A DNA stretch of 64,000 bases, taken from assembly GCA_052426225.1 (NCBI GenBank), contig JBNJNM010000011.1, forward strand, positions 1 to 64,000, written 5' to 3'. Positions 1 through 64,000 of the stretch are shown here, piece after piece; position 1 is the first letter of the stretch, and every line of letters starts with the position of its first letter. Origin of the DNA: Zancudomyces culisetae HAW-14-8. Taxonomy: Eukaryota; Fungi; Kickxellomycota. The position numbers and the translations under genes were made by a program. Under the pieces are notes generated by a model. It did not search any database, was not told the DNA's origin, and worked only from the letters and a program-made list of their open reading frames with translations.

Positions 1-1494
1 TCCTAACCCTAACCCTAACCCTAACCCTAACCCTAACCCTAACCCTAACCCTAACCCTAACCCTAACCCTAACCCTAACCCTAACCCTAACCCTAACCCT
101 AACCCTAACCCTAACCCTAACCCTAACCCTAACCCTAACCCTAACCCTAACCCTAACCCTAACCCTAACCCTAACCCTAACCCTAACCCTAACCCTAACC
201 CTAACCCTAACCCTAACCCTAACCCTAACCCTAACCCTAACCCTAACCCTAACCCTAACCCTAACCCTAACCCTAACCCTAACCCTAACCCTAACCCTAA
301 CCCTAACCCTAACCCTAACCCTAACCCTAACCCTAACCCTAACCCTAACCCTAACCCTAACCCTAACCCTAACCCTAACCCTAACCCTAACCCTAACCCT
401 AACCCTAACCCTAACCCTAACCCTAACCCTAACCCTAACCCTAACCCTAACCCTAACCCTAACCCTAACCCTAACCCTAACCCTAACCCTAACCCTAACC
501 CTAACCCTAACCCTAACCCTAACCCTAACCCTAACCCTAACCCTAACCCTAACCCTAACCCTAACCCTAACCCTAACCCTAACCCTAACCCTAACCCTAA
601 CCCTAACCCTAACCCTAACCCTAACCCTAACCCTAACCCTAACCCTAACCCTAACCCTAACCCTAACCCTAACCCTAACCCTAACCCTAACCCTAACCCT
701 AACCCTAACCCTAACCCTAACCCTAACCCTAACCCTAACCCTAACCCTAACCCTAACCCTAACCCTAACCCTAACCCTAACCCTAACCCTAACCCTAACC
801 CTAACCCTAACCCTAACCCTAACCCTAACCCTAACCCTAACCCTAACCCTAACCCTAACCCTAACCCTAACCCTAACCCTAACCCTAACCCTAACCCTAA
901 CCCTAACCCTAACCCTAACCCTAACCCTAACCCTAACCCTAACCCTAACCCTAACCCTAACCCTAACCCTAACCCTAACCCTAACCCTAACCCTAACCCT
1001 AACCCTAACCCTAACCCTAACCCTAACCCTAACCCTAACCCTAACCCTAACCCTAACCCTAACCCTAACCCTAACCCTAACCCTAACCCTAACCCTAACC
1101 CTAACCCTAACCCTAACCCTAACCCTAACCCTAACCCTAACCCTAACCCTAACCCTAACCCTAACCCTAACCCTAACCCTAACCCTAACCCTAACCCTAA
1201 CCCTAACCCTAACCCTAACCCTAACCCTAACCCTAACCCTAACCCTAACCCTAACCCTAACCCTAACCCTAACCCTAACCCTAACCCTAACCCTAACCCT
1301 AACCCTAACCCTAACCCTAACCCTAACCCTAACCCTAACCCTAACCCTAACCCTAACCCTAACCCTAACCCTAACCCTAACCCTAACCCTAACCCTAACC
1401 CTAACCCTAACCCTAACCCTAACCCTAACCCTAACCCTAACCCTAACCCTAACCCTAACCCTAACCCTAACCCTAACCCTAACCCTAACCCTAA
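1..1494 (+). repeat. Telomeric array (CCCTAA)n, i.e. TTAGGG-type chromosome end
   Basis: Uninterrupted CCCTAA hexamers from the window start. Confidence 0.99.
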
Positions 1495-1687
1495 CCCTAT
1501 CCCTAACCCTATCCCTATCCCTAACCCTAACCCTAACCCTAACCCTAACCCTAACCCTAACCCTATCCCTATCCCTATCCCTATCCCTATCCCTATCCCT
1601 ATCCCTATCCCTATCCCTATCCCTATCCCTATCCCTATCCCTATCCCTATCTCTATCCCTATCTCTATCTCTATCGCTAACCCTATC
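1495..1687 (+). repeat. Variant telomeric repeats (CCCTAT, CTCTAT, CGCTAA)
   Basis: CCCTAA mixed with CCCTAT, then a pure CCCTAT run from 1561 and more degenerate units next to unique sequence. Confidence 0.95.
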
Positions 1688-1935
1688 CCGAAATCAATCG
1701 AATCTGCATGAAAACTGCTAACATAATCGCTTCTTTGATTGCAAAGTTATCAACCTGAATGTGAAACTTTTCTAAAAATAGCTGAACTTGATAATAATAA
1801 GTTAAGTCCTAACACGCTTAAATTTATTGCAGTTAAAAACAGTAACGCTCCTGGAACTCAAAAGCTAGCTAATATCATTGAAGCTCACTGTTTTACTATA
1901 ATTTAAAATGCCACCAATGAAAAAATCCAACTGAT

Positions 1936-2267
1936 TGTCATAAACTAATATTAAACAGTTTTAATTTAAATCAACAAATAATATCAAACATGATTTGGAT
2001 GAATCAGAAATATGATTTAAACATGTTTAATATCATAACTAGCACAAAACTCACTTTACTTTAAATTGTATATTAATTTAACTACTTTCTATTTATGCAA
2101 TATTTTAGTTTTTAATATTAAATTTAATATAATACAAACAATTAGTTTAAATAGCATTTTTTATTCCTTCAGAAATTCATATCTGACATCAAGTGTCAAC
2201 AATAAATATATATTATAGTAGTACTTAATAATCACCAAATTTCACCAATATAAATAAGTACATGACA
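1936..2267 (+). repeat. 5' LTR of element A
   Basis: TGTCAT...ATGACA termini; diverged copy at 13780-14113. Confidence 0.93.
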
Positions 2268-2300
2268 GTTTGTCAGATCAAATAATTAACTACTACTATC

Positions 2301-3604
2301 ATGTCAGAGAATAATTACAAAGACCTTAATGCACTAGTAACAATGATTGAAGTCATTTTAATGAATTACATAGGATGGCAACTGTCACGACTTGACACTA
2401 AGTAATATTTGTATTAACTATGGCTATGATTTATTTAATAAAATAATATGAGATATACAGTATTTTATTGCAAAAGTTACCTAAAGCAATAAATCCTTGT
2501 CCTCATATAGTTTTACAATATACAAAATTAATTGTAAAACATAATAAAAACTATACTATAATTATAACTTAAAACTAATATAAATTAACTGTCAACTCCA
2601 CAGTTAACATTTAATAATATGGGGTAAAACCAATTTATTATTAATTATTAATTCTTACTCCATATTTAATAATTTATTGTGTAAGTATTAAAGCGGAAAA
2701 ATTGTTAATAAATTTTACATTTGCTATTTTTAATATGTTATTAAAAATAGCAATAATGTCATGAATAGATCATGACAGCTACCCAACTAGACGATCTTCA
2801 GCTCCGTTAAATATGTTGAGAAATAATCAAGCAAACGAGTTACCAGTGGCTAGAGAACCAAGATTAGCAGATCCTGAATACTTTAGTGGCGATAGAGATC
2901 AACTAAGAAACTTTGTAGCACAAGTCCAACTAGTCATACAAGCTCAACCCTCAAGATTTTCAACAGATACTCAGAAAGTCATTTTTGCTTCTACTTTCCT
3001 TCGTGGACCTGCTTTCTCGTGGCTACAACCGTTTCTAAGATCTATTGATTATGAACCAATCCTGGAAAATTTTGACATTTTCATAAATGAACTTCATCGT
3101 GTTTTCGGAAATCCACACCAATCATCGACAGCTGAACGTCATCTCAGAAAACTTCGCCAGTTGGGATCCGCAGCCACCTATGCTACTGAATTTTGTCGTA
3201 TTTCGACACTTATGTACTGGAATGACGCAGCACTCTGTAGCCAATTTTATGAAAAACTTAAAGAAGAGTTTAAGGATTTATTAGCCCGTTTTGATAGACC
3301 AGACATATGTTCAGAAACTATTGACCTCGCTATAATAATTGACAACAGACTATTTGAAAGAAATCTTGAAAAAACGTTTCGTCCTCGCCCAATGCATATT
3401 CAAAATTTGGATAACTCTACACCATCAAAAAACAATTTAATAGTAATAACACAGCCTCGGGTGCAACAAATGGAAATTGTCGGAGCTTCATCTCGTCGCC
3501 CACCACTCACTCAGACTGAAAAACAACGCCGCCGCGACCTTAATCTTTGTCTATACCGTGGTAATCCTGATCATGTCATTTCATATTGTCCTCGTCGCCC
3601 GTAA
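2301..3604 (+). pseudogene. gag of element A (interrupted by solo LTR; degenerate zinc knuckle)
   Basis: ORF 2813-3604 is a retrotransposon gag (PEYFSG, LRQLGS, CLYRG...HVISYC). An upstream ATG at 2301 and the frame MATQLDDLQ rejoin once the 2383-2777 insert is removed. Confidence 0.85.
2383..2777. mobile_element. Probable solo LTR of a third family inserted in gag of A
   Basis: TGTCACGA...TCATGACA terminal inverted repeat, near-TSD GCAAC/GCTAC, AT-rich non-coding insert splitting a coding frame. Confidence 0.75.
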
Positions 3605-3996
3605 ATAAAGGTAATAAATACTATATCTGCAAGCATTTTAAGGAAAACAATTAAGCTCAAGACAATTTTCGGACTTATTCTTGAGCGTTCTAATTATCCT
3701 AAACTGTCCACTTCAATCAAAAATCTTTACCCTTTAATTATTGCCGCTAATGAAACATCCGGAAGTTTGTATCAACCTTAAGTAAATCTACCTTTACAAT
3801 TTAACTATAAAATTTACATTACTGAAATAACCAAACTAACACCAGAAATTAATGTAAAAGATACATTTACTAATCCAACTATAACTCCGAAAATAAACAT
3901 ATAACCAAATCTGAAATCAAACCTGAACTTAAACCTGAAATCAAATCTGAACTTATAATTAAAACTAAACCTGTACTTTACTCATAACCTGAAATT

Positions 3997-6900
3997 ATGC
4001 CTGAACTCAAGCCTGAATCTATACCTGACTGCAACTTAAAAATTAATTCCACAATCAATAAGAATCTTGATCTGGAACATTTTAATATGTCGACAAATAA
4101 AGTTAACGCGCACCATTTAGTATCAGTAACCCTTCGGGTAAACAATAACCCGATAAAAACCGTTGCCATGATTGACTCGGGTGCAACTAATTGCTTCATT
4201 GATTCTACTTTTGCCAATACTAATAACATTCCATAGTATTAAAAAAATTACCAATTCCGCTACTAGTAATTACGAAAGATTAATTTCGTCAGGCTCCATA
4301 ACACACAATAGCATACCTCTTCAACTTAACACCTATAATTATTACGTAATTATATCTTTTGATGTAACCAAATTGGGAAAATACCCTGTAATTATTGAAT
4401 AAACTGGCTGAGAACTCATAATATACATTTAGAGGGGAATTTATATAAGTTTTATTTCATATCAGAATATTGCTAAAATAATTGTAGTAAACAACAAAAT
4501 CAATGTTCTACACACACAATAACTTGCACATTAATTCCAGAATAATCAGAAATAACTCCTATACCATCGGAATATTCAGAATTTAAAGATGTATTCGACG
4601 AAAAAGCAGCTAATAATTTACCACCTCATCGTACATATGATCATAAAATTCCGTTAACACCAGGCTCACAACCACCATTTGGACCATTTAATCACTATCT
4701 GAAACAGAACTCGCAGCACTTCGTGAATATTTGAAAGAAAATTTAGATAACGGTTTTATATATCCTTCATCATCTCCTGCTGGCTCTCCTATACTTTTTG
4801 TAAAAAAGAAAGTTGGATCTTTAAGATAATGCGTTGATTATGAGGATTAAATAACTTGACAATTAAAAGCAGGTATCTCTTACCTTTAATTGGAGTGTTA
4901 CTCGACAGATTCAGACAAACGAAAATATTTTCTAAAATAGATTTAAATGGCGCATATAATTTAATAATAATCGCTAAGGGAGAAGAATGGAATACTGTAT
5001 TTTGTACGAGATACGGTCACTATGATTATAGAGTTATGCCATTCGGACTCTGCAATGCTCCAGCATCGTTTCAATATTTCATGAATGATGTATTATCTGA
5101 CTGCTTAGATAGTTTTGTAGTAGTATATTTAGATGATTACTGGTTTATAGTACAATATTAGAGACCATATTAATCATGTAATGCATTATTATGAAGACTC
5201 CGGAATAATTCACTATATGTTAAACTGGAAAAATGTCGATTTCACAAAACAGAAGTCGAATTCTTGGGATATAATGTTTCCGATAATGGGGTAAGTATGG
5301 ATATAACAAAGACAATAGCAGTAAGTACATGATCTGCACCAACCACAATAAATGAAATTCAAACGTTCATTGGTTTTGCAAATTTCTATAGAAAATATAT
5401 AATAAATTTTTTAAAGATTGTGACACCTATAACAAAATTGTTACGAAAAAATGAAAAATGGAACTGGAGCACTGAAGCACAAAACTCTTTCGATCAATTG
5501 ATAAAAGCATTTACAACTGCACTTATTTTAAAATATTTTGATCCGAATAAATCAATTACTATCGAAACTGATGCATCAGACTTCGCAATTGGTGGAGTTA
5601 TATCACAACGCGACGATAATAACAATTTACACCCGTTAGCATATTATTCCAGAAAGTTACAACCTGCTGAAATCAACTACGAAATTTACGATAACGAAAC
5701 GTTAGCCATAATTGAGGCTTTTAAAGAAAGGAGATCATAACTCGAAGGAGCATTACATCAAATTACGGTTTTAACTGACCATAAAAATCTAGAATATTTG
5801 ACTACCACTAATACTAAGAAAAGGCTTCAAGCACGATGGGCAGAATTATTAGGAAATTATAATTACATTATTAAATACGCAACTGGTTCATCTAACGTGA
5901 AACCCGATGCTTTGTCCCGACGCCCGGATCATTTTCCTATGGAGGGGGATGACGCTCTACGTACTAATAAAACTTTGCTATAGCCAAAACAATTGATAAT
6001 TGCAGCAGTAGAACCAATGGTTGCTAATAAATTTGATAAAACTATATTAAATAGTATTACGAAAAAAAAATTAAAGTTAATTCCATTATTTCTAAATTGC
6101 AACAAATTAACAATTTATCTAACTCTGAATATCCAAACTTAAAGGATTATAAATACGACAATGAAATACTTACTTTTAAAGATAAAACTTACATTCGAGA
6201 TAACATTGAAATCAAACTACTACTACTCAACCAATTTCACGATTCGCCTATTGCTGGACACTTCGGACATTCTAAAACCTTTGATCTGATTTCAAGATAC
6301 TAATATTGGCCAAAAATGAGAAAAATGATTAAAAATTATATTAACTCATGCGATCAATGTTGCAGATGTAAACCGATAAGACTCAAACCATATGGTCAAC
6401 TACAACCTTTACAGATTCCAGAAAAACCGTGGGAATCAATTTCTATGGATTTTATTATTGGGTTACCATTGTCACAAACTTACGATTCAGTATTGGTTAT
6501 TGTAGATAGATTAACAAAAATGGCGCATTTTATTCCAACAAATAACATATCAACGCACAACAAACAGCAAAACTATTTATCAATAGCATATTTAAACTTC
6601 ACGGACTGCCAAAAGATATCGTCTCTGATAGAGGTTCTATCTTCACTTCAAAATTTTGGAATACTATTACCAAAGTATTAAATATAAAATTAAATATGTC
6701 AACAGCATACCATCCACAAACGGATGGTCAAACGGAACGAGTAAACCAAGTTTTAGAACAGTATATCAGTTTTATTGTAACTACAACCAAACATACGGGC
6801 ATGATTTATTAGCACTTGCAGAATTTGCATATAATAACTCAGAACACTCAACTACAAAATTTTCACCATTCTACGCTAATACCGATTATCATCCTTCAAT

Positions 6901-7153
6901 ATTTCGATCAAATATTTTGACTTCACCCAGTAACTCGTCCATAATCACATATTTATCTCAGTAAATGTCACAAATTTACAAGGAACTTATAAAAAATATT
7001 AAAAATGTAAATGAAAGATATGCTAAAGCATATGATAAAAACAGACAAGCAGAACCCGAGTTTAATATAGGATCAAAAGTGTGGTTAAATAGAAAATAAT
7101 TAAAACTAACAGCCCAAATAACAAACTAGATTATACTAAATTAGGTCCATTGA
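3997..7153 (+). pseudogene. pol of element A, 5' part (PR-RT-RH-IN), fragmented
   Basis: AMIDSGAT, MPFGLCNAP, VYLDD, ETDASD, HDSPIAGH, SMDFI fragments separated by stops and frameshifts. Confidence 0.92.
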
Positions 7154-8006
7154 TGTTAGGAATGGCAATATATTCCAAAAAATGGATCTTTGTTGGAATC
7201 GATCCTAAAATGTTAGGAATGGCAAATTCCCGGAACATAAATTTTAGTTTACATTTTTATTCTATAAAAAATTAAACTATTTTATTATTTCACTTACGAC
7301 ATTCAAATAAGCCATTCCGACATTGGAATCATGTATGCAAAATTCACCATGAAATCACAGTATTTATTATTGGGAAAATTGACAAAGAAAATTAAAGAAA
7401 ATTTTCAATAATTAAATTTATAAAATTCATGTTAAAATCGATATACAAAATCATAGGCAAAATCGATATACAATATCGTAGGCAAAATCGATATACAAAA
7501 TCATAGGCAAAATCGATATACAATATCGTAGGCAAAATAGATAACCAAAAACCATGATAAAATTGGATAACCAAAAACCATGATAAAATTCGATAAACAT
7601 AATACATGTTAAAATTGGATAACCAAAAACCATGATAAAATTCGATAAACAAAATACATGTTAAAATCGATAAACAAAATACATGTTAAAATCGATAAAG
7701 TAATCTCATGAATAAATCAAACAAGAAGTTTGATAAACTCAATTTTGATAGTTACTTTAAATTAGTTCATTTTTACATAGTAAAATTTTAAAACTAAAAA
7801 ATTATTATCACTAAGTTTTTTCATAGCAAATTTCTCTGATGAAAAAAATATATAAACCCTTCGAAATTCCGTTGGGATACATGAGAGAAAAATATATCAT
7901 TAACTCATCTAATAATATATTTTTCTAAATAACTACTTCTTCCTAATAAATAATAATACTGAATATTAATCACAGCATAGTTATAAGCAGCTCATTGTTT
8001 ATAACA
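7154..8006 (+). repeat. 5' LTR of element B (internal AAAATCGATA-type tandem repeats ~7430-7700)
   Basis: TGTTA...TAACA; same sequence at offset +5397. Confidence 0.97.
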
Positions 8007-8008
8007 TA

Positions 8009-8021
8009 ATATTTTTCTCTC
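8009..8021 (+). promoter_or_regulatory. Self-priming primer-binding site of B (complementary to LTR 7883-7895)
   Basis: ATATTTTTCTCTC is the exact reverse complement of GAGAGAAAAATAT, which lies ~30 nt after TATAAA (7851-7856); no TGG tRNA PBS. Confidence 0.85.
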
Positions 8022-8175
8022 TGCCGTCTCCAAAGATCCAGGCCAGACTTCACCAGTAAAATCAAGCTTTCACATAGCTGTCTTTCTGTATTCCGCTGTA
8101 TAATCCAGTATCCGTCAAAGAGTCCTGTTTCAGCGTACACCGCCTCCCTTAAGTATTGCTACCATCTAGTACACC

Positions 8176-9168
8176 ATGTCTGATCAAGAGCAAGTGCCAA
8201 ACCCGAATGAGGTTATTCAAACCTTAATGGGTCAGATATCAAGACTGTCCGATGAAGTAGACACGCTTCGCCAGTCGGCAAGCTTCCAAAGGGCCTTCAT
8301 TCCAGAGCCAAAGGTACCGACGCCAGAAAAGTTTGGTGGAGGAAGAAAGGACAATATAAAAAACTTTCTCTCCACAGTTAAAACAGTATTCAAGTTACAG
8401 CCAAGCCGTTTCCCAACTGATCACGTTAAGGTCCTGTACATCGGGACGCTCCTCACCGACGGGGCACAAACATGGTTTAGAACGTTGCAGGAAGCACGTC
8501 ATACCATTCTCTTTCAGTATAGAGACTTTATCAATTTGTTAGAAAGAACTTATGGCGAACCCAATTCTGTATGGGTTGCGCAAAATAAATTAAAAAACCT
8601 GCAGCAGGGTCGTTCGCGCTGTCTCGCTTACACTACACATTTCAAAAGTGTAGCGCTTGAGACAGAGTATAACGAACCCGCGCTCGTCAAGGCCTTCTAC
8701 GAAGGACTAAATGACGAAATCAAAGACGCTCTCTCAACTCTGGATCACGTACCCACTACGTTTGAAGAGTTCACTTCTCTCTGTATCAGAATTGATAACA
8801 GAATCTTTCAGAGAAGAGCAGAAAGGAACAAGGTTAAACCCTGGATTCCTCCCATGCATTATACATCTTTGGAGATTACCAGAATGGATGTAGATGTAAT
8901 GGGCACCCGTAGACTAACCGAACCAGAAAGAGATCACAGAAAACATAATAATCTCTGTTTTTATTGTGGTGGTTCAAACCACACTGTCCAGAATTGCCAC
9001 AGGAAGAAAAAACACCAAGAATCTTTTATGAATCCGAACTCCGTAAATCTGAAGAAGACCCGTTCCCCAAGCAGAGACTCAGGGAAATCCATTATTTCCA
9101 AGATCAAGAATCAAACTATTATTCAAGCAAAAAACCAGAGAACTCCTCAGAAATCAGAGGGTATCTGA
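8176..9168 (+). CDS. Gag of element B with CCHC zinc knuckle
   Basis: 330-aa intact ORF; PEKFGG, LQQG, CFYCGGSNHTVQNC. Confidence 0.96.
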   Translation: MSDQEQVPNPNEVIQTLMGQISRLSDEVDTLRQSASFQRAFIPEPKVPTPEKFGGGRKDNIKNFLSTVKTVFKLQPSRFPTDHVKVLYIGTLLTDGAQTWFRTLQEARHTILFQYRDFINLLERTYGEPNSVWVAQNKLKNLQQGRSRCLAYTTHFKSVALETEYNEPALVKAFYEGLNDEIKDALSTLDHVPTTFEEFTSLCIRIDNRIFQRRAERNKVKPWIPPMHYTSLEITRMDVDVMGTRRLTEPERDHRKHNNLCFYCGGSNHTVQNCHRKKKHQESFMNPNSVNLKKTRSPSRDSGKSIISKIKNQTIIQAKNQRTPQKSEGI

Positions 9169-12100
9169 AGGATTTTCATGAACCCTCACCGTCCATGGAG
9201 TTTTATACTCATTATTTAAATAATACCAAGTTTTCTAATAATTTTTTAATTAATATCAAGATCAAGTATAAAAATAAAAAGATACATACCAAGGCTCTGG
9301 TAGATACCGGAGCATCAGGAAATTTTATAAGCAAAAGACTTATAAATAATCATAGAATCATGATCCAAACATTGGATAAACCCATAGAAATAATTCTAGC
9401 AAACAATAAACCTGCTAGCCATGGATTCATAACTCAGGCCACAGTTCCTCTAGAAATCATGATCAATAAACACATTAGCACGACTACATTCAATGTCGTA
9501 CCGTCTCTCAGTTATCCCGTTATACTAGGATTGCCATGGTTAAAACAACAACAACCAATCATTGATTGGGTAAAACTGAAGTTGAACTTCAACCTGCCCG
9601 AATCTACTACAGATAATTTAACTCTTAGCCAAATTACCTTGTCTGAGAAATCATTTGATCCATACGATGATTCAGAAGATGAGGACTCATTTGAAAACCA
9701 CTCCAAAAAACTACCCATGAAATATCAAGATTACTCAGATGTATTCTCAAAAAAGAAAGCAGACACATTGCCAGAACTTAGACCCTATGATTGTGAAATC
9801 CCGCTCAAAGACCCAGAAGCCAAGATTCCGTTCAAGCCGTTATACAACCTGTCAGGTCCAGAACTCAAGACTCTAGATGAGTATATCAAAGAAAATCTCA
9901 AGAAAGGATTTATCAGGAGAAGTCATTCCACAGCAGGTGCTCCGATATTTTTCATAAAGAAAAAGGACGGAGGTTTAAGACCTTGTATCGATTACAGGGA
10001 CTTAAACGAGCTAACTGTGAAAGATCGGTATCCACTACCACTGATTTCTGAACTATTAGATCATCTCAATGATGCTAGAATATTTACCAAAATAGATCTG
10101 AGAGGTGCATATAATTTAGTTCGTATGAAGCCAGGTGAAGAGTGGAAAACCGCCTTTCGTTCCCGATATGGACACTTTGAATACCTAGTAATGCCATTCG
10201 GATTAACCAATGCTCCAGCTGTGTTTCAAGCAATGGTGAATGACATTTTCAGAGACATGTTAGACATTTCTGTAATAGTATATCTTGATGATATACTAAT
10301 ATTCTCAGAAAATCAGGAATCACACAACATTCATGTAAAAGAAGTCTTAGAAAGACTAAGAACTCACGGTCTCTACGCAAAATTAGAGAAATGTCAGTTT
10401 GACCAAACAAGTGTAGAATTCTTGGGCTACATAATTTCAGATACAGGTATCTCTATGAGCCCAGAAAAAGTTCAAACTATTCTTAGCTGGCAAACACCAA
10501 CCCATGTTAAGGGTGTAATGAGTTTCTTAGGATTTGCTAACTTTTACAGAAAATTTATCAAGGACTATTCAAAGATAGTCAGACCACTCACAAACCTCAC
10601 CAAGAAGGATATTCCATTTGATTGGACTCCGGAATGCCAGGATGCATTCGAATTCCTCAAGAAAACCGTTACTTCAGCACCAATTCTCGCACACCCAGAT
10701 CCCAGTTTACCCTTTCACCTTGAAACTGATGCTTCAGATTATGCCATAGGTGCCGTGTTAAATCAACCAGTGTCCAAGACAGATTCCACTCTCCATCCAG
10801 TTGCTTTCTATTCTCGCAAACTACTAGACGCCGAAATTAATTATGACATTCATGACAAAGAATTATTGGCTATAGTAAACGCGCTTAAACACTGGAGACA
10901 CTACCTATGTGGAGCAATCCATCCAATCAATGTATTCTCTGACCACAGAAACTTAACATTCTTTAGAACAAAGAGAATATTGAAGCAAAGACACGCCAGA
11001 TGGGCAAATACCTTGTCAGAATTTGACTTCAAGTTGTGTTACAAACCAGGTGCACTTAATCCAGTTGCAGATGCATTGAGTCGAAGGACCGACTTATTAC
11101 CTGAAACGGGGGGTGAATACACCAACCCACAAAAGTATGAAGCCACAATCCTCCCAGCTTCCAAATGGATTAATGCTGCTAAAACTCAAACCCCTCAGGT
11201 TAAACTAATTACATCTGATAAAGAAAAACTTGAAATAATTCAGTCACGCCACGATGCCCTAACCGCCGGACATTTAGGTCAACAGAAAACTTTTGCTTTA
11301 ATCGCCAAGGATTACTATTGGAAAGGAATGAGACAATACATTAATAATTATATCAAAGGATGTGATATTTGTCAAAGAAATAAAATCCACAGACATAAGC
11401 CATATGGATTGTTAAACCCACTTGAAATCCCACAAAAGCCGTGGTCCAAAATCTCTATGGACTTCATAGTAAAACTACCATCCTCAAATGGCTACGATTC
11501 TATTCTTGTCATAGTGTGTCGCTTTACAAAGCAAGCACATTTTATACCTTGTAATGAAACCATTGATGCAGCAGGAACTGCAAAGTTATTCATAAATAAT
11601 ATATTCAAGTTACATGGCCTGCCAATTGATATAACATCAGATAGAGGATCTCAGTTTAGATCAAAATTTTGGAAAGAAATCATGAATTTATTAAAAGTAA
11701 AAGTTAATCTATCTTCGGCTTATCACCCACAGTCAAATGGACAAACAGAAAGAGTCAACCAAACTCTTGAACAATACCTCAGAAATTACTCGAACTACAA
11801 TCAAGATAACTGGAGTACCTTACTACCATTCGCAGAGTTCGCTTACAACAACGCAGTAAGCTCAAGTACCAAGATGTCACCGTTTTATGCAAACTATGGA
11901 TACAACCCCAAGGCTGATTTTCTAAATACTAAAGAAAATATATCAAGTAATCCTGCAGTAACCTCGTATCTCAAAGTCATTCAAGAATCATGTGAAGAAA
12001 TTAAGTCAACACTTAATCAATCTCAAGACAACTCAGTAAAACAATCAAATCGTAAAAGGATAAATATCAAGTATAAAGTAAACGATCTAGTATGGTTAGA

Positions 12101-12500
12101 TCGTAAAAACATCAAGACTATGAGACCATCTAATAAATTGGATAATCAAAGAATAGGTCCGTTTCAAATCACGGAACAAATAAACAAAGTGGCTTACAGA
12201 TTAAAACTATCAGATGACATGAGAATCCATGATGTATTCCATGTATCACTCCTTGAGCCATATCATGCACCAATAATCAATGGACAAATAAAGCCAAGAC
12301 CTGAACCCATCATCTTAGATAATACTGAAGAATGGGAAGTAGAAGAAATTCTAGATGCCAAGAAAGCAAATAACAGAGCTTACTATCTCGTCAAATGGAA
12401 AGGATTCTCAGACTGCGAAAACACTTGGGAACCAACAGAAAATCTTGAAAACTGTCAAAGACTAATAAAACAGTTTAATCAGAAATCCAAGAAACCCTAA
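8964..12500 (+). CDS. Pol of element B (PR-RT-RNase H-IN-chromodomain), in the -1 frame, probably made as a Gag-Pol fusion
   Basis: LVDTGASG, VYLDDIL, ETDASD, HHCC and DDE integrase, GPF module, chromodomain EWEVEEIL...YYLVKWKGF...TWEP. Confidence 0.97.
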   Translation: MWWFKPHCPELPQEEKTPRIFYESELRKSEEDPFPKQRLREIHYFQDQESNYYSSKKPENSSEIRGYLKDFHEPSPSMEFYTHYLNNTKFSNNFLINIKIKYKNKKIHTKALVDTGASGNFISKRLINNHRIMIQTLDKPIEIILANNKPASHGFITQATVPLEIMINKHISTTTFNVVPSLSYPVILGLPWLKQQQPIIDWVKLKLNFNLPESTTDNLTLSQITLSEKSFDPYDDSEDEDSFENHSKKLPMKYQDYSDVFSKKKADTLPELRPYDCEIPLKDPEAKIPFKPLYNLSGPELKTLDEYIKENLKKGFIRRSHSTAGAPIFFIKKKDGGLRPCIDYRDLNELTVKDRYPLPLISELLDHLNDARIFTKIDLRGAYNLVRMKPGEEWKTAFRSRYGHFEYLVMPFGLTNAPAVFQAMVNDIFRDMLDISVIVYLDDILIFSENQESHNIHVKEVLERLRTHGLYAKLEKCQFDQTSVEFLGYIISDTGISMSPEKVQTILSWQTPTHVKGVMSFLGFANFYRKFIKDYSKIVRPLTNLTKKDIPFDWTPECQDAFEFLKKTVTSAPILAHPDPSLPFHLETDASDYAIGAVLNQPVSKTDSTLHPVAFYSRKLLDAEINYDIHDKELLAIVNALKHWRHYLCGAIHPINVFSDHRNLTFFRTKRILKQRHARWANTLSEFDFKLCYKPGALNPVADALSRRTDLLPETGGEYTNPQKYEATILPASKWINAAKTQTPQVKLITSDKEKLEIIQSRHDALTAGHLGQQKTFALIAKDYYWKGMRQYINNYIKGCDICQRNKIHRHKPYGLLNPLEIPQKPWSKISMDFIVKLPSSNGYDSILVIVCRFTKQAHFIPCNETIDAAGTAKLFINNIFKLHGLPIDITSDRGSQFRSKFWKEIMNLLKVKVNLSSAYHPQSNGQTERVNQTLEQYLRNYSNYNQDNWSTLLPFAEFAYNNAVSSSTKMSPFYANYGYNPKADFLNTKENISSNPAVTSYLKVIQESCEEIKSTLNQSQDNSVKQSNRKRINIKYKVNDLVWLDRKNIKTMRPSNKLDNQRIGPFQITEQINKVAYRLKLSDDMRIHDVFHVSLLEPYHAPIINGQIKPRPEPIILDNTEEWEVEEILDAKKANNRAYYLVKWKGFSDCENTWEPTENLENCQRLIKQFNQKSKKP
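9129..9187 (+). promoter_or_regulatory. -1 programmed ribosomal frameshift signal (A_AAA_AAC plus H-type pseudoknot)
   Basis: Slippery heptamer in the gag frame; stem 1 TCCTCAGA 9144-9151 / TCTGAAGGA 9164-9172; stem 2 GAGGGT 9157-9162 / ACCCTC 9182-9187. Confidence 0.8.
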
Positions 12501-12550
12501 ACATGATAAGCTATCGATCTCGCGGAGCTTGATCATAAAGATGGGGGTGA

Positions 12551-13403
12551 TGTTAGGAATGGCAATATATTCCAAAAAATGGATCTTTGTTGGAATCGAT
12601 CCTAAAATGTTAGGAATGGCAAATTCCCGGAACATAAATTTTAGTTTACATTTTTATTCTATAAAAAATTAAACTATTTTATTATTTCACTTACGACATT
12701 CAAATAAGCCATTCCGACATTGGAATCATGTATGCAAAATTCACCATGAAATCACAGTATTTATTATTGGGAAAATTGACAAAGAAAATTAAAGAAAATT
12801 TTCAATAATTAAATTTATAAAATTCATGTTAAAATCGATATACAAAATCATAGGCAAAATCGATATACAATATCGTAGGCAAAATCGATATACAAAATCA
12901 TAGGCAAAATCGATATACAATATCGTAGGCAAAATAGATAACCAAAAACCATGATAAAATTGGATAACCAAAAACCATGATAAAATTCGATAAACATAAT
13001 ACATGTTAAAATTGGATAACCAAAAACCATGATAAAATTCGATAAACAAAATACATGTTAAAATCGATAAACAAAATACATGTTAAAATCGATAAAGTAA
13101 TCTCATGAATAAATCAAACAAGAAGTTTGATAAACTCAATTTTGATAGTTACTTTAAATTAGTTCATTTTTACATAGTAAAATTTTAAAACTAAAAAATT
13201 ATTATCACTAAGTTTTTTCATAGCAAATTTCTCTGATGAAAAAAATATATAAACCCTTCGAAATTCCGTTGGGATACATGAGAGAAAAATATATCATTAA
13301 CTCATCTAATAATATATTTTTCTAAATAACTACTTCTTCCTAATAAATAATAATACTGAATATTAATCACAGCATAGTTATAAGCAGCTCATTGTTTATA
13401 ACA
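12551..13403 (+). repeat. 3' LTR of element B
   Basis: Copy of 7154-8006. Confidence 0.97.
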
Positions 13404-13404
13404 A

Positions 13405-13767
13405 TTGACAATAGTTATAAAAATAAGCAAAGTAACATACGAACTTCAACTTTCTACGACTATGAAATTACATCTTGTCTTTCACGTTTTCCTTCTAGAA
13501 CCAGTAACTAACAACACTATTGAAGACCGAATTCAGGAAGCTCCATTACCGGTACTAGTTGATGGAATATCAGAATACAAAGTCGAACAAATATTAGACA
13601 GTAATATTAAATATAATAAACTACAATATCTAGTAGACTGGAAAGGGTACGACGCAAGCAAAAGAACTTGGGAACCAGCCGAACATCTAACAAATACAAA
13701 AGAACTTGTGGAAAAGTACCATAATGAAAACCCGAATAAACCAATGTCGCTCAGAGATCGACACTAA
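13405..13767 (+). pseudogene. pol of element A, 3' part (IN C-terminus and chromodomain)
   Basis: Continues LGPL across the B TSD; HLVFHV, EYKVEQILD...YLVDWKGY...TWEP. Confidence 0.92.
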
Positions 13768-13779
13768 GAGAGGGAATAC

Positions 13780-14113
13780 TATCATAAACTAATATTAAAC
13801 AGTTTAAATTTAAATCAACAAACAATATCAAATATGATTTGGATGAATCAGAAATATGATTTTAAACATGTTTAATATTGAAACTAGCACAAAACACAAC
13901 TTTTCTTTAAATAGTTCATTAATTTTAACTACTTTCTATTTATGCAACATTTTAGTCTTTAATAATAAATTATTATATTACATTCAAAAAGTTTAAATAG
14001 CATTCTTTATTCCTTCAGAAAAACTTATCGACAACAAGTGTCACAATTATTATATATTTTATAGTAGTACTTAATAATTACCAAATTACACCAAAATAAA
14101 CAAGTTCATGACA
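13780..14113 (+). repeat. 3' LTR of element A
   Basis: TATCAT (TG mutated)...ATGACA, follows the PPT, followed by TSD CTGAT. Confidence 0.93.
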
Positions 14114-15722
14114 CTGATAAACATTAAAAGTAAAGAACTCTATACAAACTTCACTTTAGATTTAAAATCATTGCTTCTAATACTTCACTTGCTGATACAA
14201 TTACAAAATTTGAAGCTGACCTCCTCAATATCTTTTATATTTAACTTCAAATTTTTAAGATTAATTTCAACTGAAGAAAACTAAAAAATCAGAAAATTGT
14301 TGATGCTAAGAAACTATAAAGAAACAAGAACTAGAACAAAACTTGTTGACCGTAGATACACAAGATAGTTTAAAAGGACAAAGATATGTATATTATGGCA
14401 ACAAATTGCGTCGAAACCATCAACCAACAAAACCAAAATATCACTAATATACTACAGTAGAAAAAACATTCTAGGAAAGAAAAAAACTACAAATCCAACA
14501 AAAGACATTTAATTAACAATAAATAAAGAGTAATTAACAACACAAATCTATTCAAAAGTTCTCATGGCGCCAAAGAAGGAACCACAACATAATATTCAAA
14601 AAAAAAAGTATAACACTGTTTTAACTTCAAATATCATTACCATCAACAATTACTAAGTAATTTTACCAAAAATACAACAAAGTCAACTAAAAATTATTCA
14701 GCTATATTTACTTTTGTTCACAACATGACTTCCAAATCTGATAGTAAACAGCTTATATTAAACAATTGAATTAAACACATACCTCAATTACTCAACAATG
14801 TAGTACATAACGTTGACCTTTCTTTTTATAATACCACTCTTCTTTTTACCAAAAGTTATATTATTCAAACAACGTTGATGACAAATTATAAAGAAATTAT
14901 ACTGAAATGCTTGAGTAAAAATTATTATATGCTATCACTCCTAAACTCACAGAGAAAACTAAATCTTTATACCAAAAGTTATCAATGATATCAACCATGA
15001 CGGAAGTATTAACATAATAAATTCAATATTCACATAGGCCCAGTAATCATGGATACACTAGATTATCACAAACAAGTATTGAAAATATTAAAAACACTAA
15101 CATTAATGACAAATTCGTGATATCTCAAATGACATCAATGATCAAGTATTTAATTTTACATCTAATAATCTAAACAACTACTACTCTACAATATATTATT
15201 CAAAAAGCAAACAAGTCTACAACATAAAGACAATAATATTTAATTACAGAATTTCTACATATTATTAAAACCATTAAAGATAATTGAATTTCGACCAATT
15301 ACATCTGCTACCAATTGGCTAACAACGAAGTTATATAAAACAATATCAATAGATTAATTGAATAAGAAAACCCAGTAAGCTAAAAAGTTACCTAGAATAG
15401 AGTAAACAACTTGCAAACAAAGTTATTCCAAAAACTACTTAATAGGATCACTCGATGTTGATATTTAATTCATATATTAGAATCAAAACTTTGTCAGTAC
15501 TATTCTAAATTGACCAAATCTCAATAACTAAATGATGCACATTACTATTAGTGAATCCAACTATATTATGTATAATAAAACTGTATTTAAATAAATATTA
15601 GGTATCGAAATGAGTTTATTGCAACAGACCTATGGGCTATACTTAACCTTCAACCTATTATAAAATTTTAAAAAATTTTGCCTTCATTAATTCAGTTAAA
15701 TTAACTATATATTCTAAAAAAC

Positions 15723-16456
15723 TGTTAAAAACTACGAGCTGCTTATAAATGTGACTATGGATTTGTTATTCTTATTATGTATTTATTAGAAGAAGCAGGT
15801 ATTTAGAAAAATTTATATTTAGATGAGTTAATAAATTTATATATTTCTCTGATGAATCCCAAAGGAAATTCCAATGGTTTCATAATTTTTTATCAGAATA
15901 TTTTACTATCAAGAAAAATTTAAAGACAATATAAAATAGCAAGAAAAATTTGATTATGTATGATCTAATTATATTAGGTATCTACTTATCTTTAAACTTA
16001 CCATTTTCATTTTTTGATTTTAACATGGATTTAGTTTATCGAAATAACATTGAATTTGTAAAAATTTTAACATTAATTTAATTATACATTGTGCATTGAT
16101 TTAGAATTATTTTTTACATTGATTTTGTTTATCGATTTTAGCATTGATTTTATTTATTGATTTTGACATAGATTATAATTATCAATTTAATCATGGATTT
16201 TAGTTATCCAATTCTCTATGGATTATGTCTATCCAGTTTTACCATGGTTAATTATAAATATAATCATTTAAAATTTCTTGAATTTATTTTGTAAATTTTC
16301 TATTTATAAATTTGATATTTGATGGTGTATTTTGCTAACATGATTTCAATGTCGGATGACATTTTCGAAACCGGATATGAAATAATACAATAGGTTAAAT
16401 TTTTCATTAGCCAAAATGTAACTATAATTATTAACGGGAATTGGCCATTTCTAACA
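15723..16456 (-). mobile_element. Old solo LTR related to family B, inserted in the PLE RT
   Basis: The reverse complement aligns with the B LTR from 7211 (TGTTAGAAATGGCCAATTCCCG...TATAAGCAGCTC...TAACA); flanks AAAAC/GTAAC give only a degenerate TSD. Confidence 0.88.
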
Positions 16457-18231
16457 GTAACTCACAAAGACAATTTATCCAAACTTATACACACCGCCAA
16501 CAACAGCATCCCTGGAATAAATATGACTCTCGCTATTAATTCAGCAGATACTGTAGACTTCCTTGATAATACTGTTTACTTTAATACTGAAATAAAAATC
16601 AGTCTCAATACGTATCTTAAACCACTTAATCTATACGGATAAATACCATTTATATCTAATCACAGCATTTCTACTAACAAAGCAGTTATATCTGGTGAAC
16701 TAAACTGATATTAAGACAATGCATAGATTTTAATGACTTTGTTGATATTCGATAATTATATAAAGAACGACTACTAGCACCATGATATAATATAAAATTC
16801 ATAAATGACATATTCATTAAAAACACATACGATGTTAGATAAATATTGCTAAAAACGACTAATAAACCTTCTAAAAACATTGTTCCATTAGTCATACTCT
16901 ACAACAAACATTCAAACTACCAATCATTACAAAGATTCATACAGGAACTCAACGCACCAAAACTGCTCTAAGTAAAAATTTAAGATTTATTATTGCTTGA
17001 AAAAATCACCGAATCTTGGAGATTACCTACTAAAATTTGGGCTAAATAAAGCTCAAGCCGAATATATCAAAGATAATTATAGGGCTGATTCAAACCCAGT
17101 CTCAATCCTATTCCTATAGATGCTCCAGCACGGAAAGTCGGTCTTCAAGGTAATTTTTCCAATGAATCGGAAGAACTTTAAATCAACCTCACAAACTCTG
17201 ATAAATAATTTTGGAAATTCAAATTACCAACCTAATCACAAATTTACTTAGCACTATTTTGATCAACCAAATTTTATTCTTGTATTTAAAAAATATTTTC
17301 AGATACCAAGATTGAAAAATTATGCTATTTATACCAAATACCATTTTTAGTGAAAATAATCATTATCGTTTCTAGAATTAATATTTATTCTTATAATTTT
17401 CACAAATACAGATCGATATCAAACTGCTGACTATGTAACTTTAATATTTTTAAATTATTTTAATAATAGTTTAATAGATATAGCTTTTCTACACCTATTA
17501 TTAGATAAATAATATATTAACTTTTTGAAGCAGCTTCGATAGATAAATATGTAACTACCAACGAAGAACAATACATGGTTATTCATATTTCTAAAGCATA
17601 AAGAATATAACTATTATAATCAGATACAACCCACAACATTAATTTATAGATAGAAAGTAGCAAAAAGCAAGAACATAATATAAAATATGCACATATTTAA
17701 ATATCAAATTCAATTATATTTACAAGTGACCGTTATGATAATACAATTACAATCTACAATCATAATTTGAGTTTATTAAAAAATATTTTACATTACTAAT
17801 TCATTAATTCTACTTTAGTAAACTTGATTCAATATAAATATTCTATTCAAATCATAAAATCAATAATTTTAATATATCACAACTGAAGAGGAACAATAAA
17901 TGTATTAGAAATGAAATCTGAGGTCCTTATTAATAAACCATAGTTTCATAATTCTTACTTTGCAACAACATAGGACTTTTAAGTCAATATATAACTTTGT
18001 ATATATAATGTGAGTTTCAAAAATGTCTCAAAATAATGATAATAATTTTCAAAGTGTAATATCTCGCTCAATAAAATCCAGAAATTAGATAATTTTATAT
18101 AATATAATGCACAATTGGTCTAATTTAATTTATATAATTAGTATTATTATTGGTTAAAAATTCATTATAAAATTATAAACTGAAAAAATTTTAAAAATGA
18201 GACAATTTTGGGAATTTTTCAAAAAAAAACT

Positions 18232-19265
18232 TTAAAATTCTGTCCACCTTCCTTTAGACTTGATAACTGCCTCAACACTTTTGGGCATACTATCTATAAG
18301 ACCAAGTATTGTTTCCACTGAAATTAAATTCCATTCCGTTTCTATTCGCTCCCATAATTCGATCATCCCGGACGGAGGTTTACTGTATCTATTTAGGCGT
18401 CTTTTGATGATTGCCCATATATTTTCGATTGGGTTTAAGTCTGGAGGTTGTGGCGGCCAGTCCAATGTATTATATTCCTGGTTTTCAAGCCAGCATGTAA
18501 CTAACTTTGAGGTATGTTTAGGATCATTGTCTTGTTGAAATATTATTGACTTGGGATCCAACTTGTAGTACTTTATTGTATTGCTAAGCTCGTCTTTTAA
18601 AATGTTTAAATAACCTTCCTTGTTTAACATTCCTACTATTCGGCACACGTAGCCAATTCCAAATGCTGTGATGCATCCCCAAATCATTAATGATCCTCCA
18701 CCGTGTTTTACGGTCTGGTTAATATTGTGCGGCTGTAGACTCACACCATCACGAACCCAAGTCCATTCATTTCCATCAGATCCAAATCAATTGATTTTAG
18801 TTTCGTCGGACCAAATTACTCGGCACCAATCATCAGTAGTCCAGTGGCGATGAGATTTTGCGAATCTCAACCTTTTTGCAATATTTTTAAGGCTCAGTTT
18901 CGGTTTGGAGGTTATTTTTTTGCAACAGCTATTAGTTCATTGATAGCCCTATGTATTGTAGCCTTACTAGCACTAACAATGTTATCCATTTCTAACTTCT
19001 TTTGATCGAAGTAGCAGATTGATACTCTCCAGATAATACCATTCTAGTACACATTCGCTTGTTTAGCGGTGAAAGCTTTGCTGGACGACATCCTGAGTTA
19101 GCCGTGATATTATTCCTCAATTAGCTTTAATTCTTGAAATCGATGACTTGCTGACTCCACATGATATTGAGTTCTGGCTATAAATTTTGCCCTCAAATAT
19201 AGCATTTTGGATTTTGCCATACTTCTGGCTAGATAACTTTTTGTCAGGACTTGACAACTGAGTGA
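18232..19265 (-). mobile_element. Tc1-family (DD34E) transposase pseudogene
   Basis: WSDETK, KHGGGSLMIWG, FQQDNDPKH...PDLNPIENIW with 34 residues between D and E; upstream HTH (GVSKSSISRI) with stops/frameshifts. TIRs not resolved. Confidence 0.92.
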
Positions 19266-20189
19266 TATTATTATTTAATTTATTGTCGAAAACTATAGTT
19301 AAAGAAGTAGTTATTTTATTGCTAAAGATCTTTACAATAAAATCACTAAGTATTTATAGTTTTAAAACTCACTTTAAATTCAAATATAATTTAACTACAA
19401 TAAATAACTAGGCATGAACAAACAGCAAAACTCGATATTAAATATAATTTAATAATGAGTTGGGGGTTGGGAAATTGAAAAAGAATGTGAACCAATTTTG
19501 ATTTACCCAAAATGTGGATAATTTCCATTTCTCAAAATGTGGTTAATTTTGATTTTACCCTAATTTAATTGTATTTTGGTTTTTTCCCAAAATGTCATGA
19601 TTGGATCATGACACTTTTTCATAATGTATTATTTTAAGATTGTACTTATATAATTTATTACAAATGTGTTCCAAGTTTTATATGAATTTAAAATTAATTT
19701 TAAAAGTCTTACAACCGTTTCAATGTTTAATTTTTATAATTTAATTTTCTCGCTGGTTTTTTAGCAAATCAAAATAAATAAATTGTTGTAAATGCGCTAC
19801 TATTATATAATTATAATGTAATAACTAAGAATCTATGTATAATATTGGTATTAAAATTTCAATAGAACATTCTTTATCAAACATTGAAACAGTTTGAGAC
19901 TTCTGTATAAAATTGACTAATAAAAAATTATATTTATAATATTATTTTAACATTCAAAAATATGAATTAAATTTCTGATAACTAAATGTCGGAAATATTA
20001 TGATCAAAATTTCAAGAGAAAAATCATAATTGAAATAATACCATAAAAAGAATTTATTAATATTAGTATGTATCAATCATCATAAAAGTCTAAATACGAG
20101 TATGAACAATGCGACCAAATATGGATGAAGAAATAAGTTAGCGATTAACCAAATTAAGCGTATAAGAAATAGGCATTTATTTTAATTAA

Positions 20190-20700
20190 ATAAATATTAT
20201 ATATATTGTTAAAATAACTCAAGTTGAGTTCTTTAGCTCTTTTAGTAGTTTAAAACGCAATAGTTCATGTGGTAATAAAGGCAATGAACAAGAAGAATTT
20301 TTAGTACAAGATTATTTAAAAGTCAATAAAATAATAAAATAGTGCTTCGGCTAAAAGTTTAAATAGTAAATAGTAAATGGTAAAAATTTAAAATTACAAA
20401 AATCTCAAGTCAGGTCTCATGCAGCAACTACATGCAGCCATCATCCAACAGTTCAAGGATGAGGGTCGTTACTCTCCGGACAGCGACCGTTCCGGAGCCA
20501 CCTCTATGGAGTTGGATCATACCGAGTCACATGATCCATTTGCTTTTGTTCAGGAGCATGCACAACTACAGTTCCTTAGCATGAGAAACCCGACCAAGGA
20601 ACGTGACCCGCCCGGTTTTGTCCAACAGAATACACACGACAGAAGCTACGTTACGAAATAACTATCCGCATAGTAAAATATACTCCCTCCTTTATTTCTT
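20190..20700 (+). repeat. Dispersed repeat, copy 1 (leader plus truncated ORF with KDEGRYSxDSDRSG); probable TE 5' relic
   Basis: Similar to 29560-30030 at DNA level (TTAGCTCTTTTA, TAGTGCTWCGGCTA, AAAATCTCAA...GTCAGGTCTYATGCA) and protein level. Confidence 0.75.
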
Positions 20701-22197
20701 GCTCTGTATAAAATTATCTTAGTCCAACTTAACTGCCTAAAAGGAATGAAATTCTAAAGGCTATAATTTTTGAAATTTTGTGATATGATTTTGGTTATGA
20801 AGATACTTATTCCTTCCCCCAATTAACGCGTGGAATATCTATATCATTTTCTGTTGGTGTTTTAATTTTGTGTTATTGTTCAACAGCCATTCTTTTGTGG
20901 AATATTCTGAACATACTTTTGAACTATAGTTGAAGCATATTTGATTCAGGCTTTGTGAAATACCAAATTCCTGCTTAAAATATGCAACAATTTAATGTGT
21001 ATTTTTTTTAACAGGCTTATTGTATATTACTGATATGTGTGTACTTTAGTATATTTAGTTAAGGTTTTTAATTTCGATTTACTTGCAAAAAGAAGTATAG
21101 CGGTTTACAATTCTAGTATGGTCTAATTCAAATATTTACAAAAAGCTTTGTTGCTATATACTACAATAAGCATAACTGAGAATTATTGACTTGGCATAAA
21201 AACACATCACATTTTAGCATTAAAGTTTTAAGTGTGTTATTGAGCGCAAATCAAATATTCAAATACTCAAACCGAAAAAAGAGAATTGATGATTGATGAT
21301 TGAATGTACATTAGTTCCATGACATTATTTTCACTATTTTTCATAGCATTACTTTAATTTTTCTCATTCTATCATTATACACAGCTATTCTATTTATGCT
21401 ACAACTATAGCCTGACTACATTTATTTTGAATGGATATCATGAATTTGTATAATTTACGTCTAGCCTACTTCACTTAGCTACAATAAGCTTATAAATTTG
21501 GTTGATCAAAAAAACTAAAAATGAATGAATGGTAGCTTATAATGCAACTTTACACAACTATTGTTCTAGTGTTTTTTGTATTGAATTTTTTGTTCTGGAG
21601 TGTGTGCTACTTTAGCTAAAGAGGATCTTTATTACTATTTTTATGAAACACCCTCAAATAGTTGAAATATGTACAGCAATGTTTTTTGCTTAAATTGAGC
21701 TGCACAGCAATCTGTTAATCAATTCTCAAAGTTTGATCTCCACTAAGTGCTAACTAACTACATGTCATAAACGATTTGTTACTATTTTTTCAATATGATA
21801 GCTCTTAAAACCTAACAGGTTAGTTTATCATAAAGTGATATAAATATATTAGAGTTGATAATCTAGTCATATGATATTCGTATAGCGACTTACACACTTG
21901 GAGTTATGCATCATATGCACTACATCCTTTTAAACTAGTAATTTCTCAACATTCGCCAAAGGTTGTATGACTGTTTTAAAACGCAGTAGATCATAATTTA
22001 TTATTTTGACAAAATTAACAAAATAGCTTTTAACTTTACTTTTACAACACTCGTCTCTACACATTATACTTTGATTTATACTCTAGACTTGTTCAAAACA
22101 AAAAAGTATATAAATCCAGCTGGTTTGGAGAATATTTTAAAAATTAAGAAGAATAACAATTCAAATATCTACCAGATTATAATTATTAACTGACAAA

Positions 22198-22605
22198 ATG
22201 AAGACCATTATAATCGGAACAGCAGCTTTGGGACTAACCTTTGCAAACAGCATGGGTGACTTGTCTTTACGCCAACACAATAGATACCCAATTGGACCAA
22301 ACAGACTTTGTTCTTGTCGAAATCGCAGCGCTAGAATGAAGGTCGAAGTGTTCAAAGAGAAAAATCTCCAAAGTCCAGGTGAAACCCTAAATATAAGACC
22401 AAACAGATGTGTTTCATTACCAAGTGCCCTATCACTTCGATTTGACGATGGACAACCAGGGCGCGGATGGGCTGCACTATGCCACAGTAATGACTGTAGT
22501 GGAAAGTGTACAACTATAAGTAGAAAAGCCTGGCTTTACCCATATGATGTGGAAGCTGACAATGTTGGAGGACCTGCAAACTCTATGATTTGGTTCCTAG
22601 CATAG
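22198..22605 (+). CDS. Small secreted Cys-rich protein, beta/gamma-crystallin-like family member 1
   Basis: Signal peptide; TATATAAA 22107-22114; motif C..S..G..CxxxDCxGxC..SxxW shared with three paralogues. Confidence 0.85.
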   Translation: MKTIIIGTAALGLTFANSMGDLSLRQHNRYPIGPNRLCSCRNRSARMKVEVFKEKNLQSPGETLNIRPNRCVSLPSALSLRFDDGQPGRGWAALCHSNDCSGKCTTISRKAWLYPYDVEADNVGGPANSMIWFLA

Positions 22606-24824
22606 TTAGAGTCAGAATTCGACTATTTTTAACGTATGGATATTTGATTTAGAGATAGAAAATCTTTTAAATATTAGAACCGAAATCTATGAAATAAACA
22701 CGTTTAGTGAAGTTCGTCAACATTAAATAGAAATGTTTGGAGCAGAGTTGAAAAGTGGTTTTACTAGAAATAAATTTCAAATCGGGTATGACCAGGCATT
22801 ATTTAACAGCCAGTAGATTTTACAGTTTGAAAGAATGTATATTCATAAAGGTGTAAGGATTCTGTCTGAAATCTTTTATCACACTGAATGTTTTAATATA
22901 GATTTATAAATATGTTCAGCATTTATCTTAAACTTATAATATAGTTTTCAGTGCTAATTAAAGAGGTAAAAATATTGACGCATAAATATCTCATATAAGT
23001 AAATACCCGTAATATGAATAATTTGAGATTTAAAATCATCGTCTAACGGTGCGAGAATACATGTATCTCTTTACACCTAACATGTGATTTATTCCGTGCA
23101 ATTTTGTGTTAAGCTATTTAATACATCAAGTTTAATATGTTTAGTTGAATGGAGTTTAAACAATTGTCATTGGGTAAATATTCAGAAACAATTATAGTAT
23201 CATATTCCTGCGATACTTAGTTTTACAATGATAAGAATGATACATATTCTGATGGCATCTATTCATGACTTTTTAAACTATTATTTTATTTGGCATATTT
23301 TAATTATCTATTTATAAAGTGTTTTTTGTTTACCAAATGTAGAGTCACTTACTTTATTCTCTTTTTATTGATTTTAAAAATAGTCATATCCTTCGATACA
23401 TTCATAAATGATACAGTTTTTTTGTATAATTGGTAATGTTTAAAGTGTTGTTATTCTAAAATATGGTTTTAAATTATGGATGTAACATATTAGCTTTAAT
23501 TCAAAATGTTACAAGGACAAAAATAAATAACTGTTTATAAAAAAATGTTTAGAAAAAGTGTTGTATGCTTGAAAGTTTTGAAAAACGCTAAAGGCTTATT
23601 ACATCAACTTTGTAGCTTGGGTGTATGAGAATAAAAATATATTTTCAACTATTTATTAATGTTATTCTTGACTTGTTAAAAAGTTATTAGCACAATCTGG
23701 ACTATTATCAACTTATCAAAGTATATTATTATGAATTTAAAAAGCTAAACAAAATATCAAATTATAGTTGTCCTAAACTTGTAAAGCATTAAATAAAACA
23801 AAAAGAATATTACCCAATAAACATAGCGAGAATCTCGTTTAATATAGAAAAAAATGAGTCAACTTCCGTTCATGAAGCCATAAAAAATGTGAGAATTTTT
23901 AGGGCAAGTCTCGGACATGTTATATTTACAAATCTTTTCAGCTCAACTTCATGATCTCCGAAACTCTAAAATCTCAACACCCATACACTTTTACTATACA
24001 TTTCTATCAAAAAAAAATTAAATGCGACCTTTTTATGAACAAATAGTGCGAGAGTGTGAGATCATACATTTCAATAAATAACCACCAAACCAATAGCTGT
24101 AATATCGTAAATATTGTGATTGATCTAGATGATTACTACCTCACATTATTTCTAAATAAAAGTTAACATTCAATTATATTCCTTAGGCTCTAGTAAATTA
24201 TCAAGTTCAGGTTTGCTAAGTTTATCGGGCTCAATTTTAATAAATTAATGGCTTTAGCTAGAACTAAAATAAAATCCCTGTCAGTGCGATAAATTAACTT
24301 TTTTTTGATCTAGTTCTTAATAAGTATATTTGATTGTAACTTTTAATAAACATAATTGACGTTTATAAAAGATCTAGAATGTTAAATAAAAGAAAATGTA
24401 CATAGTTTAATAATTATTTATTAGTAAAATAAAACTGGAATACTCATGTTAAAAGTAAATATCAGAGAGAAGGTCAACTAAACTCAACTATCCACAAGCG
24501 AGCTGTATATTGTAGAAAATATGTATTTAAAATTCCATCTAACAAAAATATAAAAATGTCAAAAATACCGTGATTTAGTTTAGTAGATTTCGTTGCACAC
24601 ACAGATAGCTAACAAGCAAGAAGCAGTAATAAAATATAGTAGTTATATATGTCATAATAAAACTTCAGGCACAGGAATATAAATTAAAAAACTTAGAGGT
24701 ACTGGCAGCCAAGATCTAACAGCAATTCGTTGTGTTTTTTCTAGTTAGCTAGTCACGCAGTTGTAGGAACCCGGTTATATAAGGCAAAAATCATGCGGAA
24801 TAAAGAGCCAGAAAACAGCACAGG

Positions 24825-25216
24825 ATGGTTAAAATCAAAGCTTTGTGCCTTGTTGCACTTTTATCAGTTTCCGCTCAATCCCAAGATAGTGATCTAGCCA
24901 AATTAAAATCTTTAAAAAACTTTTTTCACATAATGGTAGTGTACTAAAAATAATAATTAAAATAATATAAAAATGAAAGGTTAAACTAACCTCCACACGG
25001 CCAACTTAGCCAAATACAAGGTATGTAAAAAAAAGGTGAACTAGACCCAAAAAACGTCTACCTTTCAAACAATAATGCAGAATTTGTAGATCTCAATGTC
25101 GTCGTCGTAAAGTATGCAGACCTTACTGCCACCGTCATCGCGATCGAAAGTGTAGGCACTAGTGTAGGCAAAAGTATTGGCAAATATTTTGGCCCCTCCA
25201 AAAATGTAGGCCATGA
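24825..25216 (+). pseudogene. Remnant of a secreted Arg/Cys-rich peptide gene
   Basis: TATA-like TATATAA ~24776; ATG 24825 signal peptide MVKIKALCLVALLSVSA; downstream frame CRICRSQCRRRKVCRPYCHRHRDRKCRH*CRQK; adjacent LTR at 25235. Confidence 0.5.
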
Positions 25217-25234
25217 CCACCACCACCATTATTG

Positions 25235-26355
25235 TGTTAGAATATACATGTATCTTAACAATATTGAATATTAAATACAATATAATTAATTTATATTAAT
25301 GATATACTTGTGTTTCATATATTATTGTATTACAAGATTATATTATTTAATTAATAATAAGTATTAGTATATAACATTAGATTGATATTCAAAATCAATA
25401 ATAAACCTATCAACATTAATATTGTGTATATTAAATAATACGCTTTTTAGATTAAGTTATATATAAATAATTATTACAAGCTTAATTGTATATACGAAGA
25501 TAATATACTTTTACAAGTAAAATTTGTTTGTATATCACATTTAACGATAATAAAGATAATAACATGTATTATTGCATGTATTACTGCGAGTTTTATACTA
25601 ATTATTAATAATAGCTTTTATAAATTAACTGTGTGTTAATTTGTTAATAATATCTTTACTTAGTATAATTTCGGTATCTAACACAGCAGTCACAGCTCCA
25701 AGAGCCACACCTGGTTCATGGGCAGTGGCAGCCCCATTTTAATACTCCTAAGAATAATTTTCGGGGTGGCAACAGCATCAGACCCCGAAAGTAAGGGGTT
25801 GACTGAAGCTCTTCCAGGAGGCATGGAAGCTTACCGATCACCAATGAGTACTCCAGGTGATCAAGGAAGGGTTCTGAATACCCTTTAATGCGCATTCTCG
25901 CACGGTCAAGCAGTGTTAGATACCAATATTATACACAATAATGATGATATTAACAAATTAACACACAGTTAATTTATAAAAGTTATTATTAATTATACTA
26001 GTTTAAAACACACAGTAATAATATAATATTTGTTAATAATATCTTTATTATTGTTAAACGAGATTGACAAACTTAATTGTTCATGAAAGGAAATGAATCA
26101 CCTTTTATACAATTAAGTTTGTTATAAATATTAATATAAAACTTAAACTAGTAATAAAACCAATTATAATATACTATTAAGCGAACATCATTAATATGCA
26201 CTATATTAATGTTTAAAACTAATAATTAAATAATAATTAAATATATAAACTTATAATTAAATAACATTAATGATATACATGATTATCATTAATAAACATT
26301 AATTAATAATGTATTTAATATACAATACTGTTGTGATACAAGTGTATTCATAACA
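25235..26355. mobile_element. Two ~445-bp LTR-like repeats in inverted orientation (25235-25683, 25914-26355) around a DIRS-like fragment
   Basis: Both arms are TGTTA...TAACA and reverse complements of each other (e.g. TAAATTAACTGTGTGTTAATTTGTTAATA); no matching TSDs. Confidence 0.8.
25684..25913 (+). mobile_element. Fragment of a DIRS-type (YR) retrotransposon gag/RT junction
   Basis: 25791-25889 reads VRG*LKLFQEAWKLTDHQ*VLQVIKEGF*IPFN, matching the VGGRL..F...W....WVL..I..G(Y/F).I.F start of DIRS RT ORFs. Confidence 0.7.
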
Positions 26356-26687
26356 ACTAATAACATGATTTAATCCAATTAATGCTTTCAAGTTCAATCT
26401 CTTGATTAATTATTTGGTTAAAATGCAAACTTTTATTCCCCATATATGTAGATTATCTTTAATAAGATCGGCATACTAGAAAAGTCAGAACTAAAAAAAC
26501 TTTGATATATATAGATTATTTAAAGCACCAGCTTGTATATTTGAACTTATAGCAGTAAAATAGTTTATTTCCACTTGCAATATTTAAATTAATAAATATC
26601 TATAGAGCAAGTGTCAAATCCAGTTTAGGTATTGAAACTTCTATATACTAACTAGTAAAACCTTTTCAAATAGTTCTAAAATACCCA

Positions 26688-27098
26688 CTAGAGAGTCCAT
26701 CCTACTGATTTTGCATAAGCACCAAGATCAATTCCTGGGATATTATCTGGATAAAGTAGAATGCTTCTAGATGCGGTAAAGCAGTGCCCTTGACAGTCTG
26801 CCTCTACACAAAACGTAATATCTCCACTTCCTGGTTTACCATCGTCCATTTTTGCACTTCCGGTACTTGGAATGTTATAGCAGCGACCTGGTTTCAAATG
26901 TTTGATTTGACTTTTCCCTTGATAATGGGTTTTACTGAAAATCTCAAGCTTCATTTTTTTTTGATGATGACAACCGCAAAGGCGGTTGGGACTGTTGTCT
27001 GCTTGTTTGTTTTTGGCAGCTTGATTTGAATCTGCGATGCTGTATGCACTGGTCATACCCAGGCTCAAGCACATCATGCTGAATACGGAGAACTTCAT
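26688..27098 (-). CDS. Small secreted Cys-rich protein, beta/gamma-crystallin-like family member 2
   Basis: Signal peptide; PNRLCGC shared with member 1; FSKTHYQG..CYN..S..CVEADCQGHC..SVGW. Confidence 0.88.
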   Translation of the reverse strand: MKFSVFSMMCLSLGMTSAYSIADSNQAAKNKQADNSPNRLCGCHHQKKMKLEIFSKTHYQGKSQIKHLKPGRCYNIPSTGSAKMDDGKPGSGDITFCVEADCQGHCFTASRSILLYPDNIPGIDLGAYAKSVGWTL

Positions 27099-28427
27099 TT
27101 TTTTGATTAACTTTTGAAAGATTTTTTCGTCTAATAAGTGAATTGTTTATTCTACTCGTGATATGTATTCTACAACTTGAAGGGAATTGTAACCCCTTTT
27201 ATACTTTTATTTCTCATGAAATATCTTACTTATACAAAACACCACTTCACTTTGTATAATATTGTAATGGGCTTATTGTTGCATTATACCTATACGTTTC
27301 TAGAATGTCAATTTTGAGCTACAACTTAGTATACTTTTCTAAATTCAAAAATGATAACCAATACGCTAAAGTTAATGTTTGAACGCTAGCCTCGACTTTG
27401 AATTTTCGGTGTTTAATGTACTAAAAATTAATTAATTACAAGTGGACTTAAACTCTAGGCTACAGTTTAATTAGTTAGCAAAACAAAAACGTTTAAATAA
27501 AGCATTTGTCTTTTAAATTAAAGCAGATCCGACTTATGCTTATTTGCACTTCCAGAGGTCTGCCCAGAATATAAATATAAGGCTTTTGTACATTTTTATC
27601 AATCATGTGAGGTCAACCTATGAAATAGTATGTCAGCTCACTAATTTCTAGCAAATTTAATATCTTCATTTTATACAAGTACAAATATGGTTATCGTTAA
27701 TAATTCAGAAATCTAGATTTTGTAGTCACGTAATGTGATTAGGGGTTATCTCAAATTCAAATGTAAACCTGCCGGGGTGAGTTTGAAACGGGCGTCAGGC
27801 TTGTATCAGAATCGAGTCGGTTAAGTCATTTAATTTATATGAAACCGGACCCCAACTTTTACAAGGGTTAAATTACCCTTCGTTTTCAAACAGACCGAGA
27901 AATAAAATAAAAATAAGAAAGACACTTTACAATATTATCATAATAATAATAATAATCTTAATATTTTGAATAGATTAAGGTTTGAGCATTAAAAAATAAA
28001 GAAAACTAATCGTAACTTGAAGAATAACTCTTGAACGTTATCCAGTACTGCGCCTAGTTACGACGGTGAGAGTTACCAGGTGATTATTTGTAAAGTGAAC
28101 TACATTCAACAAGGACACTTTTAGTAAATACATTTTAGACTAGATAGAAAAATAATAAACCTAGCCATAACACTTGATAATATTATCAGTACATAAAGTA
28201 AATAAATTTGTTTAAAAAATGACAAGCAAGCATTATGAAGATGTGCTACTTTTCTTTATAATTACGAGTTTAGCGGAAAATACAAATTTTATCACCTTTT
28301 GAGGATACCATGAGTGAATGGTGAAGAATAGATAAGCGTTTAGACACATTATTCATTTTTTATAACTGAATTATAGGTAGTAAAGTAGCACCACAGGTTT
28401 TTGATAAATTTTTCTAATAATCTGCGC

Positions 28428-28468
28428 TTTTCTGTCTGTTTTCTGTCTGTTTTCTGTCTGTTTTCTGT
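28428..28468. repeat. Minisatellite (TTTTCTGTCTG) x ~3.7
   Basis: Direct reading. Confidence 0.85.
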
Positions 28469-28541
28469 GGGATATTATTAAAAAGTTATATATTAATATC
28501 AGGGTAAGCTAATCATAATACCTAAATGGCGCCAAAAAAAA

Positions 28542-29001
28542 TTATCCTAGTCTATTGTGCCTTTTCAGTAGGCTGCCTTTGTCTTTCAGGAATTTTCTAT
28601 TTGTAAAAATAGTGTGTAAAAAAACATTGAAAAACACTTTTATTGAATAGAAAACACCACTAGAATGTAGTTTCTTACTTTCGTGCCTGCAAAACCATAA
28701 ACTCTTTGCGTTTAGTAAATAAATCTGCAAGTTTTGATGGGTTAGTATCCCAAGAGTTTTCTGGTTCTTGAGGAAGAGGTGATTTGTCTATTAAACTAGA
28801 ATCAAGCTTTAGTCGATGAAACAGCGTATCAGAGTTCAATTTTGATACCGAGGTACTTGCTCCAGCGTTTATGTTGCTGGTAGAACTACTATTGTTGTTT
28901 GTATTTCGGGAATTTAGGTTTCCAAATCCTGATAAATCAAATGCATTTGTATGACGGTTCCCAGATCGATTCGTATTAGCGTTTGTTTGTAGTGTTGGTA
29001 G
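28542..29001 (-). pseudogene. 3' exons of a Cue1/AMFR-like (Ubc7-binding tail) gene; 5' part not recoverable
   Basis: Exon 29001-28679 plus exon 28596-28542 (GTAAGA..AG intron) read ...LFHRLKLDS...SWDTNPSKLADLFTKRKEFMVLQARKKFL, similar to the C-terminal E2-binding helix of fungal CUE proteins; no intact upstream CUE/TM exon. Confidence 0.5.
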
Positions 29002-29559
29002 CTATTATTAAAAGTTATTTATATTACGGGTATTAGTATATTGTGTATATAGTAGGTATTATCATATTACTAGGATATAATGGCAGCTATCTCTTGAGAT
29101 AATAAATATATAATTTCATATGTTGCGCTGTTGGTTTTCCCTTTGACTGGACTATTGTGTTGCATCTCGGCTAATTATCAAAGGTAGAGTTCATTAGCTT
29201 ATTTTTTTATTATTTTTGTAGACTTAAGAGCTTGAAAGTACTTTATGAGTGTACCCGGATCGTGCTGGACACAATTAAAACAAATAAATATTTTAATTAA
29301 CAGTATTTCAATAAACTAATATTCAACAAAAAAAATTTAAAAATTATGATAACAGATATCAATGAAATACAGATCGAATAGTCACAGAAAAATAATAAAA
29401 TTGAAATACAAATAAAAACATTTTTTATTAAATAGTATATCGATTGTTTGATATAAAAACAAACAGAACATAAGAAGGAATCAAACACCATAACCACAGG
29501 CAAGAACACAGTAAATCAATATTGAAACATAGGTAAAATAAATATAGCTATTAATATTT

Positions 29560-30030
29560 TAATGAAATAGTTATATATAAACAAAGTAAGCCTCAATGAG
29601 GATTTCTTAGCTCTTTTAATAGTTCAAAATTTTATAAGAGTAAGAGAAAAGAAATAAAGAATACTTTAAAAGTAAAATGTATTAGTTCTAGTTATAACAA
29701 AAAAAGATAATAGTGCTACGGCTAGTTAAACTTATAAAACTTTAAATATTAAAATCTCAATCAAAATGTCAGGTCTTATGCATAAACTGAAAACAGCATC
29801 GATCCAGCAGGCCAAGGATGAAGGCCGTTATTCATCAGACAGTGATCGCTCTGGAACCATCAATATGAAGGTGGATTCCAGAGAGTCACACGGCCCATTT
29901 AAAGAGCTTGCTGATCAAGCCTTTTTGCGTATGAGAAGCCTGACAACATGCGGGTATCAGACCGTTCTCGCTCAACAGGTCTTATAGTTTTTTACATTAT
30001 TTATACAATATTTATAAATTGTACCCTCTA
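29560..30030 (+). repeat. Dispersed repeat, copy 2 (ORF 29766-29987)
   Basis: Paralogous to 20190-20700; retains the ATG (MSGLM...). Confidence 0.75.
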
Positions 30031-31273
30031 AAAACGTGCTGTAGCTATGTTTTATTTTTCTTTATCTTGATAAATATACTAAATTCTTTTTATCTATTGC
30101 TGTCTTTTTGGTTCGATTTTTTAATCAAGATGGTTGGAAACATGTGATGTTAATCAGACTCTATTTTCCAACTAAGCTAAACTACCTAACAATAAAACTA
30201 TACACAAACTTGGATACATTATATTTAGCTGTATAATAATGTTTATTTGTGCCATTAGTATATACCAAGACTCACTAGTGCAATCTAAAAAAGTAAATAT
30301 GCTTACCTAGTATGATAAAATTTGAAACGCTGCTTCATTCTCACTATTTTACTTATTTTAGACAATTTGTAATCATTGGGAAGAGGTGATCTTATGGTCA
30401 TTTACATTAGGTTAATAATAGTATTTTTATTATTTTCCGTCTACAACAATTATTTCTCACTATAAAAATGAAGAGTGAAAGTAAAGAATATTAAGTTCAT
30501 TAATTTAATAGGATCGGGTCTACTCTATTTGGTTTAGATAATTTTAAACAATTTCTAAGAATAGATTGACTTTAAATACTATTTTTAGTTCAATTTATTT
30601 TGTTCACTAAATCACCGTTAAATCGATATGTTATTTGCTCTGGATAAATTTCATTAGGATGAATTAGATTACCAATAACCCATAAATGGTTAGTACACGG
30701 GTATAATTATACTTTGGTATTTGTGAGTCAAAATTAAATATCAATTAAAAATAGATTTTGTTTATTGTTGTGTAAGAATTACAAAAATATTTTTAGTATT
30801 ATACTAAGCTCGCACTATACTTTACCATAAATCAAGTAAACACAATTATCGAACACAAATTAATATTGTTTGCTCTTTGTGCTCTAACACTTACTACAAA
30901 ATAACATTTTTTAAAAATATTAGAGTTAAGGTTAAGATATATTACAAAACCTGATTCTCTAAAATTACACATGCTTTCTAAATTTAGCCCTATATTCATT
31001 ACCAATACTCTTTACGGTTCTAAAATTAGGATTATTACTGGCACTTTAAAATTGATATAGGATACCCGTGAATTGTGTTTAAAGATTAAATTAAATTAAA
31101 AATATGAAAAAGAAAAAGTATAAAATGAGTCAAGATATCACTGTCAAAAAAAAAATATCAACAGTTGAAGATTCTTCAAGTGACAATTTAAAGCATAATC
31201 ATAATCATTTGTATTAAAATATTGCATTAGCAATCAGCTACATACAACGCTCATTTTAAACTAGATATCAAAA

Positions 31274-31678
31274 ATGGTAAAATCAACACTCGCACTCTTC
31301 ACTGCCGCAGTTGCCACAGTATCAGTAAATGCTGCTGTCACCCCAAGACCAAGAGCAAATGTCGGACCTATGCAACCACCTATGGAACAGGTCCAGGACT
31401 TTGGAAGATATGCTCCACCATCTCGCCCTGCCTTTAATAAACGCTTCGCTGCACCAGCCTATCGCAAGCGTGCTGACGAGGAGGAGGAAGTTGCACCAGC
31501 TGATGATGATTCTGCTCAAACTGTTGATCCTTCAGCAGAAGGTGGTGATGCAGGAAATGGAACCGATGATCGTTGGTGGTACGGATACTACGGCTACCCA
31601 TACTATGGCGGATACTACGGATATCCATCGTATGGTTACGGTTACAGATACCCATACTATGGTGGATACTACTACTAA
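31274..31678 (+). CDS. Secreted precursor with two KR sites, an acidic spacer and a Tyr/Gly-rich C-terminal peptide
   Basis: Signal peptide, NKR and RKR sites, tail WWYGYYGYPYYGGYYGYPSYGYGYRYPYYGGYYY; TATAAAA 31119-31125; GC-rich relative to flanks. Confidence 0.88.
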   Translation: MVKSTLALFTAAVATVSVNAAVTPRPRANVGPMQPPMEQVQDFGRYAPPSRPAFNKRFAAPAYRKRADEEEEVAPADDDSAQTVDPSAEGGDAGNGTDDRWWYGYYGYPYYGGYYGYPSYGYGYRYPYYGGYYY

Positions 31679-32284
31679 CTTGCCAGTCTTTAAAACTTTA
31701 TTGGTTTTAGTCGTTACTTTAACTAATTCTAAGGGTCTTTATATATTATTTAAATAAATCATATTGAACAATATACATGAAGATAAATATATTGCTGCAT
31801 GAATCGAATATAAATTCTGAATTAGAACTTAAATAGCAATTAAATTACCAGTATCTAATTTATTCTGTTTACTAAATTAGTAATATTACCATAGGTAAAG
31901 TACACATAGTTTATTAAGATAATCGCCTTTGATCTACCTAAGGCAGAAAAGACATCATCTGACCAATTACCAGTGAGTATGCTGTCTCTAGAGTTGCGGA
32001 AACAGACTTTTCATATTATGTTTTAAGAAATTTTTTACCTACTATCTTTTTAATATTTGTGTACTTGTTGTGACATTAAATTATACTATCAACTAAAATA
32101 TACGTAAATACTAATGTTTGTGGATCATTTTGGCCTAGTTTTAAAGTAGAATATTGTAATTTATTTATGCAAAGATTGGATACTTTAATTAATCTCAGCT
32201 TTTTAAGGCTAGAAAAATAATATTTTCATTCACTAAACTTGACTCTAAAGTGATAAAATATTTGTTATAAAGGTGTATTAAAGA

Positions 32285-32680
32285 TTATTCGTTGGGGGCA
32301 GTACCCATTGACACCCATTTAATTGAAAGTGGACCAGATTTGAGATCTTCAGGGAAATTCCACATACCAGTTTGTAAAAACCTGGTATTTACTGTACACA
32401 CACCTCTACAGTCGTTTTCTCTGCATAGCAGCATTCCTCCTGATCTATTCGTGGGATTAAGAAATTGCGCTGAGGTGCCCTGCTCAATGTTATAACACTT
32501 GTGTTTTCTCATTTGGAAGTCGTTTATTACATCTCCTGAAAAGCGGTAGCCTGAGAATACTTTAACGTGTAAGGTTGGTCGAGAGGACCCATGGTGGTGA
32601 TGATGGCAATGGCCTGATACTAGCAGGGTTTGAGTAGCTGACAGAAGCTGGATAGCCAATGTATAACTTGAAACGCGCAT
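32285..32680 (-). CDS. Small secreted Cys-rich protein, beta/gamma-crystallin-like family member 3 (poly-His N-terminus)
   Basis: Signal peptide, HCHHHHH, VFSGYRFSG..CYN..S..CRENDCRGVC..SIKW. Confidence 0.87.
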   Translation of the reverse strand: MRVSSYTLAIQLLSATQTLLVSGHCHHHHHGSSRPTLHVKVFSGYRFSGDVINDFQMRKHKCYNIEQGTSAQFLNPTNRSGGMLLCRENDCRGVCTVNTRFLQTGMWNFPEDLKSGPLSIKWVSMGTAPNE

Positions 32681-35008
32681 TTTTAGAGGTTTTCTTTTTC
32701 AGGAATGAACTTTGCGGTTATTTTGATCTTGTCTCGTTTAGTTATTATGAAGTTAAACTTGAAGTAGTAATATCGCTATTTATACTTTTTTGAAACTAAA
32801 CACAAACGGGTCGTTGTAAAAATCTTATTTAAATTACTTGATTAAAAACATACTGTTTTACATGAAAAATAGCTAAAGTAAGGACATAAATTTGAGCGAG
32901 CCTTAGAATCTAGTATTCATATTTCAATATTTAAGAAATACGTTTGTTTACTCTAGTAAAAATATTAATTATGAATAAGCAAAAAATACTAGATCTAAAG
33001 ATGAGACTAAAAAATCAATAATAAAAGTATAGTATTAATAAAAAGTCCAGTAAAATAGTTGAAATAGCCCCTGAACCAGTGCTATAAAATTTCATTAAAT
33101 ACTAACATCTCAAGGTGAACAATTTCGTTAATCCAATTTGAAATTTCTTGGCCAAGTCGAGAATGAGAGATATTAGGGTGTTTAATGAGGAGTTACATTT
33201 CTGAACTTGTAGTAATTATAGCTCAAAAATAGGCTAAAATTCTATTGGTTTGGCATTAAAAATTTATACGCTGAGGAATATAAATGATATAACTAGGATT
33301 TCATTGTTCCTAGTGGTATGAAAATGTAGATCAATTTTAAATAGTATATCACCGTCCTAGACAGTGTGGCAGCCAAACAGTGTACATTTCTTAACAGGAA
33401 AGTTTAATTAAACCTATGCTTCAATATTATCTGCTTTGAATAATATTTGGCTATCGCGTTTTCTGGATTTGAAAGAAAATATGAAATTTCTATTCTTTTG
33501 AATTCTATAGTAAAGAGGATCGGCTGAACATGATCTAGTATCCTTAGGAACTTTAAAAGTTACTGCTTTTTGTATGTGATTAGTCTATAAAACCTATATT
33601 TGAGCACAGTTTTTCAATAAAGTATTTTTATATGTTTTTAACTATGGTTAGTAAGAAAAATTAAAAGCTGGAGATACGAATATCCTGGTGCATTTCAAAA
33701 TGATCTACATTTTAATTTATTTTAATAATATGGTTTTTCATAATTAATAGAAACTAAAGTTTAGACTTGATTGGTACATTCGATTATTAAAATGAGTGGT
33801 GTGACTATCAAAATCTGTTCGGAATAGCCAAAGTTAAATGTTTACTCAATCCACCTATCGTTTATGTCGTGTTAACACTGACAGGATAGTTTACTAATTT
33901 TATGATTATAGTTAAAAAATAATTAATGAAATGTTCTATTCTATAGCTTTTTCATATTATACTAGATTTATTTCTCACACTCTCATACCGCCAAGTAAGT
34001 GAAAAATAATTATTTCTTGTTGAGTCTTAGCTAAATTTGAATTCAGTAATCTATCTACTATATTTTTCTGTTTTATATCTCATAAGGAATAAACAGTAAA
34101 CAATTGAATATTTATATTTATACCAATTTTATTTAAAAAACATCTTTAATAAACTATAAAAGTAATCAGAGTAGATTGAACGAGTGTTTGTATGTCAAAC
34201 CACAAAAGAAATTAGTAAGATTTGAGAAATGTATTTTATATATTGAAAAATAACTGTTTGCAAACTATATTTTACTCAGTACCGAATTTACAACCAACGA
34301 ATCATTAGAACTTTAATTTTAAACTTTTAGAGTCTGTAAGTGTACATTGATGTTATTTTGATTATTTAAATATAATTATTAATACTAGATTAGTGAGTTT
34401 TAATGCACTAAATAGAAATATCTTTGATATTTATACAAACAACCAGTACAATTATACATCTACATTCCTTATTATATATAGAATATTTTTATCTAGATAC
34501 TCGTTTAAATAGATAGAACAACAAACCGATAATAAACGAATTAAACTTTAGAATCTTTATTCATTTGATGTATGAAATGACAGACAAAAAAATACAGTTT
34601 TATAAAAAATTAGCCTAACAAATAAAATATTCTTAAGCCGTATGTATATTGATTTTTGATTTCTGCGATACTGATAATAATTTGATTTGACTATAATGAG
34701 TATTTATGAGAATATTAATATTTGGATGTTCGCATAATAGTAATAGGTTTTCATTTGACTCGACTATATACATTAGTGTTTAGCTAAAGTAAACCCTCAA
34801 GGACATCAAGAGTATTTTTTGTTAAATACTATAGCAATACTGTGTATTACGAAAACCAAATCAAGGATATATTGCTAATGTTCTTTTTCAACTTTCCTCT
34901 TCTTTGTATTGCTTTTATTTTTTGGAACGTTTAAAAACATTGTTATCTTTACTTTATTTAATTAACTATTGACCAAAGCAACAAAACAATATGTAATACT
35001 CTAAAATA

Positions 35009-36688
35009 TTATCGAATCTTAAAGTACAACCCCTTGTTTATGCAAAAATCGCTAAGGGATGTATAGTGAGAGAATGCGGGTTGTCCGTGTTCATTTCTTT
35101 TAATAGAGTAATTGGCATGCACCTCGTATTTTCTAATTATCATCGCCAACATCAGCTTCATAAGCGCAGCTGCATATATTCTTGCTAGACAGACCCGATT
35201 TCCAGCACCCCACATTAAATTAGCCAACGAAGCATCTGTTAGTTTCAGCCCAAGACGAATGTGTCGCTTGTAGTCGAATTCATTCGCATTTGGTCCAAAT
35301 ATTTCGGGATCCCTATTATGTCCCTGAATGTTAAAACTCACATATTGATGTTTAGAAATACTCACGCCATTAGACATCACTACTTCCTGAGTCGTACAAC
35401 GGGGCATGAATGGATCCGATCCCGAAAGCCTGATCGTTTCTTTAATGAACGCATCCAAGTACACCATTTCGTCCAACATTTCAAATGGAATATGGTTTTT
35501 ATCACCATTCTTTTCAATAAGCTCATTTTGTTCCTGCAGCAACTCTTTGTAGACGTCAGGCCTTAAACTAAGTTCTACTAATAGGTTGAATATCCGCCTT
35601 GATGCCACCTCCACACCAACCGCTACAATTGTCTGTATACAATACGCTACACTCGTTAGCTCCGCTTGGAAAATGCTAAAATTGTCTGTAAAAAATTGTA
35701 TTATGTCCTTTGGTTTACTATACTCGGGAAGATATTTTCTGCGACTCGACTCAAGTTCAAAATACTCATAAAAGTAGTTATTGCCCAAATACCCCGCAGT
35801 AAATAGTGTTGAAAAAAACTCTTGATTATTTACGTTTCCAAGCCTGGTCGGCTTCGTCACTTTTTTCAAGCTTTCAATCAAATTTCTGTCTCTTATTGCA
35901 TATGGGCCTAAAAATCTAAATATTATAGCAAATCTAACCATACTTTTTACTGTCTCATACAAGTTGTTAACCACTACCTCATTTCCATTATACATGCTTC
36001 CAGAGGATATAATCTCTCTCCTGATTACTTGTTCCAGGATCGGTTGGATTGCTTCCATCGATTCCTTCAAATCAACATATGACAGAAAATGTAACAAGTA
36101 TCTGCTGTATAGAATGTCATTAACGTGCATTCCTCTGGCTAATATTGTGTATTTGTGGTGATTTTTTAGGAAAGCCCGATTTTTATTGAATATCGTCTCT
36201 GGATGCTTTACATATTCTGACGAAAACCTTCCACCAATCAAAATACTTCTTCCTTGCTCCGAATTAACTATACACAGACTTTGGTTCATGTGCTTCCCAT
36301 AAACCTTACGTTCGCCATTGTATTCCTTCGAAGAGTTACTGCTAATACCAGCCTCCATGCATTTTACCTTTTTTAAACCATAGGGCACGGCTAGTTCCTT
36401 TAGTGTTTTTCTGATTGTTGCTGATAATTGGTAGCAAAAAAGGCAAAGTAAAACCACGTTCTTAATAAAAATCAGTATTTCTTGTAGCCATTGATCCGAG
36501 ACGATGTATTTTAATAGCCATTTTATATTGGATGCCAATAATGGTATGTAAATAAGATTTGCGAGTATGTGTCTGTATTCGCTCTCAGTTACAAACAACA
36601 CAAGGTCGTCAACAAACTGTATTGAAAATAATACACTCAGAATATAGTCGTGTACGTAGAAACTCAACCCCAGAACTGATATTTCCAT
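35009..36688 (-). CDS. Divergent cytochrome P450 (single ORF, no intron needed)
   Basis: ExxR (KETIR), HNRDPEIFG..EFDYKR meander, heme motif WGAGNRVCLA, hydrophobic N-terminus. Confidence 0.92.
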   Translation of the reverse strand: MEISVLGLSFYVHDYILSVLFSIQFVDDLVLFVTESEYRHILANLIYIPLLASNIKWLLKYIVSDQWLQEILIFIKNVVLLCLFCYQLSATIRKTLKELAVPYGLKKVKCMEAGISSNSSKEYNGERKVYGKHMNQSLCIVNSEQGRSILIGGRFSSEYVKHPETIFNKNRAFLKNHHKYTILARGMHVNDILYSRYLLHFLSYVDLKESMEAIQPILEQVIRREIISSGSMYNGNEVVVNNLYETVKSMVRFAIIFRFLGPYAIRDRNLIESLKKVTKPTRLGNVNNQEFFSTLFTAGYLGNNYFYEYFELESSRRKYLPEYSKPKDIIQFFTDNFSIFQAELTSVAYCIQTIVAVGVEVASRRIFNLLVELSLRPDVYKELLQEQNELIEKNGDKNHIPFEMLDEMVYLDAFIKETIRLSGSDPFMPRCTTQEVVMSNGVSISKHQYVSFNIQGHNRDPEIFGPNANEFDYKRHIRLGLKLTDASLANLMWGAGNRVCLARIYAAALMKLMLAMIIRKYEVHANYSIKRNEHGQPAFSHYTSLSDFCINKGLYFKIR

Positions 36689-38964
36689 TCCTCTTTGATT
36701 GCTGTTGTCTATATACCTACTAGAAAGTTTTTTAAGAAAAAAATAATTTATTAAATTTAAAAGAATGTCCCTTGTTTGAAGCCTAGAGATAGTAGGATAC
36801 CTTTTTGTTGGAAATGTAAACTTGATAATTTCCTTATTATATTGCTTTTATATTATTTTTTACTTTACTTAAATTTGATTTTTTCTATTTACTAGTATCA
36901 TCAGCGGTTCGTTTAAATCAGCTACTCAAATGGAATTTGCTGATGTATTCCCTTTCCTCATTCCTTCAAATGGCAGCTTAAGGGGGGTTATAGTATAATT
37001 GATCTTTAATCTGTTTAGATTTTTCTTGCTTTGTTTTTTTTATACATTAGCTAATACCTCATTAAATTATGTTTTTAGTTAATTATCACCACTAATCAAG
37101 AAAAGTAAAAATAAGAACATATGAAAAAAAATTTTATTTCCAAAATTTCCTGTATTTAATTAAATCTACTAATATTTTGTCAAGTAATATATATTTAACA
37201 TTACTACATTATATAATTGTCGTTATTGTAAAGTTACCTACTACTAATTTTTTGTTATACCAATTTCTACAGATCCGAATGTAAAGGTGATATCAAGAAG
37301 TAAATCCCATGATTTAATCATATTTACGAGAAAAATGTGTGAAAATGTGAAAAATTAATTCATATAAACTGGCATGTAATGTGATGTTAAAAGATAATAA
37401 TTATTTATGGTGTTCGAAATCCAAAAATTACTTGAATTTTTTAAATTAGATAATTTTATTCCTGTTTAGGATAATTGTATAAATTATTATCATTTTTCCT
37501 CCAAGAAAAAGGGCAAGTAAAGTAGGAGGTAAATGATTACAGTTAATTTACCAAATAAAGACTAAGCAATATAGCTTCCATAATTTTTCTTGCTCTCCCC
37601 CCTGTAAATAACCTACAAATCAAAATTGGCTAATAAAGTTTAAAAAAGAACAATCTAAAAACTTTTGTACTCTTGGTTTTTCAACTTGCTGCTTACCACC
37701 TAAATTAGGATAATTGAAACAGTAGTTCTGAAAAAGCTACATTGTGAATTTAATTATAATTTATCAGTTCATCAATCGTTTTGGACAGGTTCCATTACCC
37801 TTGTGGCACAGCTGAAGCTTGACAGCTCATGTTTCAGAATTTTCATTCTAGCTGATAATTCATGTCGTTTAAAGGCTGCTGAGACCGACGAGGTCTCTAC
37901 TATTGAAAAAATAGTTATTATTATCAGGTTTTAATATCTTTAGCTTTTTTTATAAAAGAACGGTGTGATATAAAGTCTAGTAATTATCAAAAAACATTTA
38001 TTAGATAGACTGTAAAATTAAAAGAATTTAGAGCCGGATTTAATGAGACCAAAAATGGTTTTGTGATTTGTTAGAATCATCTACAAGTGATTTTTTTGCA
38101 AGAAATAATAAAAAAGGCGTCACAAAGGGTTGAGAGAATGTCAAAATTTTCATAACCTAAGTCGAAACTAAGTGAACGATACACAGATTGGCAAAATGCC
38201 TTTCCAAAATATGCAATAATCAATTGTAAAAAATAAACTACAAAGAAAAAGGGCTAGTCTCAAAAATCATCACAGGTCGAATATGAATAACATAACTGAT
38301 TCGTTTGTAGCTCAGTTTCAAATATGCTAAATAATATTTCATTAACTAATCTTTTCTAATTCCATAGTTTTTTTTTGGTTCTAAATTCCTATTATCAAAG
38401 CTAAAGCATATAAACAAAATATTAAGAATTAATTTATCAAACCATTTTACCCCATTCGCTATCACCAAACTGGACTTGTAGTTTATTATAAAAACCAAAT
38501 GTTAACAACGTGGTATATATCTTTGGTGTTTCTTTCAATAAATGCCAAAGTTCTCAACCATAGTAGACAAAAAGTTGCTCGTATTACCTAAAGTGCATAT
38601 TTAAAATCTAGTAAAAGCTGCTGAAATTAAGAGCACTAACTTATACTCGCAGTTTCTCAGAGTTGTTAGCCTTAATTATTTTTTCTTGGAAAAATGAAAA
38701 GCAGTCTAACTAATTTAAATAAACTTTGATTCGTTATTTTATCGAGATTTGGCAAAGCTAGTGGGATTCCTTGCTTAATTTTGTTTAATTTAAAAGTGAG
38801 CTATCAAAGCTAGAAAGGTTCCATCAACCATTTTTAATTGTGCTTAGCGCTTTCCTCATCAAATACTCACTCAGTTCAACTATTTTATCCCCGAATTATC
38901 AACTTGTCAAATATTCAAGTTTGGTGCAAGAAATACTGCAAAACGTGAAAAACTGAAAGGAAAA

Positions 38965-40060
38965 ATGTCGTTCACGATTCTAAACAATAGTCCGGAATTC
39001 ATAGCAGGTAGCCTAAGTAATGAAAGCGACATGCCCAGGCATTCATTAAGTGATGTACGAATAAGACCAGCGTTTACAATTGCCAAGGAACCGCTGTCTG
39101 TATATATAACAGCAACACACCTAGTTGTTTTTTCAACTGCTCAAAACTCTGGATTTAGCATTGCCTACGACTCTATTGCTTTGTACGCAAGATCATCAAA
39201 ACAGGATAAAGTAGATTCCGAGAACGAAAATAATCTGGGAGATTGCATCTATTTACAACTAGAGCTCTCATTCTCATTCTCATCCTCTGTTCTTAACAAT
39301 GCTTCTCAAGAGGATTCCCACCTTGCAGGCAGCAGATAAAACATAAATGTCGAAAGTCTAAATGGCTCATACAATGAGGACGAGAGTGCGGATAATTCCT
39401 GGGATGAAAATCTCGAGGAGGAAATTTAATTTTCTGAATTGTTTATTTTTCACCAGGATTTGAACAAGCGTGAGTCCACTTTTTATGTCAGTCGATTTTA
39501 ACTTTTTTTACAGAGTAGCAGAAAAATACAGTTTGAGCTTTCAATTGCTAAAAATGGAATACCGATAATAGTTGATGAGCTCTACACTGCTTTATGCAAA
39601 GCAATACCCCTTCTTCCACCATCTTTTTCCGATCCCCAAGACCTTTTGGATTACCAGAATAACCAAGCATTTTCAGATACTTGTGCTCCAAATAATGAGT
39701 TTTGTCAAGTCCAAAAAGATTCAGGTATTGAGTATGATTATAAGTATGGGATGGAATCCTTAGTTCATAAGACAAACAATTCTTCAATAGGAGAAGGCGA
39801 CTTGAACACAGATAGTGGTGATTCGTCTGTTTTAAAAATTTCACTTTTAGAAGTACTCAATGAAACTGAAGCCTCTTACTTTACCGATTCTTGTGATATC
39901 GATAAATTAACAGAGGCGGGGAGGTAAGCATATATACTTTGTTCTCCTCAATTCATTTCCTATAGTATCTTAAATAAATTTTTGGTGTGCACCGTTTATT
40001 GTGATACTTAGGCGACATTAGAACGGTTAAGTAACTTACTGGACAAAGATAGTTCGTGGT
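38965..40060 (+). pseudogene. pICln/Lot5-like (Voldacs) methylosome subunit, disrupted
   Basis: GFSIAYDSIALYA, CIYLQL, acidic loop, ELFIF, DELYTALC, LTEAGR/ATLERL; introns 39470-39571 and 39924-40011; in-frame TAA at 39337 and 39427; 1-nt frame mismatch at the last intron. Confidence 0.75.
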
Positions 40061-43000
40061 TTGGCTTGATTTTTTTAAAAAAAGCACACTAGCTCATAAT
40101 TCACAATCTAGCATTGTCTTATTTCGATACTGGCAGTAAAAGACGACTCAATGTATATTGTACCAGAGTTGCATCTTTTTATCTCCCTTTTTAGATGTGT
40201 AACATTATATATATTTTTTTCGGAAAAACCTTTTTGTTACATCACATAATTTTTACTACTATTGTAGTGTATTTCTAATTCTAAATAATACATGAACCCT
40301 ATTTATCTAACCTACATATATATAAATATATATAAACAATCAACTACATTCCTAAAAGATTCAAAAGTCAAAAAAATCAAACGGTTTCAGATTCTGGTTT
40401 TCTGGAGTATTAAACGTGCAAAGTTAAATAAAAGAAAAGACAGCACATACTTTCTAAACCTTTGGATGCTGTAGGTTTACTACCATGTTTGCCTCATATT
40501 TTAAATCTATCTTGCAAACTGGACACATTTTGGATACATTATTTAGATACCAATCCACACAACTTTGATGGAATGCATGTTTACATGACAAGTCTCTGAC
40601 AAGGTCGGAACTAAATAAACCACCATTACATAATTTGCAATTGTGAAAATTTTCATATAAATTGGTGTGTCGGAATCTTTATTCTGTTATGATAGAATTT
40701 ACCTAATAGGTATTCGTGCTAGGTAAACTAGATTAAAAGATATGATGTTGACATTAATTTGTTGCACGCTAAAATAATCGCTAATAAAATGATAAATAAA
40801 TCCCACTGGCTAATTCCATATACCATGGCATCGATTGAATTGATGAGCTGTGCCAACACCGCCTGGATCTTGTATAGGTTGGCTTCCAATTTCTTTTACC
40901 TGACCGACCATCTCATTGATATTTGCCGGTTTACACTTCATGGTCTTGTTTTTAGTACCCTTTGTAATCCTTGTTTCTCTCCTGCTCCGTGTACTCAGAT
41001 CTGTATAAATATTCTTTTATTGACAGGATTAAAGTGACCAAACCATGTTACACTTCGGGCTCCTATGGCTTTTTTCTGGTCGTGACATGTGATCCCAATG
41101 GCAATCTTGAAGTTGACAGTTGGTTTTTTACAATTATTTTATTGAGTCTATCAATGATATGTCTCATTCAAGACTCCATATTTTGTTTTTATTCATTTTA
41201 TTTATTGTGACTTTATTTATAATATCTGTTATGGATATTTATTAAATGAAACCTTGGGTCTCCACATGACTCATATTTTTCGATAATAAACAAATACATC
41301 CATAAAATATACATTCTTTTCCTACATTTATAATTTGGTTATAAAATGGCCGTTTCATCCAAAGACAATATAAAAAACAGATTAAACCAACATAGAACGA
41401 CAGACTTTACAAAAAGTTTAGTTTAGCCTAGTTTTCTAGTTTTACTTATGAACATTATCAATTAGATTAAATAAACATTTTAAGTTCAGTACTTGGCAAA
41501 ATATCTCTTTTGCAGAAGTTCAAGTGTACCAAGTGCCAAGAAAAAAAACGATATTAATAAAAGTGAAATTCGACAGCGTTTTGAATAAAATTAAAACTTT
41601 TAGCTTTGAAGGTCGATTAATAACTAATAAAAGCTACACATACTATTATATTACTCAGAGGTATATTCTCAATCTTATCATCTCCATCTACTATTAAAAC
41701 GAATATTCAAATTATTTTGTAAACCACATCCACGTATTTCTTATTTCTTTTTGTATAATATCTAAATATTACCGCTTCTTTTACTGGATTTTAGGTAACT
41801 AATCCTTCTTGTTCAATGTATCTGAATTTTTGGCGTATGTTTTTTAGTTTTTTGTAGTTGGTTGAGTTCATCAACGTTTCATTACCATTGAAAGCAGGTT
41901 ATTTTTACACTCATCCAGTATAAACTTGGCAAGAATATATTTACTGAATTGGCTAGTTAGATCTGAGCAATGACTGTTTTCCTATCTTTCTTTGGCACTA
42001 TTCTAACTTCTAGGTTTTCTGTGTTTATTTCTACTTGTTTTAACCACAATGCATAGACACAAAAAATTATACTTTTGGTACTAGCACTAAACAAGGATAA
42101 ATAAAAGTGGGTATAGAAACAGTACTACTTCATCATGTAATTTATCAAGTATAATAAAGTTTATAATCGTAATGAAAGAGTGTTAATTAAACAAAAAACC
42201 AACTTAGTGCCAAGGCTCTCTCACGCACCCTGCCCCCTCCAAAGTATTCAAAAGCACTCATTTAAACGTAACCGAATCTCGGCTCTTCTAATTTTTTTTA
42301 TTTTTCTTTCTTTTTTTAGTAGAATTATAGTCTCCAACAATAGCAAAGTAAATGATATTGCGGTAGAAATGAAACCCCACCAAAATGAATACCGAAGTAC
42401 TAGTTCCATTTTCTCGAAAATCTTCTTATTTCATTCTGTTGCTTATAGGGTAACTCTGGACTTTTAATAAATAAACTGGCTAGGTTATCTTATTTTTTAA
42501 AGTTAATACAAAAAATGATCTACAAATTCACCTTTCTAGACTAGCTATAATAAAATGAATAAAACATTGAAAATTATATTATAAAGAGTAGATTCCACCA
42601 AACGGAAAAGAGCCAGAGTATTAACTACTACTCTCATTCTATAACCGGAGTTTTCCTTATTTTGTGGTTTTTTTGAAGCTCAGATAGTGTTTAGCCAGTA
42701 CAAAAAATCGATTGATGATTTTTCATTCAGTCATCATGGTTTTAATTTAGCATAATGTCTAGAGTAGTGTAGCTCAGCTAAAGATAGCATATAACAACAA
42801 CAACAGATATTGCTGGAACTTATAAATGGGTTTATTCAAATAAACTAAATGTAAAAAGTGACCGAGAATGCAGTATTATTGCAAAAAATAGGAGTTTTCA
42901 AAGATATAATCGTGATATTGCTACTGCTCTAGACTGTAATTTTAATAAACTGGACTTACTTCAATAGAGTTTCACTTGTATATTAAAGTTTATACAAATT

Positions 43001-43161
43001 ATTAGAATTTGAGTTCGTTATACCATACATTAGTGTGAAAACAATTTAAACTATCAGAATACCACCTCACTCAAAAGTGTGTAGGGGTAGGGTTCTCTCC
43101 TCATAATTTAAAGTACACAACAGCATTCCACCAGGAAAAAAGAAAATCAAACAAAATTAAA

Positions 43162-43623
43162 ATGTTCAAGTCAGTCTTAGTCAGTGCCTTACTTTTCGGT
43201 TCAACCTTAGCCAGTGCAGTAAACATGAGCGGTAACCAACAGAATCAAAATAATGATCTTGCTAATTCCGAACACAACAAAAATCTCTCTGGCTGTGAAT
43301 TCAACGATATGCATCGTCGCTGCAAGGCCAAGAGAACAACTGTTAGATTGTACAAGGCTGCCGGTTTTGTTAACAGATACGAAAAGCGCAGTATCAGACG
43401 TGGAAAGTGCTACAACACAAGAAAATTCGGATCAATCAAGGTCGGAAGAAAGAGTGGATTGGATAAACCAGGAAAGGGAGTAATCTTGGTTTGCGGGGAT
43501 AAGGATTGTACCGGTAAATGTCAGATAGTCCGTAGATCATCAGCCAAGACTATTTCCAATATATCCGAAGTTTTAGGAAGAAGAGCTATTTCATTCGCTT
43601 GGCTCAGGGTTAAGAGAACCTAA
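43162..43623 (+). CDS. Small secreted Cys-rich protein, beta/gamma-crystallin-like family member 4 (very basic)
   Basis: Signal peptide; LYKAAGF..CYN..S..KPGKG..CGDKDCTGKC..SFAW. Confidence 0.88.
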   Translation: MFKSVLVSALLFGSTLASAVNMSGNQQNQNNDLANSEHNKNLSGCEFNDMHRRCKAKRTTVRLYKAAGFVNRYEKRSIRRGKCYNTRKFGSIKVGRKSGLDKPGKGVILVCGDKDCTGKCQIVRRSSAKTISNISEVLGRRAISFAWLRVKRT

Positions 43624-45982
43624 TTTATAGGTTATAGATTTCATTCATCCAAATAAGCCATTAGATGCATAGTACTTTAATTTTTGCTACAGATTTAAAA
43701 AAACATTACCTGAAAAATAGATTTTAAATAAAATCGTTTTATAATTAACTCAACTTGCGTTAAAATGGAGATCATGGTATACAAAAACGGATATGATAAT
43801 ATTTTTATAGTAATTGGGTAGATTTTTTGTAATATAGGTATGAGTACTAGCCAGAGAAAGAGATAATTGAGTTAATGTTCTTTGGATAGTATTTAAAATA
43901 TACATGTGATGGATCTTGTTACAAAGCCAATGACAATACTATTGAAGTAGGATTTGGTGGGTAGCACTAACATGTTTTGAATATATTTGCACAAAGGATA
44001 AACAAATCCAGCACCACTACTTATGATCGCATTTCTAATAAACAGGTCAAAATCAGATGGGTTATCTCTGTGTTTTGAATCCGCTGAGAATGAGTATTCA
44101 GTTTTGAATACACAGATATTTAGATTATCACTATTGAGCTGTTGATAATAGATATCTAGTTTCTGAGGCTTACTTCTTGAGAAGAGGCAATAGATTATGA
44201 CAAATTAATTTTGCAAACAAAACGTTTTTTATTTGAGTCAGAGGGCAGATTCTGGATATATTACTGTGTTGACATTAATAAAACTACTGGTTTTAATGAA
44301 TCTGTTTAGTTCGTTGGTACACTCAATTAAAGATAAAAGTCTGCAGAGGTTACAAAAATCTATATACACACATCACTAGCTACTTATAGTTCTATATTAT
44401 TTAATACAATAAAATGTATTCACACCAATTATTCGATGTTCAAGATCCAATTGTCGGATTAATATGGCAATAAAAGAATAAGATTCTTTGGTTTAACTTG
44501 ATCTTTGCGAGAAACCGTATACAATATAGAAAATTGGACAAAAAGTTGCAATCAGATCAAAAATACATAGAATGATTACAATCACACGACCTCGTTTTAC
44601 AACGTTAGAAGTATTGATGTGAATACCCTGTATAAAAGAACACTGGATGACAATTTTACTTGGATCAAGCAGACTTAAGTATGAATGAAAATTTTATCTT
44701 TATTTAATATTAACAATAATTTCACCTACCAGAATGCAACTATGTGAGTACCATTTTATGTCTCTAATAGAATATTTAACTAATTACTCGTTTTTTTGAC
44801 GATCTTACCATAGCAATACTAGGTTGTTAAAACTGGATAAACAGGTTTAAAAACTGTATACAAACCGATATTCATTTTTTCTATTTTTTTCCCAATATTT
44901 GAACTAGGCTGGGCATAATTGTATCTGTGTGTTTGCATAACAATACCAGATTTTAACTTTATTCGACTAAATATATTTCAATTTCAAAAATATTTACTTG
45001 GGTAATATTCGCCTATAAATAGTATAACTTGACCAAATAAAAACAGCGCTAGTATTTATACTCCAATCCATACCAGTATATTCTTGGTTCGACGCCAATA
45101 TTGTTATTTTGAGCTTGACGCATAGTTGTTCGAACTGAACAATCTAGATTTTCTGCTACTAGTTTTTCCAGATTTCTAATCTAGTTAATTCATCTACTCT
45201 TTTCAAAATCAATTGTACCTGCTCAAAAAAAACATTCAACTATATAACTCGGCTTGTGAAAACATCTATCTAAACGTATTTTTTAGTCTCATAAAATTAA
45301 GCTTCACAAGAATTACTACTCCAAGGGAAATGTTTTACAACACCCTGCATCTCACTCGTTTTTCTAAAGATATGACAACTACACGAAAATTGTAGTATTT
45401 GCCTTTCTAAATTTATATTTATTACGAACCAACTCATATATATGATACCTGAAATAGTGGGTTCATTGAACTATTTTAGAAGCAGGTTCAAAAAGAAGAA
45501 TATAAAGCTAGTATCAAATAATATTAGATATGTTCACAAATCAACATTTCCATATCTTACTGTACTAAATTTGATAGTGTTGAATATTGATTTAATAAAG
45601 ATAAGGCTTGAAGGTTTTGTGTGATAAAGATTTACACTTCGCTTAGTACCAGAAAGTTTAAAATAATAATTAAATCATCCTGAGCAGAAGAAATACTGCT
45701 TTTCTTCAAACGACACAACAATATAGCAATTGACAAAACCCTGTAGAAAAATCGAGTATATGAAATACCTGTAACAACATTATTAATTCGTAATGCTTTT
45801 ATTTACTATTCGTGCGAATATATACATACATTCTAAAAGAAGGAAGCATATGATTGAAAAAAAGCAAAACTCATTAATTCTAATTTAAACAGTGTCGATT
45901 ACTTGGATGCTACCACCATCATAACCACTTTCTCCGGTTAGTGACGACCTTGTCTGTGAACTATTCTGTGACAATGTCTGTA

Positions 45983-46516
45983 TTAATGTCTGTGTCCGTG
46001 TCCATGTCTGTGACGCCATCTGTGGCCGTGTCTGTATCTGTGTCTTCTACCAAATCTATCAAAGTAAAAGCCATCATAGAATGGGTAGTATGATGGGTAT
46101 GTTTCTACACCAACAACTCCTACTCCACCAACGGCACCAGCTCCGTATGCAGTGTTGACAGCTCCAACTGCTCCAACGGCACCAGCATCATATGTAGTGC
46201 CAACAGTGCCAACAGCACCAACAGTGCCAACTGCTCCACTATCATATCCTGTTGCGACGGCTGCACCAGTTCCATAGGTAGTACCAACAGCTCCAACGGC
46301 TCCAACGGCTCCAACTGTAACTGGTACTGCTACTGCGTATGCAACTGGGTAATCGTACCAGATTCCATTTCTCCAGTATCTGTGTCTGTGTCTGTATCCT
46401 CGGTGGCCGTGACCGTGGCGGCCTCCATGATGTCCTCCGTGACCACCGCTACGTCCTGCAATAGCGGTTCCGGCTGAAAGTGCCAATACGGTTAGGGAAA
46501 GAGTTAATGATTTCAT
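45983..46516 (-). CDS. Secreted triblock protein: His/Arg/Gly - (GAV/GTV)n - His/Arg/Gly
   Basis: Signal peptide; low-complexity blocks with aromatic junctions; TATATAA 46590-46596 (minus). Confidence 0.88.
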   Translation of the reverse strand: MKSLTLSLTVLALSAGTAIAGRSGGHGGHHGGRHGHGHRGYRHRHRYWRNGIWYDYPVAYAVAVPVTVGAVGAVGAVGTTYGTGAAVATGYDSGAVGTVGAVGTVGTTYDAGAVGAVGAVNTAYGAGAVGGVGVVGVETYPSYYPFYDGFYFDRFGRRHRYRHGHRWRHRHGHGHRH

Positions 46517-48185
46517 TTTACTTTTTTTGAGTGGTTGTTAATTCGAGGGATAGGTTTTTCTGCTAAAATGGCAAAGAAACTAATTCCTCTTATATAGTTT
46601 TTTTTTACACTTTAGAATATCAAGATCCTAAACATACTACAACTATTGCTAATTTAGACTATGCTTTTGTTGTAAAGGAGTTGGGGTTGAGTGCTTCTAA
46701 GTTGAAATTTTTTTATAAACCACAACATCACCTTGATGGTTTATTGCGCTAACAACAAACCGTGAAAGTGTTATTTTTAGTACAAACACTATTATGGTTA
46801 TAGTACAGCCACCAAAATGCAGAACGTTTTGATTTTTTTTGTTTAACAGCTAGCCATAATTCTTAATATTTTTAAATATAATTGTAAAATACATGCTCGT
46901 ATAAACAGTCGAACACCAACATACTTGACAAATTTCAATTGAAGCATAGCTCTTGTAGAAGGTGAGCAAATGATAAAAGTAAAATAATAAATAAAATGAT
47001 AACAAGCATTCCGGAAAAAAGAAAAGAATTGAGGACAAATATTATTATTGGTTTTATAAAAGAAAAGCGTTCTAGCACTTTTAGTACAATACAGTTATTG
47101 TAAATTTGCTTCAAACGAACAATAGGAACATATAGATAACAATACAATTAAATTTTTTTATTGTATATTTACAAAATATTGTTTTTCTGACTGAGTAATA
47201 TTTATCTAGATATCAAAAAGTTCATAAAAAAAACAATCAACTAAACTAAGTTCATCGCACCTTCATTCCAACTTTCTAGAATACCAGGTATCCGAGGGAT
47301 ATTAGTTCAAGGGGAGTGGGACTACAATTAATCTTTTCACTGCTAGGTAACAAGGTGAAAAAGACTTTATTCAGAAACCTGCATGTGGAAGCCACTGCTT
47401 TAGCTCAAGAGGTCTTAGTATCACGAATAATTCCAAAAAGTTCAAGGTTTAACTCCTCCCTCCAGAAGCTTATCCATGATTTTCTTGTAAAACTCACTAT
47501 ACTCGAAAAACGTGTTAGTTAAAAAAGAACCAAAAATCTATAGATTCAAAAAGCAAATCATTCCCATTTGCTACTCATTCACTTCAATTTTGGAAATTGC
47601 CCAATTATTTCTCTTGGTTTTATTTTGTTCAAAAGACCCAATAAATAAACACCAAATAAAAATTAAATGAAACAACTCAATATAATATCAACCTAGCCAA
47701 TTCTCCTCTGTCTCTCTAGCAACTCCTTACCCACCGGGTGTTGGTTCAGTGATATTTTATACTCAAGATTGATCCAGATAATAATCCTCGTTTGAAAGAA
47801 TCTATCTAAGAATCTCGTTGTTTGCAGCTTGACTAAACATGAAATGTTGGATTCTCTATCCTTTCTGGTAGAGTAATCAAAATTTGTGGCTCTTATTTAA
47901 GAGATAGAACCAACTACCCATCCTCTCAAGTTTCATGTACTTCAACTATTTTGAGATTTGGAGTTGAAATCTTAAATGTGTTGATACTGTCATATATCCC
48001 TGGCTGCTCTATTTTGTCATTTCTCATAACCACTGATTATTTGTCGCTCCTATTTCTGGAGTATTCCATTAATAAATAATCTAAATAAATTAGCTGAACA
48101 TTAGAAAGTTAATTGATTTGCTACTAAGGTTTATTATGATTGACTTTTCAAAACCTATAAACCAAAAAAAAGATATTAAACAAAC

Positions 48186-51100
48186 TTAGTTGCTACAATT
48201 AGAAATGCTCTGGCAAGAGAATGTTGGGTTGAAAACTGATGCAGTGCCTTTGAATGGTGTCATAGCCAATGAAGTCATACTAAAGTTGGAAACCTTATAT
48301 GTGGACTTGAGCGCATTGTTGATAAATATTTGAAGCTGAGAGTTCTTGTAAACAATCTTGATGTCTTGCGAGTCGGCTCTTGTGAAAATATTGCTTCGTT
48401 TAACCAAAGCGTATTTACCCTTCTTGATGGAACTGACACCAGATGACAAACCAAATTGAGCTTCAACTACACCGTTCGGGCTGTAGAACCCGCTATCATT
48501 CATGAGCGCAACAAAGAAGTCAGTGGTAGCAGAGATGCTAGCAGTGAACTCAAAGTCACTTGTATCACATGGAATTGTAAGGGCCTGCTTGAAATCATAG
48601 TCTTTGTTCTTGTTTGTGGAAGATAAAATGATATTGGAGCCAACAGAAGCGGAATCACAGGTTGATGAGCTCGAACTGGTGGAGCTAGTTGATGAAGAAC
48701 CAGTTGATGGTTCAGATGAAATTGAGCTGGTTGATGAGGTTGAGCTGGTTGAGGTTGAGCTGGTTGATGGTTCAGATGAAGTTGAGCTGGTTGATGAAGT
48801 GGAGCTGGTTGATGAAGTTGAGCTGGTTGATGGCTCAGATGAGGTTGAGCTGGTTGATGAAGTGGAGCTGGTTGGTAAAGCTGAGCTGGTTGATGAAGTT
48901 GAGCTGGTTGATGAAGTTGAGCTGGTTGATGAAGCTGAGCTGGTTGATGGCTCAGATGGGGTTGAGCTGGTTGATGAAGTTGAGCTGGTTGAAGTGGAGC
49001 TGGTTGATGAAGTTGAGCTGGTTGAAGTGGAGCTGGTTGAAGTTGAGCTGGTTGATGAAGTTGAGCTGGTTGAAGTGGAGCTGGTTGAAGTTGAGCTAGT
49101 TGATGAAGTTGAGCTGGTTGATGAGGTTGAGCTAGTTGATGAAGTGGAGCTGGTTGATGAAGTTGAGCTGGTTGATGAAGTTGAGCTGGTTGAAGTTGAG
49201 CTGGTTGATGAAGTTGAGCTGGTTGAAGTGGAGCTGGTTGAAGTTGAGCTAGTTGATGAAGTTGAGCTGGTTGATGAGGTTGAGCTAGTTGATGAAGTGG
49301 AGCTGGTTGATGAAGTTGAGCTGGTTGAAGTTGAGCTGGTTGATGAGGTTGAGCTAGTTGATGAAGTGGAGCTGGTTGATGAAGTTGAGCTGGTTGAAGT
49401 TGAGCTGGTTGATGAAGCTGAGCTGGTTGATGGCTCAGATGGGGTTGAGCTGGTTGATGAAGTTGAGCTGGTTGATGAAGCTGAGCTGGTTGATGGCTCA
49501 GATGGGGTTGAGCTAGTTGATGAAGCTGAACTGGTTGATGGCTCAGATGGGGTTGAGCTGGTTGATGAGGTTGAGCTAGTTGATGAAGTGGAGCTGGTTG
49601 ATGAAGTTGAGCTGGTTGATGAAGTTGAGCTGGTTGAAGTGGAGCTGGTTGAAGTTGAGCTAGTTGATGAAGTTGAGCTGGTTGATGAGGTTGAGCTGGT
49701 TGATGAGGTTGAGCTAGTTGATGAAGTGGAGCTGGTTGATGAAGTTGAGCTGGTTGAAGTTGAGCTGGTTGATGAGGTTGAGCTAGTTGATGAAGTGGAG
49801 CTGGTTGATGAAGTGGAGCTGGTTGATGAAGTTGAGCTGGTTGATGAAGCTGAGCTGGTTGATGGCTCAGATGGGGTTGAGCTAGTTGATGAAGCTGAAC
49901 TGGTTGATGGCTCAGATGGGGTTGAGCTGGTTGATGAAGTTGAGCTGGTTGAAGTTGAGCTGGTTGAAGTTGAGCTGGTTGATGAAGCTGAGCTGGTTGA
50001 TGGCTCAGATGGGGTTGAGCTGGTTGATGAAGTTGAGCTGGTTGATGAAGCTGAGCTGGTTGATGGCTCAGATGGGGTTGAGCTAGTTGATGAAGCTGAA
50101 CTGGTTGATGGCTCAGATGGGGTTGAGCTGGTTGATGAAGTTGAGCTGGTTGAAGTGGAGCTGGTTGAAGTTGAGCTGGTTGATGAAGTTGAGCTGGTTG
50201 AAGTGGAGCTGGTTGAAGTTGAGCTAGTTGATGAAGTTGAGCTGGTTGATGAGGTTGAGCTAGTTGATGAAGTGGAGCTGGTTGATGAAGTTGAGCTGGT
50301 TGAAGTTGAGCTGGTTGATGAGGTTGAGCTAGTTGATGAAGTGGAGCTGGTTGATGAAGTGGAGCTGGTTGATGAAGTTGAGCTGGTTGATGAAGCTGAG
50401 CTGGTTGATGGCTCAGATGGGGTTGAGCTAGTTGATGAAGCTGAACTGGTTGATGGCTCAGATGGGGTTGAGCTGGTTGATGAAGTTGAGCTGGTTGAAG
50501 TGGAGCTGGTTGAAGTTGAGCTGGTTGATGAAGTTGAGCTGGTTGAAGTGGAGCTGGTTGAAGTTGAGCTGGTTGATGAAGTTGAGCTGGTTGAAGTTGA
50601 GCTGGTTGAAGTTGAGCTGGTTGATGAAGCTGAGCTGGTTGATGGCTCAGATGGGGTTGAGCTGGTTGATGAAGCTGAGCTGGTTGAAGTGGAGCTGGTT
50701 GAGGTTGAGCTGGTTGATGGTTCAGATGAGGTTGAGCTGGTTGATGAAGTGAAGCTGGTTGGTAAAGCTGAGCTGGTTGATGAAGTTGAACTGGCAGTTG
50801 ATGATGAATTTGCACAGATAGAATCGTTACAGTTATAAACTACATTTTGGATTTTTGCCGAATCCTTCTCAGCTCCAAATGCAAGCCATACGTTTGGTGA
50901 GTTTGTAAATGTACCTACATCATAATCAGTTGGCAAAAGTGTCAAAACTGGCGTGCTGCTTCCTACTAACCCAATACTGACTCCTGAACTGTTGACTTGA
51001 ATATATACTTTTTGGGTATCTGATGCTCCTGACATAACATCTTCTTCTTTGGAGTATACCGAAGTTCCAATGTACCACGAACCAGTGTTTACACCAACTA

Positions 51101-51407
51101 CACCCTCAACTACATCACTACCAGTGAGCAAAGATTTTTGAGCACTGATTGCAAAGTATATATCTGAAGTCTGATCAACATCAAATGTAACAAGGTAATC
51201 TTGCGATGGGCATGAAAGATCAATAGCATCGTCCCAACTGTAGCTTACAACTGGATTATCGCCGGATCCTTGTACAATTTCAATTTGACTTAAAGAGTCG
51301 GAACAGTTAACTCGCTCATTGTTTGTTGTGGTTGATCCGCCTAATATTGGTGAAAGTAAGTTGGTTAGTACTAATGAGAATAATGCTGTATATGTACTCG
51401 GCCTCAT
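48186..51407 (-). CDS. Secreted mucin-like protein: globular domain, ~720-aa Ser/Thr stalk, related globular domain
   Basis: Signal peptide; (SST)n/TPSEPS repeats; the terminal domains align with each other; no TM or GPI-like tail. Confidence 0.92.
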   Translation of the reverse strand: MRPSTYTALFSLVLTNLLSPILGGSTTTNNERVNCSDSLSQIEIVQGSGDNPVVSYSWDDAIDLSCPSQDYLVTFDVDQTSDIYFAISAQKSLLTGSDVVEGVVGVNTGSWYIGTSVYSKEEDVMSGASDTQKVYIQVNSSGVSIGLVGSSTPVLTLLPTDYDVGTFTNSPNVWLAFGAEKDSAKIQNVVYNCNDSICANSSSTASSTSSTSSALPTSFTSSTSSTSSEPSTSSTSTSSTSTSSASSTSSTPSEPSTSSASSTSSTSTSSTSTSSTSSTSSTSTSSTSTSSTSSTSSTSTSSTSTSSTSSTSSTPSEPSTSSASSTSSTPSEPSTSSASSTSSTSSTSSTSSTSSTSSTSSTSSTSSTSTSSTSSTSSTSSTSSTSSTSSTSSTSSTSTSSTSTSSTSSTSSTSTSSTSTSSTSSTSSTPSEPSTSSASSTSSTPSEPSTSSASSTSSTSSTSSTPSEPSTSSASSTSSTSTSSTSTSSTSSTSSTPSEPSTSSASSTSSTPSEPSTSSASSTSSTSSTSSTSSTSSTSSTSSTSSTSSTSTSSTSSTSSTSSTSSTSSTSSTSSTSSTSSTSSTSTSSTSTSSTSSTSSTSSTSSTSSTSSTSSTSSTPSEPSTSSASSTSSTPSEPSTSSASSTSSTSSTSSTPSEPSTSSASSTSSTSTSSTSSTSSTSSTSSTSSTSSTSTSSTSSTSSTSSTSSTSSTSSTSSTSSTSTSSTSTSSTSSTSSTSTSSTSSTSSTSSTSSTSSTSSTSSTSSTSSTSSTSTSSTSTSSTSSTSSTSTSSTSTSSTSSTSSTSTSSTSSTSSTPSEPSTSSASSTSSTSSTSSTSSTSSALPTSSTSSTSSTSSEPSTSSTSSTSSTSSTSSTSSEPSTSSTSTSSTSSTSSISSEPSTGSSSTSSTSSSSSTCDSASVGSNIILSSTNKNKDYDFKQALTIPCDTSDFEFTASISATTDFFVALMNDSGFYSPNGVVEAQFGLSSGVSSIKKGKYALVKRSNIFTRADSQDIKIVYKNSQLQIFINNALKSTYKVSNFSMTSLAMTPFKGTASVFNPTFSCQSISNCSN
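48660..50810. repeat. Coding tandem repeat (15/18-bp units with higher-order blocks) of the Ser/Thr stalk
   Basis: GTTGAGCTGGTTGATGAA units and GATGGCTCAGATGGG variants. Confidence 0.97.
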
Positions 51408-52802
51408 TTTTATGTTATCCCTTTTTATTTTATTTGAACTCTATAACTGTGCCTATATGCGGTGTATTTATTGATGACTATGAATTGTGATTGTGTATAT
51501 CTATATATTGTGTTTGTTTATATACAAATCCGCTCAGCTTTTTTTTCGGCCATGCACTTTTTATGCTACTGCATTTAATGATAATTTTTCTATGTAAATT
51601 AGCTATAATATTTATAAATCATAGCCTTTTTGTTTATTTGGATTTCACCTCTTCTATTTTTAGTTTAGAGAAAACCAATTATGAAAAGAGCCATCATTTA
51701 GGATGGAAATGAGAGAGTAATCGATTACAATTAAAGTTCTACGACAATTTTATCATGACATTTCAAATTCGACCTTTTTATATTTTACTTTGATCAGAGA
51801 ATATAATAACAGGATCAAATTGGAAATAAATGTTCAACAGTCATAATCTACTAACAACAAAATGTATTCGGGTTTATATCTTAATGCTGATTAAAGTATT
51901 TTTAGTTCTGGGGTAATGAATCAACACCGCTTCAAAATACTAATATTTTACAACAATTGTTTCAACACTTGGTAGGCATATCCCTACCTAGTAAAATAGT
52001 GATGCCAGGCCAAGAATAATAACTCATTCGTTTTCCCCTGGTAGTCTTTAAACGCAGATGCGTATATACATTCAATTACATAGGGGTTTTGCATTCAAAC
52101 ATATAACTACAGGGTCACGATTATTTTTAAACATATTAACATCTACTTATTTTATTCAAGAATCCATTTCTCAACTGAAGTTACTTACTAACCCCAACTA
52201 GCGATAATATATAACTGTTATTTGGTAGGTTAAACAAAAATGGAATTTTGGGATGGGACTGCACATAATAGTAGCGTTACGGGTTATAGAACTTGATCTA
52301 TTTTTGGTTGCTAAAAACCACTATTTAAATATTTAGTAATAAATGATATTCAGAACCAACAAACTTGTAAAAGAATTGGTGGGCTTTTCATACACCCGAG
52401 TTGTAATAATTGAGAAAAGGATTATATAAACACAAGTCTTTAAATTTTGCTTTAAACAGCCTTAGTCCTCCCACATCTAGAATTCATTCGAAAAGATTTG
52501 ATAATGGTTGCATAACTATATCGAGTTTAATGCCAAATTACGGCTATAAGGATTTTTCTTACAAGTAATTTGGCTTTTCCAGCAAATAGCTACTAATCTG
52601 TAAGTTCAAGGTATCCAATGTCTAATTTAATATTAGATAAATCTGCCCGTAAACTCCTCAGAATTATTTAGCGAATAAATTATTACCCATTGAGATTGAT
52701 AATAGTGGTAAATTTATTAATAGATAAAATTTTTTGCATATTCAGCAAATAAAAACATATGAGCACAAACAGATGACAAAAATGGAGAACAATAAACCTG
52801 AA

Positions 52803-54985
52803 TCAAAGAGTATCGGATTCGCGGCCAATAACTAAAAGTCCCGGTCGTGCAGGAGCTAGAGAGGTGACGCTCGGATTTCCATTTACATATATTGTAGATA
52901 AGCTAGGGCAATTAGAGAGGAGAGTGGAGATAGCAGAGTCATCAGTAGACCTTACAAATGAAAGGTTTAGTGTGTGTAGGTTTTTGCATGTTGGAAGAGT
53001 AACTGTCAATGGTGTTTTGAGTTGAGAGCTGTTTGTGCCTGTGTTATTTGTATCTTTGCTACTATTATTATCCTCGTCTGTGCTGGAGATAAAGGTACCA
53101 GAAAAGGCAGAAAGGCCATTGTTAGTTAAAAATTGATCTGCAGAGTGTAGACTCAAATATTGCAGAGTAGATCCAGAATGCCTGAGAATGGAAATTAAAG
53201 CTTTGTCATCAAGATCGTAAACTCCACCCAAATCCAAATGAACCAGTGAAAAACTGCTTGATTCGTTTTTCCCAGCAGAGTCAAAAAATGTCGATAACCC
53301 AGCTCCAGTTACGCTCGTGTTTTTCAGGCTGAGAGACGTGAGAGAAGTGCAGTGTGTTAGAATTCCTTCCAGTAGAACGTCGTCATTGACCAAGGAGTGG
53401 CAATTAGACAAATCCAAATCAGTGATTGTTGGGCCCAACTTCTGTAGCAATTGGATCAGTGAGGCTGGGTTGATGTGCTGATGGAGCTGGATATCACTAA
53501 GCTTCAACTTAGTTAAGGACGACATCCCATGTCTTACTAATATATCAATACAACTTTCATCAAAACGATGACACTGGGTTAGTTCGAGCTCCACTAGGGA
53601 TTTACCACAACTTTTCACCATCTCCTCCACTGCCTCAAGCCCAAACTGTGCTGCTGAAACTCTAACCTTTTTCAGACTTGACTTCAATTTTGAAAATAAA
53701 ATCCCAAACGCCTTATCACTGACCAGATAAGGTCCGTGAAGTGTAAGTTCAACTAGATCATGAAGCCTATCAGCGTAAAACTCGACAACCTGGTCTCTCA
53801 TTTGCCCACAAAACTGCAGATCTAGCTTTGTCAGATACGGGCAAAATTGTGCGATATTCAGTAACCCATTCGCATCTATTTTTGTGCAGTCATACAACAC
53901 TAGGTCCGTTCTTTGTTCCTGCGTTGGTGTTAAAAAGAGCTGAAGTGTGTCGTTATCCAAAAGCCGGTATTTACTAATAATCCTACACACTTTATTCATG
54001 GCATCTGAAGAGATATCTCCAAATGAAGTGACATCCTTTATATGTTTCCCAATTACTCGAACACATAAATCCTGCAAACTGGGAATACCCAAATCTATCT
54101 CTAATAACCCGTCTTCAGTTTTCACCACCTTCTTTTTCCGCGTTGTCTTTTTCATTCCAGTTCCGTTGTTCATCTTTGCTGTATTTGTGGCTGCTCTTAC
54201 ATTTTTTCTAAGCTGTGACACAGAACTGACTGACACGCCTTGCTTTTTTAACTCGCGATTTTGTTTCGCTTGTTCATATTTTTTCATGTACTTGTCACAG
54301 GTTGGACATAGTATCCTTCCTTTACCATTATCATCCATTGACCCTTCCCGTACCAAGAATTTAGCTTTACACATTGAACAATACTCAACGCGACCACCCT
54401 TTCTCGCTGAACTGGCGTTCAACCCTTCATTATCTCTGTTTGAGGATTCAATTCCAAGTCTTTTCTTTCTTTTGTTTCCTTCCACATCGCTTTCGTAGTC
54501 TTTTCCCTTGGATTTGCTCCCCTTTAGATCAATCTTGATTTTCTTGTTTTTACTTTTACTGTTGCTACTACGGGTTACTCTCTTTCCAATACTTGACTCC
54601 TCTAAATCCTCTTCACCACTGGTTTCCCCACTTTCAATGACATTTTGCTCCTGGTCTTCCTCCCCCTCGCTCTCATTGTTACTTTCTTGTACCTGTTGGA
54701 TTTCTTCATTTTGACCTTCGTCTCCTTCTTCCAAAACGTCATTATTTGCTTGAAACCTTTCTCGAATGCTTTCATTTGTGATTCCCTGCTCCTATTTTAT
54801 TTTAATACAAACACATATTTGATAAATTCAATTATTCTTACATACACACAAAAATATAGAAAACATCATACCCACCCCCCCCCCTTTACAAGTATATGAA
54901 GGGTATTCTAAAAGAAAACTATAAAATATACCTTTAAAAAGCTAGTAAGTGCGGATCTTGGTCCAAATACTCGGTTTCTCTTCAT
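52803..54985 (-). CDS. RAD7: Rad7/Rhp7-like LRR nucleotide-excision-repair protein (exons 54985-54932, 54791-52803)
   Basis: N-terminal GPRSALTSFL, C4 zinc motif, PSLQDLC, LRRs, C-terminal LVIGRE. Confidence 0.88.
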
Positions 54986-55437
54986 TTTTGTCCTTTTTAT
55001 AGTTATTAGTTACTTGAATTAAATGTTTATTTCGATACTTCCCCCTGTTTGTTTTCTTAAAAACTAAAACCAAGTTTTTTATTAACTATTAGTTTTTTTG
55101 TATTTTTGAAGAATAAAATGATTTTTGAAAAAATAAAAAAAAAGCTAGGTATATATGCCTGGGGAATTGATCCCTTTCCACTCACTTTCATTCACTTGGT
55201 AATGCCAACTAGTTTACTAGTGCATTTTTCGAGTGAATTATTTCCAGAATTTGTCAACTATTCACCGTAAAACAGATCACCCTCCAATTCCGCAGCAAAA
55301 CTTTCAAATGCCTTAGCTCTAAAAACATGTCAATAAACAATTTAATGTTCAATACTTTAATACTTCACTTTATTAATATAATAACACTAAAAACTATCAA
55401 CTGAATAAAACTCATTAGAAACACTGTTTATATTTTA

Positions 55438-56784
55438 TCAATTATTTTTCGACTCATTAAACCTCTTGAGTCTATCCTTGGCCAAAATATCAATAATAAA
55501 TGAACTTATCCCTCTAGCCTCGGTCAATCTGTGTTGGAAAAACTCCTTGGTTTCGTTAAATCTCTTTTCATACCCGTCAAAGCTACGTAGGTTAATACAT
55601 TGTTCCCATCCCAGTACCGACGCAAAAAACACAAGATCCTCAGCTTGTGTGTATTTATCGTTCAGCGCAGCGTTTATACTTTCATTCAAAAGATCGTCGT
55701 TGCAGAATAAGTATTCGATAATTCCCAACCACAGTCGAAATGGAGGTGTCTGACAAACTAAATGTTCATATGGATCAATATTCATCTGGTACCAACAAAC
55801 CGCTGTTGCAAGGAGCGATAGGTGTGAGTTTGGGATAGGCCCATCAATTTTGGCTTCCTTGGGCATTGCCAGTTTATCTATCACAGAATCCAATAGCAGC
55901 AAAATCCGTTTTTGAGGATCTTTTTTCGCTCGTTCAAAAATAGTTTTCTTGGTTGCCATAATAAGCTCTGTAAATTTCTCCTTCTGTCCCCCAACCATCA
56001 TTTTATAAAGCATCGTAATAGCATCGACATAGCTGTTAAGTTGTGGCTTTGCCATTGGGTTCATGATTGCCAGCCCAGAATATACATGTGATTTACTTCC
56101 ATATATATGGAGCGCTATGCTTATTTTTACATTATCTACAAAGTGGTTGAACTGTGGGTTATCCCAAGGATAGCTTTTTTGGGTTTTCCATGCGGTTCCC
56201 AGACTTAGATAACATATATGTGTTAAAGTTTGTGTGTTTGCAGTAAACTTATCGTGCTCCTCGGGTGATATAAATAACATTTCTGACTCTAAGCATTCCA
56301 AGATCTTTACTGCCTGTTGATACTTTTCTTCGGTACTTCTGCACCTTATTACTGCCAGTGTTTGACCTGTTGTATCTGCTGTTGGTCCGTGAAGTGAATG
56401 CATAGTTACTATGTTCACGTCGGCTGGTAAGTGTTCATAAAATGCCTCGACTTCAGGCGATTTAACTGAGGTTTGCCCACCTACAATTGCGCCTACTTTT
56501 GTTGATTTTCCATACTGTTTGACTACGTTATTTATGTTGGGTGCTTCTACCGAGTATATTATATAATCCGATCTCCTGGAAACCTCGTAACCATCCTTTA
56601 GTGCATATATTTTCCCTTTTAGCTCATATTTTGATTCTATTTCGCCAATAGTATCCAACAAACGTTGGTAGTTTGCTGGTAAATCGCAAATATTGACTCT
56701 ATACCCCGCTATTGCGAATTTTCTGGCATATAAAAATCCCATATCACCTGCGCCTATTATTCCTATTTCTAAACTTTCCGCCAT
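55438..56784 (-). CDS. TYR1: Prephenate dehydrogenase (fungal type)
   Basis: IGIIGAGDMG, YSVEA, GGQTSVK, HSLHGP, EHD..TANTQ, PNSHLSLL, CQTPPFRLWLGI. Confidence 0.96.
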   Translation of the reverse strand: MAESLEIGIIGAGDMGFLYARKFAIAGYRVNICDLPANYQRLLDTIGEIESKYELKGKIYALKDGYEVSRRSDYIIYSVEAPNINNVVKQYGKSTKVGAIVGGQTSVKSPEVEAFYEHLPADVNIVTMHSLHGPTADTTGQTLAVIRCRSTEEKYQQAVKILECLESEMLFISPEEHDKFTANTQTLTHICYLSLGTAWKTQKSYPWDNPQFNHFVDNVKISIALHIYGSKSHVYSGLAIMNPMAKPQLNSYVDAITMLYKMMVGGQKEKFTELIMATKKTIFERAKKDPQKRILLLLDSVIDKLAMPKEAKIDGPIPNSHLSLLATAVCWYQMNIDPYEHLVCQTPPFRLWLGIIEYLFCNDDLLNESINAALNDKYTQAEDLVFFASVLGWEQCINLRSFDGYEKRFNETKEFFQHRLTEARGISSFIIDILAKDRLKRFNESKNN

Positions 56785-57139
56785 CCTTTTACTTTATCGA
56801 AATTTTAGCAGTAGCGTGTTGAGTTGGATATTTATTTTTAAATTTCAATCTTGAAAAGTTATACATAACTAAAAATAGTATTTAGTGATTTACAAGCATA
56901 TCACCTTATTTACCACAATTGTTGTAAATTAGTCACGAAATTCAAAATCAGTCAAAAAAAAATTCGCTAAAAAGCATGATTAATGAGGAAGGGAGGGGTG
57001 AAATCTATTCCACTTTTCAAATCGATCCAGTTATTTATTTTTCATTTTTTTTATTACCACATATTTTACTTGTAGGCTTAAGCTAGAACTTTTCCAATTG
57101 TTTTGAGCAATCAGTCCAACAGTAGAATAATTTGTAGAG

Positions 57140-58037
<898 letters not shown>

Positions 58038-58436
58038 TTTTATGTTGTTACTTTTGTATAATTTAGATTTTTGTACTGATTATTTCGCTCTTGTGACTAA
58101 AAAATGATATGACTCCTCAGTGTTCAATTCATTTTTGTACTATGTCTAGAGTGGTTGTGGTTCAGTCGGCTTTTATTTTTTTTATTTTATGCGGTATTAA
58201 GCGTTTAATTAACTGGTTAGTTACTAACGGCTGATAATAGAAATGAAATAAAATAAAATAAAATGAGTCAATAAAATTACAAACCAACTCATAATTCAAA
58301 TTTAATTTACATTTTTTAATAAATCGAAAAAAAAAAAGTTTTGTTTATTGATAAAAGCGTTACCTACAAACATATAACCTCATAGATTGAATTCAACAAA
58401 CCAAAAAGGAAAAAGAAAAGACCGGGACAAAGCAAA

Positions 58437-59776
58437 ATGAGCTCATTTGGAACCATTTATAAAGTTAGCACATTTGGCGAGTCACACTGCAAGGCTGTAG
58501 GCTGTATAGTCGATGGTTGCCCACCAGGAATGGCACTGCAAGCTGAAGATATTCAAAAGCAGTTAGATCGTAGAAGACCTGGGCAAAACTTTCTCACAAC
58601 ACCAGTAAGTATACTTGAATTTTTATCACTTAGCCAGCAATATATGTTTAATAAGTGAAAACCAATTAAAACACACTGAATAGCGTTCGGAAACAGACAC
58701 AGTAACAATCTTGTCGGGAACAGAAAAGGGGTACACCCTAGGGACACCAATAGGGTTAATGGTCCCAAACAAAGACCAGAGACCTGGGGATTATAGCGAA
58801 ACCGACTTGTATCCACGACCTTCGCACGCGGACTGGACCTACTTGAAGAAGTACGGCATAAAAGCATCTTCAGGAGGAGGACGATCAAGTGCGCGCGAAA
58901 CAATCGGGCGTGTTGCAGCTGCGGCAATTGCAGAGAAATACATGAGCCTTGCTCATGGAATAGAGATAGTAGCATTTGTTAGTGCAGTAGGCAAAGTAAA
59001 AATGCCATTCCTCAAGGACGATGGTAAAAATGAGCAGAGGGATTTGCTGCTGAGCGAAATCACCCGTGAAAAAGTAGATGTTTTTCCTACAAGATGTCCA
59101 GATTCTGAAACTAGCAAGCTAATCGAAGAGGAAATCGCTAAAAAGAAAGAGGAGATGGATTCTGTTGGTGGCATTATTACATGTGTTGTGCGCAACTGTC
59201 CACCTGGTTTGGGTGAACCATGTTTTGACAAGCTTGAGGCAAAATTGGCTCATGCAATGCTATCTATTCCAGCAACCAAAGGGTTTGAAATAGGTTCTGG
59301 TTTCCACGGAGCTGAAATGAGCGGAAGTGTTCATAACGATCCATTTGCTTTTTCAGGAGAGCGTGAATTACAAACAACCAAAAACGACTCTGGAGGTATT
59401 CAAGGCGGAATCTCGAACGGTGAAACAATATATTTTAATGTTGCCTTCAAGCCTGCTGCAACAATATCTTTGGCACAAAAGACCGCTAAATATGATGGGG
59501 AAGATGGTGTTTTGGCAGCTAGAGGAAGACACGATCCATGTGTAGCAATTCGTGCAGTTCCAATTGTTGAGTCCATGGCTGCATTGGTCATTATGGAGTA
59601 AGTCCTTTATATTTTTTTTTTCGTGTATGAATATCGATGATTTATTTATTCGACTAAACTATGAATATATTACTAAAGTATATTAATATAAAATCAATAG
59701 TGCGTTGATGCTCCAAAACGCAAGACAATCCTCCTCTTCCATCTTTTTTTCTGAAAAAAATATGCATGCTCGTTAA
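58437..59776 (+). CDS. ARO2: Chorismate synthase (exons 58437-58604, 58684-59597, 59701-59776)
   Basis: [50 protein letters not shown]. Confidence 0.98.
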
Positions 59777-59885
59777 ATAAGATTTATTTAAAGTTTCATG
59801 TTATATTTGTTTTTTATCATTTTTTTTTCCAGAACTTTCCCCATGTTTGTTAATCTGACTCTTTTTTTTTAGCGAAAAATGCCTT

Positions 59886-61606
59886 TTACTTTGAAAAAAC
59901 TAAGGACTTCAAAAAAATATCAATTCTTTGGTACCCATAAGCTAAATAATCAAAATCTATGGTACTGTTACAAGCCTGTAATAATCCCCAAAGTCCCCAT
60001 TGCAAATGGATTAATGGAACTAGATCCATCACTTTTTGGTCCAATGCCTCCACCCGTTCATTAGTCGTTTTTTTCACTGCGTTCGTACTGCTACTAGGCG
60101 ACTCTATTATTTTTTTCTCTTCAAAGCTTAATCTTATGACATTGTTTAGCTTGATATATTTTTTTATAAACTCCACTCTTTGTTCTTTTGTTGGGAATAG
60201 ACTCTGGTCCAAACGGTGTGGTGTTTCGCTACTGTAGTTGGCCATCCATTCTGTAAAATGATTCGCAATATCTGCTGCACGGTAGTTATGTCCTGAATAC
60301 TCAAAGTCCACTACCATTAGGTCCTTTGTTTTTTCCAACTCCAAGATATTTCCGTACTGTAAGTCATTATGAGCAAGCACCACTTCATCTCTCAATATAG
60401 CTTTTGTGTATGTTTCAGTGATTTTTCTTTTGTATTCTTGATACTTGGATATTATTTGGTCAAACTCGGGTCCATCCATTATGTTCTTTTCAACCTCTTT
60501 GTTACCATTCATAAGCTCCATTATCACCTGCTTCTTCCCCTCAACAAGTTTGATCCAACTATCTATATTTGCCCATATTGCCAGCTCATTCTGGTCCACT
60601 CGCTCATCCACCAATTCGCCCTCGACTAAATGGAAATTTTCTTTCTTTGGTTTTGGAATGAACTTCACCAAGTTGTGTAACTCACACATCCGCTCTGCTA
60701 TTTTTCCGCTTGTTTGCTCGTCTCTCAAATCCAAGAATCCCAGAGTTCTGCTCTTCAAGAATTCCTCCAGTCTTCCATTTCCAAATGCACCAAATACACG
60801 CGCTCCTATTCCCAGTTCTCCCAATTTTTTCATCCAGTATAGCTCCTTTTTTCTTTCTATTATTTCGTCCACACCACTTCCGTATATCCTCAGTAGGTAT
60901 GTTTGAGGTAATAAAACAGTAGGTTTTAGTGTACCTGACCCTGTTACATTCTCCAATAGCGGTGGTAGTCTGTGCGTTGAACTTATGTGCACCATCCTGT
61001 TCAGTTTTACCAAATATACAAGGTTAGTGAGTGCACTACTAATCCTGGTAAGTTGAATCTGATCTTCACTTATAAGTGCTGCTGGAAACAGTATCTTGTT
61101 CATTACACCTGCTACCTTTTCTCTCAGTTCTTTTTCCTTGGATATTTCGCTAATTATTAATCAAGTATAACCGAATCGATATTAATTCATTGGCCTACCA
61201 AATGATGGAATTTGTATTTGTCTCAAACCTTCGTATATAAATTTATTGAGATTGTAAGCTTGAAAATTTCTTACCTCACTTCAATTACATCAGGAATGCT
61301 TGCTGGTTCCTTAAAAAATAGGTCCAACTCATCCATCTTTACGTGTTGCTCATTTAGCATAGATGCCGTCCCAATATCCTTTCCTGGCGATAACTTTTTC
61401 TCTCTCTTTTCGAGGTACATCTTTTGCTGGTGCATTTCGACCTCTTCGTCTTCTTCATTTTCCACTTGCTCAGCTACATTTACCTCTTCTTTTTTTTCTT
61501 TAGAGATTTTTCTGGCTTTGTACCTCATTACTATCTCAAAGTACCCTGGCCACTTTACTTTTTTTTTTGAATCAAATACACTCTTTCCCAAGCTTAGTTC
61601 ATCCAT
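59886..61606 (-). CDS. Choline/ethanolamine kinase (probable intron 61150-61274)
   Basis: SALTNLVY, LLRIYG, FGNGRLEEF, HNDLQYGNIL, VDFEYS, DIANHF.EW, WGLWG, DFDYLAY. Confidence 0.93.
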
Positions 61607-63283
61607 TTCTATTCTGTAGTATAATACTTTTCTAGTTTTCAGAGTTACTTTATTTTATTATCGTGTCCAAGTTTTAAATATATATAAATTCCATAACTAA
61701 ACTTTTATGTAAAACTTGTGGTACTCTTTATGAGTTTATTTTTTTCTCCCCCTTTCTTCAACTCACCCACACCCCTAAGTTTCAAACTAGAACACACCAA
61801 ACTACATCGTTTTTTCCATCTATTCCGATTTTCAACCGCTGAACCAGTCATCTTGAGTGTCCAATACCTTCCCACTTCTTTTTTTATTTACCAACCAACA
61901 ACCCCAAGTAATTCAAATTACATTTGAAAGGTCATGTTAAAAAAACATTTTCATGATTGACCTTAGGTAATGGTCTTGTTTTCCGCAATGCTAATCAACA
62001 ACACAGCTTTTTCTTTGCCTACAAGCTTTGAAACCTCTTAACCACACATTTGGATTTAAAATTGGATATATAATCCAGATCTTTATGCGAACACCACTAC
62101 TCTTAACAAACAAAGTAAAAATCTACATGTATCATGTTTTTCTTTACTTGGTTACCTTGGTATGTTTGGTCGTATTAATTTCTTTATAGAATTGTTAAAC
62201 GATTTTTTATTTGATCTTTGTCTGCTTGCGGATAAGGTTTGGATCGACAATTCTAGAATTTTCTTTCGTTTATACATGGACATTTCTTTGACTTGAATAA
62301 AGTAAATCAAAACTAACGGAATCTTTCACACAATAAGTTTAGGCAAATTAACCATGTAGGAAAAGATTTTATTTGGCCAAGTATCCAGGCAGAGTTTGTG
62401 TCACGAAAATCGTCAACAACCTTAATCCTTCAAAAATCCACAAATGTCAATTTCCCTCTCTCATTACACTGTTATTCCGCTATTGCGAATCGCTACAAAC
62501 ACAAATACATATAATCAATACGCAATATTTAAAGTTTACCAAAAGTTTGTTAATTTTAGCCAAAAATAATAATAATAAACTGGCTAGTTAGTGTTTCGTT
62601 TACAAGTTCTGATTTCAAAAGTACCACCAAGTCAACGCTTCTTTGTATTAGTACTACTCCTCTCCCATGCGTGTAAAAAGACACGAGTTAATTGAAATTT
62701 TTATCCGTATCACTACCATTAAGATATTACTACATCTTTATGAACTAAGTATAGCTTTATATTTAAAAAAATTTTTTGGTAGATTGATAGACCCATTTTT
62801 TATATGACATCTTGGCTTTTTAAATATATATACGTATTACCCAGGAACATGGTTAAAATTAAAATATTAGTGAATATGCCTTTTTTGATAAGCATCAAGC
62901 TCAAGGATTCATACACTTGGTTGGGATAGGGGTGAATCCACCACCCTTTTTTTACAACTTCTCTTTTTTTTTAATACGATATTTTAAATAACTTTTAACC
63001 TGTATGAGCCCACTACATATCTTTACTTCAACATTATTTATTAACTATATCATCCCCCATTAAAAGTACTATTAAGTATATTCGGTACTATGCATTTAGA
63101 AAATACATACAAGTGTCTATATTGGTGTATCATACTTTATACATACCAACGGGTTTTTTCTCTTGATAGTATAAAAATATGTGTATTCTATAGAGTGATA
63201 TACCTTCATCATTGCATTAATAGTCGAATGGAATGCATGTAAAGTTGACATCTATATTTTTGCACGCCATTGTGGTTGTTAAG

Positions 63284-63700
63284 CTATACTTTCTTACGCT
63301 CAAGTTCTTTACCAACTTCTTCATCTAGTTCCTTTTTATCAAGATATCCTACAAATCTCTTGAAATTACTTTCACTGCCGTTGTGGTAAACTACAATGGT
63401 TGGATAGCCCACAGTCACAAACCGCGAACATATTGCCGCCTCTTCATCGCAATTTACTGTTGCAAACATAATCCTTTTTGCAGTTGAACTCAGTCTATTG
63501 GCAAGATCGTTAAACGACTTTTCCATCATTTGACACCCTCCACACCAGGGGGTTCTGTACTCGACAACAGCACCGCCTGTTGCCCATTTTATTCTTTCAC
63601 TAAAATTGGCCTTCGTGAGTTGTTCAACATTGCTTGGCTTCCCGCCTAATGTCGTGTATACAGATGTAGTTACTATAATTATCTTTGCAAAAAGTCTCAT
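63284..63700 (-). CDS. Single-domain secretory thioredoxin/PDI-like protein (WCGGC)
   Basis: Signal-like N-terminus, EYRTPWCGGC, ATVNCD, GYPTI. Confidence 0.88.
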   Translation of the reverse strand: MRLFAKIIIVTTSVYTTLGGKPSNVEQLTKANFSERIKWATGGAVVEYRTPWCGGCQMMEKSFNDLANRLSSTAKRIMFATVNCDEEAAICSRFVTVGYPTIVVYHNGSESNFKRFVGYLDKKELDEEVGKELERKKV

Positions 63701-64000
63701 TGTTGTGGATGTTGTAGTTGTGCTGATTTAAACAGTGGACTTATTCACTAACATTTATACAAATTAATTTGTCTTGGAAATGTGCTTTAATAAACACCTA
63801 TTCCAGAACTGGATACATATTCGAGATGTATGTTAAGTTTAATATTTTAATATAAAATTGTGATTTACTCATCCTCACTTCACTCCCCACCCTTCCTCTC
63901 ACCCCTATTCTCGTTTAGAGCATTGGTGCAGAGCTCCAATATTGTCAAATGAGAAATAGTTTTTTTTAGGGGGCTAGTGCTTTTTCAATTTTGAATAACA

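Follow-up and report, generated by a model that had tools for sequence, protein, structure and literature searches.

A Zancudomyces culisetae locus probably joins a subtelomeric block of co-duplicated secreted-protein families to a chromosome-specific core

Why should genes for a Tyr/Gly-tailed peptide precursor, an atypical cytochrome P450, a poly-His secreted protein, a triblock protein, a two-headed mucin, TYR1, ARO2 and a thioredoxin lie so close together on one piece of fungal DNA? The original prediction took them for the parts of a locus that makes a secreted, Tyr/His-cross-linked biomaterial. We analyzed the whole 64,000-nucleotide stretch that holds them (hereafter the window), taken from Zancudomyces culisetae, where it forms the left end of contig C11. 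Open reading frames (ORFs) and Pfam matches bore out all eight features, positions included. As for what brings them together, the locus is probably the junction of a subtelomeric repeat block with a chromosome-specific core, the secreted families having been copied together as a repertoire for the gut interface.

Direct reading of the letters shows that positions 1-1690 of the window consist of the telomere repeat (CCCTAA)n, decaying to CCCTAT units (GC skew −0.92), which marks a chromosome end; the right end of contig C7 also terminates in telomere repeat. From 0.2 to 50.7 kb the window is collinear with three other chromosome ends at 92–95% identity, intergenic DNA included: the left end of C13 matches 19613-50672 over 31.4 kb at 92.7%, the right end of C21 matches 19613-47569 at 94.9%, and the right end of C7 matches 188-7151 and 13404-47751 at 92–95%. 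The intergenic spacers are 93–97% identical between the compared ends. The base-by-base comparison covers these four ends, and the remaining ends were placed by the coordinates of protein matches. A full-length Ty3/gypsy LTR retrotransposon (7211-13406, forward strand; Pfam gag, RT, RNase H, integrase and chromo domains) is private to the left end of C11, the collinear copies on C13 and C7 skipping from 7151 to 13404; its LTRs, at 7211-8006 and 12608-13406, both match one subject segment. An assembly artefact is an unlikely source of the copies at other ends, because they differ by 5–8% and join different core sequences. The subtelomeric block reaches from the telomere to about 51 kb, and duplication continues in patches to 56.6 kb. 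Telomere adjacency, the same block with its spacers at several ends and a junction with chromosome-specific core are all found here. The part of the window at 31-51 kb is multi-copy subtelomeric DNA, a property that was invisible to the original prediction.

At the junction, an LRR/Rhp7-like gene (52803-54734, reverse strand; Pfam), which the original list of genes did not hold, has multi-copy ends and recurs beside mucin-head genes elsewhere in the genome. TYR1, for prephenate dehydrogenase (55438-56784, reverse; best match among solved structures, E 5.6e-7), straddles the duplication boundary: window positions 53858-56567 have a 97% copy at C13:1998498-2001205, and with 56567 the last duplicated segment stops. 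Beyond that position a DNA self-search of the genome found no second copy. This core (56568-64000; Pfam and ORFs) contains a deaminase-like gene, ARO2 for chorismate synthase (58437-59601, forward; E 5.7e-103), a choline kinase gene that was also missing from the list (59886-61103, reverse; Pfam) and a thioredoxin with a hydrophobic N-terminus (63284-63700, reverse; E 9.5e-20); one gene separates TYR1 from ARO2. The core neighbours at three other ends are unrelated (ADH, WD40, NPL4, BCS1, aldehyde dehydrogenase and PPR genes). Of about 19 ends, this is the only one where the block borders TYR1, ARO2, choline kinase and thioredoxin, which are ordinary genes of the core; the earlier claim had itself allowed that the housekeeping genes might be adjacent by chance. 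Because the secreted block abuts them by chance here, their co-location is no sign of shared function.

The block itself carries lineage-specific multigene families, namely Tyr/Gly prepropeptides, single-domain crystallin-like proteins, triblock proteins, mucins with predicted lectin-like heads and a divergent P450, and segmental duplication or ectopic recombination has taken it to most chromosome ends. The genes for secreted proteins are found together because they lie on one block of about 50 kb that was copied among the ends at 92–95% identity, spacers included. Between paralogues at different ends, pN/pS is 0.07–0.44 across the families and most copies are intact; the values lie mostly at 0.1–0.3, and the block families are therefore real genes under purifying selection, which keeps them functional. 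In loci where the genes are found independently of one another, the one linkage that persists is that of the Tyr/Gly gene with its crystallin-like partner, and no upstream k-mers are shared among the genes of the locus above the level of shuffled sequence. Thus, of the predicted biomaterial locus, the Tyr/Gly, crystallin-like, triblock and mucin proteins stand as a real secreted set under purifying selection, but the step from co-location to a functional unit fails.

The Tyr/Gly-tailed prepropeptide (31274-31678, forward; 134 aa; ORF and alignment of family members) begins with a signal peptide, judged by eye, followed by a pro-region with RKR, an acidic spacer and a 34-residue tail, which contains 18 Tyr and 9 Gly and is nearly uncharged, with a single Arg. 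Its dibasic site at residues 65-66 is unchanged in all seven aligned family members; RKR followed by ADEEE, together with TDDRW, is invariant in the diverged paralogues of that seven-sequence alignment, and one paralogue has two RKR/ADEEE-TDDRW modules. The gene has 38 matches in the genome, about 30 copies and 22 close copies, and at least 20 of these 22 lie less than 65 kb from a contig end (a count that does not include the length of contig C16), at about 19 ends. Its pN/pS between paralogues at different ends is 0.09–0.25, and a protein search found relatives in Z. culisetae only. The precursor would enter the secretory pathway and be cut after the invariant RKR by the kexin, for which the genome has a single gene, and the cut would free the acidic spacer with its Tyr-rich tail for the wall or an attachment matrix.

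Convergent with this gene is that of the poly-His protein (32285-32680, reverse; 131 aa; ORF and fold). The two are paired at 26 of 32 loci, the sole linkage that is kept, and the pairing persists in copies diverged to 62–78% and 46–53% identity, which might point to a genuine joint function of the two genes and not just to duplication of both at once. The protein has HCHHHHH directly after its leader, and the earlier description of it as poly-His and secreted fits this copy, but the His run is not conserved, some copies having 5 His, others 8 His or RHRHH. In its AF2 model (mean pLDDT 80; core at least 86, with core blocks at 86–96), all of the best 50 Foldseek matches are beta/gamma-crystallins, and structure alignment (VIA) gave Z of 8.0–8.5 and an rmsd of 2.5–3 Å over about 80 residues. 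Judged from this model and from a signal peptide identified by eye, it is a secreted protein with a double Greek-key beta/gamma-crystallin fold. Further family members were found by alignment at 22198-22605 (forward; copies at three other ends are 99–100% identical), 26688-27098 (reverse; also by paralogue comparison) and 43162-43623 (forward; a basic member). The family has 111 matches in the genome and is confined to Harpellales in a search for relatives. In a Pfam search of the window at E ≤ 0.01 these proteins matched no family, the Crystall model included, and by eye just the first Greek-key signature can be made out. Like the microbial single-domain beta/gamma-crystallins (Protein S, spherulin 3a, clostrillin and killer-toxin-like proteins), they appear to be secreted and to have one domain of two Greek keys, with [FY]xxxx[FY]xG and the structural Ser in the first motif. 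Unlike in those proteins, CxxxxCxG replaces the second signature, four Cys are invariant in the family and the N-terminal linker is variable, with a His, Arg or Gly run; confinement to Harpellales also sets the family apart.

Many crystallin-like members carry dibasic sites directly ahead of their basic 4-Cys domain, a feature that would suit an antimicrobial or competition arsenal against gut bacteria or rival fungi. Its agents would be the tail peptides, the triblock protein and disulfide-bonded basic crystallin-like proteins akin to the killer-toxin-like beta/gamma-crystallins of yeast and Streptomyces. The layout of the Tyr/Gly precursor, in which kexin sites would release a peptide after an acidic pro-piece, fits as well, as does the massive expansion and diversification of a crystallin-like family found in Harpellales only; Gly/Tyr-rich and Gly/His-rich antimicrobial peptides occur in nematodes, insects and plants. 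However, the tail, with one Arg in 34 residues, differs from typical antimicrobial peptides, which are cationic, and the best 50 structural matches of the crystallin-like model include no killer toxin. We regard the arsenal as rather doubtful.

In the secreted triblock protein (45983-46516, reverse; ORF and composition), ends rich in Gly, His and Arg flank a Gly/Val/Ala/Thr repeat core, whose length varies between copies. The genome holds about 15 copies, of which about 10 are close and 5 diverged (pN/pS 0.12–0.30), and no relative was found in Pfam or Atlas. The mucin (48186-51407, reverse; ORF and domain self-comparison) has a stalk that is 94% Ser, Thr and Pro, and was rightly called two-headed, the two end domains being homologous (24% identity, E 8e-7). 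The head domain has 32 matches and at least 25 copies in the genome, with two or three per ORF in some. Its model, of moderate confidence (pLDDT 65, from four sequences), resembles CBM40 and galectins in Foldseek (E 2e-5 to 1e-3, TM about 0.5) and the DM9/PF12248 proteins of Atlas (TM 0.62); in a profile search of the heads PF12248 was not found, and galectin, at E 0.041, fell short of the cut-off. The heads are predicted to be lectin-like, concanavalin-like beta-sandwiches, and the lectin-headed mucins would be the most conventional adhesin candidates in the block.

Z. culisetae attaches by a secreted holdfast glue, and Harpellales spores release such glue in the gut (PMC5954228). The genome has 7–9 tyrosinase genes (at least 7), none of them within the window. 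Since holdfast glue, tyrosinases and kexin are all present, a Tyr-rich secreted material is chemically plausible, and its oxidative cross-linking, if any, would fall to these tyrosinases from other parts of the genome. The Harpellales holdfast or trichospore glue might then be made of the Tyr/Gly peptide, its crystallin-like partner, the triblock protein and the lectin-headed mucins, cured by tyrosinase and diversified by subtelomeric recombination. We consider this quite improbable; if true, part of the block would supply the glue of Harpellales, a tyrosine-rich wet adhesive of fungal origin. The animal wet adhesives and fibres (mussel foot proteins, preCols and squid-beak His-rich proteins) present a likeness in composition and layout only: they too have a Tyr-rich secreted peptide, and His-rich ends around a Gly/Ala/Val-rich core as in the triblock protein, and tyrosinases are present in the Z. 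culisetae genome. To our knowledge the block proteins have no sequence homology with them, and unlike the animal setting the block contains no oxidase. A role as glue may hold for single families, not for the whole locus.

The divergent P450 (35009-36688, reverse; PF00067, E 2.6e-29) deserves the word atypical that it had been given. The Cys-ligand loop WGAGNRVCLA (residues 493-502) and ExxR, as ETIR (417-420), are kept here and in three paralogues, but the I-helix reads GVEVA, with Val at the Thr position and no canonical acid-Thr pair, and the PERF motif reads PEIF, without its Arg. The closest solved relatives are CYP24A1, CYP11A1 and BM3 (E 1e-10 to 1e-9, C-terminal half only), and the N-terminus has a membrane-anchor-like segment. 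There are 16 close copies at 82–98% identity (pN/pS 0.22–0.28). This enzyme would come into play if the Tyr/Gly gene encoded a ribosomal peptide natural product, its aromatic core cross-linked by the neighbouring P450 as in the P450 biaryl peptides or with yeast DIT2, which encodes a P450 for the coupling of tyrosine derivatives in spore-wall formation. The precursor has a leader, a kexin site and an aromatic core, the P450 keeps its Cys ligand without the usual I-helix Thr, and of the 22 close Tyr/Gly copies 8, at 8 ends, have it as a neighbour at a distance of 3.3 kb. Yet the other 14 have no copy of this P450 nearby, and of its 16 close copies 8 sit in the interior with no Tyr/Gly gene in the vicinity. 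Profile searches of the genome matched neither PF05141 (DIT1), for which control genomes were likewise unmatched, nor PF11807 (UstYa/DUF3328), neither search having a positive control. Moreover, with an anchor of this kind a P450 usually has its catalytic domain facing the cytosol at the ER, whereas the precursor would be luminal. Such a product therefore seems very unlikely to us.

Hardly credible is a single eight-gene system for a secreted Tyr/His-cross-linked adhesive, holdfast or spore coat, combining a glue peptide, a P450 oxidase, metal-binding blocks, a mucin linker, tyrosine supply by TYR1 and ARO2 and thiol redox control by thioredoxin: every part lies within 32 kb, the fungus does make a holdfast glue, purifying selection acts on the secreted families and a single gene lies between TYR1 and ARO2, but the housekeeping adjacency occurs at one of about 19 ends with unrelated neighbours at three others, most P450 copies have no linkage to the Tyr/Gly gene, the His run differs between copies, upstream k-mers are shared no more than in shuffled sequences, and block duplication accounts fully for the co-location.

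In the subtelomeric block that we favor, the secreted families may form a variable repertoire that acts where the fungus meets the gut. Its Tyr/Gly precursor is like KEPs and the dikaritin RiPP precursors (ustiloxin, phomopsin) in being secreted, with conserved dibasic sites before a Tyr-rich core, and the paralogue with two modules extends the parallel; Tyr-rich KEP peptides have been noted in another early-diverging fungus (PMC6339444). KEPs are defined as secreted proteins in which three or more repeated peptides have KR or RR sites on either side (PMC6339444), and we rejected this assignment for a family with one core per protein, or two in one paralogue. Unlike in KEPs and dikaritins, the core is 34 residues of low complexity and not a short motif. 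A dikaritin-type cluster was also rejected, the window containing no tyrosinase and the genome no match to PF11807 (again without positive control).

As a whole, the block resembles the FLO/PAU genes with Y' elements of S. cerevisiae, the EPA adhesins of Candida glabrata and MSG of Pneumocystis, in that a telomere-adjacent block of high identity is common to many ends and carries expanded secreted or Ser/Thr-rich adhesin-like families, with retroelements and pseudogene fragments intermixed and a sharp junction with the unique core. In contrast to those systems, its genes (Tyr/Gly, crystallin-like, triblock and P450) are lineage-specific and unrelated to theirs, and the analysis gave no sign of silencing or switching. 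Our search of the Harpellales literature found no description of such a subtelomeric block. The Z. culisetae block belongs among the subtelomeric multigene families of the surface- or secreted-protein type.

Named protein matches identify the species as Zancudomyces culisetae, a Harpellales fungus that attaches to the hindgut lining of the larvae of mosquitoes and other aquatic insects (PMC12611240). Its assembly comprises 27.1 Mb in 25 contigs and the window is one end of contig C11, where the telomere repeat (CCCTAA)n, degenerating into CCCTAT units, was read directly in the first ~1.7 kb and retroelement remains occupy the first 20 kb. The original prediction had joined eight features, namely a Tyr/Gly precursor, a P450, a poly-His protein, a triblock protein with Gly/His/Arg-rich ends, a two-headed mucin, TYR1, ARO2 and a thioredoxin, into one Tyr/His-crosslinked adhesive, holdfast or spore-coat system. 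All eight are present as described and where they had been placed, and these candidate glue genes lie 31-64 kb from a chromosome end.

Every non-housekeeping gene of the window proved to be multi-copy in the genome: we obtained 38 matches to the Tyr/Gly protein, 111 to the poly-His protein and 32 to the mucin head domain, together with ~15 copies of the triblock and 16 copies of the P450 at 82-98% identity, the latter with about a dozen more distant ones. The order and spacing of the gene copies are kept near the ends of other contigs. In a base-by-base comparison of four ends (the window, the left end of contig C13 and the right ends of C21 and C7), window positions 19613-50672 were collinear with C13 (92.7% over 31.4 kb), 19613-47569 with C21 (94.9%), and 188-7151 plus 13404-47751 with C7 (92-95%), and even the intergenic spacers were 93-97% identical between ends. 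Of the 22 Tyr/Gly copies of at least 87% identity, at least 20 are no more than 65 kb away from a contig end; they are spread over ~19 ends, and DNA this close to an end makes up about 12% of the genome. One further close copy is found on C16, 64 kb in from its low-coordinate end. An assembly artefact was rejected as an unlikely source of the copies, because they diverge by 5-8% and run into different core genes. The region is thus a subtelomeric repeat block carrying orphan secreted-protein families, joined here to ordinary core genes, and duplication of this block suffices to explain why its genes lie together.

A full-length Ty3/gypsy LTR retrotransposon (7211-13406), whose gag and pol ORFs are intact and whose two LTRs measure ~800 bp, is missing from the otherwise collinear copies at C13 left and C7 right, indicating a recent insertion private to the window's end. 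The block also holds a pICln (Voldacs)-like fragment (38965-40060; its first ORF has a Pfam E of 1.7e-9). Across the Tyr/Gly gene and its partner (31274-32680) and the paralogous ends, synonymous divergence was 0.13-0.18 for the former and ~0.10 for the latter, as against a plain intergenic divergence of 4-7%, which hints either that older alleles have been shuffled or that the spacers have been homogenised.

To the right, a DNA self-search of window 46600-64000 against the genome located the boundary with the core genes. The mucin and both ends of an LRR/Rhp7-like gene are multi-copy, and a 97% copy of a 2.7-kb segment (53858-56567) lies in the right subtelomere of C13 (1998498-2001205). The segment takes in the LRR gene's N-terminal portion and TYR1 starting at approximately codon 73; the TYR1 copy on C13 is truncated, without the NAD-binding start. 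Since the edge of this segment falls inside TYR1, that gene stands at the edge of a duplication-prone zone from which a truncated copy was carried to another subtelomere. Beyond 56567 the same search found no second copy in the genome, and no other copy of the DNA of ARO2, choline kinase or thioredoxin was found. The searches used exons unjoined, and introns are present in ARO2 and in a deaminase-like gene (57291-57575, + strand; cytidine/tRNA-adenosine deaminase motif HAE...PCxxC), the sole gene between TYR1 and ARO2. The LRR/Rhp7-like gene and choline kinase, which lie in the same stretch, had not been listed among the eight parts. The closest solved relative of TYR1 is prephenate dehydrogenase and an exact-protein look-up of it gave no match; ARO2 matches chorismate synthase strongly, and the thioredoxin gene encodes a hydrophobic N-terminus. 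By a rough estimate, one genome in about 20 would by chance have two aromatic-pathway genes as close together as TYR1 and ARO2 (55438-59601). At the other ends the block abuts a zinc alcohol dehydrogenase gene (C13 left), WD40, NPL4, BCS1 and aldehyde dehydrogenase genes (C21 right) and a PPR gene (C7 right). Only at the window's end does the block adjoin tyrosine-pathway and redox genes.

The gene copies are mostly intact, with a few broken, and pN/pS between ends was low for the Tyr/Gly (0.09-0.25), poly-His (0.07-0.44), P450 (0.22-0.28) and triblock (0.12-0.30) genes, which shows that these genes are under purifying selection and are not decaying repeats. Where the fungus meets the gut, the secreted families would serve as a variable repertoire; an antimicrobial role of these families is an alternative, less probable reading.

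At 26 of the 32 Tyr/Gly loci, a crystallin-like gene of the poly-His protein's family lies tail to tail with the Tyr/Gly gene, ~1 kb away. The 26 loci include every one of the 22 close copies and several whose identity has fallen to 62-78% and 46-53%, and the same pair occupies neighbouring locus tags on one contig of the old short-read draft. The conserved linkage expected of a functional cluster therefore holds for this pair, but not for the P450, found within 10 kb of the Tyr/Gly gene at 8 of the 22 close copies, nor for the tyrosine-pathway and redox genes, which adjoin the block at one end. Half of the 16 close P450 copies occupy interior positions away from any Tyr/Gly gene. A peptide modified by the P450 is a further alternative reading, less likely than the antimicrobial one. 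A search upstream of the eight secreted-family genes yielded no common k-mer beyond those of shuffled sequences. Mucin-head and LRR/Rhp7-like genes (48186-54734 in the window) are also neighbours at at least eight places in the genome, both subtelomeric and interior (among them C13:1716-1721k, C6:1242-1247k, C14:350-356k, C9:840-844k and C12:1093-1098k), and ~550 bp in the middle of the window's LRR gene are missing from all other copies.

The Tyr/Gly precursor (31274-31678, + strand) has 134 residues, the last 34 of which include 18 Tyr and 9 Gly. Invariant across seven aligned sequences of diverged paralogues are a signal peptide (called by eye), the YRKR site with ADEEE directly after it, and TDDRW ahead of the tail. 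A paralogue in the draft genome, P0004, carries two modules in series, each consisting of RKR, an acidic spacer, DDRW and a Tyr-rich tail, and judged by its sequence this is the layout of a putative kexin-processed polyprotein; the genome has one kexin gene. It also has 7-9 tyrosinase genes, all outside the window; the shortest distance from one of them to a Tyr/Gly copy is 23 kb, on C10. Searches of the genome for DIT1 and UstYa homologues, both run without a positive control, found neither, a word search found no relatives of the Tyr/Gly protein outside Z. culisetae, and an exact-protein look-up gave no match.

The mature part of its partner (32285-32680, - strand) begins HCHHHHH, and four Cys, a Gly, a Ser and a Trp are invariant among 23 aligned family members. 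The N-terminal linker (32585-32620) is variable: close copies have five or eight His in a row or RHRHH, and other members have a Gly run or dibasic runs rich in Arg; one distant member has its own 7-His run at the same position and another a Gly/Arg run. An AlphaFold model built from the family alignment reached a pLDDT of 86-96 in the core. All 50 of the 50 best Foldseek matches were beta/gamma-crystallins, a second structural alignment gave Z 8.0-8.5 with an rmsd of 2.5-3 A over ~80 residues, and the first Greek key carries the [FY]xxxx[FY]xG signature, with CxxxxCxG in the second. A word search returned Z. culisetae proteins only. When 1.84 billion representatives were searched with a profile, 35 proteins were retrieved. 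Of the 10 that were looked up, Z. culisetae accounts for six, Smittium mucronatum, S. culicis and Furculomyces boomerangus for a single protein each, and the tenth is without a name.

The P450 (35009-36688, - strand; PF00067, E 2.6e-29) has retained the Cys loop WGAGNRVCLA and ExxR, with Val for the usual I-helix Thr and PEIF for PERF, and three paralogues share these motifs. Its solved relatives are distant only, and a word search returned only Z. culisetae proteins among the 8000 candidates scored. For the triblock (45983-46516, - strand), with its Gly/Val/Ala/Thr core, no relatives were detectable with Pfam, and an Atlas search gave nothing usable. The mucin (48186-51407, - strand) has a stalk of 94% Ser, Thr and Pro between two homologous end domains (E 8e-7). 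The head was modelled as a beta-sandwich with moderate confidence (pLDDT 65, shallow alignment), and the predicted fold resembles CBM40, galectins and GH16 enzymes; no profile match supported membership of these families or of PF12248. Language-model and structure searches placed arthropod and mollusc PF12248 (FAMeT/DM9) proteins nearest to the N-terminal head (50838-51407) in the ESM Atlas, a lead of interest because a mosquito-like ubiquitin gene has been reported in Z. culisetae (PMC5026252). A host-derived PF12248 domain was dropped, the profile searches giving it no support.

Taken as a unit, the eight-part adhesive system is not supported, as block duplication explains the co-location and the core genes adjoin at the window's end only; co-location within subtelomeric repeats is not evidence of a functional cluster. 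We found no subtelomere analysis in the Harpellales literature searched. The "glue operon" gives way to a testable picture, in which a ~50-kb block at most chromosome ends is packed with orphan secreted families under purifying selection and supplies the triblock, the lectin-headed mucins and the Tyr/Gly peptide with its crystallin-like partner as candidate components of the holdfast and spore wall. The idea that a fungus glued to cuticle secretes a Tyr-rich material may be considered for single families, not for the eight genes together. A Tyr-rich peptide released by kexin would be a candidate component of wall or glue, and the lectin-headed mucins would be adhesin candidates of the conventional kind.

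Follow-up and report, generated by a model that had tools for sequence, protein, structure and literature searches.

The DNA analysed here (the window, 64,000 nt) is the first 64 kb of contig 11 of Zancudomyces culisetae, identified through protein matches as the source organism, a Harpellales fungus of mosquito-larva hindguts. The window starts within a telomere, with CCCTAA repeats from base 1 (1-360). Near its middle lies a small gene for a predicted secreted precursor with a tyrosine- and glycine-rich C-terminal tail, followed by two convergent genes, one for a small secreted protein and one for a cytochrome P450. The features discussed below are:

31113..31125, plus strand: A-run and GTATAAAA, forming a TATA-type core promoter some 150-160 nt 5' of the ATG
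31274-31678, plus strand: complete, intronless coding sequence of the Tyr/Gly-tail precursor, 134 codons plus stop, ATG to TAA
31274..31333, plus strand: predicted signal peptide, codons 1-20, hydrophobic and near-invariant, the sole helix of the AlphaFold model
31334..31471, plus strand: basic Pro/Arg-rich pro-region, codons 21-66, charge +7 at pH 7
31436-31444, plus strand: NKR, codons 55-57, within the pro-region, non-conserved
31463-31471, plus strand: RKR, codons 64-66, conserved, closing the pro-region
31472..31561, plus strand: acidic spacer, codons 67-96, 11 D+E in 30 residues
31562..31573, plus strand: TDDR junction, codons 97-100, candidate second processing site, invariant in 10/10 aligned family members
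31574..31675, plus strand: Tyr/Gly tail, codons 101-134, 34 residues, the most constrained part
32285..32680, minus strand: predicted 131-aa secreted four-Cys protein with a beta/gamma-crystallin fold, tail-to-tail with the Tyr gene
35009..36688, minus strand: cytochrome P450 gene (PF00067, E 2.6e-29), 3.3 kb downstream and convergent

The precursor ORF has a G+C content of 49%, compared with 33% for the window, and upstream of its ATG just three in-frame codons separate it from a stop. The original prediction had described a signal peptide, a Pro/Arg segment, NKR and RKR sites, an acidic spacer and DDR, followed by a 34-residue tail with 18 Tyr and 9 Gly in which YPYYGGYY occurs twice. Every part of that layout is present in the ORF, and codons 101-134 bear out the description of the tail, which is composed of 18 Y, 9 G, 3 P, 2 W, 1 S and 1 R (53% Tyr) and is encoded by 3.4 tandem copies of a degenerate 27-nt (9-codon) repeat. 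Six-frame translation of the 64-kb window yields just one further 34-residue stop-free stretch with at least 9 Tyr, a simple repeat next to the telomere with the reading YPYPYP. The Tyr-rich tail is not a chance occurrence, given its uniqueness in the window and the selected composition across paralogues described below. The YPYPYP repeat itself (1540-1680, about 1.5 kb into the contig) gives this reading in one frame and contains no gene.

The N-terminus of the precursor is hydrophobic (mean Kyte-Doolittle value of 1.77 for residues 4-18), is modelled by AlphaFold as a helix over residues 4-20, and has V-N-A preceding the likely cut. In the AlphaFold model, which was built with the family alignment, this signal helix is the only secondary structure (mean pLDDT 51, pTM 0.12), and the tail has a pLDDT below 50. 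At pH 7 the calculated charge comes to +7 in the pro-region, -12 in the spacer and about +1 in the tail, which is essentially uncharged. From these predictions, the precursor appears to be a secreted, intrinsically disordered prepropeptide.

Searching the 27.1-Mb assembly in six frames with the precursor returned 30 matches at E <=1e-20, of which 24 are full-length copies, all without an internal stop. The family is concentrated near chromosome termini as represented by contig ends: 25 of the 30 copies lie within 85 kb of a contig end and five are internal, and all 19 copies at >=92% identity lie 14-61 kb from a contig end. DNA context was read at 20 family loci, in stretches of up to 10 kb, with 11 copies known from search rows alone; the downstream side could be scored at 19 loci, with five plus-strand copies left out.

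Outside Z. culisetae we identified no relatives. A Pfam scan of the precursor gave no match at E up to 10, and word-based searches of 5.8 billion proteins, with either the whole precursor or the tail alone, matched only paralogues from Z. culisetae, all of them annotated as hypothetical proteins. An exhaustive HMMER search of 1.84 billion representative proteins with a profile of the N-terminal 111 positions likewise found no relatives outside the species; its four matches are three family members and one frameshifted copy without a name. In the ESM Atlas the best scores, 0.83 for the whole precursor and 0.77 for residues 67-134, were to an oomycete 'glycine-rich protein' cluster and fall below the level at which they would be meaningful. 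The literature search did not find the family described, and the databases annotate its members as 'hypothetical protein'. With about 30 copies in the genome and none detected in other species, the family seems to be an orphan of the Z. culisetae lineage as far as present databases show.

Comparison of the copies with one another indicates that the gene is functional. Nei-Gojobori estimates for 13 copies gave whole-gene dN/dS values of 0.09-0.35. By region, the ratio was 0-0.8 for the signal peptide, which offers few sites, 0.09-0.42 for the pro-region, and 0.2-0.7 among diverged pairs for the acidic spacer, the least constrained part; for TDDR plus the tail it was 0.02-0.15 at dS of 0.27 to above 1. 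Alignment of a low-complexity tail favours matches, and a low tail ratio was also obtained from close copies that align without gaps. Of the 33 codons that vary among ten near-identical copies within the first 102, 22 differ in purely synonymous ways, and the flanking 1 kb declines to about 70-75% identity while the coding sequence keeps 94-98%. The precursor gene is real and under purifying selection, with the tail as its most strongly constrained part.

The promoter is also conserved. In 12 of the 13 copies compared, among them the diverged copies L027, L032 and L033, GTATAAAA with its A-run lies between -147 and -189, and the remaining copy reads N at that position. That the ORF is a non-functional frame carried passively in subtelomeric repeat DNA is hardly credible, although the site does lie in duplicated subtelomeric blocks and the family is restricted to one species. 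Synonymous changes are numerous and no region has a dN/dS close to 1, every full-length copy is open, the coding sequence is conserved where its flanks are not, the promoter element is conserved, and intact diverged copies occur in housekeeping neighbourhoods.

The family conserves some features by sequence and others by composition. Sequence is invariant or almost so in the signal peptide, in a PRPR motif, at K65-R66-A67 with the EEE behind it and at T97-D98-D99-R100-W, while the spacer varies from 30 to 48 residues through repeat indels. Across 15 copies, whose synonymous divergence reaches saturation, the tail measures 29-39 residues and contains 48-55% Tyr; with both length and tyrosine content held, selection maintains the composition of the tail. 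On this comparative evidence, the tail is the functional part of the protein and not a by-product of DNA slippage. The family represents an extreme case in which selection keeps amino-acid composition rather than sequence. Codon usage was considered as a proxy for expression and set aside: Tyr codons favour TAC (14:6) as they do in enolase (11:2), but Asp and Asn codons are not in step.

The arrangement of one variant is informative about the precursor's modular structure. In the two-unit copy P0004, the first tail runs directly into RKR, after which come another acidic spacer, TDDR and another aromatic tail. This indicates that the modular unit consists of spacer, TDDR and tail and is bounded by RKR. 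Of the two basic sites named in the original prediction, both of which are present in the window copy, RKR is conserved in the family and NKR is not: NKR is found in the window copy and one other, and elsewhere the position mostly reads NNR, or else NRR or NNH.

The genome encodes a kexin, recognized by a single PF01483 P-domain match (74 bits), which lies at C15:1061245 in an open frame of 854 aa. Following removal of the signal peptide, a kexin-type convertase would most likely cut at RKR↓A (the arrow marks the cut), which would yield a basic Pro/Arg-rich propeptide and a unit of acidic spacer plus the ~34-residue, half-tyrosine tail. Since only RKR↓A is conserved among the dibasic sites, kexin would release spacer and tail together, and freeing the tail would thus require a second, monobasic cut at TDDR↓W. 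The earlier notion of KR sites flanking the product is therefore only partly correct. TDDR↓W is probably the second maturation site, where a trypsin-like protease from the fungus or the host gut might cut to free the uncharged aromatic tail from the solubilising acidic spacer. TDDR is not a canonical kexin site, and its acidic P2 and P3 residues disfavour trypsin. We infer both cleavages, at RKR↓A and at TDDR↓W, from the conserved sites.

A trypsin-family (PF00089) gene was observed at L033:3366-4241(-) in the older assembly (LSSK01000025.1), 6 kb upstream of P0004. Its position there may be a coincidence, yet it represents the type of enzyme that cleavage at TDDR↓W would need.

Among described systems, the precursor is closest in kind to fungal Kex2-processed precursors, a set that includes KEPs, alpha-factor-type precursors and pro-domain effectors. 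It shares with them a signal peptide, a conserved dibasic site that precedes the product, an acidic spacer and the presence of a genomic kexin gene, and P0004 adds an RKR that separates two units. AlphaFold and hydropathy also predict an N-terminal hydrophobic segment and no other membrane segment, as in KEPs. KEPs have been defined by a signal peptide, cleavage at KR or RR into >=4 fragments, and a motif repeated >=3 times (PMC6339444). The window copy, in contrast, has one unit and two KR sites, of which one is conserved, and the richest variant, P0004, has two units; the product is also much longer and of low complexity, and bears no sequence relation to described KEPs. We therefore regard the family as a Kex2-processed secreted peptide precursor in kind, one with an exceptionally extreme tail, the composition of which selection maintains.

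This layout could also belong to a diffusible bioactive peptide, antimicrobial or signalling, in which the kexin-released tail, the Pro/Arg propeptide or both act on gut bacteria, competitors or the host. A signal peptide, dibasic site, acidic spacer and C-terminal peptide make up a classic peptide-hormone or antimicrobial peptide precursor, and Tyr-rich peptides released by Kex2 have been noted in Rhizophagus irregularis (PMC6339444). The pro-region, conserved at the dN/dS given above and with its charge of +7, recalls insect proline-rich antimicrobial peptides, and the genes are multicopy, subtelomeric and neighboured by others for small secreted proteins. The tail would in this case correspond to the YGGYG-type NLP/CNC peptides of nematodes. 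The nematode NLP-29/31 and caenacin precursors similarly have signal peptides and basic processing sites, give rise to YG-repeat peptides and form clustered multigene families; theirs, however, are Gly-dominated and cationic, whereas the Z. culisetae tail is Tyr-dominated (50% Tyr) and neutral, and no similarity between them was detected. The tail has at most two basic residues and is uncharged at pH 7, unlike cationic antimicrobial peptides, and Pfam, the protein databases and the ESM Atlas revealed no sequence relation to a known peptide family. On balance, we consider a bioactive peptide unlikely, although it is a serious competitor to the interpretation developed below.

The most constant neighbour of the Tyr gene across the genome is the 131-aa gene that faces it tail-to-tail, and not the P450. 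A homologue of this gene was found downstream, in the same tail-to-tail orientation, at 18 of 19 evaluable loci. The partner is kept even at loci where its identity falls to 50-68% and the DNA on either side is unrelated, which indicates that the pair is the unit of duplication. Ten of these 18 partner copies look intact, and six are frameshifted, truncated or interrupted by a stop while the adjacent Tyr genes are open. One locus (L032) has an intact, diverged Tyr copy without the partner.

The 131-aa protein has a signal-like N-terminus and no Pfam match. Its AlphaFold model has a mean pLDDT of 78, with a core of 88-96, and the top 50 Foldseek matches in the PDB are all beta/gamma-crystallin domains, the double Greek-key beta-sandwich type, with weak E values of 0.03-0.15 at probabilities of 0.87-1.0 and a TM-score, normalized by target, of about 0.6. 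A word search for homologues of the crystallin-like protein, intended to lead to diverged analogues in other species, returned Z. culisetae proteins only. An element similar to the Tyr-gene promoter is located at about -105 to -111 before crystallin-like genes.

These observations raise the possibility of a two-component secreted module, in which the crystallin-fold protein would act on the Tyr-tail peptide as carrier or solubiliser, or the two would form a co-assembling toxin/effector pair. The consistent pairing as a duplication unit, including at diverged loci, the similar TATA-type promoters and the crystallin fold supported by model and PDB matches are compatible with such a module. Against it, six of the 18 partner copies are broken beside intact Tyr genes, the intact L032 copy has no crystallin-like partner, duplicated copies of the pair are not independent evidence, and crystallin-like genes are abundant throughout Z. 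culisetae subtelomeres anyway. Judged from the sequences, we think it quite improbable.

The window contains four small ORFs of 131-153 aa predicted to be secreted, at 22198-22605(+), 26688-27098(-), 32285-32680(-) and 43162-43623(+). Four invariant Cys are common to all of them, as are a Gly, a Ser and a Trp, and the one that was modelled adopts the beta/gamma-crystallin fold. Further crystallin-like copies occur upstream of six family loci (L015, L016, L022, L025, L026 and L027). The 131-aa ORF also contains a His tract (32585-32620, codons 24-31), so that its predicted mature N-terminus reads HCHHHHH. The contig-7 copy has three additional His, and in diverged copies the tract is replaced by RHRHH or GCNSM. 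Its composition suggests that the tract may be a metal-binding or pH-sensing tag.

The second neighbour, the P450, invited a different explanation. The original prediction had raised the possibility of a new fungal RiPP precursor, and the P450 could in that case cross-link Tyr or Trp residues of the tail through biaryl or aryl-ether bonds before proteolysis releases a cyclised product. The gene is convergent at 3.3 kb, the protein has the heme Cys and ExxR motif and lacks the usual I-helix Thr, and the precursor has a leader conserved in the family. Bacterial P450s are known to cross-link YxY-type motifs in RiPPs (PMC12002111, PMC11659900). The precursor resembles P450-cross-linked RiPPs such as biarylitides, cittilins and aminopyruvatide in having an aromatic-rich core after a conserved leader and, for eight copies, a P450 close by; those systems, however, are bacterial and cytosolic with dedicated adjacent enzymes, whereas here the linkage comes from one duplicated block and most copies have no P450.

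The distribution of the P450 bears directly on this. The P450 subfamily comprises 16 copies that are 82-100% identical and occupy both subtelomeric and internal sites. Of these, eight are located within 3.3-6.8 kb of a family member and the other eight have no family member nearby; conversely, about 22 of the roughly 30 family members have no P450 nearby. On contigs 7, 14 and 21 (on the P450 side) and at the start of contig 13 (on the upstream side), 10-kb stretches align collinearly with the window, across intergenic DNA as well, at 92-96% identity, and two further readable P450-linked loci have the same block with an insertion. Because all eight linkages fall in one collinear subtelomeric block, at least 10 kb long where it was read from end to end, they represent approximately one event and not eight independent ones. 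The internal, diverged and intact copies adjoin enolase/PFK or RasGEF/BAH genes and have no P450, and at the contig-21-end locus the P450 has an in-frame stop while the Tyr gene is intact.

Other properties of the P450 and the precursor also speak against a RiPP. Among solved structures, those nearest to the P450 belong to ordinary eukaryotic and BM3-type enzymes. The catalytic domain of a microsomal P450 normally lies on the cytosolic side, whereas precursors with a signal peptide enter the ER lumen. The tail is a single stretch of 34 residues with no KR inside it, and not a series of many KR-flanked core repeats. Fungal dikaritins (ustiloxin, phomopsin and asperipin) are alike in having a signal peptide and KR sites, but their UstYa hallmark was not found: a search of the whole genome for UstYa/DUF3328 (PF11807) gave no match, with control genomes that were prokaryotic and so provided no eukaryotic positive control. 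The block-duplicated P450, the P450-free internal copies and the UstYa result weaken the proposal of a new fungal RiPP precursor, and we now rate it as very unlikely. The window P450 is probably linked to the Tyr gene by block duplication and not part of the system. For genome mining, the locus is a caution, as a Tyr-rich precursor next to a P450 is explained here by duplication of a subtelomeric block. The N-terminal ~310 residues of the window P450 lie outside the Pfam match and form a long, multiply hydrophobic region.

The composition of the tail suggests a third kind of function. We propose, tentatively, that the precursor is secreted and disordered and that its tail forms a self-associating, possibly cross-linkable material, either a holdfast adhesive or a component of the spore or hyphal wall. 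The tail, as the selected and active part, would operate outside the cell. Being uncharged and extremely aromatic, it should self-associate and bind aromatic or chitinous surfaces, and it would lend itself readily to phenol oxidation. Until its removal, the acidic spacer would keep the tail in solution. A glue or wall-hardening peptide had been put forward in the original prediction; it is compatible with everything seen and is, in our assessment, the likeliest class of function. We infer any modification of Tyr, as well as the material or adhesive role, from composition and the biology of the fungus.

That biology provides a plausible setting. Sporangiospores of Z. culisetae release a holdfast substance and are attached to the hindgut lining within ~90 s of extrusion, which potassium together with a pH shift can bring about in vitro; the molecular nature of this substance is unknown (PMC13062954, PMC5954228). 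The sole published molecular holdfast candidate is a fasciclin-domain protein that emerged from comparative genomics (PMC5954228). The genome contains at least seven tyrosinase-domain genes, the closest about 23 kb from a family member. Two of these, at C10:39092-39607(-) and C23:79292-79819(-), are subtelomeric and lie 23 kb and 43 kb from family members at the same contig ends.

The tail can be compared with known Tyr/DOPA adhesives and related materials, namely mussel foot proteins 3 and 5, sandcastle-worm cement and resilin- or extensin-type dityrosine materials. Shared properties are a short, secreted, disordered Tyr/Gly-rich sequence, tyrosinase genes in the genome and an organism that secretes an uncharacterised glue, and the acidic partner segment of the precursor recalls the charge-controlled solubility of cement proteins. 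In contrast to the mussel proteins, Tyr accounts for ~50% of the tail, roughly twice their content, and Lys is almost absent. There is also no homology to these adhesives, and the tail has only ~34 residues.

Several observations count against a glue. The tail does not have the Lys partners of known DOPA adhesives, and no oxidase is tightly linked to the family genes. Word-based and profile searches of protein databases found no relatives in other holdfast-forming Harpellales, so that a glue conserved across the order could be equated with this family only if its analogues had diverged too far to be recognized. In addition, ~30 subtelomeric copies under turnover resemble an effector or antimicrobial arsenal as much as a structural gene.

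A more specific version of the material hypothesis takes account of the gut environment. Larval anterior midgut pH is ~10-11 (PMC12616018), and the midgut-to-hindgut pH shift together with potassium triggers spore extrusion and holdfast secretion (PMC5954228, PMC13062954, PMC12616018). The calculated charge of the tail changes from about -13 at pH 10.5, owing to its 18 phenols, to about +1 at pH 7, in parallel with the passage from alkaline midgut to near-neutral hindgut. The family could accordingly encode a pre-stored holdfast glue of Zancudomyces, a lysine-free, half-tyrosine bioadhesive that is kept soluble in the secretory pathway by the acidic spacer covalently joined to it and set by the cut at TDDR↓W, a fall in pH, or both; in this particular form we hold the idea to be distinctly unlikely. 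In its general form, the material hypothesis offers a concrete, testable candidate for Harpellales holdfast material, or for a wall or antimicrobial component, in the one culturable model species, where spore extrusion can be provoked in culture.

Elsewhere in the window, a small ORF at 38965-39339(+) encodes a Voldacs (pICln-type) domain (E 1.7e-9), and represents an ordinary housekeeping-type gene within a duplicated subtelomeric block.
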